NCBI GenBank assembly: GCA_963841645.1
Contig: CAWJDS010000017.1
Coordinates: forward strand, 215,609-279,608
Source: an uncultured Gammaproteobacteria bacterium
GTDB lineage: Bacteria > Pseudomonadota > Gammaproteobacteria > Steroidobacterales > Rariloculaceae
Length of the DNA stretch: 64,000 bases
Direction of reading: 5' to 3'
The notes below the pieces were generated by a model. It did not search any database and had not been told where the DNA came from. It saw nothing but the letters and a program-made list of their open reading frames with translations. Both the position numbers and the translations under genes were made by a program. Of the stretch, positions 1 through 64,000 are shown in pieces; the stretch's first letter is position 1; every line of letters starts with the position of its first letter.

Positions 1-223
1 CGTTCTTCGCGATGCGGCGCGAGCTGCCGACGCCGTTCGACCGCGCGCCGCAACTACCGCGTGACGGTCGGCGATCGAATCTGGACGCGCGCTGTATCTG
101 CCGCTCGCGGCGCTCGTGCAGCGCATGGCCGAGGCGGTCGCGTGGCTGCAGCAGGGACGGATCGCGACCTATCTGCTCTACAGCTTCGTCACGCTGCTCG
201 TGCTGCTGGCGCTGGTGCTATGA
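1..223 (+). pseudogene. NuoL/HyfB-like antiporter-type membrane subunit, C-terminal end only (runs off left edge; frame change near nt 60)
   Basis: Frame 2 nt 65-223 reads RALYLPLAALVQRMAEAVAWLQQGRIATYLLYSFVTLLVLLALVL-stop. The stop TGA 221-223 overlaps the next ATG (ATGA). It sits directly upstream of the NuoH-like gene, as in hyf/hyc operons. Assignment rests mostly on context. Confidence 0.4.
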
Positions 224-1183
224 GCGCGCTGTCACTGGCTCACGCAGATGCTCGAGGTGCTCGCCGCGATCGCGGCCGCGCCGCTGTTCGTCGGGCTGGG
301 TCGACTCAGTGCCGCGCGTGGCTGCAGAACAAGTCCGCGCCGAGCATCTGGCTGCCCTATCGCGGCATCCGCAAGCTGTTCCACAAGGACGCGGTGCTCG
401 CCGACGCAGCGCGTCGTCGCTGTTTCGCGTTCGCGCCGTACGTCGTGTTCGGCACCATGGTGTGCGCGGCGGCGATCATTCCGTCGATGGGCACGCGCCT
501 GCCGTTCTCGAGCGCGGCCGACGCGATCGCGCTCGTCGGCCTGTTCGCCACGGCGCGCGTGTTCGTGTCGCTCGCGGCGATGGACGTCGGCACGGCGTTC
601 GGAACGCTCGGCGCGCGCCGCGAAATGATGGTCGGCTTTCTCGCCGAGCCCGCGCTGCTGATGGTGATCTTCGTCGCCTCGCTGATCTGCCGCGAGCACC
701 GCGCTGCCGGCGATCTCCGAAGCGCTCGCGACGCAGCCGCTCGCGCTGTATCCGAGCCTCGCGTTCACCGCCGTCGCGTTCATGCTGGTGCTGCTGGCGG
801 AGAACGCGCGCATCCCGGTCGACAATCCGGCGACGCACCTCGAGCTCACGATGATCCACGAGGCCATGCTGCTCGAGTATTCGGCGCGGCATCTGGCGCT
901 GATGGAATGGGCCGCGGCGCTCAAGCTCTTCAACTACGCCTGCATCGGCTTCGCGCTGTTCGTCCCGTGGGGCGTTGCGACGGCGCGAGGCCAGACGCCG
1001 GCCGCGCTGCTCGCTGTCGTTGCCGATCCTGGCGGCTCAAGCTCGCGGCCGCCGGCGCCGGGCTCGCGCTGATCGAGACGGTGTCGGCCAAGCTGCGCGT
1101 GTTCCGCGCGCCGGAGTTCCTCGCGACCGCGTTCCTGTTCGCCGTGCTCGGCCTGCTCGTCCACCTGCTGCTGCGGAGCCTGA
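220..1183 (+). pseudogene. HyfC/HycD/NuoH-like membrane subunit (frameshifted as read)
   Basis: Family segments: WLQNKSAPSIWLPYRGIRKLFHKDAV and VGLFATARVFVSLAAMDVGTAFGTLGARREMMVGFLAEPALLMVIF (frame 1); AFMLVLLAENARIPVDNPATHLELTMIHEAMLLEYSARHLALMEW (frame 2); LIETVSAKLRVFRAPEFL (frame 1). Frames switch 1-2-1-2-1. The 3' end is approximate. Confidence 0.75.
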
Positions 1184-1185
1184 CC

Positions 1186-1859
1186 ATGAGCGAGCTGCCG
1201 TTCGACCTGCAGATCCTCAATACGCTCGCGGCGCTGCTGCTGCTGCTCGTCGTTCGCGATGCTGTCGCAGCGGCGCGTCGTCACGCTGGTGAATCTGCTC
1301 GCGTTCCAGGGCGCGCTGCTGTGCGTCGGCGACGCTGCTGCTCGCCTGGCGCACCGGGCAGACACCATCTGTATTTCTCGGCGGCGCTGACGCTCGCGCT
1401 GAAGGTCGATCTTCCTGCCCTGGCTGCTGCACCGGCTGATCCGGCGGCTCGGCGTCTACTGGGACAGCGAGCCGCTGATCAACATCGCCGGCACGATGCT
1501 GCTGGGGCTTGCTGATCGTGATCTTCGCGTTCGGCCTCGCGCAGCCGATCGCCGCGCTCGCGAGCACGGCGACGCGCAGCACGATCGGCATCGCGGTCGC
1601 CGTCGTCCTGCTCGCGTTCCTGACGATGATCACGCGCCGCAAGGCGATGTCGCAGGTGGTCGGCTTCCTGTCGATGGAGAACGGCCTGTTCTTCGGCGCG
1701 ATGAGCGCGACCTACGGCATGCCGATGATCGTCGAGCTCGGCGTCGCGCTCGACGTCCTGGTCGCGATGCTCGTGCTCGGCGTGTTCTTCTTCCAGATCC
1801 GCGAGCAGTTCGACAGCCTCGATCTGCATCACCTCGAGTCGCTGAAGGAGGAGCAGTAG
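1186..1859 (+). pseudogene. HyfE/NuoK-like membrane subunit (frameshifted as read)
   Basis: N-terminus MSELPFDLQILNTLAALLLLL. The middle reads FAMLSQRRVVTLVNLLAFQGALLCV and IFLPWLLHRLIRRLGVYWDSEPLINIAGTML in other frames. ORF 1509-1859 carries MSQVVGFLSMENGLFFGAMSATYGMPMIVELGVALDVL. About five frame changes. Confidence 0.7.
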
Positions 1860-1860
1860 C

Positions 1861-3327
1861 GTGGAGTTCCTGCGTGCTGCTCGGCGACTCCGCTCGTCGG
1901 CGCGCGTGTGCCTGGCGTTGTTCGGCGCGCGGCGCTGGGCGCCCGAGGCGAACGCGGCGTTCAGCCTCGCGACGTTGATCGCCGCGTGCGCGCTCACCGC
2001 GCGCGTCATCGGCGAGGGGAATCTGCAGCGCGGCGCACGAGCAGTTCTTCATCGATCCGTTCAACGTGTTCCTGGTCACGCTCACCGCGTTCGTCGGCTT
2101 CACCACCTCGCTGTTCTCGCGGCCCTACATGCGCATCGAGCTCGAGCACGGCCGCGTCAAGCCGCGCGCAGCTGCGCCTGTATCACAGCATGTACCAGCT
2201 GTTCATCGCCGCGATGCTGATCGCGCTCACGACCAACAACATGGGGCTTGCTGTGGGTCGCGATGGAGGCGGCGACGCTCTCGACCGTGCTGCTCGTGAC
2301 GCTCTATCGCACGCCCGCGAGCCTCGAGGCAGGCTGGAAGTACTTCATCCTCTGCGGCGTCGGCATCGCGCAGGCGCTGTTCGGCACGATCCTGCTGTAC
2401 TTCGCGGCCGAGAAGGTGCTCGGCGGCGAGGGCATGACCGCGCTGCTGTGGACGCACCTCAACGCCGTGAAGGGCAGCTCGAGCCCGCCGTGCTCGAGCC
2501 TCGCGTTCGTGTTCCTGCTGGTCGGCTACGGCACCAAGGTCGGCTTGGCGCCGCTGCACAACTGGCTGCCCGACGCGCACGCCGAGGGCCCGACGCCGAT
2601 CTCGGCGGTGCTCTCGGGGCTGCTGCTGAACGTCGCGATTTACGCGGTCGTGCGCTGCAAGGTGCTCGTCGAAGGCTCGCTGCACTCGCCGCTGCCGTCG
2701 ACGCATGCTGATGGGCTTCGGACTCGTGTCGGTGGTGCTGGCGGCGTTCTTCCTCTGGCGACAGCGCGACATCAAGCGCCTGTTCGCGTACTCGTCGATC
2801 GAGCACATGGGCATCATCACGTTCGCGTTCGGCATGGGCGGCCCGGTGGCGAACTTCGCCGCGCTGCTGCACATGACGGTGCACTCGCTGACGAAGTCGG
2901 CGATCTTCTTCGCGGTCGGCCACGCCGCGCAGAAGGCGGGCACGCAGGTCATGGACGACATCCGCGGGCTCATCACGCTGAGCCCCGACCGTCGGCTGGG
3001 GCCTGATGCTCGGCGCGCTCGCGATCCTCGGCCTGCCGCCGTTCGGCGTGTTCGCGAGCGAGTTCCTGATCCTCACCACGGCGATGCGCGAGCAGCCGTG
3101 GGCGACGCCGATCCTGCTGCTGGCGCTCGGCGTCGCGTTCGCCGCGATCTTCGGCCGCGTGCAGCCGATGGTGTTCGGCGAGACCACGCGCGAAGCGCCT
3201 GCCGCATCCGCCGGCGCTGCTGCCGGTGTTCGCGCACCTCGGGCTCGTGCTGATGCTCGGCTTGTTCATCCCGCCGTACCTCGCCGACTGGTTCCGGCTG
3301 GCGGCGCAACTGATCGCGGGGTCCTGA
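1861..3327 (+). pseudogene. HyfF/NuoN-NuoM-like proton-translocating membrane subunit (frameshifted as read)
   Basis: GTG at 1861 follows the previous stop by one nt. Motifs: FNVFLVTLTAFVGFTTSLFSRPYM, LRLYHSMYQLFIAAMLIALTTNNMGL, LWVAMEAATLSTVLLV, GYGTKVGLAPLHNWLPDAHAEGPTPISAVLSGLLLN, FAYSSIEHMGIITFAFG, HSLTKSAIFF, LGLPPFGVFASEF. These are spread over three frames with at least six changes. Stop TGA 3325-3327. Confidence 0.8.
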
Positions 3328-3331
3328 GGGA

Positions 3332-4891
3332 ATGCTGCGCGCATGGCTCGAGCAGATCCACCGACGCTGCCCGGCGCGCCGGGCGTGCGGCGCCTCGCGG
3401 CGACGCTCGGAGACTTGGCAGCCGATGCGCGCGCGACGTCGCGGCGACCGGCGGCCGGCTGCTGGCGCTGTGGGCCGATCGCGCGGCGAACGCCGCCGTG
3501 CATCGCCGCGTTCCTCTGCCGACGGCGCAGCGCTGCTGGTCGATCTCGCGCTGGAGCTGCCGGCGACGATGGCGTACCTATCCGGCCTCGCGGACATCTT
3601 TCCCGCGCGGCGCGCATGCAGCGCGCGGCCGCGGATCTCACGCGGCGTGCGCGCGCGCGATGCGGACCAGCGCCCGTGGCTGCGCCACGCGGCGTGGCCG
3701 CGCGACTACTACCGCTCGCGCCGCGCTCGCCGGCTACGCGGGTCGACGGCACGCCGCCGCCCGACGACTATCCGTTCGTGCGCGTCGCCGGCGACGGCGT
3801 GCACGAGATTCCGGTCGGGCCCGGTGCACGCCGGCATCATCGAGCCCGGGCATTTCCGCTTCTCGATCGTCGGCGAAAAGGTGCTCAAGCTCGAGGAGCG
3901 TCTCGGCTACGTGCACAAGGGCATCGAGCGGCGTTCTCCGAGCACGAAGCTCGCTCGAAGGGCCACCGGCTCGCGGCGCGCGTGTCGGGCGATTCGGCCG
4001 TCGCGTATCTCTTGGGCGTACTGCCAGGCGCTCGAGGGCATCGCGCGCTGCGACGGTGCCCGACGCGCGCGGCTCTGGCTGCGCGCGCTTGCGCTCGAGT
4101 GCGAGCGCATCGCGAACCATCTCGGCGATCTCGGCGCGCTCGGCAACGACGCGGGATTCGCCTTCGGCCTCGCGCAGTTCTCCCGATTCAAGGAGCATCT
4201 GGCTGCGCGCGCTCGACGTCGGCGCTCGGCCAGCGCTATCTCATCGATTTCGTCGTGCCGGGCGGCGTCGCGCGCGACGCGCGCGACGACCAGCTCGCGC
4301 GACTCGCTGACTGCGCGCGCGATGCTCGGCGCCGAGGCCGCGACGCTGCGCACGATCTACGACGAGCACGCCGGCGTGCGCGATCGATTCGCCGGCGCCG
4401 GCACCGTGACGCCGGACCTCGCCGCGCGGCTCGGACTCATCGGGCTCGCGGGCCGCGCGAGCGGGCAGGCTCTCGACCTGCGCGTCGATCTGCCGTGCGC
4501 GTCCGTACGCGGAGCTCGATCCGTGCGAAGAGCGGCGCGCGACGATGGCGACGTGGCCGCGCGCGTCGCGGTGCGCTTCGACGAGCTGACCGAGTCGCTG
4601 CGCCTCGTGCGCGAGATCGTCGAGCAATTGCCGCCCGGCGAGCTGTGGCGCCGACGTTGCCGCCGGCCGACGGAGGGCGCGCGCGGCATCGGCCTCATCG
4701 AAGGCTGGCGCGGACCAGTGCTCGTCGCGCTCGACCGCGGGCCCGGACGGCTACATCGGCGCTGCCATCCGCACGACCCTTCGTGGCAGAACTGGCCGGT
4801 GCTCGAGCACGCGATCATCGGCAACATCGTGCCGGATTTCCCGCTGATCAATAAGTCTTTCAACCTCTCCTACAGCGGGCACGATCTCTAG
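3332..4891 (+). pseudogene. NuoCD/HycE-like large subunit of a group-4-hydrogenase-related complex, NiFe cysteine ligands absent (frameshifted as read)
   Basis: ORF 3332-4891 stays open, but the homology alternates between frames 2 and 1. Motifs: GPVHAGIIEPGHFRFSIVGEKVLKLEERLGYVHKGIE, LAARVSGDSAVAY, ALECERIANHLGDLGALGNDAGFAFG, GIGLIEGWRGPV, DPSWQNWPVLEHAIIGNIVPDFPLINKSFNLSYSGHDL-stop. Confidence 0.8.
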
Positions 4892-4893
4892 CC

Positions 4894-5414
4894 ATGTGGA
4901 AGACGCTCCGCAAGATCTGCTCGCATCGGCATCGTCACCGAACCCCCGCCCGCGACCGACGAGGCGCTGCGTGTCGGCGAGCATCTGCAGGCCGAGATTC
5001 GCGCGCATGCTGGGTCGCGCGCTGTGCATTCGCCACGTCGATGCGGGTTCGTGCAACGGCTGCGAGCTCGAGATCCACGCGCTCGGCAATCCGTTCTACA
5101 ACATCGAAGGGTACTAGGCATCAGATTCGTCGCCAGCCCGCGGCACGCGGACTTGCTGCTCGTGACGGGGCCCGTCTCGCGCAACATGGAGCTCGCGCTC
5201 CGCCGCACGTACGACGCGACGCCGGATCCGAAGCTCGTCGTCGCGATCGGCGATTGCGGCTGCACCGGCGGGATATTCGGCGAGAGCTACGCGACCGCCG
5301 GTCGCGTCGCGAACGTGATTCCGGTGGACGTCGCCGTGCCAGGCTGCCCTCCGCATCCGAGACAGGATTCTCGCCGGTATTCTGACCGCGATCCGCGCGA
5401 CAAGCAGCGGTTAG
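4894..5414 (+). pseudogene. HycG/NuoB-like [4Fe-4S] small subunit (frameshifted as read)
   Basis: ATG 4894 lies 3 nt after the previous stop. LCIRHVDAGSCNGCELEIHALGNPFYNIEGY is in frame 3, followed by an in-frame TAG at 5115-5117. Then GIRFVASPRHADLLLVTGPVSRNMELALRRTYDATPDPKLVVAIGDCGCTGGIFGESY...VAVPGCPPHP is in frame 2. The tail ILAGILTAIRATSSG-stop (5412-5414) is in a third frame. Confidence 0.8.
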
Positions 5415-5567
5415 TTTGGGCTCGCTGCCGTGCTCGCGGCCGGGAGTGTCAGCGTCGAATCGGCGGGTGACGCGATGCGCAATCTACACTGAAAAATCGA
5501 ACTAATCGCGTCGCGAGCCCGCGACAGCCGCGCCGTTGCTCGTGTCGGGCCGGGTCTCGGCGACCTC

Positions 5568-6641
5568 TTACGCGTGCACGCGCGGGCCGGCGCTTCGACG
5601 CGGTGGCGCTCTACGACTATGTCTCGGATTGCGGCGTGCGGCTCGTGCTGCCTCGGTCGAACCGAGCGAAGTTGGGCGGAGCAGCGCTCGCCGTGGAGAC
5701 GCCCGGGTGGACAAGCCCGCGGTGGAGAACCGGTAGCCGTTGCCGCCGGCGTCCTTCGCTTCGTACATTGCCACGTCCGCGGACTTGAGTAGAGCTTCGG
5801 CATTGGCGCCGTCGATCGGGTAGACCGCGATGCCCACGCTTGCCGTCACGCGCAACTTGCGCCCGAAGACGTCGTGCGGTGCCGCGACCGCGGCGATCAT
5901 CTTCTCCGCGCCGAGCGCCGCATGCTCGGCATGATCGAGCTCCGAGAGCAGCACCACGAACTCGTCGCCGCCGTTGCGACTCAACGTATCGGAAGCGCGG
6001 ACAGCGGCCTTCAGACGCAGCGCGACGCTCCGGATCAGCTCGTCGCCGACAGCATGCCCCAGCAAGTCGTTGATAGGCTTGAGGCCGTCGAGATCGATGA
6101 AGAGTACCGCGACCTGCTTGTGACCGCGATGAGCCAAAGCGATCGCCTGAGTGATTCGATCGAATAGAAGAACGCGGTTCGGCAAGTCCGTGAGAAAGTC
6201 GTGGCATGCGAGATGCGACATCTTGAGCGCGCTCGCGCGCACCTCGCTTACGTCATGAAAGACGATGACCGCGCCGATTACGAGCCCGTTTCGGTCGTGG
6301 ATCGGAGCCGTGGAGTCCTCGATGGCGAATTCGAAGCCGTCGCGCCGGATGAGAACGCTGTTCGCCGCCAATGCAACGGGCTCGTTCCGTTCGATCGCGA
6401 GCCGCAGGGGATTGCGCGTCAGCGGTTCTCGCGTCGAGCCGTCCACGACTTGAAGCACTTCGGCGACCGCCTGGCCCTTCGCTTCGGCGCATGACCAGCC
6501 TGTCAGCGCTTCCGCGGCCGCGTTGAGATACGTCACGTTGCCCACGTTGTCGGAGGTCAGGATTGCGTCGGCGATGGAGTCGAGCGTGACTTGGGCCTGG
6601 TCCGCGTCGCGGCCATTGCTGGGATTGGGGTTGCGCGTCAT
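5568..6641 (-). CDS. PAS-domain diguanylate cyclase (GGDEF)
   Basis: PAS-like N-terminal half (LDSIADAILTSDNVGNVTYLNAAAEALTGW). GGDEF domain motifs DFLTDLPNRVLL, AVLFIDLDGLKPINDLLGHAVGDELI, RNGGDEFVVLL, SVGIAVYP. ATG 6641 chosen inside the longer ORF. The last ~45 codons are Arg-rich and may be off-frame. Confidence 0.85.
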   Translation of the reverse strand: MTRNPNPSNGRDADQAQVTLDSIADAILTSDNVGNVTYLNAAAEALTGWSCAEAKGQAVAEVLQVVDGSTREPLTRNPLRLAIERNEPVALAANSVLIRRDGFEFAIEDSTAPIHDRNGLVIGAVIVFHDVSEVRASALKMSHLACHDFLTDLPNRVLLFDRITQAIALAHRGHKQVAVLFIDLDGLKPINDLLGHAVGDELIRSVALRLKAAVRASDTLSRNGGDEFVVLLSELDHAEHAALGAEKMIAAVAAPHDVFGRKLRVTASVGIAVYPIDGANAEALLKSADVAMYEAKDAGGNGYRFSTAGLSTRASPRRALLRPTSLGSTEAARAARRNPRHSRRAPPRRSAGPRVHA

Positions 6642-6871
6642 AAGACTGTCCGGGACATCCGTGCGAAGACATCGACCGCTACGGTGACGCCGACGACGCG
6701 CGCGGTCTGTGTGGCACCGAACATATTCGTGCACGGTGAACGCTCGCGAAATTGGTGGCGCGATCTTCCGATCGCGGCCAACGTTCTGCTGCTAAGGACG
6801 ATGGATTAGTCGATCACCGGTACCACGGCGCAACGCCTTGGATTTCTAACCGTCGAGACGAACGAGGACGG

Positions 6872-7123
6872 TTAGGTGCTGAGCTCGCGCGCCGCGGGTT
6901 CGGCGAATGGCGACGGCCGGTTACGAAGTGTTGGCACTTTGCAGATTCGGCGCCGCACTTCGACGAGCCTTTCACGCGCTTGATCTTCGATCAATAACGC
7001 GGCCGTCATGGTGTCCTTGTTGTGTGACGGCCTAGCGACCGCCGTCCTGGCGAGTTGATAGACCACGCGGGCAAGGGCGTACTCGGCCAGGAGAGGCTGC
7101 CAATCATTCTGTTGGCGCGTCAT
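6872..7123 (-). CDS. small hypothetical protein (83 aa), translationally coupled to the Crp/Fnr gene
   Basis: The ATG overlaps the upstream stop (ATGA at 7120-7123). Non-Arg-biased helical composition (MTRQQNDWQPLLAEYALARVVYQLARTAV...). No family recognised. Confidence 0.4.
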   Translation of the reverse strand: MTRQQNDWQPLLAEYALARVVYQLARTAVARPSHNKDTMTAALLIEDQARERLVEVRRRICKVPTLRNRPSPFAEPAARELST

Positions 7124-7980
7124 ACGCCATAACCTACGCCGGTTCTTGGCGGCGCGTTTGTTCGATGACGAACATAACGGTCAAGAGGGCCGGCGGGGCC
7201 GAAACGTTCAGACCCTCCTCGCAGGCCGCGAGCGGCGCATGCCATCCGCGGACCGGGCTCTCTAGCTACGCGTAGAGGCGTCAACAGGCGATCTGTTTCC
7301 TTCTTGACCACGGCATAGCATTCGCACGACAGCTTCTCGAGCTTGGGCCGGTCGAGAACGGTGATATGCCCGCGGCTGTATCGAATCACGCCTTTCTCTT
7401 GCAGCTTGCCAGCCGCTCCCGTCACGCCTTCGCGGCGCACGCCGAGCATGTTGGCGATCAGCTCTTGTGTCATGTCCAATCGATTCGATGGCAGACGATC
7501 GAGAGACAGCAGCAACCAGCGGCACAGTTGCTGATCGACCGAATGATGGCGGTTGCAGACCGCGGTTTGAGCCATCTGCGTGATCAGGGACTGCGTGTAG
7601 CGCAGCAGCACGTGCAACAATTGGCCATGGCGCTCGAACTCTAGCTTCAGCCGCCGTCCGGTGAGTCGATATGCGAAGCCCGAGCTTTGCACGATCGCCC
7701 GACTCGGTGTGGTCTCACCGCCCATGAAGAGCGAAACGCCGATCGCGCCTTCGTGGCCCACGATGGCAATCTCGGCCGACGCGCCGTCTTTCATGACGTA
7801 CAGCAGTGAGACGATCGAGTCGGTCGGGAAATAGATGTGGCGCAGCGCTTCGCCCGACTCGTAGAGGACCATACCGAGCGGCATCTCGACCAGCGTCAGA
7901 TGCGGAAACAGTCGTTCGCGCTCCTCGGCGGGAAGTGAGTCGAGGATATGATTCTCGCGCGGGTCGTGGCGCTCGGGCAC
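7120..7980 (-). CDS. Crp/Fnr family transcriptional regulator
   Basis: cNMP-binding-like N-terminal domain (LYESGEALRHIYFPTDSIVSLLYVMKDGASAEIAIVGHEGAIG). C-terminal HTH (MTQELIANMLGVRREGVTGAAGKLQEKGVIRYSRGHITVLD). GTG start. About 50 extra C-terminal residues compared with what I expect for this family. Confidence 0.85.
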   Translation of the reverse strand: MPERHDPRENHILDSLPAEERERLFPHLTLVEMPLGMVLYESGEALRHIYFPTDSIVSLLYVMKDGASAEIAIVGHEGAIGVSLFMGGETTPSRAIVQSSGFAYRLTGRRLKLEFERHGQLLHVLLRYTQSLITQMAQTAVCNRHHSVDQQLCRWLLLSLDRLPSNRLDMTQELIANMLGVRREGVTGAAGKLQEKGVIRYSRGHITVLDRPKLEKLSCECYAVVKKETDRLLTPLRVAREPGPRMACAARGLRGGSERFGPAGPLDRYVRHRTNAPPRTGVGYGV

Positions 7981-8043
7981 TAGGCTGCACTCTCGGCGAG
8001 AGGAGAGGCTGAGCCCGTGAGTCTACGCCTCTTTGTGCGGTGC

Positions 8044-8059
8044 CGCACATCGAGACACC
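8044..8059. promoter_or_regulatory. CRP-type inverted repeat TGTGC-N6-GCACA in the crp-like/ompA-like divergent intergenic region
   Basis: tgtgcggtgccgcaca has 7-bp arms (tgtgcgg/ccgcaca) around a 2-nt centre. It lies 64 nt upstream of the Crp/Fnr start codon. The architecture matches TGTGA-N6-TCACA class sites. Function is inferred only. Confidence 0.3.
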
Positions 8060-8294
8060 CGTGCACCTCATAGGTTCGTACGAGAGAAGGCTGGCGAACA
8101 TATTCCGAGCGCCATCGCGCGTCTGTACTCCACCGCACGCTACCGTCTGATTCACCCACAACACTTGCGAGAAGCGGCTACCTTTTCGTCGAGGTCTGAG
8201 TGCGCCAGCGCACCGACTCACCACGGCCTTCTAGATACTTTGCTTAGTCAATTTGAAGAAGTGTCCATTTGGTCGTTCGCTAGAGGGTCGTGAA

Positions 8295-9689
8295 ATGCAA
8301 ACGAAATACGAAAACTTAGCAGGCCGCGGCGTTGCCGTGGCCCGAGTAGTGAAGAGAATCGCCACAAACCGAACGATGATCGTCGTGGTGACGGCCTGGG
8401 GCGCCATCGGCGCCGCGCCGGTCTCGACGTTTGCGCAAGGTGCTCAGCAGCCCAAGGCGGCCATCGCGAGCTCCGATACGCTGAGTCAGATCTCGATGTT
8501 CAGCTATCGCGACGGCCGAAAGTCGGACTTGTTCTTTCGCGGCACGCCGATCGCGGCGAAAGCTGAAGGCAGTGCGCGGGTGGAATTCGAGAACGGCAAC
8601 GCGAGAATCTCCTCAAAAGTAAAAGACCTGCCGAAGCCTGCATCGCTTGGCCCTTACACGACCTATGTGCTCTGGGCGATAACGCCCGACGGCCGCGCCT
8701 CGAATCAGGGCGTGCTCGTAGGAGCGGAAGGCGGGAAGGGCAAGATGGAGACCCAGTACGGCGCGTCGCAGTTCGCACTGATAGTCACGGCCGAGCCGCA
8801 CTTTGCAGTGACGGTGCCGAGCACGATGGTTGCGCTGTACAACATCGCCGACAACGTGGAGGGTGCCGCGGAGTCCAAGGTCACGACACTGACCGAACGC
8901 GCCGACTACTCGAATCTCACGGGTATCGCGATCGATAAGACCACTCCGGACGAAATCGTGCAGGCCCGCTACGCGGTCGCAATCGCGAAGAGCGCGGGCG
9001 CGGATCGCTTCGCCACGCAGTCCTTTGAGACAGCCACGCAGAAGCTAGCCGCCGCCGAAACCGCGCTGAAGGGCAAGAGCTCGCAACGCAAGACCGCTCC
9101 CGCCCTGGCTCGCGAGGCTGTGACCGCCGGTGAGGACGCGCGCCGCGCGGGGATGCTCGCATCCGCCGCCGCCGCAACGGAGGCAGAGAGCCGGGCCGCC
9201 GCGGACGTCGCCGCGCAAGCCGCAGCCGAGGCGCAACGGCAGAAATCAGCCGGGGAAGCTGCAGTGACGGCACGCCGAGACTTGCTTAGCCGGTTGAATG
9301 CGGCGCTCCCGACACGCGAATCCGATCGCGGGCTGATCTCGGAGATCGGCGGCGTACAGTTCGCAACGGGCACCGCAAATATCAACGCGTCGGCGCGCGA
9401 GGGCCTCGCGAAATTCTCGGGCATCGTAGCCTCCTATCCCGGCTTGCGGTTCAACGTCGAGGGACACACCGATAGCACGGGCAGCGACGCGACAAACAAC
9501 GAGCTGTCGATGCGGCGCGCCATCACCGTGCGCGACTATTTGATCGCTCAAGGTGTCCCGGCCTCGAGCATCGACGTTGCGGGGCTCGGCTCATCCACGC
9601 CACTTGGCGACAACACGACGGCGGATGGGCGTTCGCGCAACCGCCGTGTCGATATCGTGCTATCGGGAGGACTGCTCGCCTCAAGATAG
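8295..9689 (+). CDS. OmpA-family protein (C-terminal OmpA/peptidoglycan-binding domain)
   Basis: C-terminus: FATGTANINASAREGLAKFSGIVASYPGLRFNVEGHTDSTGSDATNNELSMRRAITVRDYLIAQGVPASSIDVAGLGSSTPLGDNTTADGRSRNRRVDIVL. Ala-rich coiled-coil-like middle and an N-terminal signal-like segment. ATG 8295 is preceded by agaggg, and the ORF extends to 8253. Confidence 0.85.
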   Translation: MQTKYENLAGRGVAVARVVKRIATNRTMIVVVTAWGAIGAAPVSTFAQGAQQPKAAIASSDTLSQISMFSYRDGRKSDLFFRGTPIAAKAEGSARVEFENGNARISSKVKDLPKPASLGPYTTYVLWAITPDGRASNQGVLVGAEGGKGKMETQYGASQFALIVTAEPHFAVTVPSTMVALYNIADNVEGAAESKVTTLTERADYSNLTGIAIDKTTPDEIVQARYAVAIAKSAGADRFATQSFETATQKLAAAETALKGKSSQRKTAPALAREAVTAGEDARRAGMLASAAAATEAESRAAADVAAQAAAEAQRQKSAGEAAVTARRDLLSRLNAALPTRESDRGLISEIGGVQFATGTANINASAREGLAKFSGIVASYPGLRFNVEGHTDSTGSDATNNELSMRRAITVRDYLIAQGVPASSIDVAGLGSSTPLGDNTTADGRSRNRRVDIVLSGGLLASR

Positions 9690-9781
9690 ACGCACGTCGA
9701 TAGCGAGACGAAGACGCGATCGCGAGATCGCGCCGCAAGCGGGCGGAAGGATCGAGTTTGAACACTCTCCGGAGATAAGAC

Positions 9782-9958
9782 ATGAACAAGGATCAAGTGA
9801 ACGGCCGTATCAAAGAAGTAAAAGGCGAGGCCAAGATCGTCACGGGAAACGCCACGGGTAATGAAAAGCTGGCCGAAGAAGGGAAGGCCGACCGCGCTGC
9901 CGGCAAGATTCAAACGATGTACGGCGATCTCAAGAAGGATCTCGAGAACGCCCAGTGA
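9782..9958 (+). CDS. CsbD-family general stress protein (58 aa; below the ORF-track cutoff)
   Basis: MNKDQVNGRIKEVKGEAKIVTGNATGNEKLAEEGKADRAAGKIQTMYGDLKKDLENAQ-stop. GGAG lies 8 nt upstream of the ATG. Classic CsbD pattern. Confidence 0.8.
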   Translation: MNKDQVNGRIKEVKGEAKIVTGNATGNEKLAEEGKADRAAGKIQTMYGDLKKDLENAQ

Positions 9959-10654
9959 TCGACGCCGCTCGCGCCGCGAGCACGGTCGGGCCACGAGCGT
10001 GGAAGCACACGCTTCCGCCGTTGCCTTACGACTTTGCAGCGCTCGAACCGTACATCGACGCGCAGACCCTCAGGCTCCATCACGACGAACATCACGCGTC
10101 GTATGTCGCGAAGCTGAACTCGGCTCTGGAGGCGCTTCCGGACCTCCGGGGTCGCAGTGCGCAGTGGCTGTTATCGAACCTCAACGAAGTACCCGTGGGA
10201 GTCCGAACGTCCATCCGCAACAGCGCGGGCGGTCATTTGAATCACAGTCTTTACTGGGAATCGATGGCTCCAGCGGGCGGTGCCGAACCCGAGGGTGCTC
10301 TCGCCGACGCGATCAATCGAGACTTTGGCAGCCTCGCGCAGCTCCGGGCGCAATTCGCGGACGCGGGCGTCGGCGTTGTTCGGTTCAGGCTGGGTGTGGC
10401 TTGCGAAGACGCGTCGGGAGGGAGGGAAGCTACGAATATTCGCCACCGCGGGTCATGACAATCCCTTGCTACGCGAGCGGCTTCCGGTGCTGGTCAACGA
10501 CGTCTGGGAACATGCCTACTACCTCAAGTATCAGAACCGCCGCAGCGAGTACCTGACCGCCTGGTGGTCGCTTGCCAACTGGAAAGAGGCTGCGCGCCGC
10601 TTCGCTCGTTCCGGTGACGCAGCGGACGATGCCTTCGCGGTCTCTGTGGTGTGA
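9955..10654 (+). pseudogene. Fe/Mn superoxide dismutase (one frameshift near 10370 as read)
   Basis: LPPLPYDFAALEPYIDAQTLRLHHDEHHASYV and [11 protein letters not shown] are in frame 1. [10 protein letters not shown]...[21 protein letters not shown] is in frame 2. The GTG start overlaps the csbD-like stop (GTGA). Confidence 0.85.
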
Positions 10655-10678
10655 GGTACGTGCCCCGGCATTGGGTAG

Positions 10679-11857
10679 TCAGTCGACGGTGATCTTGCGA
10701 CCCTCGTCGATCAAGCCGGGCTCGAGCCGGTCGAACAGGTGGCCGAGGTCGACGGACTTGCGATAGAGACGCAGCGCGTCGAGGCGGCCGCTCGCGAGCT
10801 TCGCGACGAAGTCGGGATTCGCGATCTGCATGCGGCCCACACCGACGAGGTCGAACTCGCCGGCGACGAAGCGGCGAAGCAGCTCGGCGAGGTCGGCGGC
10901 GAGCCGCAGCGCCGGATCGGCGCCGTCGAATAGATCGAGGAACATGTCCTTGTCGAGGCCGACGCTCCCGGTCGTGATGACCGGCAGGCCGCCGACTTGC
11001 CGAGTCCAGCCGGCGATTCCGCGCGTCGGATCGAGCTCGGGCCATTCGGGTTTCGCGAACCGGCGCGAGGAGACGTTGAGGAGACCGACGCCAGCGGCCT
11101 TCGCGAGCGCGGTGAACTCGGCGAGCTCATCCGGCGTCGCGAACACGCGCGCGCCGTAGTCCGCCTCCTTGAACTGCGAGAAGCGAAGCGAGATTGGGAA
11201 ACCGGGACCTACGGCCGCGCGAATCGCCGCAACTACCTCGAGCGGGAACCGCGCGCGGTCGGCGACTGCGGCGCCGCCGTAGCCGTCCTCGCGCAGATTC
11301 GTCTCGGCCCAGAGAAACTGGTCCATCAAATAGCCATGAGCGGAATGGACCTCGACGCCGTCCGCGCCGAGCCGCTTAGCCGTCTCGGCCGCGTGCGCAT
11401 ATGCAGCCTTGAGGTCGTCCATCTCGGCTGGCGTCATCGCGCGGCCGTTCACGCGCCCTCCCTGGATCAGCCCGGACGGGCTCAGCGACGGGTAGTTGGC
11501 ATGTTGGAACCCCGCTGAAGGGACGCGCTGTGCGCCCGGATGCCATAGCTGCAAGAAGAAGCAGGCGCCCGCGCCCTTGATGGCCTCGACGACGCGCGCC
11601 CAGCCGGCTTCGCTCTCCTTATTCAACACGCAGAAGACCGGCTGCCAGTAGGAAGACGGATGGTCCGGGGCGCACGACTCGCTGAAGATCAGCGCGGTGC
11701 CGCCCTCGGCGCGAGCGCGCAGATACTCGATCATCCGCTGCGAGGGGCCGCAGCGTTCGACGAAGCCTACTTGCATCGCCGGCAGCACGAATCGGTTGCG
11801 CAGCCGTAGCGCGCCGATCTGGAGAGGCTCGAACAGCGGCGCAAGGTCGAGGGCCAT
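10679..11857 (-). CDS. NADH:flavin oxidoreductase, Old Yellow Enzyme family
   Basis: LFEPLQIGALRLRNRFVLPAM, FFLQLWHPGAQ, GADGVEVHSAHGYLMDQFLWAETNLREDGYGG, FDLVGVGRMQIANPDFV. Intact 392-aa ORF. Confidence 0.85.
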   Translation of the reverse strand: MALDLAPLFEPLQIGALRLRNRFVLPAMQVGFVERCGPSQRMIEYLRARAEGGTALIFSESCAPDHPSSYWQPVFCVLNKESEAGWARVVEAIKGAGACFFLQLWHPGAQRVPSAGFQHANYPSLSPSGLIQGGRVNGRAMTPAEMDDLKAAYAHAAETAKRLGADGVEVHSAHGYLMDQFLWAETNLREDGYGGAAVADRARFPLEVVAAIRAAVGPGFPISLRFSQFKEADYGARVFATPDELAEFTALAKAAGVGLLNVSSRRFAKPEWPELDPTRGIAGWTRQVGGLPVITTGSVGLDKDMFLDLFDGADPALRLAADLAELLRRFVAGEFDLVGVGRMQIANPDFVAKLASGRLDALRLYRKSVDLGHLFDRLEPGLIDEGRKITVD

Positions 11858-11880
11858 ATTGCGGCGCCCGCGTTGCGTGG

Positions 11881-12090
11881 CTACTTGGCCAGCGGCGCCT
11901 GCTCGTCCAACGCCGCGGGCGGCACGGCGGGCTTCAATACAGGGTCCGCCGCGGTCTGCGCGGGCGTGATGACGCCGCTGACCGGCGTAGCACGGCTCGC
12001 TGCAGCACGCGACGCGTGCACGTTCGAACCGAGGGTCAGCAACACGCCGGCGAGCGCGCCGACGAGTATCGAAATCAGCGTGCCCCTCAT
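11881..12090 (-). CDS. small membrane-anchored hypothetical protein (69 aa)
   Basis: The ATG overlaps the amidohydrolase stop (ATGA at 12087-12090). N-terminal TM/signal segment MRGTLISILVGALAGVLLTLGS. No family recognised. Confidence 0.4.
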   Translation of the reverse strand: MRGTLISILVGALAGVLLTLGSNVHASRAAASRATPVSGVITPAQTAADPVLKPAVPPAALDEQAPLAK

Positions 12091-13359
12091 CGCTTCGCCT
12101 CGAACACGACCTCGCCGCCCTTGATCGTCGTCACGACGTGCTGCAGCGCGCTGCTGTCGTGCAGCGGGTCGCCGTCGACGATCACGATGTCGGCGAGCTT
12201 GCCGGGCTCGAGCGTGCCGATCTCGGCGCCGTGCATCGTCGCGGTCGCGGCGTTCTTCGTGATGATCTTGCACGACCTCTTGGGGCGAGAACACGAGCCG
12301 CAGCGCGCGGAGCTCGTCGCCGAGCGTCTCCTTCGGCGGCCATTGCGTGTCGGTGCCGTAGCCGTAGCTCACGAGCCCGGCGTCCCAGAGCAGCCGTGCG
12401 TTGACCGGACCCTGGCCCGCGCTCGACAGCGTGTTCCACGGGAACGGCTTCGCGATCGCGGAAGAGCGGCGGTGCCCTTCTCGTCGAAGTGCGGCACGAA
12501 CACGGACAGCGTCGACGTCATCGGAATCTTCGCGTCGACGATCTTCTTCACCGCGTCCGGATCGTCGCTCAAGATTGCCGATGTGCGGCGTGTGCACGAG
12601 CAGATCGGGCTTCGCTTCGATCGCGACGAGCGTGTCGCGCACGCTGACGGCGTGCACGATCGTCGGCTTGTTGTGCTTCTTGCCCTCGGAGACGATGAGC
12701 TTCAGCGTCTCGAGTTCGGGGCCGTTCTTCGTCGTGTTGAGCACGACCTTCAGATAGTCGTAGCCCGCCTTCGCGGCGTCCTCGACAGCCTTGATCGTGA
12801 CCTCGCGCGGCATCGCCGGCTGCGGGCTGGTCGGGCAATGGCCCGCGCGCGGGATCGGTGCGCGCCGGATCGCCGGTGGGCGGCGGGCCCGGCGGGCCGC
12901 CCTGCGACCGGTATGGAACGCGCCGACGTAGAGCCGCGGTCCCTTCAGCTGACCGGCTTCGATCCGGTTGCGCGCCTCGATCGCCGGCGGCGGATCGATC
13001 GCGCAGAGCACGCGTCGTGAAGCCCGCGTCGAGGAACTCCTGCATCTGCTTCGGCGCGGTCTTGTCGAGCCAGTCGGCGCGTCGCCCGTCACGATGTGGC
13101 GATGCGCGTCGATCAGGCCCGGCATCACGGTCTTGCCGCCCGCGTCGATCGTGCGGCCGCCTGCCGCGGCCGCCGGCGCAGTGGCGGACACCGATGCGAT
13201 CTTGCCGTCCGTGACGACGACCGCGCCGCGCTCGATCACGCGGCCGGTGCCGTCGATGATCCGCGCGTTCGTGATCGTGAGGTTCTGGGCGCTGGCGCCG
13301 GTTGCGATCAGCCACGCAACAGCCGCCGCGACGCCGTGAAGGCGTAGGGTCTTGTTCAT
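12087..13359 (-). pseudogene. secreted amidohydrolase family protein (multiply frameshifted as read)
   Basis: Signal peptide MNKTLRLHGVAAAVAWLIATGASA. NLTITNARIIDGTGRVIERGAVVVTDGKIASV, GKTVMPGLIDAHRHI, KAGYDYLKVVLNTT...PTIVHAVS, LVSYGYGTDT, and C-terminus GKLADIVIVDGDPL...TIKGGEVVFEAKR. These pieces lie in all three frames (about 5-6 changes). Confidence 0.75.
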
Positions 13360-13473
13360 TTCGCTGCCCCCGGGGAAAACGCGCACAGTTTACGCAGCGC
13401 GTTAGTGATCTGCCATTAGGAAACCGTAAGGTTGGCGGGCGCTGTCGATACCCGGCTCGCGCGCCCGCAAGAG

Positions 13474-13491
13474 ATCCCTCCGCGGAGGGAT
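13474..13491. other. perfect 18-bp palindrome ATCCCTCCGCGGAGGGAT (7-bp stem/4-nt loop as RNA), downstream of the 13604-14647 gene
   Basis: Read directly from the sequence. It lies 113 nt beyond the stop of the minus-strand gene and has no U-tract. It could be a terminator or a protein-binding site; neither is decided. Confidence 0.3.
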
Positions 13492-13603
13492 TCGAGAAAT
13501 CACTTGAAGAGTGGAGCCCTAAGCCGTTGTCGCCGCAACGTTGTTATCGCGGCTTACGAAGCGCGCGCGAAGCGTCGATTCGTCGGCGGCCGAGACGAGA
13601 TCG

Positions 13604-14647
13604 CTAGTGCTCTCCCGCGGTCAGGTGGCGTCGCGCGGTGGCCGGGTCGCAGAGATACTCTTGAAGCTTGTAGCCCGCGTTCAAGTTGTAGCGCTGATCG
13701 TCCGTCGCGGGCCTGGTCAAGTAGTCGGGATCCGTCATGGTGAATCGCAGCGTCAACGAGCGACCGTCGGCGCCGAGCGAATAGCGCTCGACCGTCGTCT
13801 TCTGGTCGCTCGAGTCGACGCCGCGGCCGTTGCCCCAGCGCACGTTCGTGAACTTCGCGGTGTCGATCACGAGCTCGCCGTTTTCGAAGCGGCCGATCGA
13901 ATGGCCGAGCGGTGAAGGCGCGACGTCGGCCGGATGCGACGGCATGTTCAAGTGCACGACGCGCTCGAGCTCGTTGACCTCGTAGCGAATCACGAGCGTG
14001 TCGGCGTTCGGCCGGGTAATCTCGAACGGGTACGGATAGCCCAAGATCTGTGGCATCGTCTGCGGCGAGCAGTCCCACTCCGGGTTCTGATCGGGGTCGA
14101 AGTGATCGAGCTCGGCTTGACCCTTCGCGGTGACCGGCAGCGTGTTGACGACCTTCGTGTCGGGCGCGTTGCGGCCGAGCACGTCGCCTTTGAACTGCAC
14201 GCGCCAGACGCCCGTGAAATCGGTCGACTTCGCCGCGAGCTGCGCCGCCGAGGGCTTGGGCGGGGAAGTGAGCTGCGGGCCGCCCCAGGCCCAAATCTCC
14301 TTGCCGTCCTTGAGGAACAGGTTCGCGTAGACGAAACGGCGGTCGGCGATGCGGTCCGGATTGCCGCGCGCGACGACGCGATCGCCTTGCTTCAGCGTCT
14401 CGGGTGTCCACCCGAAGCGAGTGAGCACGGGCGTCGAGTTGAGCTCGAAGGTCCACTGCTCGACCGGGCCGTCGCCTTTCTTGCCCTCGACGACGGCGTA
14501 CGAATGCGGGTTTCGCCACGAAAACTCTTTCACCGTGCCGACGATCTCGACCGTCGAGTCGAGATCGAAGTTCGAACGCGAGTGATGGGCGAGAGCGGCC
14601 GTGGATAGGAGCGCCGCCGCGAACGCTACGAAAGTCTCGACACGCAT
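13604..14647 (-). CDS. exported hypothetical protein: DUF6152-like N-terminal domain fused to a ~230-aa domain of unknown function
   Basis: Signal peptide MRVETFVAFAAALLSTAALA. AHHSRSNFDLDSTVEIVGTVKEFSWRNPHSY...LKQGDRVV matches the DUF6152 pattern. The C-terminal domain (WDCSPQ...EYLCDP) resembles the core of the 21994-23453 gene. Intact. Confidence 0.7.
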   Translation of the reverse strand: MRVETFVAFAAALLSTAALAHHSRSNFDLDSTVEIVGTVKEFSWRNPHSYAVVEGKKGDGPVEQWTFELNSTPVLTRFGWTPETLKQGDRVVARGNPDRIADRRFVYANLFLKDGKEIWAWGGPQLTSPPKPSAAQLAAKSTDFTGVWRVQFKGDVLGRNAPDTKVVNTLPVTAKGQAELDHFDPDQNPEWDCSPQTMPQILGYPYPFEITRPNADTLVIRYEVNELERVVHLNMPSHPADVAPSPLGHSIGRFENGELVIDTAKFTNVRWGNGRGVDSSDQKTTVERYSLGADGRSLTLRFTMTDPDYLTRPATDDQRYNLNAGYKLQEYLCDPATARRHLTAGEH

Positions 14648-14795
14648 CTTCAATGCCCCCGCCGAGCTGGCTGCTCTCAGCATTGTACGATGGAGGTCCG
14701 CCGCCCGGTGGTCTCGTGGAGCGCGACCGGGCGGCAGAATATTGCGTTCGAATGCCGCGGCCGGGCTCCGCCGTCGCGAGCCTAGCCGCATCGTT

Positions 14796-15269
14796 TCAAG
14801 GCTTCCGCGCGACGTCCCAGTGCTCGACGATCTTGCCGTTCGCGATCCGGAACATGTCGAACCAGGTCGTCGTGTAGGGCTTGTCGTCCTTGTCCTTGTA
14901 CTCGCGAACGAGCGCCAGCACGACTAGATCCCTCTCGGCGACGATCGAGACGAGGCCCGGGATCGTGTCGGCAACCGGCTTCGGCTCCTGCTTCTGCGCG
15001 GCAAAGTACGCCTTCACGCCCGCGAGCCCGGTTTCCGCGTTCGGGTTGTGCTGGTGGTACTCGGGCGCGAGGAACTTGTCCGCTTCGTCGATGTGGTGCG
15101 CGTCAAGGAACGTGCGCCACATGTCGAACACGAGCTTCTTGTTCGCGGCGAGCTGCGGGTCGCTGCTCTTGAGCAGAGCCTGCTGATCCTTCGCGGGTAC
15201 GACGGGCTCGGCCGCGTGCGCGGCGACGGCTACGAACGAGAACGCGATGGCGCTGGCCAGCAATTTCAT
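14796..15269 (-). CDS. secreted NTF2/SnoaL-like protein
   Basis: Signal peptide MKLLASAIAFSFVAVAAHA. FLAPEYHQHNPNAETGLAGVKAYF...WFDMFRIANGKIVEHWD is typical of the SnoaL-like fold. Confidence 0.75.
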   Translation of the reverse strand: MKLLASAIAFSFVAVAAHAAEPVVPAKDQQALLKSSDPQLAANKKLVFDMWRTFLDAHHIDEADKFLAPEYHQHNPNAETGLAGVKAYFAAQKQEPKPVADTIPGLVSIVAERDLVVLALVREYKDKDDKPYTTTWFDMFRIANGKIVEHWDVARKP

Positions 15270-15454
15270 ACGAGTCTCCCATGTGTTTGGTTGGTTGTTC
15301 TTAAGGCTCCGGCGATCCGGCCGGCGCGCGGCGGGACTATAGCATCGACGCTCGAAGGCACAGCTCGGTCACCGCTGCGCAAACCGACGCGGCCCGCAGA
15401 TCGCCGCGATCTCCACGACGCTATTGTCGCACGCACCCGGCGGGAGTGCGTTGG

Positions 15455-17926
15455 CTAGTCCTCGCGCAGCGCCTCCGTCGGACGCAGCCGTGCGGCGCGC
15501 AGCACCCGGTCGGCGACGGCGACGAACGCGACGAGCAGCGTCGCGAGCAGCGCAACGAAGAATGGCCAAGGTCCAAGCGTCATTCGCTGCGCGAAGTTGC
15601 CGAGGTAGCGCTCGGCCGCGAAAAACGCGAAAGGCCACACGACGACATTGGCGACGAGCACCGGCTTCGAGAAGTCCCAGAGAAGAAGCTCGAGGATCTG
15701 CCGCGACGTTGCGCCCTGAGTTTTGCGCAATCCGATCTCGCGCGTGCGCCGGCTCGTCATGTAGCTGGCCATGCCGAAGAGCCCGACCGCGGCGATCGCG
15801 ATCGCGAACGCGCCGAGTGCTACGAACACGCGATTGATCAGATCGAACGTGAAGTAGGCGCTCTCGAAGGACTGGTCGAGGAATTGCCGCAGCGGTGGCG
15901 TGCCGGTCGGCGACAGCGACTTGAACACGTCGTCGATATGCGCGATCGTGCGTTTGGCGTCGTCCTTGCCGACTCGAACGATCGTGTACCAAGCGCGGTG
16001 CGGCATCAGCAGGTACACGATTCCCTGGCTGCCGCGGTCGCGAATCGCGATCGGCACGCTCTCGACGACGCCGATGACTTCCGTGGCGACAGCGCCGTTG
16101 CTGCCGTAAATCGTCTTGCCGACCGCATCCGCGGGGTCGGCCCAGCCGAGAGCGCGCGCGGCGTTGCGGTCGAGCACCGCCCGAGGCGCGGAGGGCGCAC
16201 GCGACTTCGCCGGTGCTGCCTCCGACTCATCGTTGCGCTCGCGCGCGAACACGCGGCCCGCGAGCAGCGGAATGTCCAGCACGTCGAAATAGTCGTAGCC
16301 GACGATGCCGGGCTCGGTGGTGATCATCGGCTGGTCATCGCCCGGTCTCAGGGAATAGCGCGAGCGACTGCCTTGGAATTGCCACGGCGGAAAGGCCGAG
16401 GCCGTGACGCCCTTGATGCCGGCTTCCCTACGAAGCTCCGCCGCGAGCACGTCGGGATCGCCGTTTCCGCCCGCTCTGGCCGGCATCACAATCACGTACT
16501 GATCCGCGAAGCGGCCGAGCAGCATCTCGCGCAGGTTGGCGCGCTGCGAAAAGACCACGACCACGGCAACGACGAGAAAGCTCGCGAGCGCGAACTGCGA
16601 GCACACCAGTAGCGTACGCAACGTGCTCGATCCCGCGCGCACCGCGCCGAGCCTGAGCGCGGTCGTCGGTCGAACCCGCGCGAGCACCAGCGCAGGATAT
16701 GCGCCTGCGAGCAGCGTGACGCCGGCGAGCAGCGCCGGGAGGAAGACGTAGAGCTTCGGCTCGCGCCATGGGATCACGAACGCGAGGCGCCACGGATTCC
16801 GCACGAGCCCGCGCAACGCGGCAAACACCGCGAGCGCGAGCGCGATCGAGCACAGGACGACGAGGGCCGTCTGCAGCATTTCCTGACGTGCCACTTGCCC
16901 GGCCGCGGCGCCGACCGACTTGCGCACGCCCACTTCGCGCGCACGTCCAGCGGCCCGCGCCGTCGCGAGGTTGATGAAGTTCAAGCACGAGACGGCCAGC
17001 ACCGTCGCGCCGAACGCGAGCAGCACGGTGAAGATGTCCAGGCGCCAAGCAGAGCCCTGGAACCCCTGGAACTGGCTCTGCATCAGCCCGGTCGCGATCG
17101 CGCTGACCGGGCGCGCGTTCATCTTCACCTCGATGCCTTGATCGGGAACATGGCCCTTCACGAGCGCCGCGAGCCGGCGATCGAGATCCGATGCCGTCAG
17201 TGAACGGTCCGGCGGCAACAGCGCGAAGGTCTGGACCGACGTGTTGAACCAACCGCTTGCCGGCAATGGCGAGACGGATTCGACCGCGTCCCACGCAAGC
17301 AGCAACTCGAATCCTTGCGACCACAGACCGCGCGGATTGAAGTGCGAGTTCAGGGGCGAATCGGCGACGACGGCGACGATCGTGACATCGACGGCTCCGC
17401 CCTCGGTCACCGTCACGGTGACGGATTTGCCGACCGCGTCGGTGCCGCCGAACATGGCCTGCGCCGCGCCGGCGGTGATGATGGCGTTGTGTCCGACGAG
17501 CCCGGCGCCGAGATCGCCGGCCACGGTCTCGAACGGAAAGATCGTGAGGAACTTCGGCTCGGCGAGCGCGATGCCGATGCGCGGCTCTTGCTCGCCGTCG
17601 ACGGACACGGAGGCTCCGATCGTCCGATAGCGCGCAACAGCCGTGAGCTCGGGAACATCGAGCGCGAGCTGCTCTCCGAGCAGAACGGAGCTGTACGGAT
17701 ACGACGGCCACTCCAGTCCGAACTTCGGCCCGTGCATGCTTTGAAATATGACGACGCTGCGGTCGGCGTTCGGAAACTGCCGGTCGTAGCTCGTGAGATA
17801 GCTCACGACGAGATACGCAGCGAGGAAGCAGGTGAGGCCGAGCGTGAGAACGATGACGCTGACCGCCGAGTGCAGGCGGTAGCGCGCGAGGTTGCGCAAC
17901 GCGACCGTGAGGTAGTGCCCGAACAT
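15455..17926 (-). CDS. ABC transporter permease, MacB/FtsX-like with duplicated FtsX domains; no ATPase gene adjacent
   Basis: 823-aa intact ORF. N-terminus MFGHYLTVALRNLARYRLHSAVSVIVLTLGLTCF. Two FtsX-type 4-TM blocks (…REVGVRKSVGAAAGQV… and …REIGLRKTQGATSRQI…). Confidence 0.85.
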   Translation of the reverse strand: MFGHYLTVALRNLARYRLHSAVSVIVLTLGLTCFLAAYLVVSYLTSYDRQFPNADRSVVIFQSMHGPKFGLEWPSYPYSSVLLGEQLALDVPELTAVARYRTIGASVSVDGEQEPRIGIALAEPKFLTIFPFETVAGDLGAGLVGHNAIITAGAAQAMFGGTDAVGKSVTVTVTEGGAVDVTIVAVVADSPLNSHFNPRGLWSQGFELLLAWDAVESVSPLPASGWFNTSVQTFALLPPDRSLTASDLDRRLAALVKGHVPDQGIEVKMNARPVSAIATGLMQSQFQGFQGSAWRLDIFTVLLAFGATVLAVSCLNFINLATARAAGRAREVGVRKSVGAAAGQVARQEMLQTALVVLCSIALALAVFAALRGLVRNPWRLAFVIPWREPKLYVFLPALLAGVTLLAGAYPALVLARVRPTTALRLGAVRAGSSTLRTLLVCSQFALASFLVVAVVVVFSQRANLREMLLGRFADQYVIVMPARAGGNGDPDVLAAELRREAGIKGVTASAFPPWQFQGSRSRYSLRPGDDQPMITTEPGIVGYDYFDVLDIPLLAGRVFARERNDESEAAPAKSRAPSAPRAVLDRNAARALGWADPADAVGKTIYGSNGAVATEVIGVVESVPIAIRDRGSQGIVYLLMPHRAWYTIVRVGKDDAKRTIAHIDDVFKSLSPTGTPPLRQFLDQSFESAYFTFDLINRVFVALGAFAIAIAAVGLFGMASYMTSRRTREIGLRKTQGATSRQILELLLWDFSKPVLVANVVVWPFAFFAAERYLGNFAQRMTLGPWPFFVALLATLLVAFVAVADRVLRAARLRPTEALRED

Positions 17927-18006
17927 GACACGATGCTCCGGACGCCAGGCAATACCTGCCAGTTAAAGGTACGTCAAACCGGCGTCGAGTCTCGCGAGGT
18001 CAGCCG

Positions 18007-19683
18007 TCAGCCGCCGCTCTTCGTCGCCGCGCGCAGCATGTCGGCGATCTCCGGCGACACGGTGTTGTCGCGGCCGCCCGTCTGGCCGAGCGCCGCGTTG
18101 AGCGGCGTCTTGCCGAGCGCGTCCATGACGTCGGCCTTCGCGCCGTGCGCGAGTAAGTACTCGACCACGCGCGTCCAGCCGAACTTCACGGCGCCGTAGA
18201 GCGCCGTCTGGCCATTGCGCTCGGTCATCGTGCTGATTCGCGCGATGCGTGCCGTGCGGCTGTCGATGTCCGTGACGCGCGCGTTCACGTCGGCGCCCGC
18301 GGCGATCAGCACATCGAGCGTCGCGATGACGCGCGCTTGGACGTCGCCGTCGAGACCGACGCGCCGATCGCGGCCCGACACGCCGACGCCCGCCGCGCCC
18401 ATCAGCGGCGTCACGCCCATCACGTTAGGCAGGTCGACGAGCGCGCCGTGCGCGAGCAGCGCGCGCACCGCCTCGACGTCATGGCCGATCGCGGCGCGCA
18501 ATAGTGGAGTGACACCGGTCGTGAGCAAGTCGTCGACGAAGCGGCCGCTGTTGCCGCCGCGCCCGGGCCGATGCATGTTGAGCTGCGGGTTCGGGTTCAC
18601 GCCCGCGTCGAGCAGGCGCTTGATCACGTCGAGCGCCGTCGTCTCGCTCGTGGGCGGCGCGGCGCCGAGCCGAAAGCTGAAGCTGCTCATGTCGGCCGCG
18701 ATGTAGAGCGCAGTGCGTCCGTACCAATCGCTGACGTGCGGATTCGCGCCCGAGTCGAGCAAGAGGCGCGCGGTGTCGTAGTGGAAGTTGTCGATCGCGA
18801 TCATCAGCGGCGTGATGCCGTCGGGATTCGGGCGGTCGATGTCGGCGCCGGCCTCGAGGATCGAGCGCACGCAGCGCGAGCAGCCCGAGCGCGCGGCGTA
18901 GAGCAGCGGGGTGAGACCGCCGGTCGGACGGTACTGTCCTCGCGGCTCGGAAGTGATCTGCGCGTCCCAGTCATTCGCGAGCGCGCGCACGTTCACGTCC
19001 GCGCCTTTGGAGATCAAGAGCTGCGCGATCTCCGGTTGGTTAGCGTCTACGGCCCACATCAGCGCCGTCTGCCCGCGCCACGCTTCTTTCGCGTTGACGT
19101 TCGCGCCGTGTGCGACGAGCTCCTTCGCGACTTCGAGCGCGCCGGTGCGCGCCGCGAGCATCAGCGCGCTCTGGCCGTCCGCGTTCGGCGACTCGACGTC
19201 GGCGCCCGCGTCGAGCAGTTGCTTCGTTATCCCTAAGTCCGCGATCTTCACGGCCTCAGCGAGCGGGCTCGAGCCGTATTTGTTCGCGACGTTAGGCTTA
19301 GCGCCGTGCTTGAGCAGGGTCGCTACGAGGTCGGCGTCGACTTTGTAAACGGCCCAGATCAGCGGCGTCGTGCCGTCGCCCTGTGCCGCGTTCACGTCCG
19401 CGCCCGCGGCGATCTCTTTGAGCGCGGCGGCGCGGTCGCCCGATTGGATCAGCGCCGCAAGGGTGCCGGCCGCGTGCGCGGCGTGCGCACAGACGAGCGT
19501 GAAGCAGAGCGCGAGCGCCGCCCGACCGACGGGCCGTCTCGGCGTGATCGTTACGCCAGCGCTGGCCGCGCTGTTCGGCGTCGAGGATTGGAGCACGTTT
19601 CTGCCACCAGCCTTCAGACCGCGATTTTGCGGCCGGGCAACCCGGCTGTACAGCGCGGCTTGGCGGCTGGTTGCTTGCCGCAT
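18007..19683 (-). CDS. secreted ankyrin-repeat protein (roughly a dozen ANK repeats)
   Basis: Repeated G.TPL..A...G...+V..LL..GA+VN units throughout (DGTTPLIWAV, GQSALMLAARTG, GLTPLLYAARSG, GITPLMIAI, GVTPLLRAAIGH, GQTALYGAVKFG). Signal-like ALALCFTLVCAHAAHA. Start 19683 chosen to avoid overlap with the divergent gene; the ORF extends to 19767. Confidence 0.85.
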   Translation of the reverse strand: MRQATSRQAALYSRVARPQNRGLKAGGRNVLQSSTPNSAASAGVTITPRRPVGRAALALCFTLVCAHAAHAAGTLAALIQSGDRAAALKEIAAGADVNAAQGDGTTPLIWAVYKVDADLVATLLKHGAKPNVANKYGSSPLAEAVKIADLGITKQLLDAGADVESPNADGQSALMLAARTGALEVAKELVAHGANVNAKEAWRGQTALMWAVDANQPEIAQLLISKGADVNVRALANDWDAQITSEPRGQYRPTGGLTPLLYAARSGCSRCVRSILEAGADIDRPNPDGITPLMIAIDNFHYDTARLLLDSGANPHVSDWYGRTALYIAADMSSFSFRLGAAPPTSETTALDVIKRLLDAGVNPNPQLNMHRPGRGGNSGRFVDDLLTTGVTPLLRAAIGHDVEAVRALLAHGALVDLPNVMGVTPLMGAAGVGVSGRDRRVGLDGDVQARVIATLDVLIAAGADVNARVTDIDSRTARIARISTMTERNGQTALYGAVKFGWTRVVEYLLAHGAKADVMDALGKTPLNAALGQTGGRDNTVSPEIADMLRAATKSGG

Positions 19684-19727
19684 TTTCAGGATTCCTCTAG
19701 GCTGGCCCGACAACAACAATCCGCGGG

Positions 19728-20292
19728 GTGATCGCCGTGAAATCGTTCGGGACTCGAAGCGGGGCATTCTTGAGCGCGGTGGGTCTCGCCTGGGCCTTCG
19801 CGCTAGCTTCTTCCTCGGCGTGGTCCGCCGAGGAGCTCAAGGCAGAGAACGTGGTCGACCGTCTGCAGATCCAGGACCTGATCACGCGCTACTACAACAA
19901 CTTCGGCCGGGAGAATCCGGAGAACTTCTCCGACTTCTACGCCGACGACGCCGAGCTGATCCTCGGCGACCGGCACTTCAAGGGCAAGGACGGCATCATG
20001 CAGGCCTATGGCCGCGGCCCTCCGCAGGCCGATCAGCCGCCGCGACCACCGCGCCCGACGCGTTATTCGTTCATCGTGACCGTCAGCAATCCGTTGATCG
20101 TCGTCCACGGCAAGACGGCGACGGCTCAGCTCGTCTATACCGAGTACGTCATCGAGAAGCAGGGCGATCCGCTCAAGGTGACCACGCAAGGTAAGGAATA
20201 CAGCACTTTCGTGAAGGTGGACGGCCGCTGGCGTTACAAGACGCGCCAGATCAAGGGCGGCACGCGAGCTGCCGGAAGGCTGGAAAGAGTAG
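19728..20292 (+). pseudogene. secreted NTF2-like (SnoaL/DUF4440-type) protein (frameshift ~20265, close to the 3' end)
   Basis: Signal AFLSAVGLAWAFALASSSAWSA. VVDRLQIQDLITRYYNNFG...VDGRWRYKTRQIKGG is in frame 3. The final ELPEGWKE-stop (TAG 20290-20292) is in frame 1. Confidence 0.65.
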
Positions 20293-20339
20293 GGCGACTC
20301 CGTCGCCTCACGCGACCGTTTTCAACGAGGGGGAAGATC

Positions 20340-21915
20340 ATGAGCATGAGCTACTCGAGAAGCGGCACCGCTGCCGCATTGCTCTGCGCGCTGAGCTTCG
20401 CGGCGACCGCGCAAGTCACGACCGCTCGCGTGAGCGGCGGACAGCTCGAAGGAACCGCCGCGAACGGCGTCGCGGCGTTCAAGGGCATCCCGTTCGCAGC
20501 GCCCCCGGTCGGCGATCTGCGCTGGAAGAAGCCGGCGCCGGTCGTCGCGTGGAGCGGTGTGAAGAAGGCGAGCGCCTACGCGCCCGCCTGCATGCAAGAC
20601 GCGAACATGCTGAAGTTCATCGGCGCGCCCGAGGGCGTGAGCGAGGACTGCCTCTACTTGAACGTCTGGACCCCGGCGAAGACCGCGAGCGAGCAGCTGC
20701 CCGTGATGGTCTGGATCTACGGCGGCGGTTTCGCGGCCGGCGCGACGAGCTCCGCGACCTACGACGGCACGCGGCTCGCACAGAAGGGCGTCGTGCTCGT
20801 GAGCGTCGCGTATCGCGTCGGGCCGTTCGGGTTTCTCGCGCATCCGGATCTCAGTCGCGAGAGCGGACATGGGTCCGGCAACTACGGTCTGCAGGACATG
20901 ATCGCGAGCCTCGAATGGGTCAAGGCGAACATCGCGCAGTTCGGCGGCGACCCGCGGAACGTGACGATTTTCGGCGAGTCGGCCGGCGGCATCGCGGTCA
21001 GCATGCTCGGCGCATCGCCGGCCGCGAAGGGTCTGTTCGCGAAGGCGATCTCCGAGAGCGGCGGCAACTTCGCGCCGCCGCGTCATGCGGCCGAGGGCGG
21101 GCAGCAGACGCCGACGCTCGCGGTCGCCGAGCAGGCCGGCACGAATCTGTTCGCGAAGCTCGGCGCGAAGTCGATCGCCGACGCGCGCAAGGTATCTGCC
21201 GAAGATCTCCAGAAGGCGCTGCCGCCTGGGCTCGGCGGCGGTTTCTGGCCCAACTTCGACGGCGACGTGCTGCCGACCGATCAATACATGCTTTACAGCG
21301 CGGGCAAGTTCAACGACACGCCGGTGCTGATCGGCACGAACTCCGACGAAGGCGCGTTGTTCTCGCGCGGCAGCACGACGTCCGCCGCGTACGAGAAGAT
21401 GATCCGCGACGGTTACGGCGACGGCGCCGACAAGATCCTCGCCGCGAATCCGCACGCGAGCGACGCGGACGCGGCCACTGCGACGAAGAACATCATGCGC
21501 GACAGCTTGTTCGCGTGGTCGACGTGGACGTGGGCGCGACTCCAGTCGTCGAAGGGCAAGGGCGCGGCGTACGTCTACTATTTCGATCACCGCACGCCGC
21601 GAGACGCCGGCCGGCGCGACGCACGCTGCGGAGCTCGGCTACGTGTTCCGCACGCTCGACGCGCGCGGCGGCCAGCCGCGCGCCGAGGACACTGCGATGT
21701 CGGAGCTCGTGAGCAGCTATTGGGTGAACTTCGCGAAGACGGGCGATCCGAACGGCGCCGGTCTACCGAAGTGGCCCGCGTTCACGCAAGGCGAGCAGCA
21801 GGCGATGGTGTTCGACGCGAAGTCGAGCGCTCGGCAGCTGCCGAACTTGCCGCAGCTCGAAGCGCTCGACAGCTACTACGCGTGGCGGCGCTCGCAGTCG
21901 CCGCACCACCACTGA
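20340..21915 (+). pseudogene. carboxylesterase/lipase type B family (one frameshift ~21600 as read)
   Basis: FKGIPFAAPPVGDLRWKKP, EDCLYLNVWTP, PVMVWIYGGGF, FGGDPRNVTIFGESAGG (nucleophile elbow GESAG). The C-terminal part AELGYVFRTLD...YWVNFAKTGDPNG is in ORF 21643-21915. gaggggg lies upstream of ATG 20340. Confidence 0.85.
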
Positions 21916-21993
21916 GGTCTTGCGCCGCCGCGCCGGGCGGCGCGGCGGACGCGCGACGCGGCGCGTCGGCCGGACGCGCCGTCGCTGTCGGGC

Positions 21994-23453
21994 TCAGCCG
22001 CCCGTTTGCTTCTTGAACGTCACCGTCGTGCCGCCCTGAATGCTGAACACGATGCCGGTGATCGTGCCGTCGTCGGCGAGCTTGCCCGAGACGTTCCACG
22101 GGTCGACGTTCGGGAACGTGAAGTCGACCTGTCGTCCGTCGACCTTGAAGTTGCGGAGCGGCTTGTCGATCTTGCCTAGGTTCGTGCCGATCAGCTTGCC
22201 GTTCACGGTGCCGTCCTTGTTCTTCGTGAACTCGAGCTCGATGTTGACGTCGATCGTCGGAATCTTCGGTGTGCCGACCCAACGTCCAGCCAACAGGTTC
22301 GCGACGTCCGCGGCCACGGTGACCGGCGGCTGCGCGCGGCTCGGGCTTCGGGTGCGCGCGCTCGTAGCGGTTCGTCGTCACGTAGTTGTGCACGATCTGG
22401 TTGTCTTCGTGGCACGCGTACTCCGGCATGATGTAGTTCGCGTTGTTCCGCATCGGGTAGCGCACCGTGAACGGCGCCGTGAGGACGTCAGGGTCCTCCG
22501 TCTTGATCTCGTAGAGCCAGGTGCTGTCGTTGAGCCGCACGATCCGCTCCGTGGTCTTCAGCTTGTCGCTGATCGGAAACCGGTTGCCGGCCGGCGACCC
22601 GACCACGGCCAAGTTGATCAGCGGTTGGTTGACCGACGGTTCGGTGCGGAAGTTGGTCGTCTCCACGACGAGCGTCGTCCCCTCCCAGTGGCCGCGCGAC
22701 ACACCGAGATACTGCTTGACGTTGGGATCGAGCGGCTTGCGACCGTCCGTCGGGATGACGCGCGCCTCGTGGATCATCTCGACGTTGAACACGACGTAGC
22801 CCGGCCCCTGCTCGATTCTGAATCCGCCGTTGTAGCGATACGGCATCATCATCGACGGCAAGCCGCGCGTGACGCAGCGGTCCCAGCTGTCGAAATCCTT
22901 GGCCGACTGGAAGTTGATGTTCTCGCCCGGCAGCGCCCAGTCGCTGCCCACCTTGAGCGCGAGGCTCTTCGCGGCGGGCGTCAGCGCCGGCAGCATCCCG
23001 TTCGGCGGATCGACGATCAGGTTGGTCTGCCGTTGCGGGATGTTCGGATCCGTGAGACCCGCGAGCAGCGCACCGCCGAAGTTGCCTTGCTTTGCTAGTT
23101 GTTGGCTTCGGTCGCCGCGCGCCGCGACGGCCTCGACGCGCTGCTTGTATTCCTCTTCGGTGAGCCATTTCTTGTTCGGGTCGCACGGGCGGTGCGCCGG
23201 GCCGGTAGCTGTTCGCGCAGCGCTCGAGCGGGACACCCGACGCCTGCATCATGTCGAGCTTGGCGCGAATATCGGGCTCGCCCCAAGGCATCATCGGGTT
23301 CTTCCAACCCTTCGGGGTCTCCACGAAGTGGTTGGCCTCGCTCGCCGCGCCGCGAATGGAATCGTTGATTTGCGCGTAGGCTGAGGTCGCAAGGGCCAAC
23401 GTCGTCGCCGCGAACGTGAGTCTGAGCGTCGATTTGATCGGATACATAGTCAC
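21994..23453 (-). pseudogene. exported hypothetical protein (two frameshifts as read)
   Basis: Signal MTMYPIKSTLRLTFAATTLALATSAYA. The core WDRCVTRGLPSMMMPYRYNGGFRIEQGPGYVVFNVEMIHEARVIP...HWEGTTLVVETTNF...EYACHE is paralogous to the C-terminal domain of 13604-14647. The C-terminal 107-aa piece is ORF 21994-22317. Confidence 0.6.
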
Positions 23454-23529
23454 GCCTGTGCCCCCGGTTGAGATCCAAATAGAGTACGCCTACGCGTGCC
23501 CTAACGAAATGCTGTAAGGCGTGCGAAGG

Positions 23530-24487
23530 TTACGGATTCGACTTCGTCTTGAAGAAAGACCAGGCTTCCTCGGCGGCCTCGAAGTCCTGGTTCTGTACGC
23601 CCACGATGCGCGTGTAGAGCGCCGGGTAGTGGAAGCGTCTGCTCGGCTCGACGTGGCCGCCGTTATCGATCGTGATCACGACGACTTGCGGCCCGACGTC
23701 CGGGCCATACGTGACTCTGCGCGCGCGCGTCGTGTCGTCGCCGTCGTGCGGGAACGAGGCTTCGACCGGCTTCGCGCTCTCGAGACCGTCGGCGCGTAGC
23801 CAGAAGTCGCGCGTTGCGGCGACGCTCACCACGCTGCCGCGGTCGCGGCGCTCGCCGAAGCCGACGCCGCCCCCGTGTAGGGGACGAGCGGGTCCTGGGT
23901 CCCGTGGATCAGGACACCGGCCGTGGCGCGCCCGCGCACTCCGACTTTGCTGCCATCGTGCCCGCGACGGCGGCGACGGCGGCCGGCGCGGGCTGCATCT
24001 CGAGCGCGAGCCGCAGCGTCATGATCGCGCCGTTCGACATGCCCATCACGTAGATGCGCTTCGCGTCGGCTCGACCATCGTCGACGAGCTTCTTCGCGAC
24101 GCGCGACGCGAACGCGACGTCGTCGGTTTGCGGATTGTCGTCGGCGTCGCTGCGGCAGTCGTGCCAGCCCGTGCGGTTGTCGGAGCCTTTGAGTCCCTGG
24201 AGCGCCGCGACGAGCACGTTGTCGCGCTCCGCGATGTCGAGCCATGCCGACAGCGGCGACGGCACGCGGCCGCCGCCGAGCGCGTTCGCGGCCGTGCCGA
24301 GGTGGCCGTGCAGCACGAGCACGAGCGGGCGCGGTGCCGCGGGTGACCGCTCCGGCGCGACGAGCAGATACTCGCGCTGCGTGCCAGAGGATTCGATTCG
24401 TTGCGGTGCCGGCTCGGCAGCTGGGGCTGGCGAGGTCGCGAGAAACGTCGCGAGGAGCCAGCTGACGGCTAGTGGACGTGATGTCAT
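23530..24487 (-). pseudogene. PHB-depolymerase-family (LpqC-like) esterase, exported (about two frameshifts as read)
   Basis: Signal MTSRPLAVSWLLATFLATSPAPA. PLVLVLHGHLGTA, DDVAFASRVAKKLVDDGRADAKRIYVMGMSNGAIMTLRLALE, VLIHGTQDPLVPY, and the C-terminal ORF 23530-23832. Confidence 0.75.
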
Positions 24488-24612
24488 GTCGCGGCTATCG
24501 CTTCTCGGACGGCATGCTAGCAAGCTGCGCCGGACCGAGCACCCCAAAAAAGGGCGGGGCCTTGGCAGGCCCCGCCGCGAGTCGCGCTCTAGCGCGAGAA
24601 CAGAAGCTGGAT

Positions 24613-25255
24613 CTAGCGCTGCACCGACGCACTCGCCGCCGCGTCGCCCGAGGCCGATGCATCGACGTTGCGGCCGCTGCGCGACGCGCTCGCCTGCGCG
24701 TTGCCGTCGGCCGCCGCCGAGACGTTCGAGACACGCGGCGACGCGTTCGCAGGCTCGCCGGCCGGCGCGATCTTCTGGGTGCGTTGCGCAGTCGCTTGCG
24801 TCGCACCGCTCAGCGTGCCCGCCGCGTTGACCCCCGACGGCTGCTCCGCGGACGGCGCCGTCGCACCGCGCTGCACGCCGGCGCCGAGCGCCGAGCCGAG
24901 CGAGCTCGCGCTGCCGGCGCTGCCGGAGGCGTTGCTCGAAGCGGTCGCCGAGCTCGATTGGGCGGCGTCGCGCGCTTCGCGCACGCCGGTGCTCGCCGTC
25001 GTCTCCGCGCCGTTCTTCACGCGGCGACCGGCATGGCTCGCTGTTCCGGTTACGCCGTTCATTCTCGACGCGTCGGCGCCGATCGATCCGCCCATCGTCG
25101 CCTGACCTGCGCCGCCGAACGCACCGTGGCTGGCCGATAGCGCGCCGCCGAGCGCCGCCTCCGGCGTTGCCCCCGAGCAGTTGGGCATGCGCAGGCATCG
25201 CGCAGGAAAGCACCGCCACCACAGCACTCGCGATCAAAACATACTTCGTGTTCAT
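24613..25255 (-). pseudogene. secreted Ala/Ser/Gly-rich low-complexity protein (~210 aa; one frameshift at the C5 run 25170-25174)
   Basis: MNTKYVLIASAVVAVLSCAMPAHAQLL, then after the frame change GATPEAALGGALSASHGAFGGAGQATMGG...SSATASSNASGSAGSASSLGSALGAG...ASASGDAAASASVQR-stop (ORF 24613-25227). Lies 126 nt downstream of the S8 peptidase gene on the same strand. Confidence 0.5.
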
Positions 25256-25381
25256 GGTCCTCGTCTCCTCCATGTCCGCGAACCATTCGCGGCCTTCTGG
25301 GGAGTACTACGACCCGGGTCGGCGGTTTCTTCCCTTCTACGAGAGCGAGCCGCACGGCCGCGGTCAGCCGCGCGATTTGAC

Positions 25382-26761
25382 TTAACGCCGCGCCGAGCCT
25401 GCAACGGTCGTGGAGGCGGGCGGCCCGACGAGCGCGACGACCGGCTCAGTGCGTACCGCGCCGCCGACGAGTCCATTGCCATAGGTCTCGTCGACGCCTT
25501 TCGCGCCGAGGTCGACGGCTTGCGCGACGAGCTCTGCGACGGCCTGCCGCGCAGCTCGAGCGTCCGGCTCGCGCATGCGCGCAGCGAGCAGCCCCGCAAC
25601 GATCGGAGCCGCGAACGAGGTGCCACGAACTGCCGCGAACGACGGCGCGAGCAGGGCGGCCGCCATGTCGGCGCCCGGCGCCGCGAAGGTCACTTGCGGA
25701 CCGCGGCACGCTTCCACGAGCGCCTTTTGCCGCGCATCGACGCCCGTCACGCCGACGACGCCGGGATAGGCCGCGGGATATAGCGGCGCAGCCGCCGGTC
25801 CGTCGTTGCCGACGGCGGCGACGACGATGAAGCCGCGCGCGATGACGGCTCGCACGGCGCCTTCGAGCGCGACGTTGCGCGGACCGACGAGGCTCACGTT
25901 GATGACAGGCACGCGCTCGTGCGCGATCCAGCTGATCGCTTCGACGACCGCGTCGACGGCGCCGCCGTCGGCGAGCCCGCAGTAGACGTCCGCGGCATAG
26001 AGCTCCGCGTCCGGCGCTGCGCCGTGAAACCGCTCCGACCGGCCGATCAGCAGCGATGCGACCGCCGTGCCGTGCGCACTCGGGATCGCCTTGTCTGCGC
26101 ACCCGTGCTGATGAATCAGCGCGTCCTTGAATACCGGATGCGTCGCGTCGACGCCGCCGTCGACGAGCCCGATGCGCGTGGCCACCGGTGCGGTCGGCGC
26201 GGCGCGCTCGGTCGCTGGCTCGACGTTTGCGGGCGAAACGGCCTCGGTATCGACGTCGCCGCTATCGAGATAGATGTGATTGAAGTCGTACGCGCCGCTC
26301 GGATCGAGCGCCCGCAGACGCGCGAGCGCGCGGCGCGTCGACAACCCGGCTGGCGCGCGCAGCACGACGATGCGCGCGTCGAGCCCGTCGAGCACATTGT
26401 CGCGCAGCACGACGAATCCGGCGGCGCGCGCGGCGGCGATCGCGGTGTCGGTTGGCGAGAACGCGACGATCTCGGCGCGCATCACCGGGGCGCCGTTCGG
26501 GTCGCGCTCGACGGTTGGGCGCTGGGTTCGCAGCAGCTCGCGGATGCGCACGTCGCGCAAGCTCGTGAGCCGCCGCACGTCGAGGTCGCGCGCGACGCCG
26601 TTCGCGGTGCCGGTAACCGGGTCGCCGATGCTCGGCAGGGTCACGCCGGGCACCGTCGGGGCAGGCAAGCGCGGCAGCTGCGCGAGCGCGGCCGGCGAGA
26701 GCGCGAGCATCGCGCCAACGGACAAGAGACCCGCTCCGAGTTTGATCCGGCCGTTGCGCAT
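25382..26761 (-). CDS. S8 family (subtilisin-like) serine peptidase, exported
   Basis: Catalytic triad contexts IGLVDGGVD (Asp), SAHGTAVASLL (His), RGTSFAAPIVAG (Ser), plus VAAVGNDG. Signal peptide LGAGLLSVGAMLALSPAALA. Intact 459 aa. Confidence 0.85.
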   Translation of the reverse strand: MRNGRIKLGAGLLSVGAMLALSPAALAQLPRLPAPTVPGVTLPSIGDPVTGTANGVARDLDVRRLTSLRDVRIRELLRTQRPTVERDPNGAPVMRAEIVAFSPTDTAIAAARAAGFVVLRDNVLDGLDARIVVLRAPAGLSTRRALARLRALDPSGAYDFNHIYLDSGDVDTEAVSPANVEPATERAAPTAPVATRIGLVDGGVDATHPVFKDALIHQHGCADKAIPSAHGTAVASLLIGRSERFHGAAPDAELYAADVYCGLADGGAVDAVVEAISWIAHERVPVINVSLVGPRNVALEGAVRAVIARGFIVVAAVGNDGPAAAPLYPAAYPGVVGVTGVDARQKALVEACRGPQVTFAAPGADMAAALLAPSFAAVRGTSFAAPIVAGLLAARMREPDARAARQAVAELVAQAVDLGAKGVDETYGNGLVGGAVRTEPVVALVGPPASTTVAGSARR

Positions 26762-26840
26762 GCGGTCACATTAGTCGAATGTTTGGCCGGCAGGGAGGCT
26801 CGGAAGAAAATCACCTCGCCGATCGTAGTGAGATTGAGAC

Positions 26841-27347
26841 ATGGGTCACGCGCCTGAAGCGGTGCAACGGCAACTCGTCGAGATTCTGCCTCGGCTGCGG
26901 CGCTTTGCACGCACGCTGACGAGGAACTCGCACGACGCCGACGACCTCGTGCAACTCGCGGTCGAGCGCGCATTGTCGCGGCTCGATCAGTGGCGGCCCG
27001 ACTCGAGGTTGGATAGCTGGATGTTCGGCATCATTCGCAACGCGTGGATCGACGAGACGCGCGCGCAGAAGCGACGCAATCGCTTGTTCACCGTCGCCGA
27101 GGCCGGCGAGAACGTCGCCGATGCCGCGAGCGAGGCGCACATCCATCGCCTGTCCGTCGAGGCGGCTCTCGAGCGGTTGCCGGAGGAGCAGCGCATGGTC
27201 GTGGCGCTCGTGCTGATCGAGGGCTACGCGTACAAGGAAGCGGCCGCGGTGCTCGAAGTGCCGATCGGCACCGTCACGAGCCGGCTCGCGCGAGCGCGCG
27301 AAACGCTCGAGGCTCTGCTCGGTGGAGCGGAAGGAGGTTTGCCGTGA
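26841..27347 (+). CDS. ECF-type RNA polymerase sigma-70 factor
   Basis: Region 2 DADDLVQLAVERALSRLDQW...SWMFGIIRNAWIDETR. Region 4 LPEEQRMVVALVLIEGYAYKEAAAVLEVPIGTVTSRLARARETL. Confidence 0.9.
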   Translation: MGHAPEAVQRQLVEILPRLRRFARTLTRNSHDADDLVQLAVERALSRLDQWRPDSRLDSWMFGIIRNAWIDETRAQKRRNRLFTVAEAGENVADAASEAHIHRLSVEAALERLPEEQRMVVALVLIEGYAYKEAAAVLEVPIGTVTSRLARARETLEALLGGAEGGLP

Positions 27348-28117
27348 GCATTCCCGACGAAAAGCTGATGGCGTATGCGGACGGCGAGCTCGACGCTGTC
27401 GAGCGCGCGCAAGTCGAGGCGGCGATCGACGCCGATCCATCGCTCGCCCGCCGTGTCGAGAACCATCGCGCGCTGCGGTCGAAGGTGAGCAGCGCGTACG
27501 ACTCGGTGCTCGACGAGCCGGTCCCCGAGCGTCTGCTGAATGCAGTCCGCGGTAAGTCGACCGCCGCCCCCGACAACCGAGTCGCGGATTTCGGTCGGGC
27601 TTGGGCGGCGCGCAGCCAAGACAAGGTTGTCGTGCGCGCGGCCTGGGGCTTACCGCAGTGGGGCGCGATCGCGGCGAGCGTCGCCGTCGGCATCGTCGTC
27701 GGCCGAGGCGTGCTCATGTCGCCGCGAGGTTCGGTCGGCCCGATCGGCACGGAAGGCGGCGTTCTCGTTGCGCACGCGGCCCTCGACGAAGCGCTTACGA
27801 ACCAGCTCGCGAGCGAGCAGTCACGCTCGGCGTCCGTGCAGATCGGCGTGAGCTTCCGTGCGAAGGGCGGCGAGCTATGTCGCACGTTCTCGATCCGCCA
27901 GGCGGACACGTTGAGCGGCCTTGCCTGCCGCGAAACGAACGCGTGGAGCGTGCGGGTGCTCGCGCGCGCCGAGGGCGGGCAGACGCGGCCCGGGAACTAT
28001 CAACAGGCCGGCTCCGAGATGGCGGTGGCTGTGCGCGAGACCGTCGACGCTGAGATCGCAGACGAGCCGCTCGATGCCGCGGCCGAAGCGGCGGCTCGGA
28101 AGAACGGCTGGAAATAG
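27344..28117 (+). CDS. membrane-spanning anti-sigma factor (partner of the ECF sigma)
   Basis: The GTG overlaps the sigma stop (GTGA), with aaggagg upstream. N-terminus LMAYADGELDAVERAQVEAAIDADPSLARRVENHRAL. Single TM segment WGAIAASVAVGIVVGRGVL. Periplasmic C-terminal domain with two Cys. Confidence 0.75.
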   Translation: MSIPDEKLMAYADGELDAVERAQVEAAIDADPSLARRVENHRALRSKVSSAYDSVLDEPVPERLLNAVRGKSTAAPDNRVADFGRAWAARSQDKVVVRAAWGLPQWGAIAASVAVGIVVGRGVLMSPRGSVGPIGTEGGVLVAHAALDEALTNQLASEQSRSASVQIGVSFRAKGGELCRTFSIRQADTLSGLACRETNAWSVRVLARAEGGQTRPGNYQQAGSEMAVAVRETVDAEIADEPLDAAAEAAARKNGWK

Positions 28118-28180
28118 CAGCCGCTCGGACTGTTCGCCTGTCGTCGCAACGGCGCGACCCTACTTCACCACGCTTACGAA

Positions 28181-29758
28181 CTAGCGCGCCGAGCTGAACA
28201 CCGTTCTGCCGCCGACCATCGTCAGCGTCGGCTTGATTCGTCTGATTTCGGCCGCCGGCACGGTCATGTAGTCGCGGTCGAGCACGACGAGGTCCGCCTG
28301 CTTGCCGACCTCGAGCGATCCGAGCGTGTTTTCCTGGAAGAACAGGTACGCATTCGAGCGCGTGTGTGCGATCAGCGCTTCCTCCCGCGTCAGCGTCTCG
28401 TCGAGCACGCGGTTGCCGCCGACGTCGAGCCCGCTCACGAGCCAGCCGAGCGTCACGAATGGGTTGTAGTGCGACACGATCGTCGCGTCGGTTCCGAGGC
28501 CGAACACGATGCCGCTATCGGCGATCTGCCGCAGCGGCATGTGCGCGCCGGCTTGCATAGCAGCGCCATGCACGCCGAGCGTGAGCCCCATGGCCTTCGC
28601 GCGTGCAATGTTCTTCGGTGAGATGTCGTACACGTGGCCGAGCGTCCAGCGCAAGCCGTTCAACGGCTGCGTTGCGTTCACCTTCTCCAGAGTATCGAGC
28701 AAGTCGGTGACGGCCGAGTTGTTGATCACGTGCTGATGGACGTGCCAGCCCGCGCGTGCCGCGACCGTGGCAAGCTTGCCGTACTCGGTCATGATCTCCG
28801 CGGGCCACGGGTCCTTGCGCGGCGCGAGGTCGAAGAACGGCCCATAGAGCACCTCGGCGAGGCCGAAGATGCCGTGCTGGCCGTCGAACTGATTCGGGCG
28901 CGTGCGTGCAATGAGCTCCGCGGCCTTGGCCGCCGACGCGGAATCGTGCGCGTCGTACGCGAGCGTCTCCCAGAGCCGAACCGGTAGCGGACCCTTAGCG
29001 GCTCGGGCCGCGAGGAGGGACGACTGTCCGAGACTGTAGACGCCCGTCAGACCGACGGAATTTAGCTCTTGCAAGAAGTCCGTGAGGTTCTGCTCGAGCT
29101 GCGCGGGCGACGTCGACGGCATCGCATCGTAGAGCGCGTAGGGGGGCTGGAACGACACGAGGCCGGTCGCGTTGCGTCGCGCGCCGTCGGCTGGGTCGAG
29201 CTTCACCGACTCGAGCGCAAGGCTGTTCGCGTAAACGACCGCATAGCCTTCTTGCACGAAGAGTGGATTCTTCGGCGCGACGCCGTCGAGCTCGGCCAGC
29301 GTGAAGCCGCCCGGCGCGTCGGCGAACTGCCGCGGCGTCCAACCGCCTTGCACCATGATCCAATCGCCGGGGTTCAAGGCTCTTGCTTTCGCCGCGAGCA
29401 ACGCGAGCGCGTCGTGTCTCGAGTCGACGCCTTCGAAACGCACCTGCTGTTGCCACGTCTGCACCGCGCGCGTGAAATGGAAGTGGTTGTCGATGAGCCC
29501 CGGGATCACGGTCGCGCCCGCGACGTCGATGACCTTCGTGTCGCGCCCCGCGTAGCGACGCATCTCCGCGCTCGTGCCGCGCGCGACGATCCGCCCGTCC
29601 TTGATCGCGAGCGCCTCGACGATGCCGAAGCTCGCGTCGACCGTGAGTATCTGGCCGTTCGTGACGACTGTGTCGGCGCTCTGCTGTGCGAGCGCAGCCC
29701 CCGACGTCGAGAGCAACGCGAGCACGAGCCCGAGGCTCGCCGAGTTCGTTCGATTCAT
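28181..29758 (-). CDS. exported amidohydrolase (amidohydrolase-3/YtcJ-like)
   Basis: Signal SLGLVLALLSTSGAALA. GATVIPGLIDNHFHFTRA, HVHQHVINN, LGVHGAAM, GLGTDATIV, GSLEVGKQADLVVLDRD. Intact 525 aa. Confidence 0.85.
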   Translation of the reverse strand: MNRTNSASLGLVLALLSTSGAALAQQSADTVVTNGQILTVDASFGIVEALAIKDGRIVARGTSAEMRRYAGRDTKVIDVAGATVIPGLIDNHFHFTRAVQTWQQQVRFEGVDSRHDALALLAAKARALNPGDWIMVQGGWTPRQFADAPGGFTLAELDGVAPKNPLFVQEGYAVVYANSLALESVKLDPADGARRNATGLVSFQPPYALYDAMPSTSPAQLEQNLTDFLQELNSVGLTGVYSLGQSSLLAARAAKGPLPVRLWETLAYDAHDSASAAKAAELIARTRPNQFDGQHGIFGLAEVLYGPFFDLAPRKDPWPAEIMTEYGKLATVAARAGWHVHQHVINNSAVTDLLDTLEKVNATQPLNGLRWTLGHVYDISPKNIARAKAMGLTLGVHGAAMQAGAHMPLRQIADSGIVFGLGTDATIVSHYNPFVTLGWLVSGLDVGGNRVLDETLTREEALIAHTRSNAYLFFQENTLGSLEVGKQADLVVLDRDYMTVPAAEIRRIKPTLTMVGGRTVFSSAR

Positions 29759-29813
29759 TTCTCATCCGCCCATCTGTTGCCGGTGAGCATTATGTTCCAC
29801 CGGAGAAATCGCG

Positions 29814-29846
29814 CACGCGCGCGAAGCAGGATCTCTCGCGCGCGTG
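29814..29846. promoter_or_regulatory. 11-bp perfect GC-rich inverted repeat (cacgcgcgcga-N11-tcgcgcgcgtg) in the divergent region upstream of the kinase/RRE operon
   Basis: Read directly. All 11 pairs are Watson-Crick. It lies between the amidohydrolase start (29758) and the operon, next to the lowest-GC stretch of the region (29875-29955). Operator or attenuator role is inferred only. Confidence 0.3.
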
Positions 29847-31004
29847 TCCGCCGGCTTTCAGCCTCTACAACTAGGCTATGTAAAGGTGAGGCAGTCGTCC
29901 GACCCGAGATCCAATAGACTGACGCCGTTGCTTAAACCGGACCAACAAATAATACCGGTGGAGCGAGTCCCTTTCGCGCTATTGGAGACGGGATTCGCGC
30001 GCGCTTGCGACGCCCATCCGGCCGCCTTCTCCGAGTTCGATGTCGGAGTCGCCGGCTTTCGCCTCCGCGTAGAAGTAGTCGGGACGGATCTCGCCGCTAC
30101 CATGCGCCGCGCGTTCAGCCACCTGATCGTGCCAAAAGCGGCGGCACAGCCGGATCTCGCGCTGCGCGTGTGGGACGAAGCTGCGACCGGGATCAAAGTG
30201 CCCGGGCAGTTCAGTCGAGAGCGCCGGCGCGACGGCGACGTCGAGATCCTGCTCAAGATCTCGGAAGACGGCCGCTACGTTTGCGAGCAGCGCGACTTGA
30301 GCGTGAGCTGGCTCGATACCGTTTCGAGCCGCATCGTGGGCTGCGTGTCGTCAGCACGCTGTCAATATCTCGACGAGCGTGCGCGGCCCTATCACAAGTT
30401 GATTTCCGCGTGGCTCGACGAGCGCGGCATCCAGTTCGTGCACGCCGGGCTCATCGGCTCGGGCGATACCGGTGTGCTCTTCGTCGGCAACGGCGGCGCG
30501 GGAAAGTCGACGTCGTCCGTGGCGTGCCTACGAGCCGGTCTCGGCTACCTCGGCGACGACTTCGTCGGCATCGAGAGCAACGAAGGAACCTACACGGGGC
30601 ACGGCTTGTTCTCGTCGTGCTTGCTCGACGTCCATCACCTCGAGCGTTTCCCAGATCTCAAGCGGCACGCGGTGCCGGCGCACCAGGACTTCGAGGACAA
30701 ATCGATTCTCTACCTGGCGGACATGTACCCCGGCACCTTGCGCCGCTCGGTGCCGATCGCAGCGGTCATGCTCCCGCGCGTCGTGCGCAAAGAGGAGACG
30801 ACCTACCGACGCGCGTCCAAAGCCCAAGCCCTGTTCGCGATCGCGCCCACGTCCGTGATGTTCCTGCCCCGTCCGAGTCAAAGGGCATTCGACCGCGTAG
30901 CCGATCTCGTCGAGCGCGTGCCCGCGTATTGGCTGGAGCTCGGCAGCAACGTCGACCGAATACCCGACGCCGTGAGAGCGCTGGCCGCGGAAGTGAGTCA
31001 CTGA
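29844..31004 (+). CDS. HPr-kinase-like (HprK-related) P-loop serine kinase
   Basis: FVHAGLIGSGDTGVLFVGNGGAGKSTSSVACLRAGLGYLGDDFVGIE resembles the HprK C-terminal P-loop core. Coordinates are the maximal ORF. GTG 29844 lies inside the inverted repeat, so GTG 29958 (VERVPFALLETGF...) is the more likely start. Confidence 0.75.
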   Translation: MSAGFQPLQLGYVKVRQSSDPRSNRLTPLLKPDQQIIPVERVPFALLETGFARACDAHPAAFSEFDVGVAGFRLRVEVVGTDLAATMRRAFSHLIVPKAAAQPDLALRVWDEAATGIKVPGQFSRERRRDGDVEILLKISEDGRYVCEQRDLSVSWLDTVSSRIVGCVSSARCQYLDERARPYHKLISAWLDERGIQFVHAGLIGSGDTGVLFVGNGGAGKSTSSVACLRAGLGYLGDDFVGIESNEGTYTGHGLFSSCLLDVHHLERFPDLKRHAVPAHQDFEDKSILYLADMYPGTLRRSVPIAAVMLPRVVRKEETTYRRASKAQALFAIAPTSVMFLPRPSQRAFDRVADLVERVPAYWLELGSNVDRIPDAVRALAAEVSH

Positions 31005-31005
31005 G

Positions 31006-31698
31006 ATGCCGCTCACCGTGACCTGTGTGATCCCGGCGTACAACGCGGCGCGCTATCTCGAGCGCGCTCTGACGAGCGTGCTCGATCAGTCTCGGCCGCC
31101 GGATGAGATCATCGTCGTCGACGACGGGTCGACGGACGGGACGGCCGGCGTGCTAGCCACATTCGGTGCGCGCCTGCGCGTGCTGCGCCAAGAGAACGCC
31201 GGCCCCGCCGCGGCGCGGAACAGAGGCATCGAGGTCGCGGCGGGGGAGCTCGTCTGCTTCCAGGATTCGGACGACGAATGGCATCGCGACAAGCTCGCGA
31301 AGCAGCTCGCGTTGCTCGATGCCCGCCCCGACGTCGGTGTCTGCGTTACGCACGTGCGTAACGTCTGGGCCAAACATCTCGATCACGAACGGCTGGCCCT
31401 CGGTGACCATGCGTCCGCCAACGATCCGCCGGGTTACGTTTTTCAGGCGTCGCTGATACGACGCGAGGTCTTCGAACGCGTCGGCATGCTGGACGAGACG
31501 CTGCGCCGCGCGGAAGACATCGAGTGGTTTGCGCGCGCACGAGACGCGGGCGTCACGGTCGAGGTCTTGGCTGACGTGCTCGTGTATCGGCACCTGCACG
31601 GGCAGAACGTTTCGTATGTGGGCGAGCGCACCGCGTCTGCCCGCTACGAGCAGCTTCTCGAAATCGTGGCGGCACGGCTCAAGAAGCAGCGCGCTTAG
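31006..31698 (+). CDS. family 2 glycosyltransferase (paralogue 1)
   Basis: VTCVIPAYNAARYLERALTSVLDQSRPPDEIIVVDDGSTDGT, NAGPAAARNRG, FQDSDDEW (DXD). The start lies 2 nt after the kinase stop. Confidence 0.85.
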   Translation: MPLTVTCVIPAYNAARYLERALTSVLDQSRPPDEIIVVDDGSTDGTAGVLATFGARLRVLRQENAGPAAARNRGIEVAAGELVCFQDSDDEWHRDKLAKQLALLDARPDVGVCVTHVRNVWAKHLDHERLALGDHASANDPPGYVFQASLIRREVFERVGMLDETLRRAEDIEWFARARDAGVTVEVLADVLVYRHLHGQNVSYVGERTASARYEQLLEIVAARLKKQRA

Positions 31699-31716
31699 CA
31701 CCGAGCTTGGCATTCA

Positions 31717-31756
31717 GGGAAGAAAAAATATGATTAGGGAGGAAAAAACATGATCG
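31717..31756 (+). repeat. 20-bp tandem duplication of an A-rich SD+ATG module (gggaagaaaaaatatgatta / gggaggaaaaaacatgatcg)
   Basis: Read directly; 16/20 identical. The first copy opens a 7-codon mini-ORF (ATG 31730 ... TGA 31751-31753, MIREEKT). Its stop overlaps the PqqD-like ATG at 31750 (ATGA). Confidence 0.5.
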
Positions 31757-32160
31757 GTAGCAAGGACACACTGGCGATTCGGCGGCGCGAAGTGGCCGCT
31801 AAGGTGATCGACGGGGAAGCGATCCTGATCAATCTTTCGACCGGCCAGTACTACAGCATGGGCGATGTCGGCGGGCGCGTCTGGTCGTTGATCGAGCAGA
31901 ACTGCAACAGCGAGGGCATCGCAACGGCTATCGCGGCAGAGTACGACGTGCCGGCCGCGACGGCGGCTGCGGATGTCGCCGAGCTCGTGGCTGATCTCGC
32001 CGCGGAAAACCTCATCGAGCCGAACCGTGCCGTCGGCGGTGCGACTCCGGTCGCGCGCTCGTCGAGCAAGGCCGCTTACAGGAAGCCCGAGCTGTCCAAA
32101 TTCAGCGACATGGCCGAGATCTTCGCGATGGACCCGCCGTTGCCCGGGCTTGCCCAATGA
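31750..32160 (+). CDS. PqqD-family / RiPP recognition element (RRE)-like protein with ~45-aa C-terminal extension
   Basis: RRREVAAKVIDGEAILINLSTGQYYSMGDVGGRVWSLIEQNCNSEGIATAIAAEYDVPAATAAADVAELVADLAAENLIE matches the PqqD pattern. Tail: NRAVGGATPVARSSSKAAYRKPELSKFSDMAEIFAMDPPLPGLAQ. Confidence 0.8.
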   Translation: MIGSKDTLAIRRREVAAKVIDGEAILINLSTGQYYSMGDVGGRVWSLIEQNCNSEGIATAIAAEYDVPAATAAADVAELVADLAAENLIEPNRAVGGATPVARSSSKAAYRKPELSKFSDMAEIFAMDPPLPGLAQ

Positions 32161-32858
32161 GCGAGCCGAGCCACTCGGGGCTCGTCACGTGCGTGATTCC
32201 GGTGTTCAACGGCGAGCGGTATCTCGCCGAGGCGCTGGATAGCGTGCTGACGCAGACCCATTCGCCGATCGAGATCATCGTCGTCGATGACGGCTCGACG
32301 GACGGCACGCCCGATGTCCTCGCCGGCTACGGCGGCGACATCAGGAGCGTGCGGCAGGCTAACGCGGGCCCCGCGGCCGCGCGCAATCGCGGCGTGGCGG
32401 ACGCGCGCGGCGAGTATCTTGCGTTCTTGGACTCCGACGACCTTTGGGCCGTGTCGAAGACCGAGATTCAGCTTCGTCGTTTTGCGAGACATCCGGGACT
32501 GTCGGTCTGCACGTCGTTGATGCAGAACTTCTGGGCGGATCTCGCGGACGAAGAGGCGCGCATGAAGGACACGGAAGTGGCGCGGCCGCAAGCGGGGCCG
32601 AGCCAGACGCTGATGGTGCGCAGAGCCGCGTTCGATCGCGTCGGTCCCTTCGATCCCACGCTGCGCCACCGCGATGCGCACGACTGGCTGGTTCGCGCCC
32701 GGGCAGCCGGCTTGCAGTTCGGGCAAGTCGACGAGGTGCTCGTTCGCCGGCGTCTGCACGCGAACAACCTGAGCCGCTCGCGGGGGATCGGAGACACGGA
32801 AGACCTGTTCGCGATTCTTCGCAAGAAGCTCGCTGCGCGCGACGCGCTGGGGCGCTGA
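32157..32858 (+). CDS. family 2 glycosyltransferase (paralogue 2)
   Basis: VTCVIPVFNGERYLAEALDSVLTQTHSPIEIIVVDDGSTDGT, NAGPAAARNRG, FLDSDDLW. The ATG overlaps the PqqD-like stop (ATGA). Confidence 0.85.
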   Translation: MSEPSHSGLVTCVIPVFNGERYLAEALDSVLTQTHSPIEIIVVDDGSTDGTPDVLAGYGGDIRSVRQANAGPAAARNRGVADARGEYLAFLDSDDLWAVSKTEIQLRRFARHPGLSVCTSLMQNFWADLADEEARMKDTEVARPQAGPSQTLMVRRAAFDRVGPFDPTLRHRDAHDWLVRARAAGLQFGQVDEVLVRRRLHANNLSRSRGIGDTEDLFAILRKKLAARDALGR

Positions 32859-32868
32859 GCTCGCGCCG

Positions 32869-34062
32869 ATGACGAGCACCGTCTCCGACGCATGGATCGC
32901 GTTGCTCGCGAGCATCGTTCCGGCCGAGCCAGCGGCCGGCCTGCTCCGTGCCATGCTCTGGGACGGTGCGGCGGCGCGCGCACAGTGGTCGGCGTGGACG
33001 CAATCGATCGGCGACCCGCGCAAGTTCTTCGAGCGTGACTACCTCGGCCGCAAGGGGTTGCTCGCGTTTCTCGGCCACCGGCTCAGCGAGAACGAGGTCG
33101 ACACCGGGCCACACTTCGCGACCTACGTGCGCGTCGCGCGAGTTCGCGAGGAGCTGCGCAGCCGCATCTTCATCGACACGTTGCAAACCGTGCACCACCG
33201 CCTGCAGGACGCCGGCTTGGAACCGATACTCGTCAACGGTGCCGCGTATGCGTTCACCGTCTACTCGCAACCGCTCGTTCGGCACAACCATGGAATAGAC
33301 CTGTTGTTGCGCGCGGACGAGCTCGGTGCCGGAGAACGCGCAGTGACGGCCGCCGGTTTTCGCCTCCAGCGGACGGACACGTTGCCGCGCGCCGTTCTAA
33401 AGACGTACCGGCATGCCTCCGGGCTCGAGCTTACGATGCGTTCGCGGCTTTACCTTGCACCGCACGTTGAGAATGAGCCGACGGACTTTTCGTCGCGCTG
33501 CGAATGGATTTCGGTGGGCGAGTCTCGAGTTCGCGTGCTCGCGCCGGCCGACCGGCTCTGCCACACGCTCGCAGAAAGCGCCGCATCGTCCACACGCGGC
33601 AATCTCCGTTGGGTTTGCGACGCCTACCTCTTGCTTCGCCGCGCCGAGCAGCTCGATTTCGACCAGGTCGTCGAGTCCGCTCTCCACCTCGGCACGGCGT
33701 TGCCGACGGCATTGCTGCTCGAGTTCTTTCGCGCCGGTCTCGGGCTCGAGATTCCGGCACACGTCGTCGCAGAGCTCCGCGACCGCGGTGTGCCGCGCGG
33801 CGCGGTGGGCTCGAATCTGATTCTGTCAGCCGCATTGCGGACGTCGACGTCGGTCGCTGCTTTCTTGCGCCGCGCGCGAGACCGGCACTCCTTGTTTCGC
33901 AGCGCCGCGTACTTCGCTCTGTTTCCCACCGCCGAGCACATCGCTTACCAGCATCGCCCGTCGGCCGAGTGGAAGATCCCGTGGCTCTATGCCGCGCGGG
34001 TGGGCCGGCTCGTGGCCCGTCCGTTCCGCGGATTGCGGACGTTGCGCGTGGTGGCGTCATGA
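32869..34062 (+). CDS. PF14907-like 'uncharacterised nucleotidyltransferase' family protein, paralogue 1 (degenerate active-site motif)
   Basis: Same length and architecture as the next gene. The motif region reads ILVNGAAYAFTVYSQPLVRHNHGIDLLLRADEL, where paralogue 2 has KG...DLDFLV. Confidence 0.7.
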   Translation: MTSTVSDAWIALLASIVPAEPAAGLLRAMLWDGAAARAQWSAWTQSIGDPRKFFERDYLGRKGLLAFLGHRLSENEVDTGPHFATYVRVARVREELRSRIFIDTLQTVHHRLQDAGLEPILVNGAAYAFTVYSQPLVRHNHGIDLLLRADELGAGERAVTAAGFRLQRTDTLPRAVLKTYRHASGLELTMRSRLYLAPHVENEPTDFSSRCEWISVGESRVRVLAPADRLCHTLAESAASSTRGNLRWVCDAYLLLRRAEQLDFDQVVESALHLGTALPTALLLEFFRAGLGLEIPAHVVAELRDRGVPRGAVGSNLILSAALRTSTSVAAFLRRARDRHSLFRSAAYFALFPTAEHIAYQHRPSAEWKIPWLYAARVGRLVARPFRGLRTLRVVAS

Positions 34063-35264
34063 AGCTCCAGCTCGACCCCGCCGCCGCGTTGGTCGCGACG
34101 TGCGCTCGCTGCACGTTCGACGATCGCCAGCGCCGCGATATCCGCGCCGTGTTGGAGCGCGGCGTCGATTGGGAGCGGGTGCTTGCACTGGCGGAGAAGA
34201 ACTTCGTCCTGCCGCTCCTGTTCGAGAGCCTAGAAACGCTTCGAGAGCTCGTCCCTGAAGCCGTCTATGCGCGGCTCGCGAAGCAGCGCAAGCTCGCGAG
34301 GTTCCGCGGCGAGCTCTTCGTGGACGAGCTGATCCGCATCTCGGCCTCGCTCGAAGCCGCTGGCATCACCGTCCTCCACTACAAGGGACCGGTGAGCTCG
34401 GCGCTCCTGTACGGCGATCGCTTCCGGCGCATGTACTTCGATCTCGATTTCCTCGTGCGCCGGGAGGATCTGCACGCGGTTTCGAATCTGCTGCGCAACG
34501 ACGGTTACCGCGCCGAGCACGATCTCGACGCGCTGTCTCAGGAGCAGTTCGAGCGCGAGCAAAAGGAATACACATTCACCTCGGGTCTGCTGTGCGTCGA
34601 GCCTCACTGGTCGCTGACGGCACGCCGTTATCCGTTCGCGATCGACTATGCACGACTCTGGGAGCGCGCCGTCGTCTACGATCTCGGCGGCACGAAGATT
34701 CACACGTTCGCGCCGGAGGACATGTTGCTGGTGCTCAGCATGGCGGGCGCGAAGGCAAAGTGGATGCGGTTGCAGATGGTGACGGACGTCGCGCAGTGGT
34801 ATCGATCGATGGATCCCACTCTCGCGGTGTCTGCGCTAGCGCACGCGAAGCGCCTCGGCTGCGAACGAATCTTGCTCGTCGGAGCGCATCTCGCCGAGAC
34901 ACTGCTCCAGGCGCCTATCCCGGCGGCGGTACGCGCGCGGGTCCGGGCCGACTACGCGGCCGTTCGAGAGCATTTCGGCGCGAGTAGTAAGGAGCCTGTT
35001 CTCGACCGACGTGAACGTGCCGCTGCTGCTCGGCGACTTGCGCACGTGTTCTCGCCGTTGCTATTTAGCATGCGCGAGCGCGCCCGCGACCGGCTTTTCT
35101 ACCTCGTGCAGACGACGACGACTCCGCTGCCCCAGCATTTGCTTCGCTTCCGCCTCCCCAAGTGGGCGTTCCCGGCCTACCGCGTCATCGTTCCGGCATA
35201 CGACTACGTGTTCGCGCCGATCTTCCGCGGTCTGCGAGCGCTCCTGTCGGCGCGCCTCGCGTGA
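34059..35264 (+). CDS. PF14907-like nucleotidyltransferase family protein, paralogue 2
   Basis: VLHYKGPVSSALLYGDRFRRMYFDLDFLVRREDLHAVSNLLRNDGY, then CVEPHWSL. The ATG overlaps the previous stop (ATGA 34059-34062). Confidence 0.75.
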   Translation: MKLQLDPAAALVATCARCTFDDRQRRDIRAVLERGVDWERVLALAEKNFVLPLLFESLETLRELVPEAVYARLAKQRKLARFRGELFVDELIRISASLEAAGITVLHYKGPVSSALLYGDRFRRMYFDLDFLVRREDLHAVSNLLRNDGYRAEHDLDALSQEQFEREQKEYTFTSGLLCVEPHWSLTARRYPFAIDYARLWERAVVYDLGGTKIHTFAPEDMLLVLSMAGAKAKWMRLQMVTDVAQWYRSMDPTLAVSALAHAKRLGCERILLVGAHLAETLLQAPIPAAVRARVRADYAAVREHFGASSKEPVLDRRERAAAARRLAHVFSPLLFSMRERARDRLFYLVQTTTTPLPQHLLRFRLPKWAFPAYRVIVPAYDYVFAPIFRGLRALLSARLA

Positions 35265-35347
35265 GCCTTCGCCGCGTCGATCGCGGCGCAGCGCGGCGCG
35301 AAGTCGGCGAGCGCTATACTCGTGCGCATTGCGGTCGTGGGGGTGCC

Positions 35348-36098
35348 ATGCGCGTCAACATCGTCATCGCGTCGGTCGTCGCCATCGTTTCTTGCGCCGT
35401 TGCGGTTGCCGCGCGCGCGCAAGCAGAGCGCGCCACCGCCGGCGCGTCGTCGTCGGCGCCCGTGGTCCCGGCGCGGCCCGCGCGGCGGAGCCGACTCCCT
35501 CGGGCGAGCGGCCGCGCGTCTTACGCCCCCCGCTGTTCCTCAGAGAAGACTGGAAGCAGATCCCAGGCGGCGGCGAGCACCCGGTGACGCCCGCGAGCGT
35601 CACGTGGCGAACGTCGAGCTCAAGCTCTACGGCGCGTCGAGCAAGGAGATTCAGCTCACTGGCGTCGATGGCGACGAGAACAACCCGACGCACGTCTGGA
35701 CGGGTCTCTGCACGACGCCGTGCGGGCTCGCGCTGCGCGACAAGACGCGCTACGTCGATCTCACCGGCCTCGCGCGGATTCGCTGGAACGTGAAGACGTC
35801 GGGTTTCCACGAGGTCCGGCCGATCGTGAAGCTCGCGGACGGCACGTGGCTCGTCGGCGATCACACCGACGCGTCGCCGCTCGACTGGCTCGTCGGCGAG
35901 CTGTCGATCGCGAGCTTGCGCTGGCTCAAACTGGATCCCGAGCGGCTCGTGACGACCGGCAACTTCGTCGACAAGCCGGACTTGAGCAAAGTCGACGAGG
36001 TCGGCTTCGTCGATCTGATGCCGGCGAGCGGACACGGCCCCGGTGGCTGGTCCGATGTCGCGCAGATCGAGGTCTACGGCAAGCCCGTGCCGCGCTGA
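35348..36098 (+). pseudogene. exported hypothetical protein (two frameshifts in the first third as read)
   Basis: MRVNIVIASVVAIVSCAVAVAARAQA is in frame 2. EPTPSGERPRVLRPPLFLREDWKQIPGGGEHPVTPASV is in frame 1. ANVELKLYGASSKEIQLTGVDGDENNPTHVWTGLCTTPC...VAQIEVYGKPVPR-stop is in frame 3. Confidence 0.55.
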
Positions 36099-36183
36099 CC
36101 CGCTGCCGACGCTTCGTCGCCGTCGAGCGGACGAAGTCCCGCGCTAGCCCGCCGTCGGCGCTTCATCGGGCGAGCGCTCGAGC

Positions 36184-36501
36184 GTGCAGTTCACGAAGCG
36201 CCTTCGCGAGCCGATCAAGCGCGGCGAGATCACGTGCAGCGTGCGGATCTGGCAGAAGCCGCACGTGCGGGTCGGCAATCGCTATGCGCTGCCGCCGGGA
36301 AGCATCGTCGTCGACGCGCTGCACCGGATCGACTTCGACGACATCACGCCCGCGCTCGCTCGTCGGTCCGGCTTCGCGGGCGTCGTCGATCTGCTCAAGG
36401 TCGCGAAGCACGGGCCGGGTAGGAACGTCTATCTCGTCGAGTTTCACTACGATCCCGGCTCAGAGGCCGCGGCGCTGCGCTCTCGTAGAACGCGGAGTTG
36501 A
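36184..36501 (+). CDS. small ASCH-domain-like protein (105 aa)
   Basis: MQFTKRLREPIKRGEITCSVRIWQKPHVRVGNRY... resembles the ASCH N-terminal pattern. GTG start. The 3' end overlaps the convergent gene by 55 nt. Confidence 0.5.
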   Translation: MQFTKRLREPIKRGEITCSVRIWQKPHVRVGNRYALPPGSIVVDALHRIDFDDITPALARRSGFAGVVDLLKVAKHGPGRNVYLVEFHYDPGSEAAALRSRRTRS

Positions 36502-37065
36502 GCCCGTCGATACGCAACCATCGCGACGAACAGAGCGCACGCGATGCCGACGGCCGCGGGGAACAGGACGGTCGTCCACGAGTAGTGCTCCAGCGCGGCG
36601 ATGGCGACGGCGTTGCGCAGAGCGCCGAGCGAATAGAAGCCGATGTGCTCCTCGTGCGGACGGAGGAACGCGAAGCGGAACGTCGGAACGAATCCGGCCA
36701 GGTCCATCCCGGTCAGAAGCACGACGGCGACTAGCGGGTTGGAGCGTCAAGAGCCAGCAGGGCAACGCCGCGAGCGCGATCACGAGGAAGACCCAGTCGA
36801 CCTTCGTGATCGAGGTATCGGAGCGGCCTCTGTAGGCGAGAACCGCGATGCAGGCCGTGATGATTCCGGACACTCCGGTCGGCCACGCGCCCAGGCCGCC
36901 GCGGTCCGCGAGCTGGGCCAAGAACACGACGAACGTGCCGAGCCCCCAGACGATCCAGGAGAACGCGTGCGGCTTGGTTTGCCCGGCGAGTATCGATCGC
37001 ACGTAAGGCACGAACGCGACGAACGTCAGAACGATGGCCGCAGCGGCGAGGAGCTCCTTGTACAT
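36447..37065 (-). pseudogene. hypothetical multi-pass membrane protein (one frameshift ~36730 as read)
   Basis: MYKELLAAAAIVLTFVAFVPYVRSILAGQTKPHAFSWIVWGLGTFVVFLAQL... continues after a frame change as LLTGMDLAGFVPTFRFAFLRPHEEHIGFYSLGALRNAVAIAALEHYSWTTVLFPAAVGIACALFVAMV. Confidence 0.5.
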
Positions 37066-37104
37066 GGGTGGCGCTCGCGGGTGGCGGCGCGAATTCGGCC
37101 GCCG

Positions 37105-38076
37105 TCAGCGCGTGATCGAAGCGGCGGGCTCGACGTGCCCGGGATATTTCTTTTCGCCGGCCAGCACCCTGGCGTGCAATCGATTCTGCTGGAGTGGAAT
37201 GGGGCAGGTCGTGAACGGGTTGAACGCGCACGGCGGGTTGTACGCCTCGTTGAAGTCGAGGATCGTCGTGCCGTCGTCGCGCAGCTCCGCGGTGAGAAAA
37301 CGCGCCGCTTCGTATGTCTCGTTGCCGCTCGTCTCGTCGCTGAACACGATGTAGAGATGCTTCGGCCGCGTCGTGAACGGACGCAGCCGCAGAACTTGGT
37401 TGTTCAGGGTGAACTCGACGACTCCTTCGCTCACGTAGCTGTCGACGTCGCCGAACGTGTTGACGACGCGTTCATCGTGGGGCACGGAATCGCGAATGAA
37501 GCGCGCGCTGACCCGGTAATCGCGGCTGATCGGAAACCAGTCGAAGCCGCGAAACGCCTTCGCTCTTTCGCCGTGCGGGTCGCGGACACGCAGCGCGATG
37601 CGCTCGCCGCTCTTGTGCACGACGACGCTGACGCCGTTCGCCAGGATCTCGTCGGTCTCGTCTTGGCCGTCATCGCGCAACTTCATGGCCGACGCCGGCG
37701 GCTTGCCATTCACGGTCACGCCGACGAACGGCTCCGGGTCGAACGTCACGTCGTCGTGATCGACGGTGAACCGCCCGATCCGGGTAGGCAACGACGGGGC
37801 CAATACGACGTCGTTGTTCGCGGCGCTGCCCGCGGTGTGCGTTCCAGGCGTGAGGAAATGCAGCCCTTCGATCGTCGCCCAGTCGCGCTTGTAGTCCGTC
37901 TCGTGCTTCGCGCGCCACGCCTCGATTTCCTTGACGACGCCGTCGTTCCACTCGACGCCGGGCGAGGCGCCTCGCTGGCAGCCGAGCGTGGCGACGCTCG
38001 CGGCGATCGCGAGCGCGGCGACCAGCGGCGTTCTCCACGTCGGCGCGCCGTCGATCATGTTGCACCGCGAGATCAT
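37105..38076 (-). CDS. DUF1684 domain-containing protein (lipoprotein-like N-terminus)
   Basis: EIEAWRAKHETDYKRDWATIEGLHFL..., FPISRDYRVSARF, IVFSDETSGNETYEAARFL, LDFNEAYNPPCAFNPFTTCPIPLQQNRL. ORF track 37105-38163; start moved to 38076, just after the MBL stop. Confidence 0.8.
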   Translation of the reverse strand: MISRCNMIDGAPTWRTPLVAALAIAASVATLGCQRGASPGVEWNDGVVKEIEAWRAKHETDYKRDWATIEGLHFLTPGTHTAGSAANNDVVLAPSLPTRIGRFTVDHDDVTFDPEPFVGVTVNGKPPASAMKLRDDGQDETDEILANGVSVVVHKSGERIALRVRDPHGERAKAFRGFDWFPISRDYRVSARFIRDSVPHDERVVNTFGDVDSYVSEGVVEFTLNNQVLRLRPFTTRPKHLYIVFSDETSGNETYEAARFLTAELRDDGTTILDFNEAYNPPCAFNPFTTCPIPLQQNRLHARVLAGEKKYPGHVEPAASITR

Positions 38077-38078
38077 CG

Positions 38079-39022
38079 TCAGACGATATCCGGCATCAGC
38101 GTGTTGTGATGCGCCCACATGCCCTTGTACGCGTCGTACGCGAACTTGTGCGGGTCGTGCCACTCACGGCCGGTGTCGGCGATCACGCCCGCGGCCAAAA
38201 TGTCCTCGGCGCTCGTTGCCCTTGCGCACGAGCTCGACGTAGCGCTCGAACAGCTTGAGCATCATGTCGTGCTCCTTTTGCACGTCCGCGCGGCCGATCA
38301 CCGGTCCATAGCTTGGCACGATCTTCGTGCGCGCATCGCCGAGCTTGAGCAGCAGCGCGAGCGAATCGACGCGGCCGCCGAGCCAGCCGCCGCCGAACCA
38401 ATCGAGCTCGGGATCGCGCAGCGGCGACACCGCGTCGCCGACGGCGAGCACGTTCTGGTCGCGGAAGTAGACGTAGATGTCGCCGTCGGTGTGCGCCTCG
38501 AGCAGGTAGCCGTACTCGATCCGCTCGCCGCCGATCTTGGTCTCGCCCGTCGTGTAGAAGGTCTCCGCGGGTTGCGCTTCCTTCGGCACCGGCTTCTGGT
38601 AGCGGTCTTCCTTCGGCAAGTAATAGCCGTACGCGAGCCGTTGCCGCGTCTTCTCGTGCGCGACGATGTGCGCGCCCGCGCGCCCCAACGCCTCGTTCGA
38701 GCCGATCTGCTCCAGGTGCCAATGGGTGTTGAAGAGCGTGTGGACGTGCGCGCCGTTCGGCAGCGCGGCGAGTGCCGCGACGAGCGGCGCGCCGGACGAC
38801 GGCCGCGCCGCTGTCGACGACCACGAGCCCGTCGCCGGTCGAGAGCGCGAGCACGTTGCCGCCCGCGCCCGAGAGCACGGCGAGCTTGTCCGTCACGCGC
38901 GTCGTTTGGATCGCGTCCGCCGCGCGCGCGCGCCACGTGAGCGGCGCGAAGGCGAGGCCGGCGCACGCGCCGAGCGCACCGTGCAGCACGGCTCGACGGC
39001 GAATCGTTGGGGCTCGGGACAT
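38079..39022 (-). pseudogene. Tat-signal MBL-fold metallo-hydrolase (at least two or three frameshifts as read)
   Basis: MSRAPTIRRRAVLHGALGACAGLAFAPL, LAVLSGAGGNVLALSTGDGLVVVDSG, then ORF 38164-38688 (GERIEYGYLLEAHTDGDIYVYFRDQNVLAVGD...WFGGGW). Tail EDILAAGVIADTGREWHDPHKFAYDAYKGMWAHHNTLMPDIV-stop at 38079-38081. Confidence 0.7.
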
Positions 39023-39053
39023 TCCGATCTCTAGCGCGCGAGCATCGAGCGGC

Positions 39054-40403
39054 TCAGACGCCCGCGATCTCGCCGGTGCTGTCCGAGAAGCTCTTGAGCT
39101 CGAGCCCGGCCTTGTTGAGCACCGTGAGATGCAGGTTCGTGAGCGTCGTGTGCTCGGGCAGCTCGACGTGCTGACCGCCCTTGAGCGCGCCGCACGCGCC
39201 GCCGACGAGGATGTTCGGCAGCGGATAGTTGTTGTGCCGGTCGCTGTTGCTCATGTTCGAGCCGTACATGAACAAGGAGTGGTCGAGCAGCGAGCCGTCG
39301 CCGTCCGGAATCGCCGCGATCTTCGCGACGAAGTCGGCGAAGCGCTGCACGTGGTACGTCTGGATCTTCACGAGCTTCAGCAGGCGTTCCTTGTCGTTCG
39401 CGTGATGCGAGAGCGGATGGAACGCGTCGGAGATGCCGATGTGGTTGTACGTGCGGTTCGTGCCCTCGGCCACCATGATGTACGACGCGACGCGCGTGAG
39501 GTTCGCCTGATACGCGAGCGCGACGAGGTCGAACATCAGCTTCACTTGCTCGTCGAACTTGTCGAGCTCGCCGATCGGCGCTTCGGGCAGCGTGAGTCCC
39601 GTGAGGTCGCGCTGCTCCGCCTTCGCGACGCGGCGCTCGATCTCGCGCACCGTGTCGAGATACTCGTCGAGAACTCTGCGGTCGCTCGGACCGAGCGATT
39701 TCTGCAGCGCGGCCGTGCGGTCGGAGATCAGGTCGAGCAGGCTCTTCGTCTCGGCCGCGATCGCGTCGCGTTCCTCGGGCGTGTCGCCCTCGCCGAACAG
39801 CTGCGTGAACACCTTGCGCGGATTGAACTCCATCGGCAGCGGCGACGTCGCATTACGGAACGACAGCGTGGTGCTGTAGTAGCAGCCGGCGCCGGACGGG
39901 CACGCGGCGACCTGCGTCGTCGTCTCGGACGCGACTTCGAGCGAAGGCAGCGCGGTCTCTTGGCCGATCTTGCCCGCGATGATCTGGTCGATCGTCGTCG
40001 CCATGCTGGCGCCGGTCGCCGAGGGATCTGGCCGTACGCCGCTGAGCCAGGTCGCGGGCACGATCGCGTGCACCGAGTTCTGGTTCGCCTTGTTCTCGAG
40101 GTTCGCGAACGAGGTCACATAGCGCTTGTATTTCTCGAGCGGCGAGAGGATCGGGCTCAGCTTGAAATCGGCGCCGGCGCCGCTCGGGGACCAGTGGTCC
40201 ATCTCCTTGCCGAACGCCGTGTTCCAAAGAATCGCGCCGTGCGGAATATAGAAGAATCCGGCGCGCAGCTTCGGCGCCGCGGCGGTGCCCGCGAGCGCCG
40301 TCGCGGCGGGGATCATCGCGTCGAGCAGCGGCAGGCCGACGGCCACCCCCAGACCGCGCAGCATGGTCCTGCGAGACAGGTGTTTCTTCGTCAGGTACGT
40401 CAC
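39054..40403 (-). CDS. DUF1552 domain-containing protein (Tat-like signal)
   Basis: KHLSRRTMLRGLGVAVGLPLLDAMIPA, FFYIPHGAI, LPSLE, and overall DUF1552 pattern. Intact. The ORF extends to 40478; GTG 40403 with an upstream GGAG is preferred. Confidence 0.85.
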   Translation of the reverse strand: MTYLTKKHLSRRTMLRGLGVAVGLPLLDAMIPAATALAGTAAAPKLRAGFFYIPHGAILWNTAFGKEMDHWSPSGAGADFKLSPILSPLEKYKRYVTSFANLENKANQNSVHAIVPATWLSGVRPDPSATGASMATTIDQIIAGKIGQETALPSLEVASETTTQVAACPSGAGCYYSTTLSFRNATSPLPMEFNPRKVFTQLFGEGDTPEERDAIAAETKSLLDLISDRTAALQKSLGPSDRRVLDEYLDTVREIERRVAKAEQRDLTGLTLPEAPIGELDKFDEQVKLMFDLVALAYQANLTRVASYIMVAEGTNRTYNHIGISDAFHPLSHHANDKERLLKLVKIQTYHVQRFADFVAKIAAIPDGDGSLLDHSLFMYGSNMSNSDRHNNYPLPNILVGGACGALKGGQHVELPEHTTLTNLHLTVLNKAGLELKSFSDSTGEIAGV

Positions 40404-40516
40404 GCTCGACTCCGGGTCGGCGGCAATCTGCAGTCTCTGGCTTCTATATATAGCAGAACCGGGGCCGCTCCGGTCCAACCGAGGTCTTGATCTGGGGCCA
40501 TGCGCGCCACGGCTGG

Positions 40517-40840
40517 TCAGTCCTCGGGGTCGTGGGGGCGGCTTCGCGGGTCGTCCCGGGGCAGGAAGCGAGCGCCGTCGCCCTTCCTGTCGGTCTCGCC
40601 GACGACGGTATAGTTACCCTCGATCACCCGCGGCGCGGATCCGCCCGAGGCGTTGCCGGCGGCTGCACCGCGAATTTTTCGCTGCAGCCACCAAAGTCGG
40701 GCGGCAAGCGCCAGGGCGGTGACGGCTCCGACCGCGAGCACCACGCCGATCACGACCGCGCCGATCAGGAATGCGAGCCCGAGCAAAGTAGCCGCGACGA
40801 TGAGCGACAGCGCCTGGATCAGCGGATTAGCTCGGCTCAA
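40517..40840 (-). CDS. small hypothetical membrane protein between the DUF1592 and DUF1552 genes
   Basis: Two hydrophobic helices ALSLIVAATLLGLAFLIGAVVIGVVLAVGAVTALALAA. The longer ORF (to 40963) would overlap the upstream gene, so TTG 40840 is proposed. The start is uncertain. Confidence 0.35.
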   Translation of the reverse strand: MSRANPLIQALSLIVAATLLGLAFLIGAVVIGVVLAVGAVTALALAARLWWLQRKIRGAAAGNASGGSAPRVIEGNYTVVGETDRKGDGARFLPRDDPRSRPHDPED

Positions 40841-40916
40841 TGTGGCTCCGTGCCGGTGGTCGCGTGGTTGACCCGGATCGAGCGAGTTGCCGGGACCTGG
40901 GTAACGAGAGCGCGAG

Positions 40917-43417
40917 CTACTTCGCCTCGACGCGCGCGACGGTCTGCGCGCCGTCGTGCGCATCGCGCGGTAGCGCCTGCTCGCGGAACGCGTCGCTCCG
41001 CACGATGCCGTGCACGAGCTCCGCGAACCGGTAGTCGCGCTTCGCGGCGTCCTGCACGATCGCGCGCACCTGCGTCATGTCGTGGTACGCGAGCTTGCGC
41101 CCGATCGCGTACATCATGAGCTTCTCGGTCACGGCTTGTGCGAACTGATCGGGCCGCGCGAGCAGCGCGTTGCGTAGCGCCACCGGTCCGTTCACGGGCG
41201 CGCCCGTCACGAGCGTCGAGCCCGCGTCGATCGGCTCGTGCGCCTCGCGATCGATCGTGCGCCACTGCCCGGTGACGGTGAAGTTCTCGAGCGCGAGGCC
41301 GTATGGGTCGATCACGCTATGGCAGCCGCTGCAGACGGCGTCGGTGCGATGCCGCTCGAGCCGCGCACGCAGCGTCTTCGGTTTCTCGCCGGCTTTCTGC
41401 GTGAGGTCGACGACGACGTTCGGCGGCGGCGGCGTCGGCGGCGTGCCCATGAGCTTGTCGAGCACCCACGCGCCGCGCAGAACCGGCGACGTGCGGTCGC
41501 CGTACGACGTGCGCAGCAGCACCGCGCCCTTGCCGAGCAGCCCGAAGCGCGCCGGATCGTCGAGCTTCACGCGCCGGAACTGCGGGCCGTGCACCCCCGT
41601 GACTCCGTAGTGGCGCGCGAGCCGCTCGTCCAAGAACGTCTGGTCCGACGTCAGCAGCTCGCGGACGTCGTGGTTGTCGAGCAGCACGCTCTTCAGGAAC
41701 AGCTCGATCTCGGTTGCGAAGTCCGTGCGCAGCGCGTCGCTGAACTCGGGGAAGATCTGCGCGTCGGGCACGACCGCCGTGAGGTCGTCGACGTTGAGCC
41801 ACTTGAGCGCGAAGCTCGTGACGAGCGTCTCCGCGCGCGGGTCGGCGAGCATCCGGTCGACTTGCGCGTCGAGCGCGCGCGGCTCGTGCAGCGTGCCGCG
41901 CTCGGCGAGCGCGAGCAGCTCGTCGTCGGGTCCCTGGTTCCAGAGGAAGAAGGAGAGGCGTGATGCGAGCGCGAGATCGTCGAGCGCGAACGTGGCGGGG
42001 GTCGCCGAGGCGGGCACGCCGCTCGCGCCGGGTTGCGCGCCGCCGGACCCGCCTGACCTTCACCGAGAGCGCGCCGGCCGGCGGCTCGATCGCGCGATAG
42101 AGGAAGTCGGGGCTCGCGAGGATCGCGGTGACGAGCTGCTCGACGCCGGCGTCGAAGCTGTCCGCGACTTGCGGCCCGCGTCGTAGAACGGCATCAGCCG
42201 CGCGACGTCGTCCGCGCCGAGGGGCCGGCGGAACGCGTGCCGCGCGAGCGTCGCGGCGATCTTCTCCGCGCACGCGCGCTCCTCGCTCGCGGCGGCAGGC
42301 GTGCAGACGAAGATCTTGTCGCGGCTCGCGGTATGCGACACGCCGGTCGGGGAGTACGGGCCCTTGAGCTCGACGCCGCCGATCAGGCGCGGCACGCGCA
42401 TCTGGCCCTGGTAGCTGAAGCCGCCGTACGGAGTGAAGCCGAAGATCGCTTCGTCCGTCGCGGCGTCGCCCGCGCTCGACGAACGTGACGACGATCTCGT
42501 GCACGCCGGCGGTCACGTGCAGCGGGATCGCGGCGAAGCGCTTCATGATCTCGGCGCGCGCGGGCGCGCCGCCGTGATCGACGAGCGCGAGGTCCTCGCG
42601 GCCGCCGAGCTTCGCGCGAAACACCTCGTCGCGGTCGAGCAGCACGACGACCGTCTGTTCCGTCTCGAGCGAGCGCGGGTAGAGGCCGACGTCGAGGTCG
42701 GTGATCGTGAGCCGGTACTCGCCGTCCGCCGGAAACGGATGCGTGAAGCGATTGCCGCCACGCGTGCCGGGCGGCAGCCCGTCGGCGTAGCCGTCCTGAT
42801 CGCCGCTCGGCGGCGCGAAATAGACGCTCGCGAGCTTCGGCGTCGGCTCGCCGATCGCGAGCCGCGCGACCTTGCGCGCGACGCCGAGGTACTGCTCGAG
42901 GAATGCGGGCGAGACGCTGAGCGCCGCGGCGATGTTGTCGAATCCGTCGACCTCGATCTCGTTCGGTAGATATTGCTTCGCGTCGATCTCGACTCCGAGC
43001 AGGTCCTTCACGGTCGCGGCGTACTCGGTTCGGTTCAAACGCTGCACGGACGTGTAACCCGCGCGCGGCTCATGCGCGCCGCGATCGATCGAATGCTCCG
43101 CCCAGCGCACGAACTCCTCGATGTGCGGCTGATCGGGTCGCGGGTTGCCGGGCGGCGGCATCAACCCTCCGCGCAGCTTGCGGATCGCGGCCTCGAAGAC
43201 TCTGGGGTTTGGCGGCGACTGCATCCGCGCCGACGCCTTCGAACACGACTCCGCCGGCCGCTTCGGCCTCGTTGTGACAGTCGGTGCAGTAGCTCTTGAG
43301 CGCCTGCCACTGCACCGCACCGCGCTGCGCGTCGAGTCGAGAGTGCAGCACGGCGAGCGCGACCGCGCCGACGGCCGAGGCCGCGAGAGCTCCAACGACG
43401 ATGCCGATGCGCTTCAT
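40917..43417 (-). pseudogene. DUF1592/DUF1595/DUF1588/DUF1585-type haem-binding (CxxCH) protein (about 4-5 frameshifts as read)
   Basis: N-terminus MKRIGIVVGALAASAV...WQALKSYCTDCHN, RKLRGGLMPPPGNP, RLNRTEYAATVKDLLG. The intact C-terminal 366 aa (ORF 40917-42017) contains LASRLSFFLWNQGPDDELL, RTSPVLRGAWVLDKLMG, AVCSGCHSVIDPYGLALENF. Confidence 0.8.
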
Positions 43418-43554
43418 GAAGACCAATGAGGATAGATAGACACCTCTGGCGCGTCTAGCCGCCGTGTTAGGCCGGTTGGCGCCTCACGCGCGCCACGCGC
43501 TTAGCCCCCGATCGCTTCCTCGTGCTGATCGCCGAGAGTGAGCGCACCCGGCTC

Positions 43555-43585
43555 GAACGAAGTGGCGTGAACCGCCACTTCGTTC
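43555..43585 (+). other. orphan perfect hairpin: 13-bp stem (gaacgaagtggcg/cgccacttcgttc), 5-nt loop, followed by cgctttcg
   Basis: Read directly; all 13 pairs are Watson-Crick. It lies in the 340-nt divergent intergenic region between 43417 (-) and 43758 (+), so it terminates neither flanking gene. Confidence 0.5.
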
Positions 43586-43757
43586 CGCTTTCGACCAAGA
43601 GTGTTCCGAACGTGACACCGCTCTGCGGCGGTCATGTCGGGTTAATCTCTTGAATCACAAGATTTTTCAAGCGCGGCACGGATGTTGCTCCGTGTCTCCC
43701 GACGGCGGATGGGGAGCGCCCGAAACGACCACTCATCGCAAAACAGGAGATCACGTC

Positions 43758-44147
43758 ATGGCTATGGAACGAACGAACGGGTTGCGGGCCGGGGTTGCTG
43801 CTCTGATCGCCGGATTTGTCGTATCGCAGGGGGCGTTCGCGGAGCCGGGCATCAATGCCGAAACGGTGCATCGGGCGATCGACGTGCGGGCATTCAACCT
43901 TTCCTCCCCAGCCGGCGCGCATGAGGCGTACAAGCGGATCGCCGCGGCGGCGCAGAGCATCTGCGCGCCGCTCAGCGGCGAAAGGGGGGTGGCTCGCGCC
44001 AAGGATCAGCGTGAGCGCGCTCAGCCCTGCTTCGACGCGGCAGTCAGCGGTGCGCTCGAGCAGGTCGCCAGAGCGACTGGTATCGATCTCAAGCGGGTTG
44101 CCGAGCTCGATCCAGCGAACCGCGGCAGTCTAGTCGCGGGACGTTAG
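43758..44147 (+). CDS. UrcA-family-like small secreted protein
   Basis: caggaga lies 7 nt upstream of the ATG. Signal MAMERTNGLRAGVAALIAGFVVSQGAFA. AIDVRAFNLSSPAGAHEAYKRIAAAAQSICAP fits the UrcA pattern as I remember it. Confidence 0.6.
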   Translation: MAMERTNGLRAGVAALIAGFVVSQGAFAEPGINAETVHRAIDVRAFNLSSPAGAHEAYKRIAAAAQSICAPLSGERGVARAKDQRERAQPCFDAAVSGALEQVARATGIDLKRVAELDPANRGSLVAGR

Positions 44148-44163
44148 CGCGGACCGGTGCACT

Positions 44164-44195
44164 CCGTGGGGGCGGTCTTCCGGCTGCCCCCACGG
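44164..44195 (+). terminator. stem-loop 17 nt after the UrcA-like stop (10-bp GC-rich stem ccgtgggggc/gcccccacgg, 12-nt loop)
   Basis: Read directly; 10 perfect pairs. There is no U-tract, so intrinsic-terminator function is plausible but not certain. Confidence 0.45.
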
Positions 44196-44247
44196 ATGTC
44201 GCGCGAACGACGAGGGGCTCGCGCCGTCGACTAGCCTCCATGCTGCT

Positions 44248-45605
44248 TTGCTCCGCGGATTCACGCGTGCAACACTCTCGCCCCGCCTGAGCACCTCGTC
44301 ATCCAATTCGACCACTTCCGCCGCAGCCGCGGCTGGCGTTGACGCGCCCGATCTGCGCGTCTTCGTGTTCGCGCTGTTCTTCGTGTTCGGCGGCATCACG
44401 AGCTTGAACGACGTCATCATCCCGAAGCTCAAAGAGATCTTCGTGCTGACGTACGCCGAGGCGATGCTCGTGCAGTCGGCATTCTTCATGGCGTACTTCG
44501 TGTTCTCGATCCCGGCCGCGCGCGTGGTGCTGCGCGTTGGCTACATGCGGACCGCGGCGCTCGGGCTCGCGACGATGTGCGCGGGCTGCTTGTTGTTCAT
44601 GCCGGCGTCCTCGGTCGCGTCGTTCCCGGTGTTCCTCACGGCGCTGTTCGTGCTTGCCGCCGGAATCACGGTGGTGCAGGTCGTCGCGAATCCGCTGATC
44701 GTGCTGCTCGGCAAGCCCGCGACGGCGCACAGCCGGCTCACGTTCGCGCAAGCGTTCAACTCGCTCGGCACGACGGTGTTTCCGTACGTCGGCTCGGTGC
44801 TGATCTTGGGCTCGCTCGCGACGGTGGATGCGAGCGCGCTCACGGGCGCGGCGCTCGACGCGTATCGCGCGCAAGAGACGCACCGGATCTTCGTGACGTA
44901 CCTCGGCCTCGCGATCGCGCTGATCGTCGCGGCCGCGCTCGTCTGGCGCAGGCGCAATCGACTGCCTCACGCTCGGCCGCACTACGGCGTCCGTTGGAAG
45001 GAAGGCTTCGAGCTGCTTCGCCAGCGGCGCTTCGCGTTCGGTGCGGCGTGCATCTTTCTCTACGTGGGCGGAGAGGTCGCAATCGGCTCGATCATCGTGA
45101 GCTATCTCATGCAGCCCGACGTGATGGGGCTCGCGCAGCGTGCGGCGGGCGATCACGTTTCGTTCTACTGGGGCGGAGCGATGGTGGGCCGCTTCGTGGG
45201 CTCGTACGTGCTGCGGATCTTTTCGCCGGGCAAGGTGCTCGCGTGCGTGGCCGCCGGCCGTGCTCGTGCCTGCTGTCGATCTCGGCGTCTTCGACCGGGC
45301 CGGTGTCGGGCTGGTCGTTGCTCGCGATCGGACTCTGCAACTCGATCATGTTTCCGACGATCTTCTCGCTCGCGAGCGAAGGGCTCGGAGCGCGCGCGGC
45401 GGAAGGCTCGGGCATCATCGCGACCGCAATCGTCGGCGGCGCTATCGTGCCGCTCGTGCTCGGCCGCACCGCGGATCTCACGAGTTTGAAGACCGCGCTA
45501 GTCGTGCCGGCTCTCTGCTACGCCGTTATCTGCGCGTTCGGCGTCTTCGCTCGCCGTCCGCATCCGGCCCTCGCGGCACAAGCCGCGTGGCAACAATCGC
45601 CATAG
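44248..45605 (+). pseudogene. MFS sugar transporter, glucose/galactose-fucose (GluP/FucP) type (one frameshift ~45250 as read)
   Basis: FALFFVFGGITSLNDVIIPKLKEIF, SAFFMAYFVFSIPA, QAFNSLGTTVFP, FLYVGGEVAIGS are in frame 1. The C-terminal part SGWSLLAIGLCNSIMFPTIFSLASEGLG...IVGGAIVP is in frame 3. Confidence 0.8.
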
Positions 45606-45643
45606 CAGTGACTGCACGGCTTGCGCCGCGGCCGCGCCTCTCC

Positions 45644-45672
45644 GTGATACTCCCGGGGCCGCGCCGTATATT
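45644..45672 (+). promoter_or_regulatory. sigma-70-like promoter candidate GTGATA-N17-TATATT placed for a leaderless transcript of the ECF sigma gene
   Basis: TATATT (45667-45672) is conspicuous in this GC-rich DNA. It ends 6 nt before ATG 45679. No Shine-Dalgarno sequence fits in between. Confidence 0.3.
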
Positions 45673-45678
45673 GCCCAG

Positions 45679-46209
45679 ATGACGCTCGAAACCGATCTTC
45701 CGGCCGAGTTCCTTTCGCAATCTGCGACGGCCGCGCCCGACTGGGACGCGGTGTACGCCGAGCAGCTGCCGAAGGTCTACAACTTCTTCCGGTATCGGCT
45801 CCGGGACGACGCGGTCGCGGAAGATCTGACCGCGACGACGTTCGAGAAGGCCTGGCGTTCGCGGGACAGCTATCGCCGCGATCTCGCGGGCTTCGCGACC
45901 TGGTTGCTCGCGATCGCGCGCAACGTCGCGACGGATCATCTGCGTGGGCGACGCGTACACGCCCCGCTCGAGGACGCGGAAGAAGTCAGCGCGTCGGGCA
46001 CACCGGAGGAGGACAACGCGCGTGCGTCCGACGGCGAGCGTCTGCGCGCGCTGCTCGCGCAGCTTCCGGACCGCGAGCGCGAGCTGATCTCATTGAAATA
46101 CGGAGCGGGTGCGACGAACCGCGCGATCGCGAAGCTCACGGGCTTGAGCGAATCGAACGTCGGCACGATCGTGCACCGCGTGGTCGAAGCGCTGCGTCGC
46201 GATTGGTGA
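45679..46209 (+). CDS. ECF-type RNA polymerase sigma-70 factor (second copy in window)
   Basis: VYNFFRYRLRDDAVAEDLTATTFEKAW, WLLAIARNVATDHLR, LPDRERELISLKYGAGATNRAIAKLTGLSESNVGTIVHRVVEAL. Confidence 0.9.
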   Translation: MTLETDLPAEFLSQSATAAPDWDAVYAEQLPKVYNFFRYRLRDDAVAEDLTATTFEKAWRSRDSYRRDLAGFATWLLAIARNVATDHLRGRRVHAPLEDAEEVSASGTPEEDNARASDGERLRALLAQLPDRERELISLKYGAGATNRAIAKLTGLSESNVGTIVHRVVEALRRDW

Positions 46210-46223
46210 CGCGAGGAGACTCT

Positions 46224-47201
46224 ATGAACGATCAATTCCTGAACAGTCTGAGACGAGACCCGGCGCCCGCGTTCGCGCGGCAGTTGAAGTCGCGACTGCA
46301 CGCGCTCGACGCGCCGGTCGTCGCCGAGCCGCGGTCGCCGATGTGGCGCTGGCTCGCGACCGCCGCGTCGGTCGTCGCGCTCGCGTTCGCGTTTACGTTC
46401 CCGGCGGTGCGCACGCGGCCGAGGCGTTCCTCGACTACTTCCGCGTCGTGAACTTCGCGGGCGTCGCGTTCGATCCGCAGCGCATGGCGCAGCTGTGGTC
46501 GAGCTCTTCGGTCGACTTGTCGACGTTGATCGGCCAGCAGGTCGACGCCCGCGGCGCCGCCTCCGCCGCCCGTCGCGTACTCGACGCTCGACGAGGCCAG
46601 TGCGGCCGCTGGGATGCGCTTGCATACGCCGACGTGGCTGCCGCCGGGTTTCACGCTCACGTCGATCGAAGTTAGCGGCGAGCACGAGTTCAGCGTCCAG
46701 GGCAACACCGAGAAGCTGCAGAGCGTGCTCGACGCGCTCGGGATCACCGACGTGTCAGTACCGACGGCGCTCGACGGTCAGACCGTCTCGATTCAAATTC
46801 CGCCGGTCGCGAGGCTCGTGTACGACGACGGCCAGCATCAGATCACGCTCACGCAGTCGCGGAGCCCAGTCATCGCGCTACCCGCGGGCGTCGACGTCGC
46901 TTCGCTTGCGGAGATCGGCCTGCGTCTGCTCGGGCTCGAGCGCGCCGAGGCCTATCGGTTCGCGCAGAGCGTCGACTGGCGGAGCACGCTGCTCGTGCCG
47001 GTGCCGGCGGCCACGGCGACCTTCCATCAGGTCGAGGTGCAGAGCGGCACGGGGCTCGTGATCGAGGCCGGCCAGGCTCGCGAAGGGCTCGGTGGCCGCG
47101 GCGGCAGCCTCGTGCTTTGGTCCAACGCCGACACGGTGTACGCGCTCGGCGGTCCCGTCCGCTCGACCGACACGCTGCAGATGGCTCAGAGCGTGCAGTA
47201 A
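46224..47201 (+). pseudogene. membrane-anchored hypothetical protein downstream of the ECF sigma (possible anti-sigma/DUF4367-like; two frameshifts as read)
   Basis: gaggag lies upstream of ATG 46224. MNDQFLNSLRRDPAPAFARQLKSRL, then TM segment WRWLATAASVVALAFAFTF. The middle is in frame 2. The C-terminal 195 aa is ORF 46614-47201 (LHTPTWLPPGFTLTSIEVSG...). Confidence 0.5.
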
Positions 47202-47210
47202 AGTTCAGGG

Positions 47211-48179
47211 ATGCCCGATCTCGCGATCGAGACCGAGTCGCTGCGCAAGCATTTCGACCGCACCGTTGCGGTGGCGGATCTGTCGCTCGCGATCCGGCGC
47301 GGCGAGGTGTTCGGTTTCCTCGGGCCGAACGGCGCGGGCAAGACGACGTCGCTCAAGCTGCTGCTCGGCCTGATCGATCCGACCGGCGGCGCGGGCACGG
47401 TGCTCGGTGCGCCGCTCGGCACGCGGGGCACACGCTCGAAGATCGGATTCCTTCCGGAGCACTTCCGCTTTCACGACTGCCTCACGGGCCGCGAGCTATT
47501 GCGGATCCACGGCCGGCTGTTCGGTTTGCGCGGCGCGGCGCTCGAGGCACGCATCGACACGCTGCTCGCGCGCGTCGCGCTCACCGAGGCGGCTGATCGG
47601 CGTCTCCAGACCTATAGCAAAGGCATGATCCAGCGCGCGGGTCTCGCGCAGGCGCTCGTGAACTCGCCGGAGCTCGTGTTCCTCGACGAGCCGACCTCGG
47701 GCCTCGATCCGCTCGGCCGAGTGCTCGTGCGCAGCATCATCGAGGAGCTGCGTGCGGCCGGCACGACGGTGTTCCTGAACTCGCATCTGCTCGGCGAGGT
47801 CGAGGCGACCTGCGACCGAGTTGCATTCGTGAAGAAGGGGCGCGTGATCGACGAGCTTTCGCTCGGCGAAGCGTCGCAAGGACTCGACGTCGAGCTCAAG
47901 CTCGGCGGCGCGGAGCGTGCCGTGCTCGAAGGGCTCGGTGCGTTCGGCGAGCTCGGCGATCTCGAGCCCGTCGAGCCTGACGGCGGGGATGAAAGCGGCG
48001 AGGCGATCGCCGGCGCGCAGTGTCTCGTGCGTCTGAGGCTCGCGAACGAGAGCGCTTTGCCCGAGCTCGCGCCATGGCTCGTCGCGCGCGGCATCGCGCT
48101 CTACGAGCTGCGCGTGCGGCGCAAGTCGCTCGAGGAGTCGTTCATCGAGATCATGGGCGAGGACCAGACGCCGGGGTGA
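47211..48179 (+). CDS. ABC transporter ATP-binding protein
   Basis: Walker A GPNGAGKTT, signature YSKGMIQR, Walker B LVFLDEPTSGLD. Intact 322 aa. Confidence 0.9.
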   Translation: MPDLAIETESLRKHFDRTVAVADLSLAIRRGEVFGFLGPNGAGKTTSLKLLLGLIDPTGGAGTVLGAPLGTRGTRSKIGFLPEHFRFHDCLTGRELLRIHGRLFGLRGAALEARIDTLLARVALTEAADRRLQTYSKGMIQRAGLAQALVNSPELVFLDEPTSGLDPLGRVLVRSIIEELRAAGTTVFLNSHLLGEVEATCDRVAFVKKGRVIDELSLGEASQGLDVELKLGGAERAVLEGLGAFGELGDLEPVEPDGGDESGEAIAGAQCLVRLRLANESALPELAPWLVARGIALYELRVRRKSLEESFIEIMGEDQTPG

Positions 48180-48180
48180 T

Positions 48181-49002
48181 ATGGGCCGCATCCTCACGAT
48201 CGCGCACCTGACGTTCATCGAGGCGTGCCGCCGAAAGATCGTGCCGGCCGTGCTGTTGTGCAGCGCGTTGTTCCTGCTCGTCTACGGCACGTCACTTTAC
48301 TTCATCAACTTGAACATCCCTCAGAGCCCGCAGCGCCAGTTCCAGCTCCAGTTCTTCGTTCTCGCGGGGCTCTATGTCGCGAACTTCCTTGCGATCGCGG
48401 CCGCCGTGCTATTGCCGGTCGACACGCTGTCGGGCGAAATCGATTCCGGAGTGATGCAAACGCTGGCGTCGAAACCGATCCGGCGCGCCGAGATCGTGAT
48501 CGGCAAGTGGCTCACGTACTGGCTGATGACCGGAAGCTATCTCGTCATCATCGCGGGCGGAGTCGTCGTCGTCGCGCGGCTCACGACCGGTTTCGCGCAG
48601 CAGCACTTGGCTCTAGCGCTGCCACTGATGCTGCTCGGTGCGACCTTCATGCTCACGGTCTCGATCGCGGGCAGCGCGCGCCTGAAGACCGTCACGAACG
48701 GCATCGTCGCGTTCGGGTTCTACGGCATCGCGTTCATCGGCGGCTGGATCGAGCAAATCGGCGCGTTCACGAGGAACGACGCGTCGCGCTATGTCGGCAC
48801 GGCGCTCTCTCTCGCAAGCCCGAGCGACGCGCTCTGGCGCCGCGCGGCCTACGAGCTCCAGCCCCCCGTGATGCGCGGCCTTCAGCTCACGCCGTTCGGG
48901 GCGGGGAGGGTGCCGAGCGACGCGATGATCTGGTGGGCCGCGGCGATCACGGCGCTCGCGCTGCTGCTTGCAATCCGCGTGATCAAGCGCCGCGCGCTGT
49001 AG
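48181..49002 (+). CDS. ABC-2-type transporter permease
   Basis: The start lies 2 nt after the ATPase stop. Six predicted hydrophobic segments. Intact 273 aa. Confidence 0.7.
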   Translation: MGRILTIAHLTFIEACRRKIVPAVLLCSALFLLVYGTSLYFINLNIPQSPQRQFQLQFFVLAGLYVANFLAIAAAVLLPVDTLSGEIDSGVMQTLASKPIRRAEIVIGKWLTYWLMTGSYLVIIAGGVVVVARLTTGFAQQHLALALPLMLLGATFMLTVSIAGSARLKTVTNGIVAFGFYGIAFIGGWIEQIGAFTRNDASRYVGTALSLASPSDALWRRAAYELQPPVMRGLQLTPFGAGRVPSDAMIWWAAAITALALLLAIRVIKRRAL

Positions 49003-49065
49003 CGCGGAATATCCAACGCGAGAAATGAGAGGCGCGCGCTGACTGCGCGCGCTACGATAACGCGC

Positions 49066-50502
49066 ATGTTGCCGAAGCCGTTCAGTTGGGAGAGAGCCGA
49101 CGCGCGTGCGGGCCGTTTCGACGGCCGGTTCATCGTCGGCGTGCTCACGACGGGCATTTACTGCCTGCCGTCCTGCAGCGCACGCCAGCCTAGGCCGGAG
49201 AACGTGCGCCTGTTCAAGACGGAAGCCGAGGCGCAGGCTGCGGGTCTTAGGCCCTGCAAGCGCTGCCGGCCGGATCTCTACTACCGCGGCGAGGATTCCG
49301 ACGCGGCGCTGTTCGCTGCGCTCGCGCAACGCGTGCGCGCGGAGCCCGCAGCGTGCGCCGACGCGGGCGCGCTCGCGCGTGCGTGCGGCGTCAGTCTCAC
49401 GAAGCTCGGCGATCTCCTGCGCACGCACGCGCATCTCACGCCGGCAGCCTGGCTCAAGCGCGAGCAAGTGCGCGCGGCCGCCCGTGCGCTGCTCGACACC
49501 GACCGGCGCGTCGTCGACGTCGGCCACACGGCTGGCTTCGAGAGCGAGGCCGCATTCCATCGTCAGTTCCTGCGCCTCACGCGGATGACTCCGGGCGCGT
49601 ACCGAGGACTGCGAGGCGCGTCCGTGTTCATGCTCCAGCTCCCGGCGGGTTACCGCGCGGCGGACGTGCTCGCGTATCACGGACGCGATCCCGAGAGCCC
49701 CGCAGAGCACGTCCGCGGCATGACGCTCGTGAAGGCGCTCGCGTTTGGCGGCGACGCGGTGGTGCTCGAGGTCGAGCTCGAGCCGCACGTCGCGTGGTGC
49801 CGGGTCCATGCCGATGCGCGAGTCATCGAGCGCCATATCGCGGGCGTGCATGCAGTCGCGCTCCGGCTGCTCGGCCTCACGCTCGACGTCGCGGGGTTCG
49901 AGACGCGGGCGGCGCGTGACCCGCGCATGGCGGCGCTGACCGCGCGCCGGCGCGGGCTGCGGCTGCCGCTCACGGCGAGTGGTTTCGACGCGCTGTGCTG
50001 GGCGATCATCGGCCAGCAGATCAACGTGACGTTCGCGAGCGCGTTGCGCCGCGAGCTGCTCGATCTTGCGGGCACCGAAGTCGGCGGCATGCGCGCGCAC
50101 CCGATCGCGGAGCGTGTTGCCCAGATTCCGGTCGACGAGCTGCGGCGCCGGCGCTTCTCGCGCACAAAGGCCGAATATCTCGTCGGCGCTGCGCAAGCCG
50201 TCGCGTCGGGGCGGCTCGAGCCCGATGCTCTTGGCGACGGCTCCGCCGTCATGGCCGAGCGCGACCTCACACGCCTGCGCGGCATCGGCACTTGGACCGC
50301 GCGCTACGTGCTGATGCGCGGCGCCGGCTTCGCGGACTGCGCGCCGGTCGGCGACGTCGCGCTCGCCGCGGCTTTGCAAAGGCTCACGGCTGCGGGCGAG
50401 CGTCCGGGGCCGGAGCAGGTCGAGGAGCTGATGCGGCCGTTCGCGCCGCACCGGAGCCTCGCGACATTCCATCTTTGGGCTAGCTTGAGGGACGCAGCAT
50501 GA
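49066..50502 (+). CDS. Ada-like regulatory domain (Zn-Cys methylphosphotriester acceptor + AraC HTH) fused to AlkA-type DNA-3-methyladenine glycosylase II
   Basis: FIVGVLTTGIYCLPSCSARQPRPENVRLF...LRPCKRCRP, AraC-type HTGFESEAAFHRQFLRLTRMTPGAY, and the HhH-GPD part LTRLRGIGTWTARYVLMRG. Intact. Confidence 0.85.
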   Translation: MLPKPFSWERADARAGRFDGRFIVGVLTTGIYCLPSCSARQPRPENVRLFKTEAEAQAAGLRPCKRCRPDLYYRGEDSDAALFAALAQRVRAEPAACADAGALARACGVSLTKLGDLLRTHAHLTPAAWLKREQVRAAARALLDTDRRVVDVGHTAGFESEAAFHRQFLRLTRMTPGAYRGLRGASVFMLQLPAGYRAADVLAYHGRDPESPAEHVRGMTLVKALAFGGDAVVLEVELEPHVAWCRVHADARVIERHIAGVHAVALRLLGLTLDVAGFETRAARDPRMAALTARRRGLRLPLTASGFDALCWAIIGQQINVTFASALRRELLDLAGTEVGGMRAHPIAERVAQIPVDELRRRRFSRTKAEYLVGAAQAVASGRLEPDALGDGSAVMAERDLTRLRGIGTWTARYVLMRGAGFADCAPVGDVALAAALQRLTAAGERPGPEQVEELMRPFAPHRSLATFHLWASLRDAA

Positions 50503-51029
50503 GCTACACGACGAACCATGAGCCGCACCGCTGGGGCACGATCGAAACGGATTTCGCGACGTTCGCCGCGTGGGTCGACGAGCGCGGCCGTCTCGTGCGC
50601 TTCAATCTGAGCGCGAAGGGCGCCGCGAAAGTGGACGCTACCGCGGTGCACGACGAGCGCGCGATCGCGCACGTGCGCAAGCAGGTCGAGGAATACTGCG
50701 CGGGCAAGCGTACGGAGTTCGACCTCGAGCTCGCGCCGACGGGCACGGAGTTCCAACGCGCTGTCTGGAACGCGCTACTCGAGATCCCGTACGGCGAGAC
50801 CCGCAGCTATGGCGAGGTCGCGCGAGCGATCGGTCAGCCGAAGGCTGCGCGCGGCGTCGGCTCCGCGAACCACGCGAATCCGATCGGGCTCATCGTGCCG
50901 TGCCACCGCGTGATCGGTGCGGACGGCAGCCTCACGGGCTACGGCGGCGGGTTGCCGCTCAAGCAGGCGCTGCTCGCGCACGAGGCCGCGCACCGGCCCG
51001 ACACTCAGCGGAGCGGGGCGCTGTTCTGA
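50499..51029 (+). CDS. ogt: methylated-DNA--protein-cysteine methyltransferase
   Basis: TEFQRAVWNALLEIPYGETRSYGEVARAIGQPKAARGVGSANHANPIGLIVPCHRVIGADGSLTGYGGG with the PCHRV active site. The ATG overlaps the Ada/AlkA stop. Confidence 0.9.
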   Translation: MSYTTNHEPHRWGTIETDFATFAAWVDERGRLVRFNLSAKGAAKVDATAVHDERAIAHVRKQVEEYCAGKRTEFDLELAPTGTEFQRAVWNALLEIPYGETRSYGEVARAIGQPKAARGVGSANHANPIGLIVPCHRVIGADGSLTGYGGGLPLKQALLAHEAAHRPDTQRSGALF

Positions 51030-51044
51030 AACCGAGGTGAGGCG

Positions 51045-51977
51045 ATGATCGCGATCGGACGACTCTGCGTCGGACTGGCGCTCGCGGCGGGTTGCGTCGG
51101 CACGGTGCGCGCGCAGCCGGCACCCCAAAGCGACAGCGAGTTCCACATCACCGCCTGGGCGCCGAAGGCGGTCGATCTGCCACCGTACGTGGGCGTGAAT
51201 CGCGCCACATTGGAAGCTCGCCGACCTTCTCGTGGCTCACCGCAACGATAAGGACTGGAGCCAAACGCTCGTCGAGGATCGGCATCTCGTCGCGAGCTAC
51301 GTCTCGATGGCCGCGGGCGGCCGGACGCCGCGACGCTTCCACCCCGACACGCCGATCTTCTGGGTCGTCGAGCGCGGGCAGATCCGGTTCACGATCGAAG
51401 GTCAGCCGCCATTCGTCGCGTCGAAAGGATTTCTAGTGCAAGTGCCGTATCGCACGCCGTACGAGCTCGAAACCGTGGGCGACGAGCCGTCGCTGCGGCT
51501 CGAGGTCGCGGTGGCGGGTGCGAGCACGTTGTATCCGCTCGACGTGAAGCCGGTGCCGGTGCCCGGCAAGCAGTTCGTCGAGGTCACGATGCCGGGGCGA
51601 GGGAAATACGACGAGATCAATCGACCGTATCTCGACTTTCCAACCGACGTGGTTCGCGGCGCGCGCCGTCCGGGCTTCTTCGTGCGCGACGATCACGTGA
51701 TGGCCGTGCTGATCCGCGGCAAGGGCGCTCCGCCGCCGCCCGAAAGCGATCGCGGCCACATGCATCTCGACTACGGCGAGCTCTGGCTGATGCTCGAAGG
51801 CAAGACGGATTACCTGATCGAGGGCGTGCCGCTGTTCACGGCCGACGAAGGCGACGTGGTCTACGCGCCCGCCGGCCGCTTCCATCGCCCGACGTTCGGC
51901 GGCAGCGGCATGTCGACGCGGCTTGGGATCAACGGATTCTACGCGGGCGTGCACGTCGAGCCCGGCACCGAGCGTAA
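51045..51977 (+). pseudogene. exported bicupin-like protein (frameshift ~51205; 3' end uncertain)
   Basis: Signal MIAIGRLCVGLALAAGCVGTVRA is in frame 3, and the body is in frame 1 (FHPDTPIFWVVERGQIRFTIEG; HMHLDYGELWLMLEGKTDYLIEGVPLFTADEGDVVYAPAGRFHRP). Frame 1 never stops before running antisense into yebC. The end is set at TAA 51975-51977 in another frame and is a guess. Confidence 0.5.
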
Positions 51978-52041
51978 CGCTGGCGAGCGTCGCGCGCGCG
52001 TCGCTCGGCGCGATGCGCCGATCGCGCGCGACGCGCGAGCG

Positions 52042-52764
52042 TCAGAGCAGCGAGTGGAAGACGTTCTGCACGTCGTCGTCCTGCTCGAGCTTGTCGACCA
52101 GCTTGAGCACCTCGGTCGCCTGCGCCTCCGGCAGCTCGACCGGCGTCGTGCGACGTACTCGGACTCGGCCGAGATCGGCGTGATGCCGCGCTCCTCGAGC
52201 GCCTTCTGCAGCTGGCCGAAGTCGGCGAACGCGCAGCGCACGACGAGCTGCGGCTCGCCCTTCTCGCCGGTGCTCTCGCCCATCTCCTCGAGGCCGTGGT
52301 CGATCAGGTCGAGCTCGAGCTCGTCCGACGTCGATGCCGTCGGGATTCAGGCGGAACACGCCCATCTTGCGTGAACAGGAACGCGACGCTGCCGGTCGCG
52401 CCCAGGTTGCCGCCGCCCTTGTTGAAGATCGCGCGCACGTTCGCGACCGTGCGCGTCGGGTTGTCGGTCGCGCTCTCGACGATCACCGCGACGCCGTGCG
52501 GCGCGTAGCCTTCGTAGAGGATCTGCTCGTAGTTCGTCGCGTCCTTGCCGGACGCGCGCTTGATCGCCGCCTCGACCTTGTCCTTCGGCATGTTGACCGC
52601 GCGCGCGTTCTGGATGACGCGGCGCAGCGCGGGATTGGAGTCGGGATCGGGCCGCCGGCCTTGACCGCGATCGTGATCTCCTTGCCGATGCGCGCGAACG
52701 CCTTGGACATCCGGTCCCAGCGCGCGAACATCGTGTGCTTGCGGACTTCGAAGATGCGTCCCAT
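52042..52764 (-). pseudogene. yebC: YebC/PmpR-family transcriptional regulator (about four frameshifts as read)
   Basis: [147 protein letters not shown]-stop. These are spread over all three frames. Confidence 0.8.
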
Positions 52765-52830
52765 AAGGCGCGAATTCTCGCACGCCGCGGGCGGCCGCGT
52801 CCCACCTCGCAAACCGTTTCGCGTGGCTCG

Positions 52831-55205
52831 CTAGAAAAGGTCGGCCTGGCGGCGTCGCCGATCACCTGCTCGAAGTCGAGGCCGAGCGCGTCGAGCACCG
52901 GCTCCGCGACCGGCCGCACCTGCTTGTCGACGTAGTGCTCGCGGTCGAGCGGGTGCTGCAGGTTGTCGAGCGGCTCCGGCCCCGCCGTGGTCATCACGTA
53001 GCTGATCGAGGCGGCCCGGCGGCTGCGTCGACTTGCGCGCCGCGGCAACGTGCGGCGGCGTGCGTCGCGGTGTAGTCCTCGGCCGCCTTGCGCAGGTTCT
53101 TGCGATAGACGAGCGCGTCGTCGAGCTCGCCGCGCGCGCACGCGCCGCACGACGTCCGCGAGGTACGCGTCGACGGGCTGATCGGTGAACAGCCGCCGAT
53201 AGAGCTCGCGCTGCACCTGCTTCGCGAGCGCCGTCCAGTCGCGGCGCACGACTTCCATGCCGACGAATTCGACGTCGTGCTCGGCCGTCGCGCGCCGTGA
53301 ACGAGGCCGGCGTAGCGCTTGCTCGCGCCGCGCGTGCTGTGCCGCGCGCTGCGGCAGGAAGAGCTTGCAGGTACAGCTTCTCGAACTCGAGCTCGAGCCG
53401 GCTCTCGCACGCGCCAGCGCTCCGCGATGTACGTCGCGAGCTCGGCGTTCAGCTGCGACGCGGCCAGCGCTGCCTCTGCCCGTGCGGCGCGTCCGCGATC
53501 GTCGTGCCGGAGCGCACGAACAGGCTGTCGGTGTCGCCGTAGAGCACGTCGTAAGCCCGCGCTCTCGAACCAGCCTTCGACCACAGCAGCATCTCGCGGC
53601 CGATGCCCGGTGATCGCGTTCGCGAGCGCCGGGTTGTAGAAGCGGCAGGCCGGCGTGCCGAGCACGCCGTAGAACGAGTTCATCAGGATCTTGATGGCGT
53701 GCGACGCCACGTCGTCGCCGCGCTTGCTTCGCCGCCTCGCGCCGCGGGAACAGCTCGTCGAGCATGCGCGGCAGGATCGCCGGCTCGCGCCGGAACGCGC
53801 CGCCCGGCGTCTCGATCAGATCGTCGTCCGGGCGCCGGGCTCGGCGACGTAGCGCGAGCGGATCGATGTTGAACGTGCGGATGAGGCTCGGATACAGGCT
53901 CTTGAAGTCGAACACCCACACGTTCGCGTGCAGCCCGGTGATCGGCTCGAGCACGTGACCGCCCTGCTGCGCCGCGTACACGCGCGAGTCGTCGCAGCGC
54001 ACGGTCGGCGCGACGATGCGGCGCTGCTCGAGCTCGCGCGAGATACAGGAAGTCGAACGACGCGATGCTCGCCGCGACGCGATCGGGCGTCATGCCGGTC
54101 AAGCTGGCTGCGCGCGAACGCGAGCGCGCACGAGATTGAGCTTCTCGACGATCTGATACGCGAGCCGCGCGTCGGTGCGCGCGTAGAGCGCGAACGCCGG
54201 CAGGTCGTGCTCGATAGTTGTGCAGGATCTCGCCGATGCGATCGCGCACGTCGCCGTCGAGCGCCTTGCCTTCGCCCAGCACTTCGCGCGCGACCGCGTC
54301 GAGCGAGTAGTCGTCCATGCGCACGAAGGCGCCGCGCAGCAGGTCGATGCCGTCGAGCACGACGCGGCCCGGGATCGCTGGCCTGGCCGCTGCCGAAGTA
54401 GCCTTCGGCCTTGCGCAGCCGCATGCGCGCCGCGTCGCGGCCGAGCTCGAACGGATGCCGCAGCGCGCGCCGCGATCCGCTGCAGCACCGTGAGATCGAA
54501 GTCGATCGTGTTCCAGCCGGTGAGCACGTCGGGATCGAGCGTCGCGCACGCGCTCGCAGAACGCGTCGAGCGCTGCGCGCTCGTCGGCGCAGCGCATCGG
54601 CCTTCTCCGGCATCGCGCGCGCGCCGCCGTCGACGATGAGCACCTCGTCGACGCCCGGCGCGTACAGCGAGATCGCGAGCAGCCGCTCGCCTTCGGGATC
54701 GGTCTCGATGTCGAACGACAGCACGCGCGGCTCGACCTCGACCTGCGCCGGCCGCAGCATCGGGATTGTCGAAGATCGAGCGAGACGCGCTCGGCGCTCG
54801 TGCGCGGCTCGCCTTCGATCTCGCAGCCGCCCTTGATGCCGCGCTCGATGAGGTAGCGCGATCGCGAAGCGCACGTCGGCCTCGAACGTGTCGATGCCGT
54901 GCGGCGTGCAGCCGATCGCGCAGCGCCGGCACGTCGGCCGGCACCTCGACCTCGATGCGCACGACGGGCGCGCCGTCGAACGTGCGCTCGTCCGATGGGC
55001 TGCGAGCCGGCGGCGCCGAGCGCGCGCGCGCGTTGCGCATCGGCTGCGCGGATGTAGAAGTGCGGACGCTGCCGATCGTCGCGCACGAGGAACGTGCCGC
55101 CGTCCTCGAGCCGACCGTAGAGGTGCACGACGGGACGCGCTCGCCACTCTCGCCGGTCTCGACGCGGTAGCTCGCCTGCAGAATGAAGCCGCGGTGCGCG
55201 TTCAC
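52831..55205 (-). pseudogene. polB: family B DNA polymerase (Pol II type), at least ten frameshifts as read
   Basis: N-terminus (GTG 55205) NAHRGFILQASYRVETG...VHLYGRLEDGGTFLV. ExoI SFDIETDP (~54698-54720). TGWNTIDFDLTVL. Motif A VFDFKSLYPS (~53889-53915). Motif B KILMNSFYG (~53666-53695). Motif C LYGDTDS (~53524-53544). C-terminus RQADLF-stop (52831-52833). Confidence 0.85.
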
Positions 55206-55371
55206 GACGCTAGTTTGCACCAGCTCGTTGGCCGCGCGCCGTCGTTCGAACCGAGTTCGTTCTGGTATGCGTCGCCGGTGAGCAACATCGGCAGCGCAAG
55301 CCCGACCGAACGAGACTTCGGTCCTGGCCGCGCGGGTCGGGCTGCAATATCGTGTGGCGGCCGGGAGAACG

Positions 55372-56838
55372 ATGAAGCCCAAGGTTTCCAGACGATTGGC
55401 ACTTCGAGGTGCCGTCGGCGCTGCGCTCGTCGCGGCGCTGCCGCGCGCGGCGCGTTCGCAGAGCGACACGAAGGCGTCGCCGACCACAGCCGATCTCACC
55501 GGCCGTCTCGCGCGCTACATGGCCGACGCGCGCACGCGCGCGTTGCCGGAGCGCGTCGTCGTCGCGGCGAAGCAGAGGATCCTCGACACGCTCGCGGCGA
55601 TCGTCTCGGGCGCGCGCCTCGCGCCCGGCAAGCTCGCGATCGACTACGTGCGTACGCTCGGCGGCACGGCCGAGGCGTGCGTCGCGACGACGAGCATCGT
55701 GACGACCGCCGTCGAAGCCGCGTTCGCGAACGCAATGTGCGCGCATGCGGACGAGACGGATGACTTCCACCCGCTCACGAAAGCGCATCCCGGCTGCGCC
55801 GTCGTGCCGGCCGCGCTCGCGATGGCCGAGCGGGAGCATGCATCCGGCGCCGCGCTGATCGCGGCGGTCGTGCTCGGCTACGACGTCTGCTGTCGGTTTC
55901 TGATGGCGCTCGGGCCCGACGCGGTGCGCGCGAGCGAGCAGAGCGCCGAGGGCGTGAGCTCGACGTTCGGTGCAGCGGCGGCCGCCGCGTCGCTCGCGGG
56001 CTTCGACGAACGCCGGATGCGCTACGCGATCTCGTACGCCGCGCAGCAGGCGTCGGGCGTCTGGAGGTGGGAGCGCGACGAGGAGCACGTCGAGAAGGCA
56101 TTCGATTTCGCGGGCATGGGTGCTCGCAACGGCGTGATGGGCGCGACGCTGATCGCCGCGGGCTTCACGGGCGTCGCGGACGCGCTCGACGCCGCGCCGA
56201 ACGTGTTTCACGCGCATTCGCCGCTACCGTCGCCCGACGAGATTGTCGCGGAGCTCGGCGCGCGGTTCTACGTCGCGGAGACTGCGATCAAGACGTTTCC
56301 GGTCGGCTATCCGATTCAAGCGCCGCTGACCGCGTTCCTGCGTCTGCGCGAGCGGCACGGATTCGACCCGGACGAGGTGCGTCACATCACTCTGCGGCTG
56401 CCACCCGACGGCGCGAAGATCGTCGACAACAGCGCGATGCCTGACGTCAACGTGCAGCACATCATCGCGATCGCGCTGCTCGACCGGCGCATCACATTCG
56501 AGAACAGCCACGCACGCGAGCGGCTCACGGATCCGCGCGTGCTCGCGGTGCGCGAGCGCATCGAGCTCGTCGCCGATCCCGCGCTCGTCGACGCGGCCGC
56601 GCCGCGTAGCGGACTCGTCGAAGTGACGTTGACCGACGGCCAGAGGCTTCGCGAGCTCGTGAAGCACGCGCCCGGGACGCCGGAGAACCCACTCGACACT
56701 GCGGGCGTGAACGCGAAAGCGCGCGAGCTCATCGCGCCGGTGCTCGGCAGCGAGCGTGCCGAAACGCTGATTGCGCGCGTCGGCGCGCTCGAGCGAATTC
56801 CCGACCTGCGCGAGCTCCGACCGGCGCTCATGAGCTGA
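55372..56838 (+). CDS. MmgE/PrpD-family protein with a Tat-type signal peptide
   Basis: gggaga lies upstream of ATG 55372. MKPKVSRRLALRGAVGAALVAALPRAARS. PrpD-like body (AKQRILDTLAAIVSG, HADETDDFH, HPGCAVVPAALA, TFPVGYPIQAP). Intact. Confidence 0.85.
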   Translation: MKPKVSRRLALRGAVGAALVAALPRAARSQSDTKASPTTADLTGRLARYMADARTRALPERVVVAAKQRILDTLAAIVSGARLAPGKLAIDYVRTLGGTAEACVATTSIVTTAVEAAFANAMCAHADETDDFHPLTKAHPGCAVVPAALAMAEREHASGAALIAAVVLGYDVCCRFLMALGPDAVRASEQSAEGVSSTFGAAAAAASLAGFDERRMRYAISYAAQQASGVWRWERDEEHVEKAFDFAGMGARNGVMGATLIAAGFTGVADALDAAPNVFHAHSPLPSPDEIVAELGARFYVAETAIKTFPVGYPIQAPLTAFLRLRERHGFDPDEVRHITLRLPPDGAKIVDNSAMPDVNVQHIIAIALLDRRITFENSHARERLTDPRVLAVRERIELVADPALVDAAAPRSGLVEVTLTDGQRLRELVKHAPGTPENPLDTAGVNAKARELIAPVLGSERAETLIARVGALERIPDLRELRPALMS

Positions 56839-57125
56839 CCGGCCGCGATCGGCGGTCGGTCTGGATCAGGCGTTGCAAAATCGGTGTGATCGGCACGCGC
56901 CAGCGTGCCGCCCCGTCCGCTTGTCGAGCGCCGCCGCCTGCATTGCTGTACACTGCACGGAGTCGGATTCGCCGGCGTCCTCCCCACCAAAGGAACGCAC
57001 GTGAGCACATCGCTTTACGTGAGCCGTTTCCCATTGTCGACCGCGGCAGATAGGGCTCACACCGCCAACCAACCGAACGCGGAGCGGCTCGCGCTCCTGC
57101 TGCCGGCCGGTCGAGCGGCTAGCCG

Positions 57126-57443
57126 TTGATCGGCATGCGCCCCGGAAACACCACCGGAGACGGATCGGTCGCAGTGGTGCTCGACGCCTATCGACTCGTG
57201 TCGATCGAGAGCACGATCGCTCCCGCGCCCGCCGACGGAGACGATTGGCTCGTGTACACGATCTCGCAAGGCACGAACGTCGTCACGGGCTATCGGCGCG
57301 GCACTCGCGCGAGCGTCACTTACGAGGTCGAGCGGATCGTAGAGGCGTTCAACGATCGCCTGATGGTGCGGCCTCGAGTCAACCGCTGGACCGGCAAGCC
57401 GGTCGCGCCCAACCCGCGGGGGTTGCTGCCGAACGCGCGCTAA
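57126..57443 (+). CDS. small hypothetical protein (~102-105 aa)
   Basis: Balanced composition (VAVVLDAYRLVSIESTIAPAPADGDDWLVYTISQGTNVVTGYRRGTRASVTYEVERIVEAFNDRL). TTG 57126 or ATG 57135. No family recognised. Confidence 0.45.
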   Translation: MIGMRPGNTTGDGSVAVVLDAYRLVSIESTIAPAPADGDDWLVYTISQGTNVVTGYRRGTRASVTYEVERIVEAFNDRLMVRPRVNRWTGKPVAPNPRGLLPNAR

Positions 57444-57925
57444 ACCCAGCGTCGAACCCGGTTCTTGTACGCGCCGAACGCCGCGCCGAACGTGCGTTCC
57501 ATGCTCCGCTCTTCGAACGGAATGATCACGAAGTGGTCGAGCACGAACAGCACCACGGGAACGGCCCACATGAGCCACGTGCCCGCGACGAGCGCCGCGC
57601 CGATCCCAGTCACGAGATTCCCGAGATACATCGGGTTGCGCGAAACCAGAAACGGACCGCTCGCGACAACCGTGGTGTGGGCGTCCGATGACGGTTTGAG
57701 CTGCGCCCGGTGCATCCTGAACGTCACAGCCGCCCAGACGCTGAACGCGAAGCCGGCGAGAATCAGGATTTCCCCCGTCAGTCGATGCTGAACGACGGCC
57801 GACGTCTGGAGCAGCACGTTGACGCCGAGCGCGAGGATGACCAGCCCGATCAGCCACAGCGGCGTCGGGATCTGGACGATCCAGGACGGCTTGCTCGTAG
57901 CGGCGACCGTTTCGATCTTTGCCAT
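57440..57925 (-). CDS. isoprenylcysteine carboxyl methyltransferase (ICMT/PEMT-like) family membrane protein
   Basis: SGPFLVSRNPMYLGNLVTGIG...IIPFEERSMERTFGAAFGAYKNRVRRWV. Four or five TM segments. Confidence 0.8.
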   Translation of the reverse strand: MAKIETVAATSKPSWIVQIPTPLWLIGLVILALGVNVLLQTSAVVQHRLTGEILILAGFAFSVWAAVTFRMHRAQLKPSSDAHTTVVASGPFLVSRNPMYLGNLVTGIGAALVAGTWLMWAVPVVLFVLDHFVIIPFEERSMERTFGAAFGAYKNRVRRWV

Positions 57926-57995
57926 GTCCGGAGTATAGGCGGACTACTTCGATGGCGGGCAATCGCGCGACCGCGGCGGCGCGAGCGCGGAGCGG

Positions 57996-58802
57996 TTAGG
58001 CAACCCCGAGCATCGCGCGGACCGCCGGCCACGAGCGCTGGCCGTTCGCGCGCATCTCTTCCGCGAGCTCTATCGGCAGCCAGTCGACGAACGCCGCGCG
58101 AAACGTCGATCGCGCGCGGACGCGCGCGAACCACTGCTCGACCCGCGGCAAGCGGCCGCGCTCCCACAGCCCCTCCATCGCGAGCGCCGCGAGCCGGTTG
58201 ACGTACGGTGCCATCGCGATGTCGGCCATCGTGAACCGGTCGCCGACGAGCCAGTCGGAGCTTGTCAGCGCCTGCTGCATCTTGTGTAGATACGCGTCGT
58301 AGAGGCGGATCTTGTCGGCCGCCCCGGGGGCGTCGAGGCCTTGCTGGATCCACTGCCACTTGAGCGTGCGGGCCGCAGCCCCTTCGTGCGCGCCGAGCGC
58401 GAGAAAATCCTCGAAGCTGCCGGCGCCGTTGCGCAGGATCGTGTGCCGGTGCGAAACGATGTAGGTGAGCGCGGAGCACGCGGGATGCAGCTCCTCGTCC
58501 ACGGCTTTGGTCCAGATACGCACGCGCGCGCGTTCCAGAGGCGGCGACGGATAGAGCGGGTTCTCGGGAAACGTTTCCTCTGCGTACTCACAGATCACGG
58601 TGGATTCGACGATCACCGCACCGTCGTGCACGAGCACGGGCACGACGGCCTTCGGGTTCAACGCGAGGAACTCCGGCGCGAATTGCTCGCCCTTCAAGAT
58701 GTCGACGTAGCGGCTCACCCACGTGAGCCGCTTCTCCGCGAGCGCGAAGCGCACCTTCGCGGCGCATGCGGACGAACCGTGGTGATAGAGCTCGAGGGCC
58801 AT
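57996..58802 (-). CDS. glutathione S-transferase family protein
   Basis: LELYHHGSSACAAKVRFALAEKRL, LNPKAVVPVLVHDGAVIVESTVICEYAEETFP, and a C-terminal helical domain (FTMADIAMAPYVNRL). Confidence 0.85.
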   Translation of the reverse strand: MALELYHHGSSACAAKVRFALAEKRLTWVSRYVDILKGEQFAPEFLALNPKAVVPVLVHDGAVIVESTVICEYAEETFPENPLYPSPPLERARVRIWTKAVDEELHPACSALTYIVSHRHTILRNGAGSFEDFLALGAHEGAAARTLKWQWIQQGLDAPGAADKIRLYDAYLHKMQQALTSSDWLVGDRFTMADIAMAPYVNRLAALAMEGLWERGRLPRVEQWFARVRARSTFRAAFVDWLPIELAEEMRANGQRSWPAVRAMLGVA

Positions 58803-58826
58803 CGGCGAACGAGACGAGGCGTGCCG

Positions 58827-60164
58827 CTACGGCTTCTTCGTGAACGTGTCCCAGGTGCGCAGCAGCTGTCCCGCGAGCTTGTTCGGGTCCGCGCCCTCGA
58901 TCGGCTCGAACTTCTGTATACGGCCCGCGAAGCAATCGGCGACGTACAGATTACCGAGCTGATCGGTCGTTAGGCCGTGCAGGCAGCTGAAGCGGCCCGG
59001 CTGCGGGCCCGGCGCGCCCCAGCCATAGAGGAAGTTGCCGTCGAGATCGAACTTGAGGATTCGATTCGTGCGGCCGTCGCCGGCCCAGATGAAGCCTTTG
59101 TCGTCGATGAAGTGATTCGTCACGAGCGTCGCTTGGCTCGCGGGCCAATGCGGCGACCGCAGCGACCACATCGTGATGAACTTGCCGTCGGTGTCGAACA
59201 CTTGCATCCGCTCGTGGCCGCGATCGACGACGAACAGACGGCCGTCCTTGCTGATCGCGATGCTGTGGACCGTGTTGAACTCGTTCGGTCCGGGATGCTG
59301 CGGGTCCTTCGGCGCTTGGCCCCAGTCCTTCACGAAGTTGTCGTTCTTGTCGTACTTCGCCACGCGGGTGCCACCGTAGCCGTCGGTGATGAAGTAAGTG
59401 CCGTCGGGCAGCCACGCGATGTCGGTTGGACGGTTGAAGTTGTTCGGCCCGCGTCCCGCGACGCCGAGCTCGCCCTTCTTCATGTCGAGCTTACCGTCGT
59501 GCGTGAAGCGGTAGATCATGTGCTGCTGGTCGTCGATGATCCAAACGTGCTTCTCGGGATCGTATGGGCTGATCTTGATTTGATGCGGCCCGCGGCCGCA
59601 CGGCGTCGCGCTGAACAGCTTGTCGAGCTCCGGCCACTCGTCGACGAGCTCGCCGGCGCGATTCACCACGAAGATCGAATGCTCGAACCGCCGCTCCCAA
59701 CCGCGCTTCGGCTCCTCGCCGCAGGTAGCGGTCATCCCGTCGCCGTTGCCTGTCGCCGTGCGCGCCGGATTCAGCGCGACATAGGGAGTCCACGGCGCAG
59801 CCCCTGCGGGCAGCGGCAGCTCGCCGCGCATCGCAATCCAAATCCGGTCCGGCGACTCGGCGTACACGCTGCCGAACGAGCCCCAGGTCCAGCCGTCGTG
59901 CGAGTGGCGCGTGTCGGGCAACGGCTTCGGCCAGTTCTCGACGACTTTGTAAGGGCCGGTCGGCCAGTCTTGATAGCTCCACGGCTCGCGCCCGCCGCTG
60001 CTGCCGTGCGAGCTCGCGTCGGGCGTGCCGTAACGCGCTGTGCCTTGCGCGGCTGTAGACGACTGCGCTCCCTGCGATTGGGACTGCTCGCAACCTGCGA
60101 GTTGAAGGGCGAGCAGCAATGACAGCGTCGCAGTCAGCGACGTGAGTGAAGTGGCGCCGCGCAT
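58827..60164 (-). CDS. exported NHL-repeat six-bladed beta-propeller protein
   Basis: Lipoprotein-like signal LLLALQLAGC. Repeats such as GRLFVVDRGHERMQVFDTDGKFI, KGFIWAGDGRTNRILKFDLDGNFL, GNLYVADCFAGRIQKFEP. Confidence 0.75.
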   Translation of the reverse strand: MRGATSLTSLTATLSLLLALQLAGCEQSQSQGAQSSTAAQGTARYGTPDASSHGSSGGREPWSYQDWPTGPYKVVENWPKPLPDTRHSHDGWTWGSFGSVYAESPDRIWIAMRGELPLPAGAAPWTPYVALNPARTATGNGDGMTATCGEEPKRGWERRFEHSIFVVNRAGELVDEWPELDKLFSATPCGRGPHQIKISPYDPEKHVWIIDDQQHMIYRFTHDGKLDMKKGELGVAGRGPNNFNRPTDIAWLPDGTYFITDGYGGTRVAKYDKNDNFVKDWGQAPKDPQHPGPNEFNTVHSIAISKDGRLFVVDRGHERMQVFDTDGKFITMWSLRSPHWPASQATLVTNHFIDDKGFIWAGDGRTNRILKFDLDGNFLYGWGAPGPQPGRFSCLHGLTTDQLGNLYVADCFAGRIQKFEPIEGADPNKLAGQLLRTWDTFTKKP

Positions 60165-60405
60165 GTTGTTCCCCCCGGATTCCTAGCGATGGCGACGCGT
60201 CATGGTGAGCGAATCGCGTAGAGGAGTCGAGCGGCGAGCGGCTCCGCATGCGGTTCGAGCCGCGAGCTGCAACGTCGAAGGTTGGTGGCGTCGAACGGCG
60301 GCCGAAGCTGTCCTTTTCGGGGGGAAGGAGGTTCGACTAGCGGCCGCCGTCCGTCACCGCGACGCAGTGTGCGCGAGCCGCAGCGACAACGTCGTAGCAA
60401 TTCGG

Positions 60406-60834
60406 TTACGAGTTGGTGACGCGCCCACGCCCGACGCACACCGCGATCGTGACGCCGACGAGCAGCGACGAGACGAGCTCGAGCGCGAGCTGCTTCAGCA
60501 CGATCTCGGTCGGCCACGGCTGCTCGGCGAACCAGAGCAGCCAGAGCGGCACTTGGCCGATCACCCAGCCGAGAACGCCGAGCTTGAGCCCTTGCACGAC
60601 ACGCGAGCCAGCGAACGTCACGCGGAGATAGACCCAGACGAGCCCGCCGACCCACGCAAGGTGCGCCAGTGGCAAGAAGGCGAACTGCCACGCCGGGTCT
60701 TTGCCGCCGCGCAGCAGCGTCCCGTAGTACGGTGCATAGTCCGCGGCGAGCACGTAGCCGTGCACGAGCGTCGCGAGCAGCTCCGCGACGAACAACGCCG
60801 CAAGACCGGTAAGAAGAACACGCGTCTTCGTCAT
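60406..60834 (-). CDS. hypothetical four-TM membrane protein (142 aa)
   Basis: MTKTRVLLTGLAALFVAELLATLVHGYVL...; intact. No family recognised with confidence. Confidence 0.55.
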   Translation of the reverse strand: MTKTRVLLTGLAALFVAELLATLVHGYVLAADYAPYYGTLLRGGKDPAWQFAFLPLAHLAWVGGLVWVYLRVTFAGSRVVQGLKLGVLGWVIGQVPLWLLWFAEQPWPTEIVLKQLALELVSSLLVGVTIAVCVGRGRVTNS

Positions 60835-60948
60835 GGTCTCGTCCTCTTGTTTGATCTTCTTGCGTTCGAGACGGTGGCTGACGGTAGCAACACGGGCGGC
60901 CGTGGTCTAGGATCGCAGCACCCGCTGTAGCCATAATCGCCATAGCCT

Positions 60949-61254
60949 ATGACGAGCGTACGTATCGACCCGTATCTGGTTGACTCCCTACTGCCGGATC
61001 TCGCCGGCCACGACCATCGGCCGTCCGCGTTCCTCGTGTATCTGTTTCTCTGGCACGCCGCGGGCGGAGCGAAGAAGAAGGGTATCGCGTGCAGCTATCA
61101 AGAGATCGCCATGCGCACGGGTCTCGCGAAGCGTACCGTGCAGCTCGCGGTCGCCCACCTCGTGCGGCGGCGGCTGCTCGCGGTCGCACAGGCGACGCCG
61201 ACCGCGACGCCCGTCTACACCGTACTGATGCCATGGAAGCGAGGCGCTGGCTAA
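60949..61254 (+). CDS. small winged-helix/HTH-like hypothetical protein (101 aa)
   Basis: SYQEIAMRTGLAKRTVQLAVAHLVRRRLL looks like an HTH segment. Intact. Confidence 0.45.
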   Translation: MTSVRIDPYLVDSLLPDLAGHDHRPSAFLVYLFLWHAAGGAKKKGIACSYQEIAMRTGLAKRTVQLAVAHLVRRRLLAVAQATPTATPVYTVLMPWKRGAG

Positions 61255-61335
61255 CGTCTTAACGACTACAGCAGACGCTGCGCTCCTGGACCGAGCGCAC
61301 CGCCGTTGCTACCGTCGCGCGCACAGAGGTGGCAG

Positions 61336-61701
61336 ATGATCAAAGCGATCAAGTTCGTGACGATTCCGGTTCGCGACCAAGATGCGTCGCTGCGCTTCTT
61401 TACAGAGAAGCTCGGCTTCCGAGTCCACACCGACCAGCCATACAACGACAAGCAGCGCTGGATCGAGCTGCGCGTCGGCAACGCTCCGACGAGCCTCGTG
61501 CTGTTTACTGCCGACGGCGATGCGGATTTCATCGGCCGCGGTTTTCACGGCAGTCTCGTCTGCGACAAGCTCGAGAAGACTTACGAGGAGCTCGTCGCGA
61601 AGGGCGTCGAGTTCATCACGCCGCCGACCAAAGCGCCGTGGGGCTCGTTCGCCGTGTTCAAAGACATCGACGGCAATCGATTCGTGATGTCGGCCGCCTG
61701 A
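61336..61701 (+). CDS. VOC/glyoxalase-family protein
   Basis: MIKAIKFVTIPVRDQDASLRFFTEKLGF...KAPWGSFAVFKDIDGNRFVM. The ORF extends to 61306. Confidence 0.85.
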   Translation: MIKAIKFVTIPVRDQDASLRFFTEKLGFRVHTDQPYNDKQRWIELRVGNAPTSLVLFTADGDADFIGRGFHGSLVCDKLEKTYEELVAKGVEFITPPTKAPWGSFAVFKDIDGNRFVMSAA

Positions 61702-61718
61702 GACTCAGCGGAGAGACT

Positions 61719-62156
61719 ATGCGCCTATTGTTCATCCCGTTGCTGCTCGTCGCCGGCGCCGTCGTGGCGGACACGACCGCCGATTTGGTCGGGCTCGAGC
61801 AGAGGCTGACCGATGCGCTCCAGCGCTCCGACGTCGATGCGGTGGCCGCGCTCTGGGCGGACGACCTCGTCTGGATTGGCTTGAGCGGTAAGCAGAGCTC
61901 GAAGGCGGAACAGCTGGCCGGAATGAAGGCGCAAGCGGCGGCTCCAGGATCGGCGCCGGCCGTCGTCGGTGTCGTGAACAAGGACGTCAAGGTGCGGGTG
62001 TACGGCGAGTCGGCCGTCGTGACGGTCCTTTCCACTTGGACGATACGCACTGCGGAGGGCGAACGCGCCTCGGACTATCTCGCGACGCACGTGTGGAACG
62101 AGCGCGGAGGGCAGTGGCGACTCGTCTCGGCGCACATCTCCAGAGTCGCGCCTTAG
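61719..62156 (+). CDS. secreted NTF2-like (DUF4440/SnoaL-type) protein
   Basis: Signal MRLLFIPLLLVAGAVVA. LEQRLTDALQRSDVDAVAALWADDLVWIG...ATHVWNERGGQWRLVSAHIS. Confidence 0.7.
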   Translation: MRLLFIPLLLVAGAVVADTTADLVGLEQRLTDALQRSDVDAVAALWADDLVWIGLSGKQSSKAEQLAGMKAQAAAPGSAPAVVGVVNKDVKVRVYGESAVVTVLSTWTIRTAEGERASDYLATHVWNERGGQWRLVSAHISRVAP

Positions 62157-62204
62157 AGCTCCCCACTGACTCCCGGCTACTGCTCCGGCTGACTACCGCG
62201 CTAA

Positions 62205-62690
62205 CTACCAATAGGCGATCAGCCGTCCGCACGCGAGCGCGGTGAGCCACGATGCGAGCGACACTCCGCCGAACCACTTGAGTTGCCGCCGCTCGCCCGG
62301 CGTGAGCTCGCGCGCGCCGCGCGCGCGCCATGCGGGCACGAAGCCGAGCGCGAGCGCGTTCACGAGACCGAGCGCGATCGCGGGAAACTTGATCAAGAGC
62401 AGCGGGTTGCCGATGTACTCCGTCGCGTTCGTAACGATCAGGCACGAGCCGCTGAGCGCCGCGATCGCGAAGCCCGCCATCGCAAGCGGCACCGTCGGTG
62501 CGGCGACCGCGGCGAGCGGCGCGCGCGCGAACGCGCCGAGCAGACGGAGGTCGAGCACGAGCACGCTGCCGAACAGCGTCGCGACGCCGAGAATGTGGAC
62601 GAGGTTCGTGACGCCGTAGCTCCAGACGCCGGCGCCGCGCATCGCGACGCCGAGGCTCGAGCCCTCGAGCCACGTGAGGAGCTCGGTCAA
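62205..62690 (-). CDS. hypothetical four-TM membrane protein downstream of the DUF6152-like gene
   Basis: Intact 161 aa. WSYGVTNLVHILGVATLFGSVLVLDLRLLG. Separated from the upstream gene by 28 nt. Confidence 0.6.
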   Translation of the reverse strand: MTELLTWLEGSSLGVAMRGAGVWSYGVTNLVHILGVATLFGSVLVLDLRLLGAFARAPLAAVAAPTVPLAMAGFAIAALSGSCLIVTNATEYIGNPLLLIKFPAIALGLVNALALGFVPAWRARGARELTPGERRQLKWFGGVSLASWLTALACGRLIAYW

Positions 62691-62718
62691 AGCTCGGGCC
62701 TAAAGGCGCCGCGAAGGT

Positions 62719-63096
62719 CTATAGCCGATCCGGATAGACGTCGTAGTTCTTGCCGTTCCAGGTCACGCGCTCGGTCTTAACCTCGAGCTTCTTCGGGTCG
62801 AGGTTGCGCTTGCCGGAAATCGTGACCTCGGCTCCAACCGGAATCACACCTTCCTCGAGCCCCGCGGCCTTCGTGCGCGGCGGTGGCGCGAGCGTGAGGT
62901 CCCAAACCTGACCCTTCTCGTCCTTGATCTGCATCGTCGCGTGCGGGCCCGAGAGGCTCACGCCCTTCGCGACTGTGCCCTTGAGCGTGAAATTCTCCGT
63001 GCCTTGTCCGGACCAACCGTGGTGGGCGAGCGCGCTCGCAGATATCGTGAGGCCGACGACTGCAGCGCAGAAACCGTTGACGATCTTGCTTTGCAT
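62719..63096 (-). CDS. DUF6152-like small periplasmic protein
   Basis: aaggagg lies upstream of ATG 63096. Signal MQSKIVNGFCAAVVGLTISASALA, then HHGWSGQGTENFTLKGTV...PVGAEVTISG. Confidence 0.6.
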   Translation of the reverse strand: MQSKIVNGFCAAVVGLTISASALAHHGWSGQGTENFTLKGTVAKGVSLSGPHATMQIKDEKGQVWDLTLAPPPRTKAAGLEEGVIPVGAEVTISGKRNLDPKKLEVKTERVTWNGKNYDVYPDRL

Positions 63097-63186
63097 GGGA
63101 GCCTCCTTGGACTGCAACCTGTTCTGTGGACCGTGTTCGGACGATACCACACGGCGGCGCGGGCGGCGTGCCGCGCTGCTAGCCGC

Positions 63187-63765
63187 TCAGATGCCTAGCA
63201 GCTCACGGCCGTAATTCCAGAGCCCACGGCCCGCGAAGATGTAGAGCGCGCAGATCGCGCCTTCGCCGACGAGCACGCCGAGCATGAAGCGGCGAAACGA
63301 GATCTGCATCGCGCCGCAGACGTAGCAGATGAGGTCCGTCGGCGCGAGCGGGAAGAAGCTCCAGACCATCACGATCGTCGTCGGGTTGCGTGCGAGCGCC
63401 GCGCGGACGCGGGCGACCGCGGCGGCGTGCTTCGTCTCGAAATACTCGGCGAGATGCAGCGAGCCCGCAAACGCGTAGATGCTCGCGGAGGAGACGAGGA
63501 TTCCGACCAGCGTGAGCACGAGCAGCGGCAGCGGCGGGAAGATCGGAATCGCGAGCAGCACGAGGTTCGCGGCCGGAATCAGCGTGAAGCCGCGCACGCA
63601 GCCGAGCGCGAGATAGAGCGCGTAGCCGAGCAGCAGCGACGATGCCGCGACGTCGCGAAACTCTGAGCCCCACGTGCCCGAGCGGGACCAGTAGAGCAGC
63701 ACGAACGCCGCGACGAAGAGCAACCACAGAACGAGGCGAACGCGCGTGGCGGTCGGGGGCATCAC
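63187..63765 (-). CDS. TVP38/TMEM64 (DedA/VTT-domain-like) membrane protein
   Basis: GFTLIPAANLVLLAIPIFPP...FFPLAPTDLICYVCGAMQISFRRFMLGVLVGEGAICALY fits the VTT-domain pattern as I remember it. Confidence 0.55.
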   Translation of the reverse strand: MMPPTATRVRLVLWLLFVAAFVLLYWSRSGTWGSEFRDVAASSLLLGYALYLALGCVRGFTLIPAANLVLLAIPIFPPLPLLVLTLVGILVSSASIYAFAGSLHLAEYFETKHAAAVARVRAALARNPTTIVMVWSFFPLAPTDLICYVCGAMQISFRRFMLGVLVGEGAICALYIFAGRGLWNYGRELLGI

Positions 63766-63785
63766 GGCGCGGATTCTACGCGTGA

Positions 63786-64000
63786 TCAGACGAAGCCACG
63801 GAGCTCGACTCTGAGCAGCATCGCCGGCACGCGAGGGTCGTCGGAGTCCGTCAGCAACCAGCCGCCGCGGGCGTCGCGATCGATCGCGACGCCCTCGACT
63901 TTGTACGGGCTCGGCCGCCCGTCGCTACCGAGGAGTCGAGTCCAGCGTGCGCCGCCGCCATTCGCGCTCGGCTCGAGCAAGCCGACGACGGAGCCCAATA
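63786..64000 (-). CDS. C-terminal end of a hypothetical protein (gene continues beyond the right edge)
   Basis: ...SPYKVEGVAIDRDARGGWLLTDSDDPRVPAMLLRVELRGFV-stop. The ORF is open to the window end. Confidence 0.4.
   Translation of the reverse strand, partial: LGSVVGLLEPSANGGGARWTRLLGSDGRPSPYKVEGVAIDRDARGGWLLTDSDDPRVPAMLLRVELRGFV

Follow-up and report, generated by a model that had tools for sequence, protein, structure and literature searches.

Background

Assemblies of Nanopore reads reportedly carry frameshift artefacts that surface as truncated gene calls of the IDEEL type, as Watson & Warr are said to have pointed out in 2019. Such artefacts (see also PMC9262707) depend on coverage and are gone after polishing. 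The MFD-LR catalogue of soil MAGs was generated from Nanopore reads only with mmlong2, in which Flye 2.9.2 (--meta --nano-hq) is followed by a single round of Medaka 1.8.0 (PMC12313526). Its authors observed that coding density is reduced in lower-coverage MAGs, linked low coding density to archaeal MAGs of low GC that are rich in homopolymers, and stressed micro-diversity as a problem of soil (PMC12313526). An earlier benchmark by the same authors found that about 40x is needed for near-finished R10.4 consensus.

The window analysed here is a stretch of 64,000 nucleotides from a gammaproteobacterial, Steroidobacteraceae-like contig with 68% GC. Its closest relative, L001, is the MAG MFD00031.bin.2.166 of that catalogue. 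A sequence-only reading of the window had described many genes broken by frameshifts in a patchy, block-wise manner and had favoured consensus or polishing error over old pseudogenes.

Results

We aligned the window at the nucleotide level (blastn) to intact short-read relatives with 85-93% nucleotide identity to it, and counted as events the indels inside reference coding sequence whose length is not a multiple of 3. In 41.6 kb of reference-covered coding sequence we found 148 frameshifting indels, consisting of 117 insertions and 31 deletions. The events are clustered far above chance (index of dispersion of 8.9 per 1-kb bin) and their density is graded, with stretches of 10-25, 1-3 and 0 events per kb. 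Six references (L012, L013, L015, L016, L029 and L042) are intact at the indel sites of the window. We also ran a codon-usage Viterbi path over six frames and counted same-strand frame switches, obtaining 40 switches per 10 kb in both 1-5500 and 11.9-13.4 kb, 16 in 40.9-43.45 kb and 73 in 52.0-55.3 kb. The baseline is 3-9 per 10 kb in the stretches previously called clean and 4-6 per 10 kb in intact related contigs. The deposited sequence does contain these frameshifts, and their clustering in blocks is genuine.

The switch rates, the reference alignments and the dispersion all bear out the patchiness proposed by the sequence-only reading, and its estimate of 22 disrupted genes out of 66 is about right. 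Its by-eye counts put the numbers 3-fold too low, with about 20 frame changes in 1-5414 and about 15 in 51045-55205; we found about 60 in 1-5408 and about 50 in 52.1-55.2 kb.

Noisy block 1 (positions 1..5408, forward strand) is a six-gene Hyf/Hyc-like (Ehr-type) operon with about 60 frameshifting indels, or about 11 per kb, and 22 Viterbi frame switches. The genes are, in order, the 3' end of a hyfB-like gene, a hyfC/NuoH-like, a hyfE-like and a hyfF-like gene, the large subunit and a NuoB-like small subunit. All are intact in both short-read contigs, L012 and L013, against which blastn yields 52-53 insertions and 7-9 deletions of non-multiple-of-3 length in reference coding sequence. In a 4-way MAFFT alignment of the window, L012, L013 and L001, the insertions unique to the window are 44 of 1 nt, 5 of 2 nt and 3 of 3 nt, and the unique deletions are 5 of 1 nt. 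An in-frame TAG at 5115..5117 (forward strand) in the NuoB-like gene had been attributed to a 2-nt insertion, and the alignment agrees: the window reads TAC-TA-GGC where 3/3 relatives read TAC-GGC. The public gene call for the large subunit, P0001 (440 aa; NCBI and ENA record), is encoded exactly at 3569..4891 on the forward strand and belongs to a contig of 372,020 nt; the indels are therefore present in the deposited record. P0001 is a single-frame ORF that crosses out-of-frame stretches.

Noisy block 2 lies in an amidohydrolase gene (about 11.97-13.37 kb, reverse strand), where 8-10 single-base indels, nearly all insertions, span 12268..13075 (12268, 12451, 12467, 12568/74, 12811/18, 12905, 12913, 13009 and 13075). 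They are mostly backed by both L012, which has an intact 420-aa gene, and L001; over 11968-13507 the reference alignment gives 7-8 insertions and 0-1 deletions of non-multiple-of-3 length. Noisy block 3 (41992..43201, reverse strand) is of low density, with about 5-6 events and 4 Viterbi frame switches in a DUF1592-type gene (40920-43423) upstream of a DUF1552 gene. Compared with L029 (92.5% nucleotide identity) and L022, it has insertions at about 42057, 42157-66, 42466 and 43201 and a messy stretch at 41992-42077; the insertion at 42466 is backed by every covering reference, and the segment 40908-41839 is gap-free against L035. Noisy block 4 comprises two genes on the reverse strand. A YebC/PmpR-family gene (52044..52803) has 1 insertion and 4 deletions relative to L015 (intact, 241 aa). 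The DNA polymerase II (PolB) gene at 52830..55222 is the densest part, with about 45 frameshifting indels (about 19 per kb): 33-35 insertions and 11-12 deletions relative to intact L015 (792 aa) and L016 (786 aa), 26 of the 1-nt insertions being backed by both.

Isolated events are found outside the blocks in genes for a carboxylesterase, esterases, a metallo-beta-lactamase-fold protein, an MFS permease, an ECF sigma factor and similar proteins. A 1-nt insertion at 21601-4 (forward strand) in the carboxylesterase gene is backed by all covering references (L001, L017, L019), as are two 1-nt insertions at 22336 and 23187 in the reverse-strand gene 21998-23456 (L001, L017). In the sparsely hit stretch 35605..38802 a single base is missing at 35605-11 and a single extra base is present at each of 36745, 38213 and 38799-802. 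Every one of these events is backed by 2-7 independent short-read contigs (L017, L018, L019, L022, L023, L042, L096), and the three insertions are backed by all references that cover them. The 1-nt insertions at 45251, 45269 and 46543 (forward strand, inside reference coding sequence) are backed by one reference each (L029 or L015), and the events at 25154 and 43201 likewise have single-reference support only. The site near 20265 corresponds to a gene boundary and a synteny break.

Two clean stretches serve as controls. The ABC transporter, Ada-AlkA and Ogt genes at 46600..51029 (forward strand, GC 0.69) have no coding indels of non-multiple-of-3 length relative to L015, which is 90-92% identical at the nucleotide level, and their dN/dS is 0.085-0.165. 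Directly adjoining block 4, 55416..59426 has 0 such events in reference coding sequence, again compared with L015. The blocks 47.2-51.0 kb and 55.3-64 kb had been described as clean, and the absence of coding events from 47-51 kb and 55416-59426 agrees with this. Within 13.6-19.7 kb, also described as clean, the reference alignment shows 0 frameshifting coding events in 18006-19529.

Once the frame is corrected, the disrupted genes are under purifying selection. Their dN/dS is 0.13-0.26 in block 1, 0.20 for the amidohydrolase, 0.23 for PolB and 0.32 for YebC; the same genes give 0.06-0.17 between intact references. About 2,900 frame-corrected codons contain no in-frame stop. The previous remark that premature stops are almost absent carries little information, since a GC content of 68% makes for long off-frame ORFs (the 64 kb contain 265 ORFs of at least 100 aa). 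A search for essential genes among those disrupted yielded none, so that an argument from lethality is unusable.

The errors have a distinct signature. Insertions outnumber deletions 117:31 overall (about 4:1), 52:7 in block 1 (about 7:1) and 33:11 in PolB. The inserted bases differ from their neighbours: only 13 of the 82 well-supported insertions extend a run, compared with 43.4 +/- 4.4 expected under a random-insertion null (minimum of 29 in 2000 simulations). Homopolymers, previously noted at some sites, are not the context of the insertions. By codon phase the insertion slots are uniform when combined (21/26/21), the individual counts being 10/21/13 for block 1 and 11/5/8 for PolB. We considered whether the insertions might each represent the other allele of a synonymous SNP beside them, a sign of strain merging, and rejected this, as the hint given by block 1 is reversed in PolB and the combined phase is uniform. 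Methylation at Dam/GATC or CpG sites was also rejected as a source: CG adjacency is not enriched (33/82 versus a background of 0.33, p = 0.20), and a motif effect would not be patchy.

Contrary to what had been supposed, the damage is not restricted to indels. Inside the blocks we observed about 2-5% extra lineage-specific substitutions, in about equal excess at all three codon positions. Substitutions unique to the window reach 3.2/2.5/8.1% at the first, second and third positions in block 1 and 6.9/6.7/14.2% in PolB; for comparison, the clean DUF1552 gene has counts of 3/1/27. In the block spectrum, transitions make up 40-43% and GC>AT changes are about as frequent as AT>GC changes, unlike the reference lineages, in which GC>AT dominates. 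GC-rich stretches had also been proposed as the cause. The blocks have a GC content of 0.69-0.71 versus 0.64-0.69 in clean sequence, but we found no correlation between events per kb and GC (Spearman rho of 0.17, p = 0.31). The stretches at 24-28 kb and 49-51 kb, with GC of 0.70-0.72, are nearly clean, as is the GC-rich sequence of 47-51 kb as a whole.

The same operon is noisy in the closest relative. L001 has 12 insertions outside runs versus 2 deletions there, at sites that differ from those of the window; in the 4-way alignment 52 insertions are found in the window only, 12 in L001 only and 2 in both. The L001 contig ends inside this noisy operon, its errors lie within 5.7 kb of that end, and one gene that they reach into is undamaged in the window.

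Discussion

Taken together, these sequence comparisons suggest that the frameshifts are very probably consensus errors of a long-read metagenome assembly and not mutations of the organism, in which the 'broken' genes are almost certainly intact. The earlier preference for consensus or polishing error over old pseudogenes is strongly supported by the indels being private to the assembly, by low dN/dS and by the lack of in-frame stops. We infer that the window most probably comes from a Nanopore-only assembly of the Flye/Medaka type. The noisy blocks would be patches of about 1-5 kb in which the consensus has raw-read quality, with about 1-1.4% single-base insertions, 0.15-0.4% deletions and about 2-5% substitutions. 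Such patches most probably arise where local read support is very low (about 1-3 reads) through fluctuation of depth in a low-coverage MAG. The polisher would tend to keep a base present in one read and absent in another, a property that we assume of it rather than a documented one; because it keeps the disputed base, read insertions would survive and read deletions would be repaired. A graded error density is what local variation in depth is expected to produce. Within the class of artefacts we lean, with a little more than even confidence, towards locally low read depth as the specific cause, the depth itself being deduced.

Two observations fit less comfortably with this explanation. Insertion excess and homopolymer avoidance differ from the homopolymer deletions of the Nanopore textbook case. 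Moreover, two independent MAGs are noisy in one operon. Instead of chance dips in depth, something particular to this locus might be responsible, for example a tangle in the assembly graph or reads cross-mapped from related populations.

Two other routes to an artefact can be weighed against low depth. Reads of at least two co-occurring related strains or species may have been piled up, either because the region acts as a repeat in the assembly graph or because it draws in cross-mapped reads, with the polisher emitting a garbled consensus that contains extra bases. Collapsed micro-diversity of this kind is stressed as a soil problem (PMC12313526), and it would account for the same operon being noisy in two independent MAGs, one of whose contigs ends there. 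It would also account for inserted bases unlike their neighbours, as though both alleles had been written out next to each other, and at 1407, 3414, 3503 and 428, for example, the relatives do carry both bases. We nevertheless regard it as unlikely: the insertion slots are not gathered beside third positions, where natural polymorphism lies, many insertions occur in contexts invariant across all relatives, and the excess substitutions fall equally on positions 1, 2 and 3 without the natural GC>AT bias. Nor are the blocks more conserved, at 85-87% identity compared with 90-92% in clean stretches. A hybrid assembly in which short-read polishing failed in the most GC-rich stretches, as the sequence-only reading had proposed, would produce the sharp alternation of noisy and clean sequence that is seen, and the blocks are indeed slightly richer in GC. 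We judge it improbable, since error density does not track GC and since L001 has the same signature and comes from a Nanopore-only pipeline without short-read polishing (PMC12313526). Modern long reads at good depth would, besides, not yield a consensus with 2-5% substitutions, even unpolished.

It is conceivable that the indels are real. They are present in the deposited sequence and DNA polymerase II is among the most damaged genes, which makes a broken PolB a tempting culprit for a very recent burst caused, for instance, by a mismatch-repair or polymerase defect. In bacteria, deletions prevail among spontaneous indels and in pseudogene decay, and Streisinger slippage would favour run-extending insertions, the opposite of the pattern observed here. 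Indels of the mismatch-repair type sit in mononucleotide runs, which the insertions of the window avoid, and insertions lead by about 4-7:1. A genome-wide mutator is incompatible with the dispersion observed, where 4-5 kb of clean sequence lie beside 19 events per kb, and the GC>AT bias and surplus of transitions seen in related lineages are missing from the substitutions. An independent MAG also has the same signature at other sites, beside a contig end. Such a burst, previously thought impossible to dismiss from sequence, can be largely excluded from run avoidance, insertion excess and the missing GC>AT bias, and we hold it to be highly improbable. We give still less credence to patches whose recent re-synthesis was error-prone, with single bases added outside runs and about 3% of the bases miscopied; if true, this patch-wise hypermutation would be a mechanism not described in bacteria and the sibling MAG would show it independently. 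Least credible, to the point of being negligible, is that the operon, PolB, YebC and the amidohydrolase are old pseudogenes in reductive decay. About 1/3 of the genes are interrupted and those affected are individually dispensable, but after frame correction they have dN/dS of 0.13-0.32 and no in-frame stops, every fragment keeps GC3-rich codon usage, and neither truncations nor deletions of several nucleotides occur. Of about 66 operon events, only 2 are common to the closest relative, and neutral decay would not leave sixty indels beside a mere 2% or so of additional substitutions. Programmed ribosomal frameshifting or recoding was rejected, with up to 45 shifts per gene, 0 of them conserved, and orthologues that are single ORFs.

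The biological significance of the preferred reading, consensus error, is small and its significance for annotation is larger. The 'disrupted' genes, namely those of the Ehr-type operon, those for DNA polymerase II, YebC and the amidohydrolase, and about 15 more, are to be treated as intact. Calls such as P0001, which are partly out-of-frame translation, pollute protein databases, lower the identity to true orthologues (67% at the amino acid level where the DNA is 87% identical) and are open to misreading as pseudogenisation or novel protein variants. The combination of patchy single-base insertions outside runs, substitutions blind to codon phase and a corrected dN/dS well below 1 offers a read-free fingerprint for such patches in long-read MAGs.

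Among known systems, pseudogene decay and mutator lineages share with the window the many genes interrupted by small indels. The window differs from them in its excess of insertions, its avoidance of runs, a dN/dS far below 1, the lack of nonsense codons, its patchy distribution and a substitution spectrum that is not natural. As in the MFD-LR catalogue, of which L001 is a member carrying the same error signature, the contig of the window is large and of soil type; the authors of the catalogue, however, link its low coding density to archaeal MAGs of low GC, and the window is gammaproteobacterial with high GC. With the frameshift artefacts of Nanopore assemblies the window has in common consensus indels that split genes without disturbing codon usage or family motifs. 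The classic artefact consists of genome-wide homopolymer deletions, whereas the window has single-base insertions outside runs, confined to patches of 1-5 kb and accompanied by substitution noise. The artefact of the window is not of the homopolymer type.

Frameshift density along the window

Across the window, GC content ranges from 62 to 72%, and the names of homologues suggest the gene content of a Steroidobacteraceae-type gammaproteobacterium from soil. We counted indels with lengths not divisible by 3 wherever the coding frame of a reference runs uninterrupted. The references were short-read metagenome contigs: L012 (ENA, 'k141' contig) and L013/L014 (JGI), all with intact orthologues, for the operon; L012 for the amidohydrolase; L015 and L016 for DNA polymerase II (PolB), L015 being syntenic with 46.5-59.4 kb; and L017-L096 (JGI) for the DUF1552 neighbourhood, including L042 (93% identical to 35.5-40.1 kb) and L029 (92% identical to 40.9-43.4 kb). 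DNA identity to these references is 85-93%, while the broken proteins reach merely about 67-73%.

We found 52-53 insertions and 7-9 deletions in 1-5408, 7-8 and 0-1 in 11968-13507, 33-35 and 11-12 in PolB, 1 and 4 in YebC, and 9 and 1 in 40917-45634. A single event, at 46543, was found in 46480-51029 and none in 55416-59426 or 18006-19529. The total of 148 events (117 insertions and 31 deletions in 41.6 kb of reference-covered sequence) has an index of dispersion of 8.9 per 1-kb bin. The block-wise patchiness noticed in the sequence-only reading is therefore real, with by-eye counts about threefold too low; the TAG at 5115-5117, ascribed there to a 2-nt insertion, is borne out in a four-way operon alignment. 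Some isolated single-base insertions are also backed by all references covering them. For 7.4-10.5, 15.4-18.0, 29.8-35.3 and 59.4-64 kb, which lack a close reference, "clean" means single-frame ORFs and Viterbi decoding alone.

This reference-free decoding used a codon-usage model trained on ten long clean ORFs and a six-frame Viterbi path across the window. Same-strand frame switches number 40 per 10 kb in both 1-5500 and 11.9-13.4 kb, 16 in 40.9-43.45 kb and 73 in 52.0-55.3 kb, compared to 3-9 outside these stretches. Gene boundaries ordinarily give 4-6, the rate that we obtained for intact related contigs and for a 2.2-Mb contig that comes from L001's MAG project. Fragments of all four blocks still translate into recognisable proteins, namely a six-gene Hyf/Hyc-like operon (block 1, 1-5408), an amidohydrolase (block 2, 12268-13075), the DUF1592-type partner of the DUF1552 gene (block 3, 41992-43201) and YebC plus DNA polymerase II (block 4, 52044-55222).

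Two local irregularities were also observed. An otherwise intact 525-aa amidohydrolase ORF carries two close insertion-plus-deletion pairs (29209-29213 and 29376-29385) relative to L042, the sole reference there; these may reflect an ambiguous alignment or brief, compensated departures from the frame. Downstream of a CsbD-like gene, the codon-usage signal of a Fe/Mn superoxide dismutase-like gene (9955-10556, + strand) ends at 10374 though the ORF (9861-10556) runs on.

The events are private to each assembly

The public 440-aa gene call P0001 (NCBI and ENA, on a contig of 372,020 nt) is encoded exactly by 3569-4891, including visibly out-of-frame translation, so the indels belong to the deposited record. 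The top genomic match to the window is L001 (CAVOVT010000007.1, 'MAG: uncultured Gammaproteobacteria bacterium isolate MFD00031.bin.2.166'), collinear with 1051-23823 at 84-90% nucleotide identity. In the four-way operon alignment 52 insertions are found in the window only, 12 in L001 only and just 2 in both, with none in the two short-read contigs; the events are thus private to each long-contig assembly and not inherited. Those of L001 look the same as the window's (12 insertions outside runs, 2 deletions). Its noisy stretch is the final ~5.7 kb of the contig and continues into the orthologue of 5568-6734, which in the window is an intact 388-aa ORF. The two noisy stretches overlap in the operon and differ in their edges, and noise is therefore not intrinsic to the genes.

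The L001 contig ends (position 774331 of 774331; L001 17875-18925) inside a hyfC-like region, and the window starts in the same operon, about 1 kb away. Should the window's first base likewise lie at the end of a contig, a break at one locus in two independently made assemblies would hint at an assembly-graph tangle, for which paralogous antiporter-like subunits or sequence common to several populations would be candidate sources.

Error signature and selection

The insertion-to-deletion ratio is about 4:1 for all events together and 7:1 in block 1. Among well-supported 1-nt insertions only 13 of 82 extend a run, compared to 43.4 +/- 4.4 (minimum 29) in 2000 trials of random bases placed at random slots. 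They are spread uniformly over the three slots of the reference codon (21/26/21 in total; 10/21/13 in block 1, 11/5/8 in PolB), and they show no enrichment next to CG (p = 0.20).

The damage had been described as indels only. This does not hold, since the blocks also contain window-unique substitutions above the rates of the reference lineages. Once alignment columns 3 nt or less from a gap are set aside, these amount to 3.2/2.5/8.1% at codon positions 1/2/3 in block 1 and 6.9/6.7/14.2% in PolB, compared to about 1-3/1-2/2.5-8.7% in reference lineages; the clean DUF1552 gene has counts of 3/1/27. The excess is about equal at the three positions. At positions 1 and 2 it consists of 40-43% transitions with GC>AT similar to AT>GC, while GC>AT dominates among relatives (24:3, 19:4, 24:13, 19:10).

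After restoring the frame by alignment to an intact orthologue, dN/dS (Nei-Gojobori) is 0.13-0.26 for the operon genes, 0.20 for the amidohydrolase, 0.23 for PolB and 0.32 for YebC. The same genes give 0.06-0.17 between intact references, and clean window genes 0.085-0.165. No in-frame stop is left in ~2,900 corrected codons. The roughly twofold rise in dN is what 2-5% of phase-blind noise would add, and we therefore conclude that purifying selection acted over essentially the entire divergence.

Origin of the frameshifts

We consider it very probable that the frameshifts are a patch-wise long-read consensus artefact, real in the sequence and not real biology. The sequence-only reading had likewise favoured consensus error over old pseudogenes, which are excluded by dN/dS far below 1, the absence of stops and events not common to relatives. 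It had left room for a very recent burst of indels, for example from a mismatch-repair or polymerase defect. Spontaneous bacterial frameshifts arise mostly in mononucleotide runs, and deletions prevail in bacterial indel spectra; a mismatch-repair or slippage burst is contradicted by run avoidance, insertion excess, extreme patchiness and a non-natural substitution spectrum. The idea that hybrid polishing failed in GC-rich stretches is not supported, as events do not track GC (Spearman rho 0.17, p = 0.31) and clean bins include those with a GC of 0.70-0.72. A variant of the artefact in which strains were mixed is possible, given that noise hits the same operon in two MAGs and that the L001 contig terminates there; it is disfavoured because insertions and excess substitutions ignore codon phase, unlike natural alleles.

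For the L001 catalogue, Nanopore reads alone were assembled in Flye 2.9.2 (--meta, --nano-hq) and polished once with Medaka 1.8.0, without short-read polishing; the catalogue's authors noted that coding density was reduced in MAGs of lower coverage (PMC12313526). According to the same group, near-finished R10.4 consensus needs about 40x (PMC9262707). We infer that the window's contig is also long-read. As a consensus artefact, the noise patches would stem from local swings in depth across a low-coverage MAG, which fits a total noise of ~3-7% inside blocks, a graded event density (10-25, 1-3 and 0 per kb) and block lengths in the kb range. A polisher that takes the loss of a base from a read to be more probable than the gain of one, and that at 2-3 reads would thus keep any base seen once, could account for the insertion bias.

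Consequences and gene content

The window is a cautionary case and offers a read-free fingerprint for long-read noise patches. Database proteins from such contigs can look like divergent new variants: 3569-4891 shows an apparent protein identity of 67-68% to its true orthologues P0002/P0003 because of consensus noise, the DNA still being ~87% identical.

Two further features concern gene content. PolB adjoins YebC at 52803-52830, without the 2.7-kb Ser/Thr kinase-PD40/Tricorn-like gene that separates them in L015 (6798-9479). A 586-aa protein (18007-19767, - strand) consists nearly throughout of ankyrin repeats, an unusual composition for a free-living bacterium from soil; the gene is kept in L001 and L019 at 86-88% nucleotide identity with 3-nt indels only.

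The large subunit of the operon (3429-4891) carries the annotation 'Ni,Fe-hydrogenase III large subunit', but all four NiFe-ligating cysteines are missing. In an alignment of P0002 to E. coli HycE (7Z0S chain E), 'RVCGICGFAHS' of HycE aligns with 'RVSGDSAVAFS' and its C-terminal 'DPCYSC' with 'NLSYSG'; the window has 'RVSGDSAVAY' at the former site. Because these cysteines are missing, the operon resembles an energy-converting hydrogenase-related (Ehr-type) complex more than it does a genuine hydrogenase.

Follow-up and report, generated by a model that had tools for sequence, protein, structure and literature searches.

A hyqBCEFGI-type six-gene membrane module without NiFe-ligating cysteines in an uncultured gammaproteobacterium

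The window, that is the whole stretch of 64 kb that was analysed, begins with a six-gene complex-I-like membrane module (positions 1-5414, plus strand), the first gene of which is present as its 3′ end only (Table 1). The genes were placed by ungapped tblastn and frameshift-aware alignment against all six proteins encoded by L011, a homologous operon that is intact and was obtained from short reads. Our own frameshift-aware dynamic programme was used; gapped tblastn had merged frames. In L011 and in the operon of Burkholderia stagnalis (L084) all six genes are intact in the order B-C-E-F-G-I, which is also the order in the window, HyfA, HyfD and HyfH being absent.

Table 1. Features of the module at the start of the window
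Feature	Position	Strand	Remarks
HyqB/HyfB (NuoL-like, antiporter-like), 3′ end, cut by window edge	1..223	+	2 frame changes
HyqC/HyfC (NuoH/HycD-like) membrane subunit	221..1182, approximate ends	+	7 frame changes; PF00146
HyqE/HyfE-like small membrane subunit	1186..1859	+	5 frame changes
HyqF/HyfF (NuoM/N-like, antiporter-like) subunit	1861..3327	+	11 frame changes; PF00361
HyqG-like large subunit (NuoC-NuoD/HycE-like fusion)	3332..4891	+	12 frame changes; PF00346
L1-equivalent segment LAARVSGDSAVAY	3970..4008, frame 1	+	HycE C241, C244 replaced by Ser, Ser; invariant Asp between
L2-equivalent segment PLINKSFNLSYSGHDL	4841..4888, TAG stop 4889..4891	+	HycE C531, C534 replaced by Ser, Gly
HyqI-like small subunit (NuoB/HycG/MbhJ-like), four [4Fe-4S] cysteines	4894..5414	+	4 frame changes; PF01058

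Pfam searches of the window's open reading frames gave NADHdh (PF00146), Proton_antipo_M (PF00361, twice), Complex1_49kDa (PF00346) and Oxidored_q6 (PF01058). The HyqB/HyfB remnant, aligned over 3-220, matched its L011 homologue from residue 629 to residue 700, and the aligned part of HyqC/HyfC was about 221-1180; the full-length HyqB/HyfB homologue scored 860 bits with NCBIfam NF005086 'hydrogenase 4 subunit B' (cut-off 667), and that of HyqF/HyfF 853 bits with NF005045 'hydrogenase 4 subunit F' (cut-off 543). The HyqF residues E135, K225, H340, K344 and E399 were invariant across 47 relatives and all present in the window. Once frame-corrected, HyqC/HyfC showed 85% identity to its L011 homologue and was matched by E. 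coli HycD (tblastn, 1.4e-22). The HyqE/HyfE-like subunit was 83% identical to its L011 homologue and was matched by E. coli HyfE (tblastn, 7e-12) and, under the cut-off, by NCBIfam NF008556 (E=9.5e-27), while Pfam and PDB sequence searches gave no match for it. The preliminary description of this DNA had read the genes as NuoL- (partial), NuoH-, NuoK-, NuoN-, NuoCD- and NuoB-like, an order that Pfam and the L011 alignment bear out except for the third gene, for which 'NuoK-like' is not shown since neither Pfam nor PDB gave a match, and which is HyfE-like.

The large subunit comprises about 512 residues after frame correction, the first 45 or so of which are uncertain. Its NuoC-like N-terminal domain lies below Pfam detection and aligns with the N-terminal region of HycE from residue 72. 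PGAP labels the protein "NADH-quinone oxidoreductase subunit C", its best NuoD NCBIfam score was 181 bits (cut-off 360), and its best relative of solved structure was HycE (7z0s_E, 7.5e-54).

The closest relatives among the matches listed were uncultured Steroidobacteraceae-like and Burkholderiales metagenome-assembled genomes (72-77% over the large-subunit C-terminus). Cupriavidus necator N-1, Variovorax and B. stagnalis showed 58-65% tblastn identity to the L011 large subunit (N-1 65%, B. stagnalis 58%), and the Hyq-bearing Rhizobium and Azospirillum 48-50% (R. johnstonii HyqG 48%). At the nucleotide level the window's operon was 84% identical to that of L006 ('Gammaproteobacteria'/Steroidobacteraceae MFD MAGs), with no synteny outside the operon.

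The caveat in the preliminary description that the operon is riddled with frame changes was borne out by the frameshift-aware alignment, in which 41 of them were counted over 5.4 kb, 34 being +1, together with no in-frame stop. A decaying pseudogene cluster, with all 41 changes present in the DNA of the organism, would account for this density and for the coincidence of a dense patch of frame changes with the operon both in the window and in L006, but it appears very improbable. None of 590 family-invariant residues was altered in the window (clean members showed 0.4-0.5% mismatch in leave-one-out comparison), and at 52.9-54.9 kb a polB-like gene with no relation to the operon carried 18 more frame changes, again mostly +1, with its catalytic motifs intact. 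Among the matches listed (82 related loci), at least three frame changes were found in 9 of the 28 long-read loci, a class tallied from how the records are named (those called 'contig_', and two complete chromosomes); not one of the 54 short-read loci had as many. Nor were the positions inherited between relatives, as the window shared 8 of 39 with L006, its closest relative among the matches listed, where about 4.7 were expected by chance. Homopolymer slips could explain just 9 of 33 +1 events, and 27 of the 33 resembled two synonymous third-base alleles in tandem (62% expected). A reference-free GC3-phase segmentation of frameshift density was too noisy for firm numbers and served as a rough guide only. 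The pseudogene reading was rejected for the lack of stops, the retention of invariant residues and the tie of the pattern to long-read assemblies. Errors in the long-read consensus, and not gene decay, are the most likely source of the frame changes, the coincidence of these changes with the operon in the window and in L006 may have arisen from collapsed strain variation, and the genes are probably intact in the organism, the proteins as predicted giving no sign of relaxed selection. Such +1 patches in the window, as a probable assembly artefact, are not to be taken for pseudogenes.

In group 4 [NiFe] hydrogenases the NiFe centre is ligated by the cysteine pairs of two motifs, L1 (RxCGxCxxxH) and L2 (DPCxxCxxH/R), and the HydDB classification sets Ehr-type proteins aside by this motif criterion. 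A phmmer search of the intact homologue against solved structures (7z0s_E, E=7.5e-54) placed Ser, Ser, Ser and Gly opposite C241, C244, C531 and C534 of HycE. A MAFFT alignment that included HycE and HyfG of E. coli gave these residues for the window's reconstructed protein too, and almost all of 62 clean relatives carry them. Both cysteine pairs of a group 4 hydrogenase are thus missing from the window's large subunit, as had been read by eye from the uncorrected sequence, and no cysteine appeared at L1 or L2 after correction in the reconstructed protein or in the intact homologues. The result is no frameshift artefact, because the intact short-read homologue and the clean relatives carry the same residues; the notion of cysteines hidden by frame errors was discarded on the same ground. 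At the C-terminus the protein coincides with the end of mature HycE after HycI cleavage. The preliminary description was right that an extension for endopeptidase processing is absent, but this is not diagnostic, since 12 cysteine-complete group 4 relatives stop at the same position.

In a wider sample, a 321-residue query retrieved 513 cluster representatives at E<=1e-30, some cysteine-complete hydrogenases among them, the best-matching being mostly without the cysteines. The full set was missing in 86 of 98 diverse representatives (50% identity), and most of these had x-[SAC]-G-D-[STNE]. Relatives show next to no variation in the substituted pocket (RVSGDS...; NKSFNLSYSGHDL-end), dozens of its charged residues stay unchanged even between widely diverged members, and the hydrogenase-type proton-transfer motif HxxxxEPGHFR is retained. 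The pocket is under strong selection and hence not that of a dead hydrogenase.

The module resembles E. coli FHL-1 (Hyc, 7z0s) and FHL-2 (Hyf) in this motif and in its hydrogenase-type CxxC small subunit, and hyfB, C, E, F, G and I all have counterparts in the window. It differs from both in lacking, within the window, the NiFe cysteines, the HycB/HycF/HyfA/HyfH ferredoxin subunits, HyfD, the C-terminal extension, HycI, Hyp proteins and formate dehydrogenase. With complex I (NuoB, CD, H, L, M, N) it shares a homologous architecture, the position of the N2-type cluster, and antiporter-like subunits with Glu-TM5, Lys-TM7 and Glu-TM12, but NuoA, NuoI, NuoJ and NuoEFG are absent, the small subunit has a CxxC where complex I has a tandem cysteine pair, and the quinone-binding Tyr87 and His38 of Nqo4 align with Gly and Ile. 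The module is thus distinct from respiratory complex I in its quinone site and in its subunit set.

In the HyqI-like subunit cysteines are present at GSCNGCE, GDCGC and PGCPP, and C53, C56, C120 and C150 (L011 numbering) do not vary across 60-62 relatives, which agrees with the earlier reading that the NuoB-like subunit keeps its [4Fe-4S] ligands. The cysteines align with those of MbhJ (6cfw_J, 1e-36) and HycG (7z0s_G, 1.5e-34). By tblastn, no homologue of HycB, HycF, HyfA, HyfH, HypA, HypB, HycI or HycH was found in the 64 kb window (all E>0.3), and no formate dehydrogenase or maturation gene occurred among its 20 largest other open reading frames. The window accordingly contains no Hyp maturation or endopeptidase gene of the kind that belongs to group 4 hydrogenases, and the earlier statement that HycF/NuoI-type ferredoxin, formate dehydrogenase and hyp genes are missing from it holds. 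Clustering of flanking open reading frames at 53 loci revealed no electron-input, hyp or endopeptidase gene conserved beside the operon. The sole conserved neighbour was a divergently oriented RHH_9 regulator, found at 38 of 52 relatives' loci, the flanks otherwise showing only lineage-specific synteny (MetRS, ApbC, Dcd, UvrA; 53 loci).

Modules of this kind have been described under several names. One is HyqBCEFGI, the 'endo-hydrogenase' that six genes encode in Azorhizobium caulinodans, with orthologues in Rhizobium, Bradyrhizobium, Azospirillum and Rhodopseudomonas (Ng 2009, PMC2650096; Sprecher 2012, PMC3357923), and hyfBCEFGI clusters are known from C. metallidurans CH34 (Rmet_4666-4671) and C. 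necator H16 (H16_A2196-A2201) (PMC2864759). Ehr complexes have been reported from Geobacter sulfurreducens (GSU0739-45) and Nitrospira (PMC7894505, PMC10284858, PMC12342949). The window's operon represents the beta/gammaproteobacterial branch of this Hyq, Cupriavidus hyf and Ehr group. The Cupriavidus clusters and the B. stagnalis operon belong to its own clade, with the same genes and, upstream, the CopG/RHH gene, and differ in host lineage only. Hyq agrees in its six genes and their order, likewise without HyfA, HyfD and HyfH. Like HyqG (about 504-512 residues), the window's large subunit is a NuoC::NuoD fusion devoid of either CxxC pair, and as in HyqI four cysteines are conserved in the small subunit; the window further shares RxSGDS[AT]VA[YF] and the C-terminal NKSFNxSYSGHDL with R. 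johnstonii HyqG.

The two branches differ in three further cysteines, C258, C491 and C497 of A. caulinodans HyqG, reported as 'completely conserved' (PMC3357923). C259, C491 and C497 of R. johnstonii are replaced by G267, I499 and L505 in L011, the window and B. stagnalis, with no variation at I499 or L505 in 62 relatives. Moreover, the window's relatives have a divergent RHH_9 regulator and not the sigma-54/NifA-controlled hyqR, the corresponding upstream region of the window's own operon falling beyond the window's edge, and the hosts are soil gamma- and betaproteobacteria, not known diazotrophs. The module also fits the published definition of Ehr complexes as group-4-like, without NiFe ligands and with antiporter-like membrane subunits (PMC6349859, PMC10284858, PMC12342949), the likeness (NuoL-like, HyfE-like, large and small subunits) being one of definition. 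Some Ehr loci adjoin fdhA/nuoEF-like genes (PMC6349859), but such neighbours are not conserved beside window-type operons. The original view of the module as Ehr-like and no hydrogenase is therefore supported by the cysteine-less L1 and L2, with HyqBCEFGI and hyfBCEFGI as the nearer described systems. No description was found of the loss of the three alphaproteobacterial HyqG cysteines in the beta/gammaproteobacterial branch, of the near-invariance of its substituted pocket, or of the divergent RHH regulator as its only conserved neighbour.

Taken together, these sequence comparisons suggest, with a probability of roughly 0.8, that positions 1-5414 encode a hyqBCEFGI-type redox-coupled ion-translocating module which is no canonical [NiFe] hydrogenase and whose frame changes are artefactual. 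The complex is a minimal one of the complex-I/hydrogenase-4 kind. Its peripheral arm is formed by the NuoC-NuoD/HycE-like large subunit and the NuoB/HycG-like small subunit with its [4Fe-4S] ligands, and the membrane arm by the NuoH-like, the HyfE-like and the two antiporter-like subunits with their canonical charged channel residues. Ion translocation by the antiporter-like subunits could then be coupled to a reaction, redox or protonation, at what was the NiFe/quinone-site interface, with the single FeS cluster feeding it. Given the lack of a NuoI/HycF-type relay and of a conserved neighbouring donor gene, the partners would probably be a membrane quinone or protons, together with a low-potential soluble carrier that binds straight to the small subunit. 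Quinone reduction has no support from conserved residues, because the complex-I quinone ligands are absent.

The sole functional data on the family come from the genetics of A. caulinodans, where hyq has been tied to H2 recycling and H2 evolution and Hyq has been proposed to act as an H2:quinone oxidoreductase (PMC2650096, PMC3357923). Deletion of hyq slows diazotrophic growth and removes about 80% of microaerobic H2 evolution, also in a nifK background (PMC2650096, PMC3357923), and these genetics favour hydrogenase-like chemistry over ferredoxin:quinone activity and hence count against the redox-coupled module preferred here. They would suit a genuine H2-converting enzyme whose active site is non-canonical and free of cysteine (or of nickel), and so would the near-invariant pocket with its proton-transfer motif. 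Burkholderia plantarii membranes weakly oxidise H2 with no hydrogenase annotated (PMC13626601), which is relevant if the operon is present there. Such an enzyme nevertheless seems unlikely here, as four of four NiFe ligands are missing, the alphaproteobacterial HyqG cysteines (about 258/259, 491 and 497) are Gly, Ile and Leu in the window's clade, hyp and endopeptidase genes are neither in the window nor conserved beside the operon, and expression of Nitrospira Ehr does not respond to H2 (PMC12342949).

A redox-independent cation/proton transporter of the Mrp type, in which the peripheral subunits and the FeS cluster had a structural or regulatory part, would be in keeping with two antiporter-like subunits whose channel residues are intact, with a single cluster and with the lack of an electron-input module. 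It is more improbable still, the invariant FeS cysteines and charged pocket residues of the large subunit being hard to explain without chemistry there, and no NuoB or NuoD homologue being known in Mrp antiporters. It is tempting to speculate that the cysteine-free pocket is a new catalytic or ligand site made up of R214-x-S-G-D218-S, RCH 470-472 and the buried S-Y-S-G-H-D-L-COO-, a doubtful proposal under which it might bind a non-NiFe metal handling H2/H+ or another small molecule.

Ehr/Hyq complexes are widespread and occupy the ground between complex I and the group 4 hydrogenases. In the beta/gammaproteobacterial clade the very cysteines by which the hydrogenase hypothesis might have been saved are gone. 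Were the pocket a new site, this clade, lacking even the three alternative cysteines of alphaproteobacterial HyqG, would therefore be the natural test case for 'Hyq hydrogenase' activity. A fitness paper on C. necator was set aside as it concerns hox/hyp genes and not the hyq-type operon. Tractable hosts with a window-type operon are C. necator H16, C. metallidurans CH34 and B. stagnalis.

In the first 5.4 kb of the window (plus strand, G+C 69-70%) six gene pieces are spread over several frames, with Pfam matches to NADHdh (NuoH), Proton_antipo_M (twice), Complex1_49kDa (NuoD) and Oxidored_q6 (NuoB). The genes were placed by ungapped tblastn and a custom frameshift-aware alignment, guided by the six proteins of L011, a homologous locus in a short-read metagenome-assembled genome (MAG) in which the operon is intact; the gene order proposed in the preliminary description was recovered. 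NCBIfam models exceeded their cut-off for the two antiporter-like subunits only (NF005086, NF005045), and for the large and small subunits no NCBIfam match reached any curated cut-off.

Coordinates of the operon, its segments and other features, in the window unless another locus is named (operon genes: tblastn and frameshift-aware alignment to L011)
Feature	Position	Strand	L011 protein (aa)	Remark
HyfB/NuoL-like, partial	1-223	+	~667	
NuoH-like	~221-1182	+	316	
HyfE-like	1186-1859	+	227	
HyfF/NuoN-like	1861-3327	+	~486	
Large subunit	3332-4891	+	512	
L1-equivalent segment	3970-4008	+		C241/C244 to S/S
L2-equivalent segment	4841-4888	+		C531/C534 to S/G; stop codon 4889-4891
Small subunit	4894-5414	+	173	
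RHH gene, L011	3634-3831	-		
RHH gene, L084 (Burkholderia stagnalis)	2365-2562			
586 aa ankyrin-repeat protein	18007-19767	-		
DUF1552 (HXXSHH) protein	39054-40478	-		
PSD/PSCyt protein	40917-43395	-		
Ada/AlkA-like fusion and 176 aa ORF	49066-51029	+		
Cupin-like ORF	51232-52374	+		
YebC-like fragment	52304-52783	-		
polB-like gene	52893-54898	-		

Among all solved structures, the best phmmer relative of the intact large-subunit homologue was E. coli HycE (7z0s_E, E=7.5e-54), followed by MbhL and Nqo4. The HycE segments RVCGICGFAH and IGSLDPCYSC lie opposite RVSGDSAVAF and NKSFNLSYSG, and a MAFFT alignment of the protein reconstructed from the window with E. coli HycE and HyfG and the B. stagnalis and R. 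johnstonii sequences confirmed that all four NiFe-ligating cysteines are absent, as first proposed from the sequence. In the 62 clean relatives the four positions are occupied by Ser (56/60), Ser (57/60), Ser (55/62) and Gly (62/62), and the two L1 positions flank an invariant Asp. The quinone ligands of complex I Nqo4 are also missing (Y87 is Gly, H38 is Ile) and the hydrogenase-type H-x4-E-P-G-H-F-R motif is retained. The chain carries no C-terminal extension, its last residue aligning with that of HycI-processed HycE; this end is not diagnostic, since the 12 Cys-complete relatives described below stop at the same position. The small subunit matched MbhJ (1e-36) and HycG (1.5e-34), both alignments pairing the cluster cysteines, and its [4Fe-4S] cysteines C53, C56, C120 and C150, already recognized by eye, are invariant. 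In the HyqF-like subunit Glu-TM5, Lys-TM7, His/Lys and Glu-TM12 are kept in 47/47 relatives and in the window. The window contains only the last ~72 residues of the HyqB-like gene; the corresponding channel motifs were visible by eye in the L011 protein.

The operon contains 41 frame changes, 34 of them +1 (one extra base), and no in-frame stop codon. The reconstructed proteins showed no mismatch at 590 covered columns invariant among clean relatives, the leave-one-out value for clean members being 0.4-0.5%; this argues against genuine frameshifts, since 41 real ones would bring many substitutions. Among the matches listed, 62/82 related loci have no frame changes and three or more are confined to long-read assemblies (9/28 long-read against 0/54 short-read loci, assigned by record names, the 'contig_N' MFD assemblies being Nanopore/Flye assemblies), with 46, 41, 25 and 11 changes in the long-read loci L002, L006, L019 and L009, among others, and the same +1 bias. 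Only 8/39 positions are common to the window and L006, its closest relative among the matches listed (~4.7 expected by chance), and, being mostly unshared, they are not inherited lesions. These data indicate that the frame changes are most likely consensus errors introduced in assembly. Homopolymer slips are possible for 9/33 +1 events only; in 27/33 the extra base differs from the preceding third-codon base and the codons are synonymous (62% expected), as in GT[C][G]ATC and TA[T][C]TC, sites at which relatives vary. This suggests that the consensus merges reads of co-occurring strains and records both alleles, and such collapsed variation could mimic pseudogenes elsewhere in long-read metagenome data. 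Twelve of 39 positions are common to the window and L002, some sites thus recurring in independent long-read MAGs. The same type of insertion artefact recurs in a second patch, an unrelated polB-like gene (DNA polymerase II) on the opposite strand, where 12 of 18 frame changes are +1, there are no stops and the SLYPS, KxxxNSxYG and YGDTDS motifs are intact; this too argues for consensus errors.

A search with the last 183 residues of the large subunit, a stretch free of frame problems, retrieved thousands of relatives. In GTDB species genomes at least 80 loci were found, mostly soil MAGs of Steroidobacteraceae, Burkholderiales and Casimicrobiaceae (64-77% identity). In annotated plasmids and chromids, tblastn with the intact large subunit gave Cupriavidus necator N-1 (65%), Variovorax (64%), Burkholderia stagnalis (58%), Azospirillum brasilense (50%) and Rhizobium johnstonii and R. 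ruizarguesonis (48%), E. coli-type HycE reaching only ~31%; the six B. stagnalis genes are annotated as hyfB, NuoH, hypothetical, hydrogenase 4 subunit F, 'NADH-quinone oxidoreductase subunit C' and 'formate hydrogenlyase'. An exhaustive HMMER search with a 321 aa fragment against 1.84 billion cluster representatives yielded 513 proteins at E<=1e-30. The best 98 representatives spanning all four ligand positions comprise 12 with CCCC and 86 with other combinations, the majority of the 86 having x-[SAC]-G-D-[STNE] and a C-terminal [SA]-x-x-G-x-D-L. Absence of the cysteines is an old state, conserved and widespread in the family, and not a recent loss. Six representatives (P0131, P0133, P0205, P0209, P0213 and P0268) keep the first ligand cysteine alone (C-S-A-G, motif CGDS) and may mark a transitional state between the Cys-complete and the Cys-less large subunit.

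The same system is known as Ehr complexes (PMC6349859, PMC7894505, PMC10284858, PMC12342949), as the hyfBCEFGI clusters of Cupriavidus metallidurans CH34 and C. necator H16 (PMC2864759) and, in Azorhizobium caulinodans, as the HyqBCEFGI 'endo-hydrogenase', which has orthologues in Rhizobium leguminosarum and Azospirillum brasilense; the A. caulinodans HyqG (504 aa) fuses NuoC and NuoD (NuoC::NuoD) and has neither CxxC motif, and HyqI has four conserved cysteines (PMC3357923, PMC2650096). The substituted motifs of R. johnstonii HyqG and of the window are near letter-for-letter identical, which places the operon in a beta/gammaproteobacterial branch of the Hyq family. The Ehr-like interpretation of the preliminary description is supported, and the operon adds to an already described family.

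The complex comprises a conserved single [4Fe-4S] site, a conserved substituted pocket at the NiFe/quinone position, a NuoH-like connector and two antiporter-like subunits with charged residues intact; the relay ferredoxin is absent. A redox or protonation event at the interface of the large, small and NuoH-like subunits probably drives, or is driven by, ion translocation. With no NuoI/HycF cap in place, the cluster could be directly accessible to a soluble low-potential carrier, and the second substrate could be quinone or protons. True hydrogenase chemistry would accord with A. caulinodans genetics, which tie hyq to H2 turnover (~80% of microaerobic H2 evolution is hyq-dependent, also in a nifK mutant). 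However, HyqG C258, C491 and C497, reported as fully conserved by Sprecher et al. (PMC3357923), are Gly, Ile and Leu in the window's clade, the RCH-motif cysteine at 470-472 being conserved in both clades. Since even these alternative cysteines are lacking, hydrogenase chemistry is unlikely here, at about one chance in ten.

The window contains neither a ferredoxin-type subunit nor a formate dehydrogenase or hyp gene, in keeping with the first description, and none is conserved nearby in relatives. The sole conserved neighbour is a divergently transcribed ribbon-helix-helix (RHH) gene (PF19839 RHH_9/CopG), 50-150 nt upstream of hyqB and outside the window, present in 38/52 related loci and in B. 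stagnalis; it is probably the regulator of the operon.

Elsewhere in the window, a DUF1592/DUF1588/DUF1585/DUF1587 (PSD/PSCyt) protein seems to occupy two overlapping frames, a split probably due to a further frame error, and adjoins the DUF1552 protein; this combination is typical of Planctomycetes-like secreted proteins. Two features bordering the polB error patch are probably frame-shifted too: the cupin-like ORF, whose C-terminal part reads as low-complexity nonsense, and the nearby YebC-like fragment. One gene joins an Ada-type regulator to an AlkA-like glycosylase (Ada_Zn_binding, HTH_18, HhH-GPD). The 176 aa ORF after it carries a PCHRVIG motif and is methylguanine methyltransferase-like by eye, and the two look like an intact adaptive-response pair. 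The 586 aa protein consists mostly of ankyrin repeats, which are uncommon in free-living proteobacteria.

Follow-up and report, generated by a model that had tools for sequence, protein, structure and literature searches.

The closest described systems are the linear polyphosphorylated peptide (LPP) clusters of Bacillota (Popov et al., Nat Commun 2026, PMC13381572) and the tailoring branch of lasso peptide biosynthesis. The LPP family combines an HprK-like kinase, an RRE and a nucleotidyltransferase (NTase) without a cyclase; its publication in 2026 has overtaken the statement of an earlier sequence-only reading of the locus considered here that such pathways had no experimentally defined product (PMC13381572). 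In pseudomycoidin, a hexose is added onto the phosphate in a PsmN-dependent manner (PMC8498205, PMC6993621), and the DxD motif of PsmN is essential, the D134A/D136A variant being inactive (PMC6993621). The leader motif bound by the lasso and LPP RREs is YxxPxL (PMC10368454, PMC13381572), and in the solved RRE-leader complexes the residues past the Leu of the motif extend the RRE sheet (PMC13381572).

In the window, i.e., the whole 64,000-nucleotide stretch of DNA analysed, six tightly packed ORFs of the same direction encode an HprK-like kinase (K), a GT2 glycosyltransferase, a PqqD-type RRE protein, a second GT2 and two PF14907 nucleotidyltransferases. The first gene lies 1 nt from the second, which lies 51 nt from the third; the third and fourth overlap in ATGA, as do the fifth and sixth, and 10 nt separate the fourth from the fifth. 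Their coordinates agree with the earlier description of six co-directional genes with small gaps or overlaps. No TM segments were found in any of the six proteins. The features are as follows:

29759..29927, + strand: 5' intergenic region upstream of the kinase gene (Rfam, promoter and ORF checks)
29844..31004, + strand: HprK-like P-loop kinase, K (weak PF07475 match, fold matches, motifs)
31006..31698, + strand: GT2 glycosyltransferase a (GT2a), 230 aa, soluble (PF00535, 125 bits)
31750..32160, + strand: PqqD-type RRE protein with a fused leader-like tail, 136 aa (PF05402, 61.9 bits)
31783..32019, + strand: RRE (winged-helix PqqD) domain, residues 12-90 (AF2 model, Foldseek, family profile)
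32020..32076, + strand: variable linker of the RRE protein, residues 91-109 (low conservation, low pLDDT)
32077..32145, + strand: conserved leader-like tail Y110-P132, YRKPELSKFSDMAEIFAMDPPLP (homologue conservation, AF2 model)
32131..32133, + strand: codon of the invariant Asp128 (Y+18), followed by Pro-Pro (tail alignment)
32157..32858, + strand: GT2 glycosyltransferase b (GT2b), 233 aa, soluble, paralogue of GT2a (PF00535, 116 bits)
32869..34062, + strand: nucleotidyltransferase NT1, degenerate-motif clade, RHNHGIDLL (PF14907, 88 bits)
34059..35264, + strand: nucleotidyltransferase NT2, catalytic-motif clade, FDLDFLV (PF14907, 170 bits)
34966..35038, + strand: out-of-frame patch inside NT2 (+1 then -1 indel vs orthologues)

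The intergenic region gave no Rfam match at E<=1 and no promoter-like site when one was looked for, and the Arg-rich read-through of 41 codons that forms its sole ORF lacks conservation. All six genes had been described as intact amid frameshifted neighbours. With the contig L001 (90.6% identical) as the reference for indels, this holds for K, GT2a, the RRE gene and GT2b, which show none, while NT1 differs by a single in-frame 3-nt indel; NT2, however, carries a compensated frameshift (+1 at 34966, -1 at 35038) that puts 24 codons in the wrong frame; read in the alternative one, this patch gives ...ARVVRSLFSTDVNVPLLLGD, which is orthologue-like. Uncompensated frameshifts do occur in the neighbouring genes (35265-36098 and 36447-37065).

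The kinase ORF opens at GTG 29844, and the lengths of its homologues (353-362 aa) make TTG 29928 the likely start, giving 358 aa. Its match to PF07475 (18.8 bits) lies below the cut-off of 33.3, and PF27840 ScmC was found on its homologues. The assignment to HPr-kinase-like P-loop proteins, made earlier from the motifs GNGGAGKST and GDDF, is supported at the level of the fold, since the AF2 model (pLDDT 92.5) matches PEPCK and HprK/P, with GNGGAGKST and GDD aligning to GDSGVGKSE and ADD of HprK/P. All kinase members retain the catalytic motifs, Walker A and DD. The suggested link to the HprK-type peptide kinases is strengthened by full-length homology (27% identity over residues 26-346) to the kinase domain of an LPP-like cluster, L042. 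HPr-rel-A and the HprK-related kinases A and B (TIGR04352, TIGR04353, TIGR04355) resemble the cassette as computationally defined pairs of an HprK-like kinase with a PqqD chaperone; membership in these families, previously entertained, was rejected, the kinase scoring 35 bits with TIGR04352 and 24 bits with TIGR04355 against a cut-off of 200, and the PqqD model TIGR04353 being absent from the NCBIfam matches of the RRE at E<=0.01.

Both GT2 assignments were borne out by the PF00535 scores given above; GT2a contains DDGSTD and DSDD, and the paralogues share 48% identity over 199 residues, the alignment clearly showing the more than half identity estimated by eye for the first ~90 residues. The two nucleotidyltransferases are likewise recognised by PF14907, the NT1 clade with the motif R-H-N-H-[GA]-I-D-L-L and the NT2 clade with R-x-[FY]-x-D-[LF]-D-[FI]-L, in which the DxD is conserved. 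Of the two losses that had been noted for NT1, that of the acidic residue is real and kept, every NT1 orthologue having G or A in place of the first Asp of the DxD, but the missing Lys is not a conserved trait, as several orthologues read K-G or K-A-G. We infer that NT2 is the catalytic and NT1 the degenerate partner of an NT2/NT1 pair.

The PqqD protein, earlier called RRE-like, is indeed an RRE, and of the lasso-B1 type. Its best NCBIfam match is the lasso PqqD model NF033536 (61.9 bits vs a cut-off of 80), its AF2 model (pLDDT 86) finds by Foldseek the TbiB1-leader complexes as best matches (36-39% identity, rmsd 0.9-1.4 A), and the family profile scores TbiB1 with 69.7 bits, the best matches including TbiB1, PbaB1 and LppB. 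The conserved pocket D75/L79/L83/L88 has the same spacing as D70/F74/M78/L83 of LppB.

Behind the variable linker, the protein carries a tail of the consensus Y-x2-P-x-L-x2-[FY]-x-D-M-x-[DE]-x-[FL]-A-[LM]-D-P-P-x-P, present in 90 of 95 homologues and more conserved than the domain itself (3.15 bits per column, vs 2.68 for the RRE domain and 1.10 for the linker). Its spacing is fixed across 222 unique tails, with D18 in every one. A tail-only profile matched 361 representative proteins; the matches listed are mostly of ~140-150 aa with the tail C-terminal, and the short ones examined were mostly fragment- or chimera-like. In the AF2 model the linker has low pLDDT and residues 111-120 reach a pLDDT of 93, with a strand at 116-118 directly after L115, from which confidence and secondary structure it is predicted that the YxxPxL docks on its own RRE in cis. 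Such a fusion has a rationale, because LppB is insoluble when the leader is absent (PMC13381572). Among the three substrates offered by the sequence-only reading (encoded elsewhere, very short, or the RRE tail itself), the last is thus favoured by the YxxPxL, the predicted cis docking and the absence of another leader-like ORF within 10 kb, and the pathway probably modifies the RRE protein itself. Among pathways of this type, modification of the RRE protein itself has no known example.

The phospho-Ser model of the earlier reading does not fit this tail, in which no Ser/Thr is conserved and 19 of 239 tails have neither, the invariant residue being an Asp. Asp128 occupies the register (Y+18) of the polyphosphorylated Ser3 of LppA and of the Ser that ends the precursor of L042, these two being the only comparators. 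LppA S3T and S3Y are not phosphorylated, and the known chemistry of the HprK-like RiPP kinases is Ser-specific; it cannot apply unchanged here, because the tail lacks a conserved Ser/Thr. An Asp acyl-phosphate would be labile, and we know of no precedent for it in this HprK-like kinase family. Conservation as extreme as that of the tail is usual for interaction motifs and not for a RiPP core. The same observations could be read in another way, possible though rather unlikely, in which the RRE-tail protein is not modified and serves as a permanently "loaded" adaptor, through the cis leader and an Asp mimicking phospho-Ser, that assembles or activates the kinase, NTases and GT2s, or inhibits them, the true acceptor being a sugar, polyphosphate, glycan or lipid-linked intermediate. 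The invariant Asp in place of any conserved hydroxyl residue and the manner of the tail's conservation agree with such a scaffold or pseudo-substrate, as do the RREs known to potentiate partner enzymes, the sugar and phosphate enzymes among the accessory genes, the GT, GtrA or PPK2 genes adjoining some loci, and the suggestion that PsmN may supply a glycosyltransferase substrate rather than glycosylate directly. The core of the cassette includes, however, no membrane GT, flippase or polymerase, most loci lie outside polysaccharide clusters, every kinase member keeps its catalytic motifs, and the nearest characterised relatives modify the RRE-bound peptide.

The set of K, RRE, GT2(s), NT1 and NT2 recurs in ~35 non-redundant loci of Gamma- and Alphaproteobacteria, Gemmatimonadota and Chloroflexi, with unrelated flanks and a shuffled gene order, and the arrangement is therefore not due to chance. 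In agreement with the earlier description, a cyclase, a B2 protease, an SpI-like peptidase and an exporter are all absent from the cassette, its immediate surroundings and the scanned ORFs of the window; an S8 peptidase 3 kb upstream keeps its synteny in the closest relatives only. Neither a lasso cyclase nor a B2 or SpI-like peptidase occurs in the ~35 loci, several of which lie on contigs of 0.2-5 Mb, and a search out to 10 kb from the cassettes whose RRE carries the tail gave no further leader-like ORF. It is on these grounds improbable that the cassette decorates in trans a lasso/LPP-type precursor or a YxxPxL protein encoded elsewhere, the tail merely regulating access to the RRE; so conserved a cis-bound tail would, moreover, compete with trans leaders. 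This was the first option of the earlier reading, and it draws on the coexistence of LPP and lasso clusters in Bacillota with shared enzyme types, on the 64 kb being the visible part of this genome, and on the Nif11-like small ORFs 9 kb off in the Emcibacter locus L008.

The accessory neighbours are sugar/phosphate enzymes: an epimerase (12 loci), GT4 (~10), SGL (8), a phosphodiesterase (8) and an HD-domain protein (7). With the two GT2s of the core, the epimerase, SGL or GT4 often adjoining and a Steroidobacteraceae locus (L005) amid GT2, GtrA and DUF6311 genes, a polysaccharide/LPS sugar-modification locus with an incidental PqqD-like protein might be considered; it is very improbable, since all six proteins are soluble, the flanks differ wholly from locus to locus, and the RRE with its leader-like tail, the most conserved element, is found in every cassette locus except L042. 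Embedding in polysaccharide/LPS loci, which had been named as a ground for refutation, is not consistent across the cassettes. The exception, a distant relative, has the split form, with a tail-less RRE and a separate 35-residue ORF bearing YVKPAI and Ser-terminal at Y+18, in addition to a GT2-RRE fusion, an S24/S26-like peptidase and an ABC-kinase fusion.

At about an even chance, the cassette belongs, as a self-contained relative, with the LPP and lasso-tailoring systems, the precursor leader having become a C-terminal extension of its own RRE, and the RRE would be the substrate or carrier because of this fusion. While the gene set with its conservation as a unit, the tail motif with its register and the fold matches are observations, every chemical step of this reading and the order of the steps we infer as follows. 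The RRE domain would, as predicted, bind its own tail in cis through the YxxPxL, and the invariant segment further along, D-M-x-[DE]-x-[FL]-A-[LM]-D-P-P-x-P, would be left on a flexible arm; the kinase, the NT2/NT1 pair and the two soluble GT2s may then work on this arm. The likeliest site would be the invariant Asp128, which lies as far past the Tyr (18 residues) as the polyphosphorylated Ser does in LPP precursors, and the putative phospho-glycosylation by the cassette would likely leave a phosphate-linked sugar decoration. This would remain on the 15-kDa cytoplasmic protein, as the cassette has no peptidase, exporter or signal peptide.

The cassette shares with the LPP clusters the lack of a cyclase, a discrete lasso-like RRE, an HprK-like kinase (to the point of full-length homology with that of L042), an uncharacterised NTP transferase, frequent sugar-enzyme neighbours, and an RRE-bound leader motif, YxxPx[VL], with the functional residue 18 positions past the Tyr. 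It differs from them in lacking the SpI-like leader peptidase and the core MsbA-like exporter, in having no separate precursor, because the leader is joined to the RRE C-terminus, in the Asp standing where LPP has the phospho-acceptor Ser, in a core of two NTases (one degenerate) and two GT2s, in hosts outside the Bacillota, and in an RRE profile that scores lasso B1 proteins above LppB. With the lasso tailoring of paeninodin and pseudomycoidin (PadeK/PsmK, PsmN), it has in common the HprK-like kinase and PF14907-type NTase together with a B1-type RRE, whereas the lasso cyclase, B2 protease, ABC exporter and C-terminal Ser precursor of these pathways are missing and dedicated GT2s stand beside the NTases. 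The TbiB1 and TfuB1 RRE-leader complexes (PDB 5v1v, 5v1u, 6jx3) show the same fold and logic of YxxPxL recognition, with the leader being a separate peptide there and tethered on the same chain by a variable linker of ~19 residues here.

The six genes of the cassette follow each other on the + strand in the ORF listing:

29844-31004, + strand: K, a HprK-like kinase
31006-31698, + strand: GT2a, the first GT2 glycosyltransferase
31750-32160, + strand: RRE, a PqqD-type protein of 136 aa
32157-32858, + strand: GT2b, the second GT2 glycosyltransferase
32869-34062, + strand: NT1, the first PF14907-type nucleotidyltransferase
34059-35264, + strand: NT2, the second PF14907-type nucleotidyltransferase

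The close packing noticed in the sequence-only reading was confirmed by this listing, with a 1-nt gap, a 51-nt gap and two ATGA overlaps. The Pfam gathering score was reached by both GT2a (125 bits) and GT2b (116 bits) for PF00535, and by both NT1 (88 bits) and NT2 (170 bits) for PF14907; the two GT2 proteins carry the DxD motif as DSDD and share 48% identity across 199 residues, and the two nucleotidyltransferases share 24%. No transmembrane segment, peptidase Pfam family or Pfam match to the Asn-synthetase-like cyclase family was found in the six proteins. The cassette is a conserved six-protein cytoplasmic set that includes an RRE with a leader-type tail.

The same reading had considered all six genes intact among frameshifted neighbours, which holds for five of them. 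Compared with the metagenome contig L001 (90.6% DNA identity to the window), K, GT2a, RRE and GT2b contain no indels and NT1 a single in-frame one, while NT2 carries +1 at 34966 and -1 at 35038 relative to the orthologues, so that 24 codons (34966-35038) are out of frame; the other frame of this patch reads ARVVRSLFSTDVNVPLLLGD, matching the orthologues, and the indel pair reflects an assembly error or a genuine compensated frameshift. Downstream of NT2, the genes at 35265-36098 and 36447-37065 contain uncompensated frameshifts relative to L001, and the window assembly appears prone to indels. Frameshift-split or truncated neighbours were seen at 35162-36098, 36447-37065, 38164-39022, 2248-3006 and 11881-13386, among them a secreted protein with its signal peptide in a different frame, a membrane protein, an MBL-fold protein, and fragments of a Proton_antipo_M protein and an amidohydrolase. 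The gap between GT2a and RRE (31699-31749) is the richest in indels relative to L001 (8 indels) and holds the sole sigma-70-like site of the region in the promoter and terminator scan (TTGGCA-16-TATGAT, 31707-31734), a count not above that of shuffled sequences. Rfam gave no match at E<=1 over 29000-36000 and none at gathering thresholds across the whole window, and PADLOC found no defence-system match among the six proteins. An S8 subtilase, an ECF sigma factor and a zf-HC2 anti-sigma factor are located upstream (25382-28117), before an amidohydrolase; their synteny with the cassette is restricted to its closest relatives, L001 and L002, and is absent in L003 and more distant loci. The window also encodes, at 18007-19767, a 586-aa protein made nearly entirely of ankyrin repeats (Ank_2, 219 bits).

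The PqqD-type protein matched PF05402 with 61.9 bits, and its best NCBIfam model was the lasso PqqD chaperone NF033536, also at 61.9 bits, which is below the cut-off of 80. Its assignment as an RRE, proposed before any search, is borne out by structure and profile comparison: TbiB1 and TfuB1 were best in Foldseek, where the AF2 model retrieved first 5v1v and 5v1u, in which TbiB1 is bound to its leader (36-39% identity, rmsd 0.9-1.4 A), and also 6jx3, and the RRE family profile scored 69.7 bits on TbiB1, 57.6 on PbaB1 and 38.3 on LppB, followed by TfuB1 and PqqD. The near-invariant residues D75, L83 and L88, together with L79, reproduce the spacing of D70/F74/M78/L83 of LppB, which hold the Tyr, Pro and Val of its leader (PMC13381572).

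In the orthologue alignment, a PqqD domain (~12-90) is joined by a variable linker (91-109) to a C-terminal tail (Y110-P132), which is the best conserved part, with 3.15 bits per column against 2.68 for the domain and 1.10 for the linker. The tail follows the pattern Y0-x-x-P3-x-L5-x-x-[YF]8-x-D10-M11-x-[DE]13-x-[LF]15-A16-[LM]17-D18-P19-P20-x-P22, whose spacing is fixed over 222 unique tails and which is followed by 3-24 variable residues. Within this set, which was gathered by a scan anchored on P3, [DE]10, [ML]11 and P19 and to which the counts apply, Y0 occurs in 215 tails, L5 in 202, D10 in 216, M11, A16 and P22 in 220 each, P20 in 221 and D18 in all 222. The tail was present in 90 of the 95 word-index homologues, and a tail-only profile run against 1.84 billion representative proteins retrieved 361 proteins (clusters at 50% identity), which among the matches listed were mostly ~140-150 aa long, with the tail at residues ~105-138. 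The same search yielded no convincing stand-alone tail peptide. The short matches were considered as free peptides and rejected, most of those examined being PqqD fragments truncated at the N-terminus, chimeras produced by frameshifts or, for one of them, an adapter artefact. Beyond P22 the region is subfamily-specific, as follows from its differing ends: a large subfamily (e.g., the homologues P0160, P0181 and P0222) bears an extra conserved G-L-x-D-[IM]-[PA]-W-x-[DE] after PPxP, the Sphingomonadales-type tails end abruptly in AAPR, and the Chloroflexi form reads LLDP[IV]HEVD..GWP. In one homologue of 175 aa (P0264), the leader motif is duplicated (PYASPQL ... PYEAPQL) and the end is the variant FDPPWP.

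The tail begins with YxxPxL, a motif which in leaders occupies positions -17 to -12 and is recognised by the RREs of the lasso B1 type (PMC10368454). In crystal structures, lasso and LPP RREs bind its variant [Y/W]xxPx[L/V/I/F/A] in the same manner, and the residues directly after Leu lengthen the beta-sheet of the RRE (PMC13381572). In the AF2 model (mean pLDDT 86, with the linker at low confidence), residues 111-120 reach pLDDT 93, a beta-strand (116-118) immediately follows L115, and a short helix (121-125) precedes a region in which the confidence drops. This pattern of confidence and secondary structure predicts a tail docked in cis on its own RRE with the distal end free. The PDB sequence search gave nothing for NT2 and a single chance match for the tail peptide.

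The contexts of the kinase homologues (158 in the search, chiefly metagenomic) display one gene set in varied order with unrelated flanks. Gene order is identical to that of the window in L003, whose neighbours differ; the cassette is arranged in two divergent halves in L005 and L006 (Steroidobacteraceae) and L009 (Pseudomonadales) and reordered in L007 (Arenicellales), and in L008 (Emcibacter) one GT2 is replaced by a GT4. The scan of GTDB species representatives detected 34 loci, almost all MAG-derived, in Gamma- and Alphaproteobacteria and Gemmatimonadota, with one each in Chloroflexi, in Margulisiibacteriota and on a contig binned to Kuenenia. Over 35 non-redundant loci, K and RRE were counted in all 35, GT2 and PF14907 in 34 each, the second nucleotidyltransferase being divergent in the alphaproteobacterial form, and the accessories included an NAD epimerase (12), GT4 (~10), SGL/gluconolactonase-like proteins (8), a PF01663 phosphodiesterase (8), an HD-domain protein (7) and an MFS transporter (5). 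After the cassette of an Arenicellales MAG (OZ244194.1; L007/L018, 15666-18975) there are a GT1, an extra GT2 and a polyphosphate kinase 2 (PPK2); the last is a suggestive neighbour for a kinase that has polyphosphorylating relatives. In Emcibacter sp. SYSU 3D8 (L008), small ORFs of 57 and 56 aa lie ~9 kb upstream (535-708 and 1010-1180) among Rieske oxygenase genes, with one weak Nif11 match.

It had also been stated that a cyclase, a leader peptidase and an exporter are lacking, and the six proteins and the window ORFs scanned agree with this. No lasso cyclase or B2 protease was found in the Pfam-annotated loci (called genes of L001-L009) or in these ORFs, and in the loci with a tail-bearing RRE, as in the window, neither an SpI-like peptidase nor a homologue of the S24/S26-like peptidase from the distant split locus L042 was detected. 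A MsbA-like ABC exporter lies outside the cassette and within 10 kb of it in just ~6 of the 35 loci, and among the window ORFs scanned only an unrelated ABC-2 pair was seen, at a distance of 12 kb. The search for leader-like ORFs around each cassette, up to 10 kb away, gave nothing beyond sporadic chance matches. A substrate encoded in trans is quite unlikely, as leader-like ORFs, cyclases and peptidases are all missing from the vicinity of some 35 loci and a tail bound in cis would compete with a leader supplied in trans. Polysaccharide genes adjoin the cassette only sometimes (L005, L007), so that the consistent embedding in polysaccharide loci, which the sequence-only reading had weighed against its own proposal, was not observed. 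An interpretation as a polysaccharide locus, with the PqqD protein as a mere bystander, is very improbable, since no other element is as conserved as the RRE-tail and the six proteins are all soluble.

The kinase scored weakly against the available profiles, with 18.8 bits for PF07475 (under the cut-off), 35.2 for TIGR04352 and 24.4 for TIGR04355 (cut-offs 200), and the RRE gave no NCBIfam match to TIGR04353 (HPr-rel-A PqqD) at E<=0.01. Accordingly, the cassette does not belong to TIGR04352/04353/04355, the scores being far under the cut-offs. The assignment as a kinase is firmer from the fold: the AF2 model of K (pLDDT 92.5) matched PEP carboxykinases over both domains (E 2e-11) and HprK/P over the P-loop domain (E 1e-7) in Foldseek, and in the family profile alignment its GNGGAGKST...GDD stands opposite GDSGVGKSE...ADD of HprK/P. 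The Walker A loop (G177/G180/G182/K183/T185/S187) and the acidic pair (D200/D201) are invariant in the family, which together with the fold places K in the HprK/P-PEPCK group.

As for the nucleotidyltransferase pair, all NT1 orthologues read R-H-N-H-[GA]-I-D-L-L (G-I-D in the window) and the NT2 orthologues R-x-[FY]-x-D-[LF]-D-[FI]-L (D-L-D in the window); thus, the first Asp of DxD was lost across the NT1 clade, and the motif is retained by NT2. Of the degeneracy noticed earlier in NT1, the lost acidic residue is common to all its orthologues, and the missing Lys is not a conserved position. The double mutant D134A/D136A of PsmN has been shown to abolish hexose addition (PMC6993621). The two genes overlap by ATGA and occur together in almost every locus, and the best reading is probably that of NT2 as the catalytic protein with NT1 as its degenerate conserved partner.

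We give about even chances to the general model of a cis-leader module that acts on its own RRE protein. The tail is predicted to bind this RRE through Y110, P113, L115 and the strand 116-118, leaving the distal segment D-M-A-E-x-F-A-[LM]-D-P-P-x-P as a putative recognition and acceptor arm for the enzymes. The kinase would act at Y+18, here a carboxylate, by analogy with LppK, PadeK and PsmK, after which NT2/NT1 may add a hexose or a nucleotide to the phosphate and the two GT2 proteins may extend it, by analogy with PsmN. For want of a peptidase, an exporter and a signal peptide, the product would stay on the 15-kDa protein in the cytoplasm. The residue at Y110+18 is Asp128, and the Asp at this position, found in 222 of 222 tails, is the sole invariant functional residue; the tail has no conserved Ser or Thr, both being absent downstream of the Tyr in 19 of 239 tails. 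Ser119, which caps the N-terminus of the tail helix and bears a superficial resemblance to Ser46 of HPr, was rejected as an acceptor because this position varies (S/T/D/G/N/A/E/R, among others). The same invariant Asp could mimic phospho-Ser in an unmodified scaffold or pseudo-substrate, with the enzymes acting on a sugar or phosphate acceptor, which is a doubtful reading of some weight. Within the cis-leader model, the more specific chemistry is unlikely: the HprK-type kinase would phosphorylate the carboxylate of the Asp in D-P-P on the RRE-tail as a dedicated carrier, and the acyl (poly)phosphate would then be nucleotidylated or hexosylated by NT2/NT1 and extended by the two GT2 proteins. 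The Pro after Asp would block aspartimide formation on chemical grounds. Related kinases transfer phosphate to a phosphate oxygen during polyphosphorylation, a comparable chemistry (PMC8498205).

RREs are conventionally adaptors for a separate leader peptide. A leader covalently fused to its RRE, as seen across several phyla in a widespread family of 361 clusters at 50% identity, would be a new RiPP-type recognition architecture that blurs the border between RiPP maturation and protein post-translational modification, and genome mining keyed on a precursor ORF beside the RRE would miss this family. An Asp at the position that corresponds to the phospho-Ser of the LPPs raises a sharp question on the substrates of HprK-like RiPP kinases, and the constant presence of GT2 proteins and two PF14907 proteins, one of them degenerate, bears on the activity of PsmN and LppN, which were inactive or ambiguous in heterologous hosts. 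If the Asp-carrier chemistry were true, the cassette would represent the first RiPP-like system to unite RRE, leader and substrate in a single chain, its kinase would be the first of this HprK-type family directed at Asp, and its co-conserved GT2 proteins would explain the seeming need of PsmN/LppN for a partner glycosyltransferase. The literature searches, which also included PF14907 and whose coverage was incomplete so that absence is unproven, found no description of the cassette or of an RRE-leader fusion.

In comparison with lasso clusters, the cassette shares the B1-type PqqD RRE, but the cyclase, the B2 transglutaminase-like leader peptidase and the core are absent, and it is therefore not a lasso cluster. 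In a lasso precursor the YxxPxL leader is part of a separate peptide, Thr occupies position -2, and the core starts with Gly/Ala/Ser/Cys and has Asp/Glu at 7-9, whereas the tail, counted from L(-12), has Phe at -2 and only ~10 residues beyond. The LPPs have been reported in Bacillota from cyclase-free clusters, with precursors containing YxxPxVLxHQxIxFETxxS (Popov et al., Nat Commun 2026, PMC13381572); their kinase polyphosphorylates core Ser3, 18 residues past the Tyr, and leaves the S3T and S3Y variants unphosphorylated, LppN showed no activity in the heterologous host, and LppB needed the leader to be soluble (PMC13381572). The most distant kinase relative among the compared loci, L042 from a Margulisiibacteriota SAG (JBHPDY010000070.1, 3598-8524), whose kinase domain shares 27% identity with K over residues 26-346 (E 2e-38), belongs to a split cluster and is the only one with a separate precursor and Ser at Y+18. 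Besides a tail-less PqqD RRE (3598-3885) and a 35-codon ORF, MENNNTQQQEENTKEVYVKPAIEKHDQIQNIGMGS, with the C-terminal Ser at Y+18, this cluster encodes an S24/S26-like peptidase and two fusion proteins, one of GT2 with PqqD and one of an ABC exporter with the HprK-like kinase; it appears as a LPP-like cluster outside Bacillota. In the cassette under study, three of the four features defining LPPs are missing, namely the archaeal-type signal peptidase I-like leader peptidase (LppS), the MsbA-like exporter and the separate Ser precursor, in place of which the RRE itself carries the motif, with Asp at Y+18; what it shares with the LPPs is the enzymatic core of a discrete RRE, a HprK-like kinase and a PF14907-type NTP transferase, together with the leader logic.
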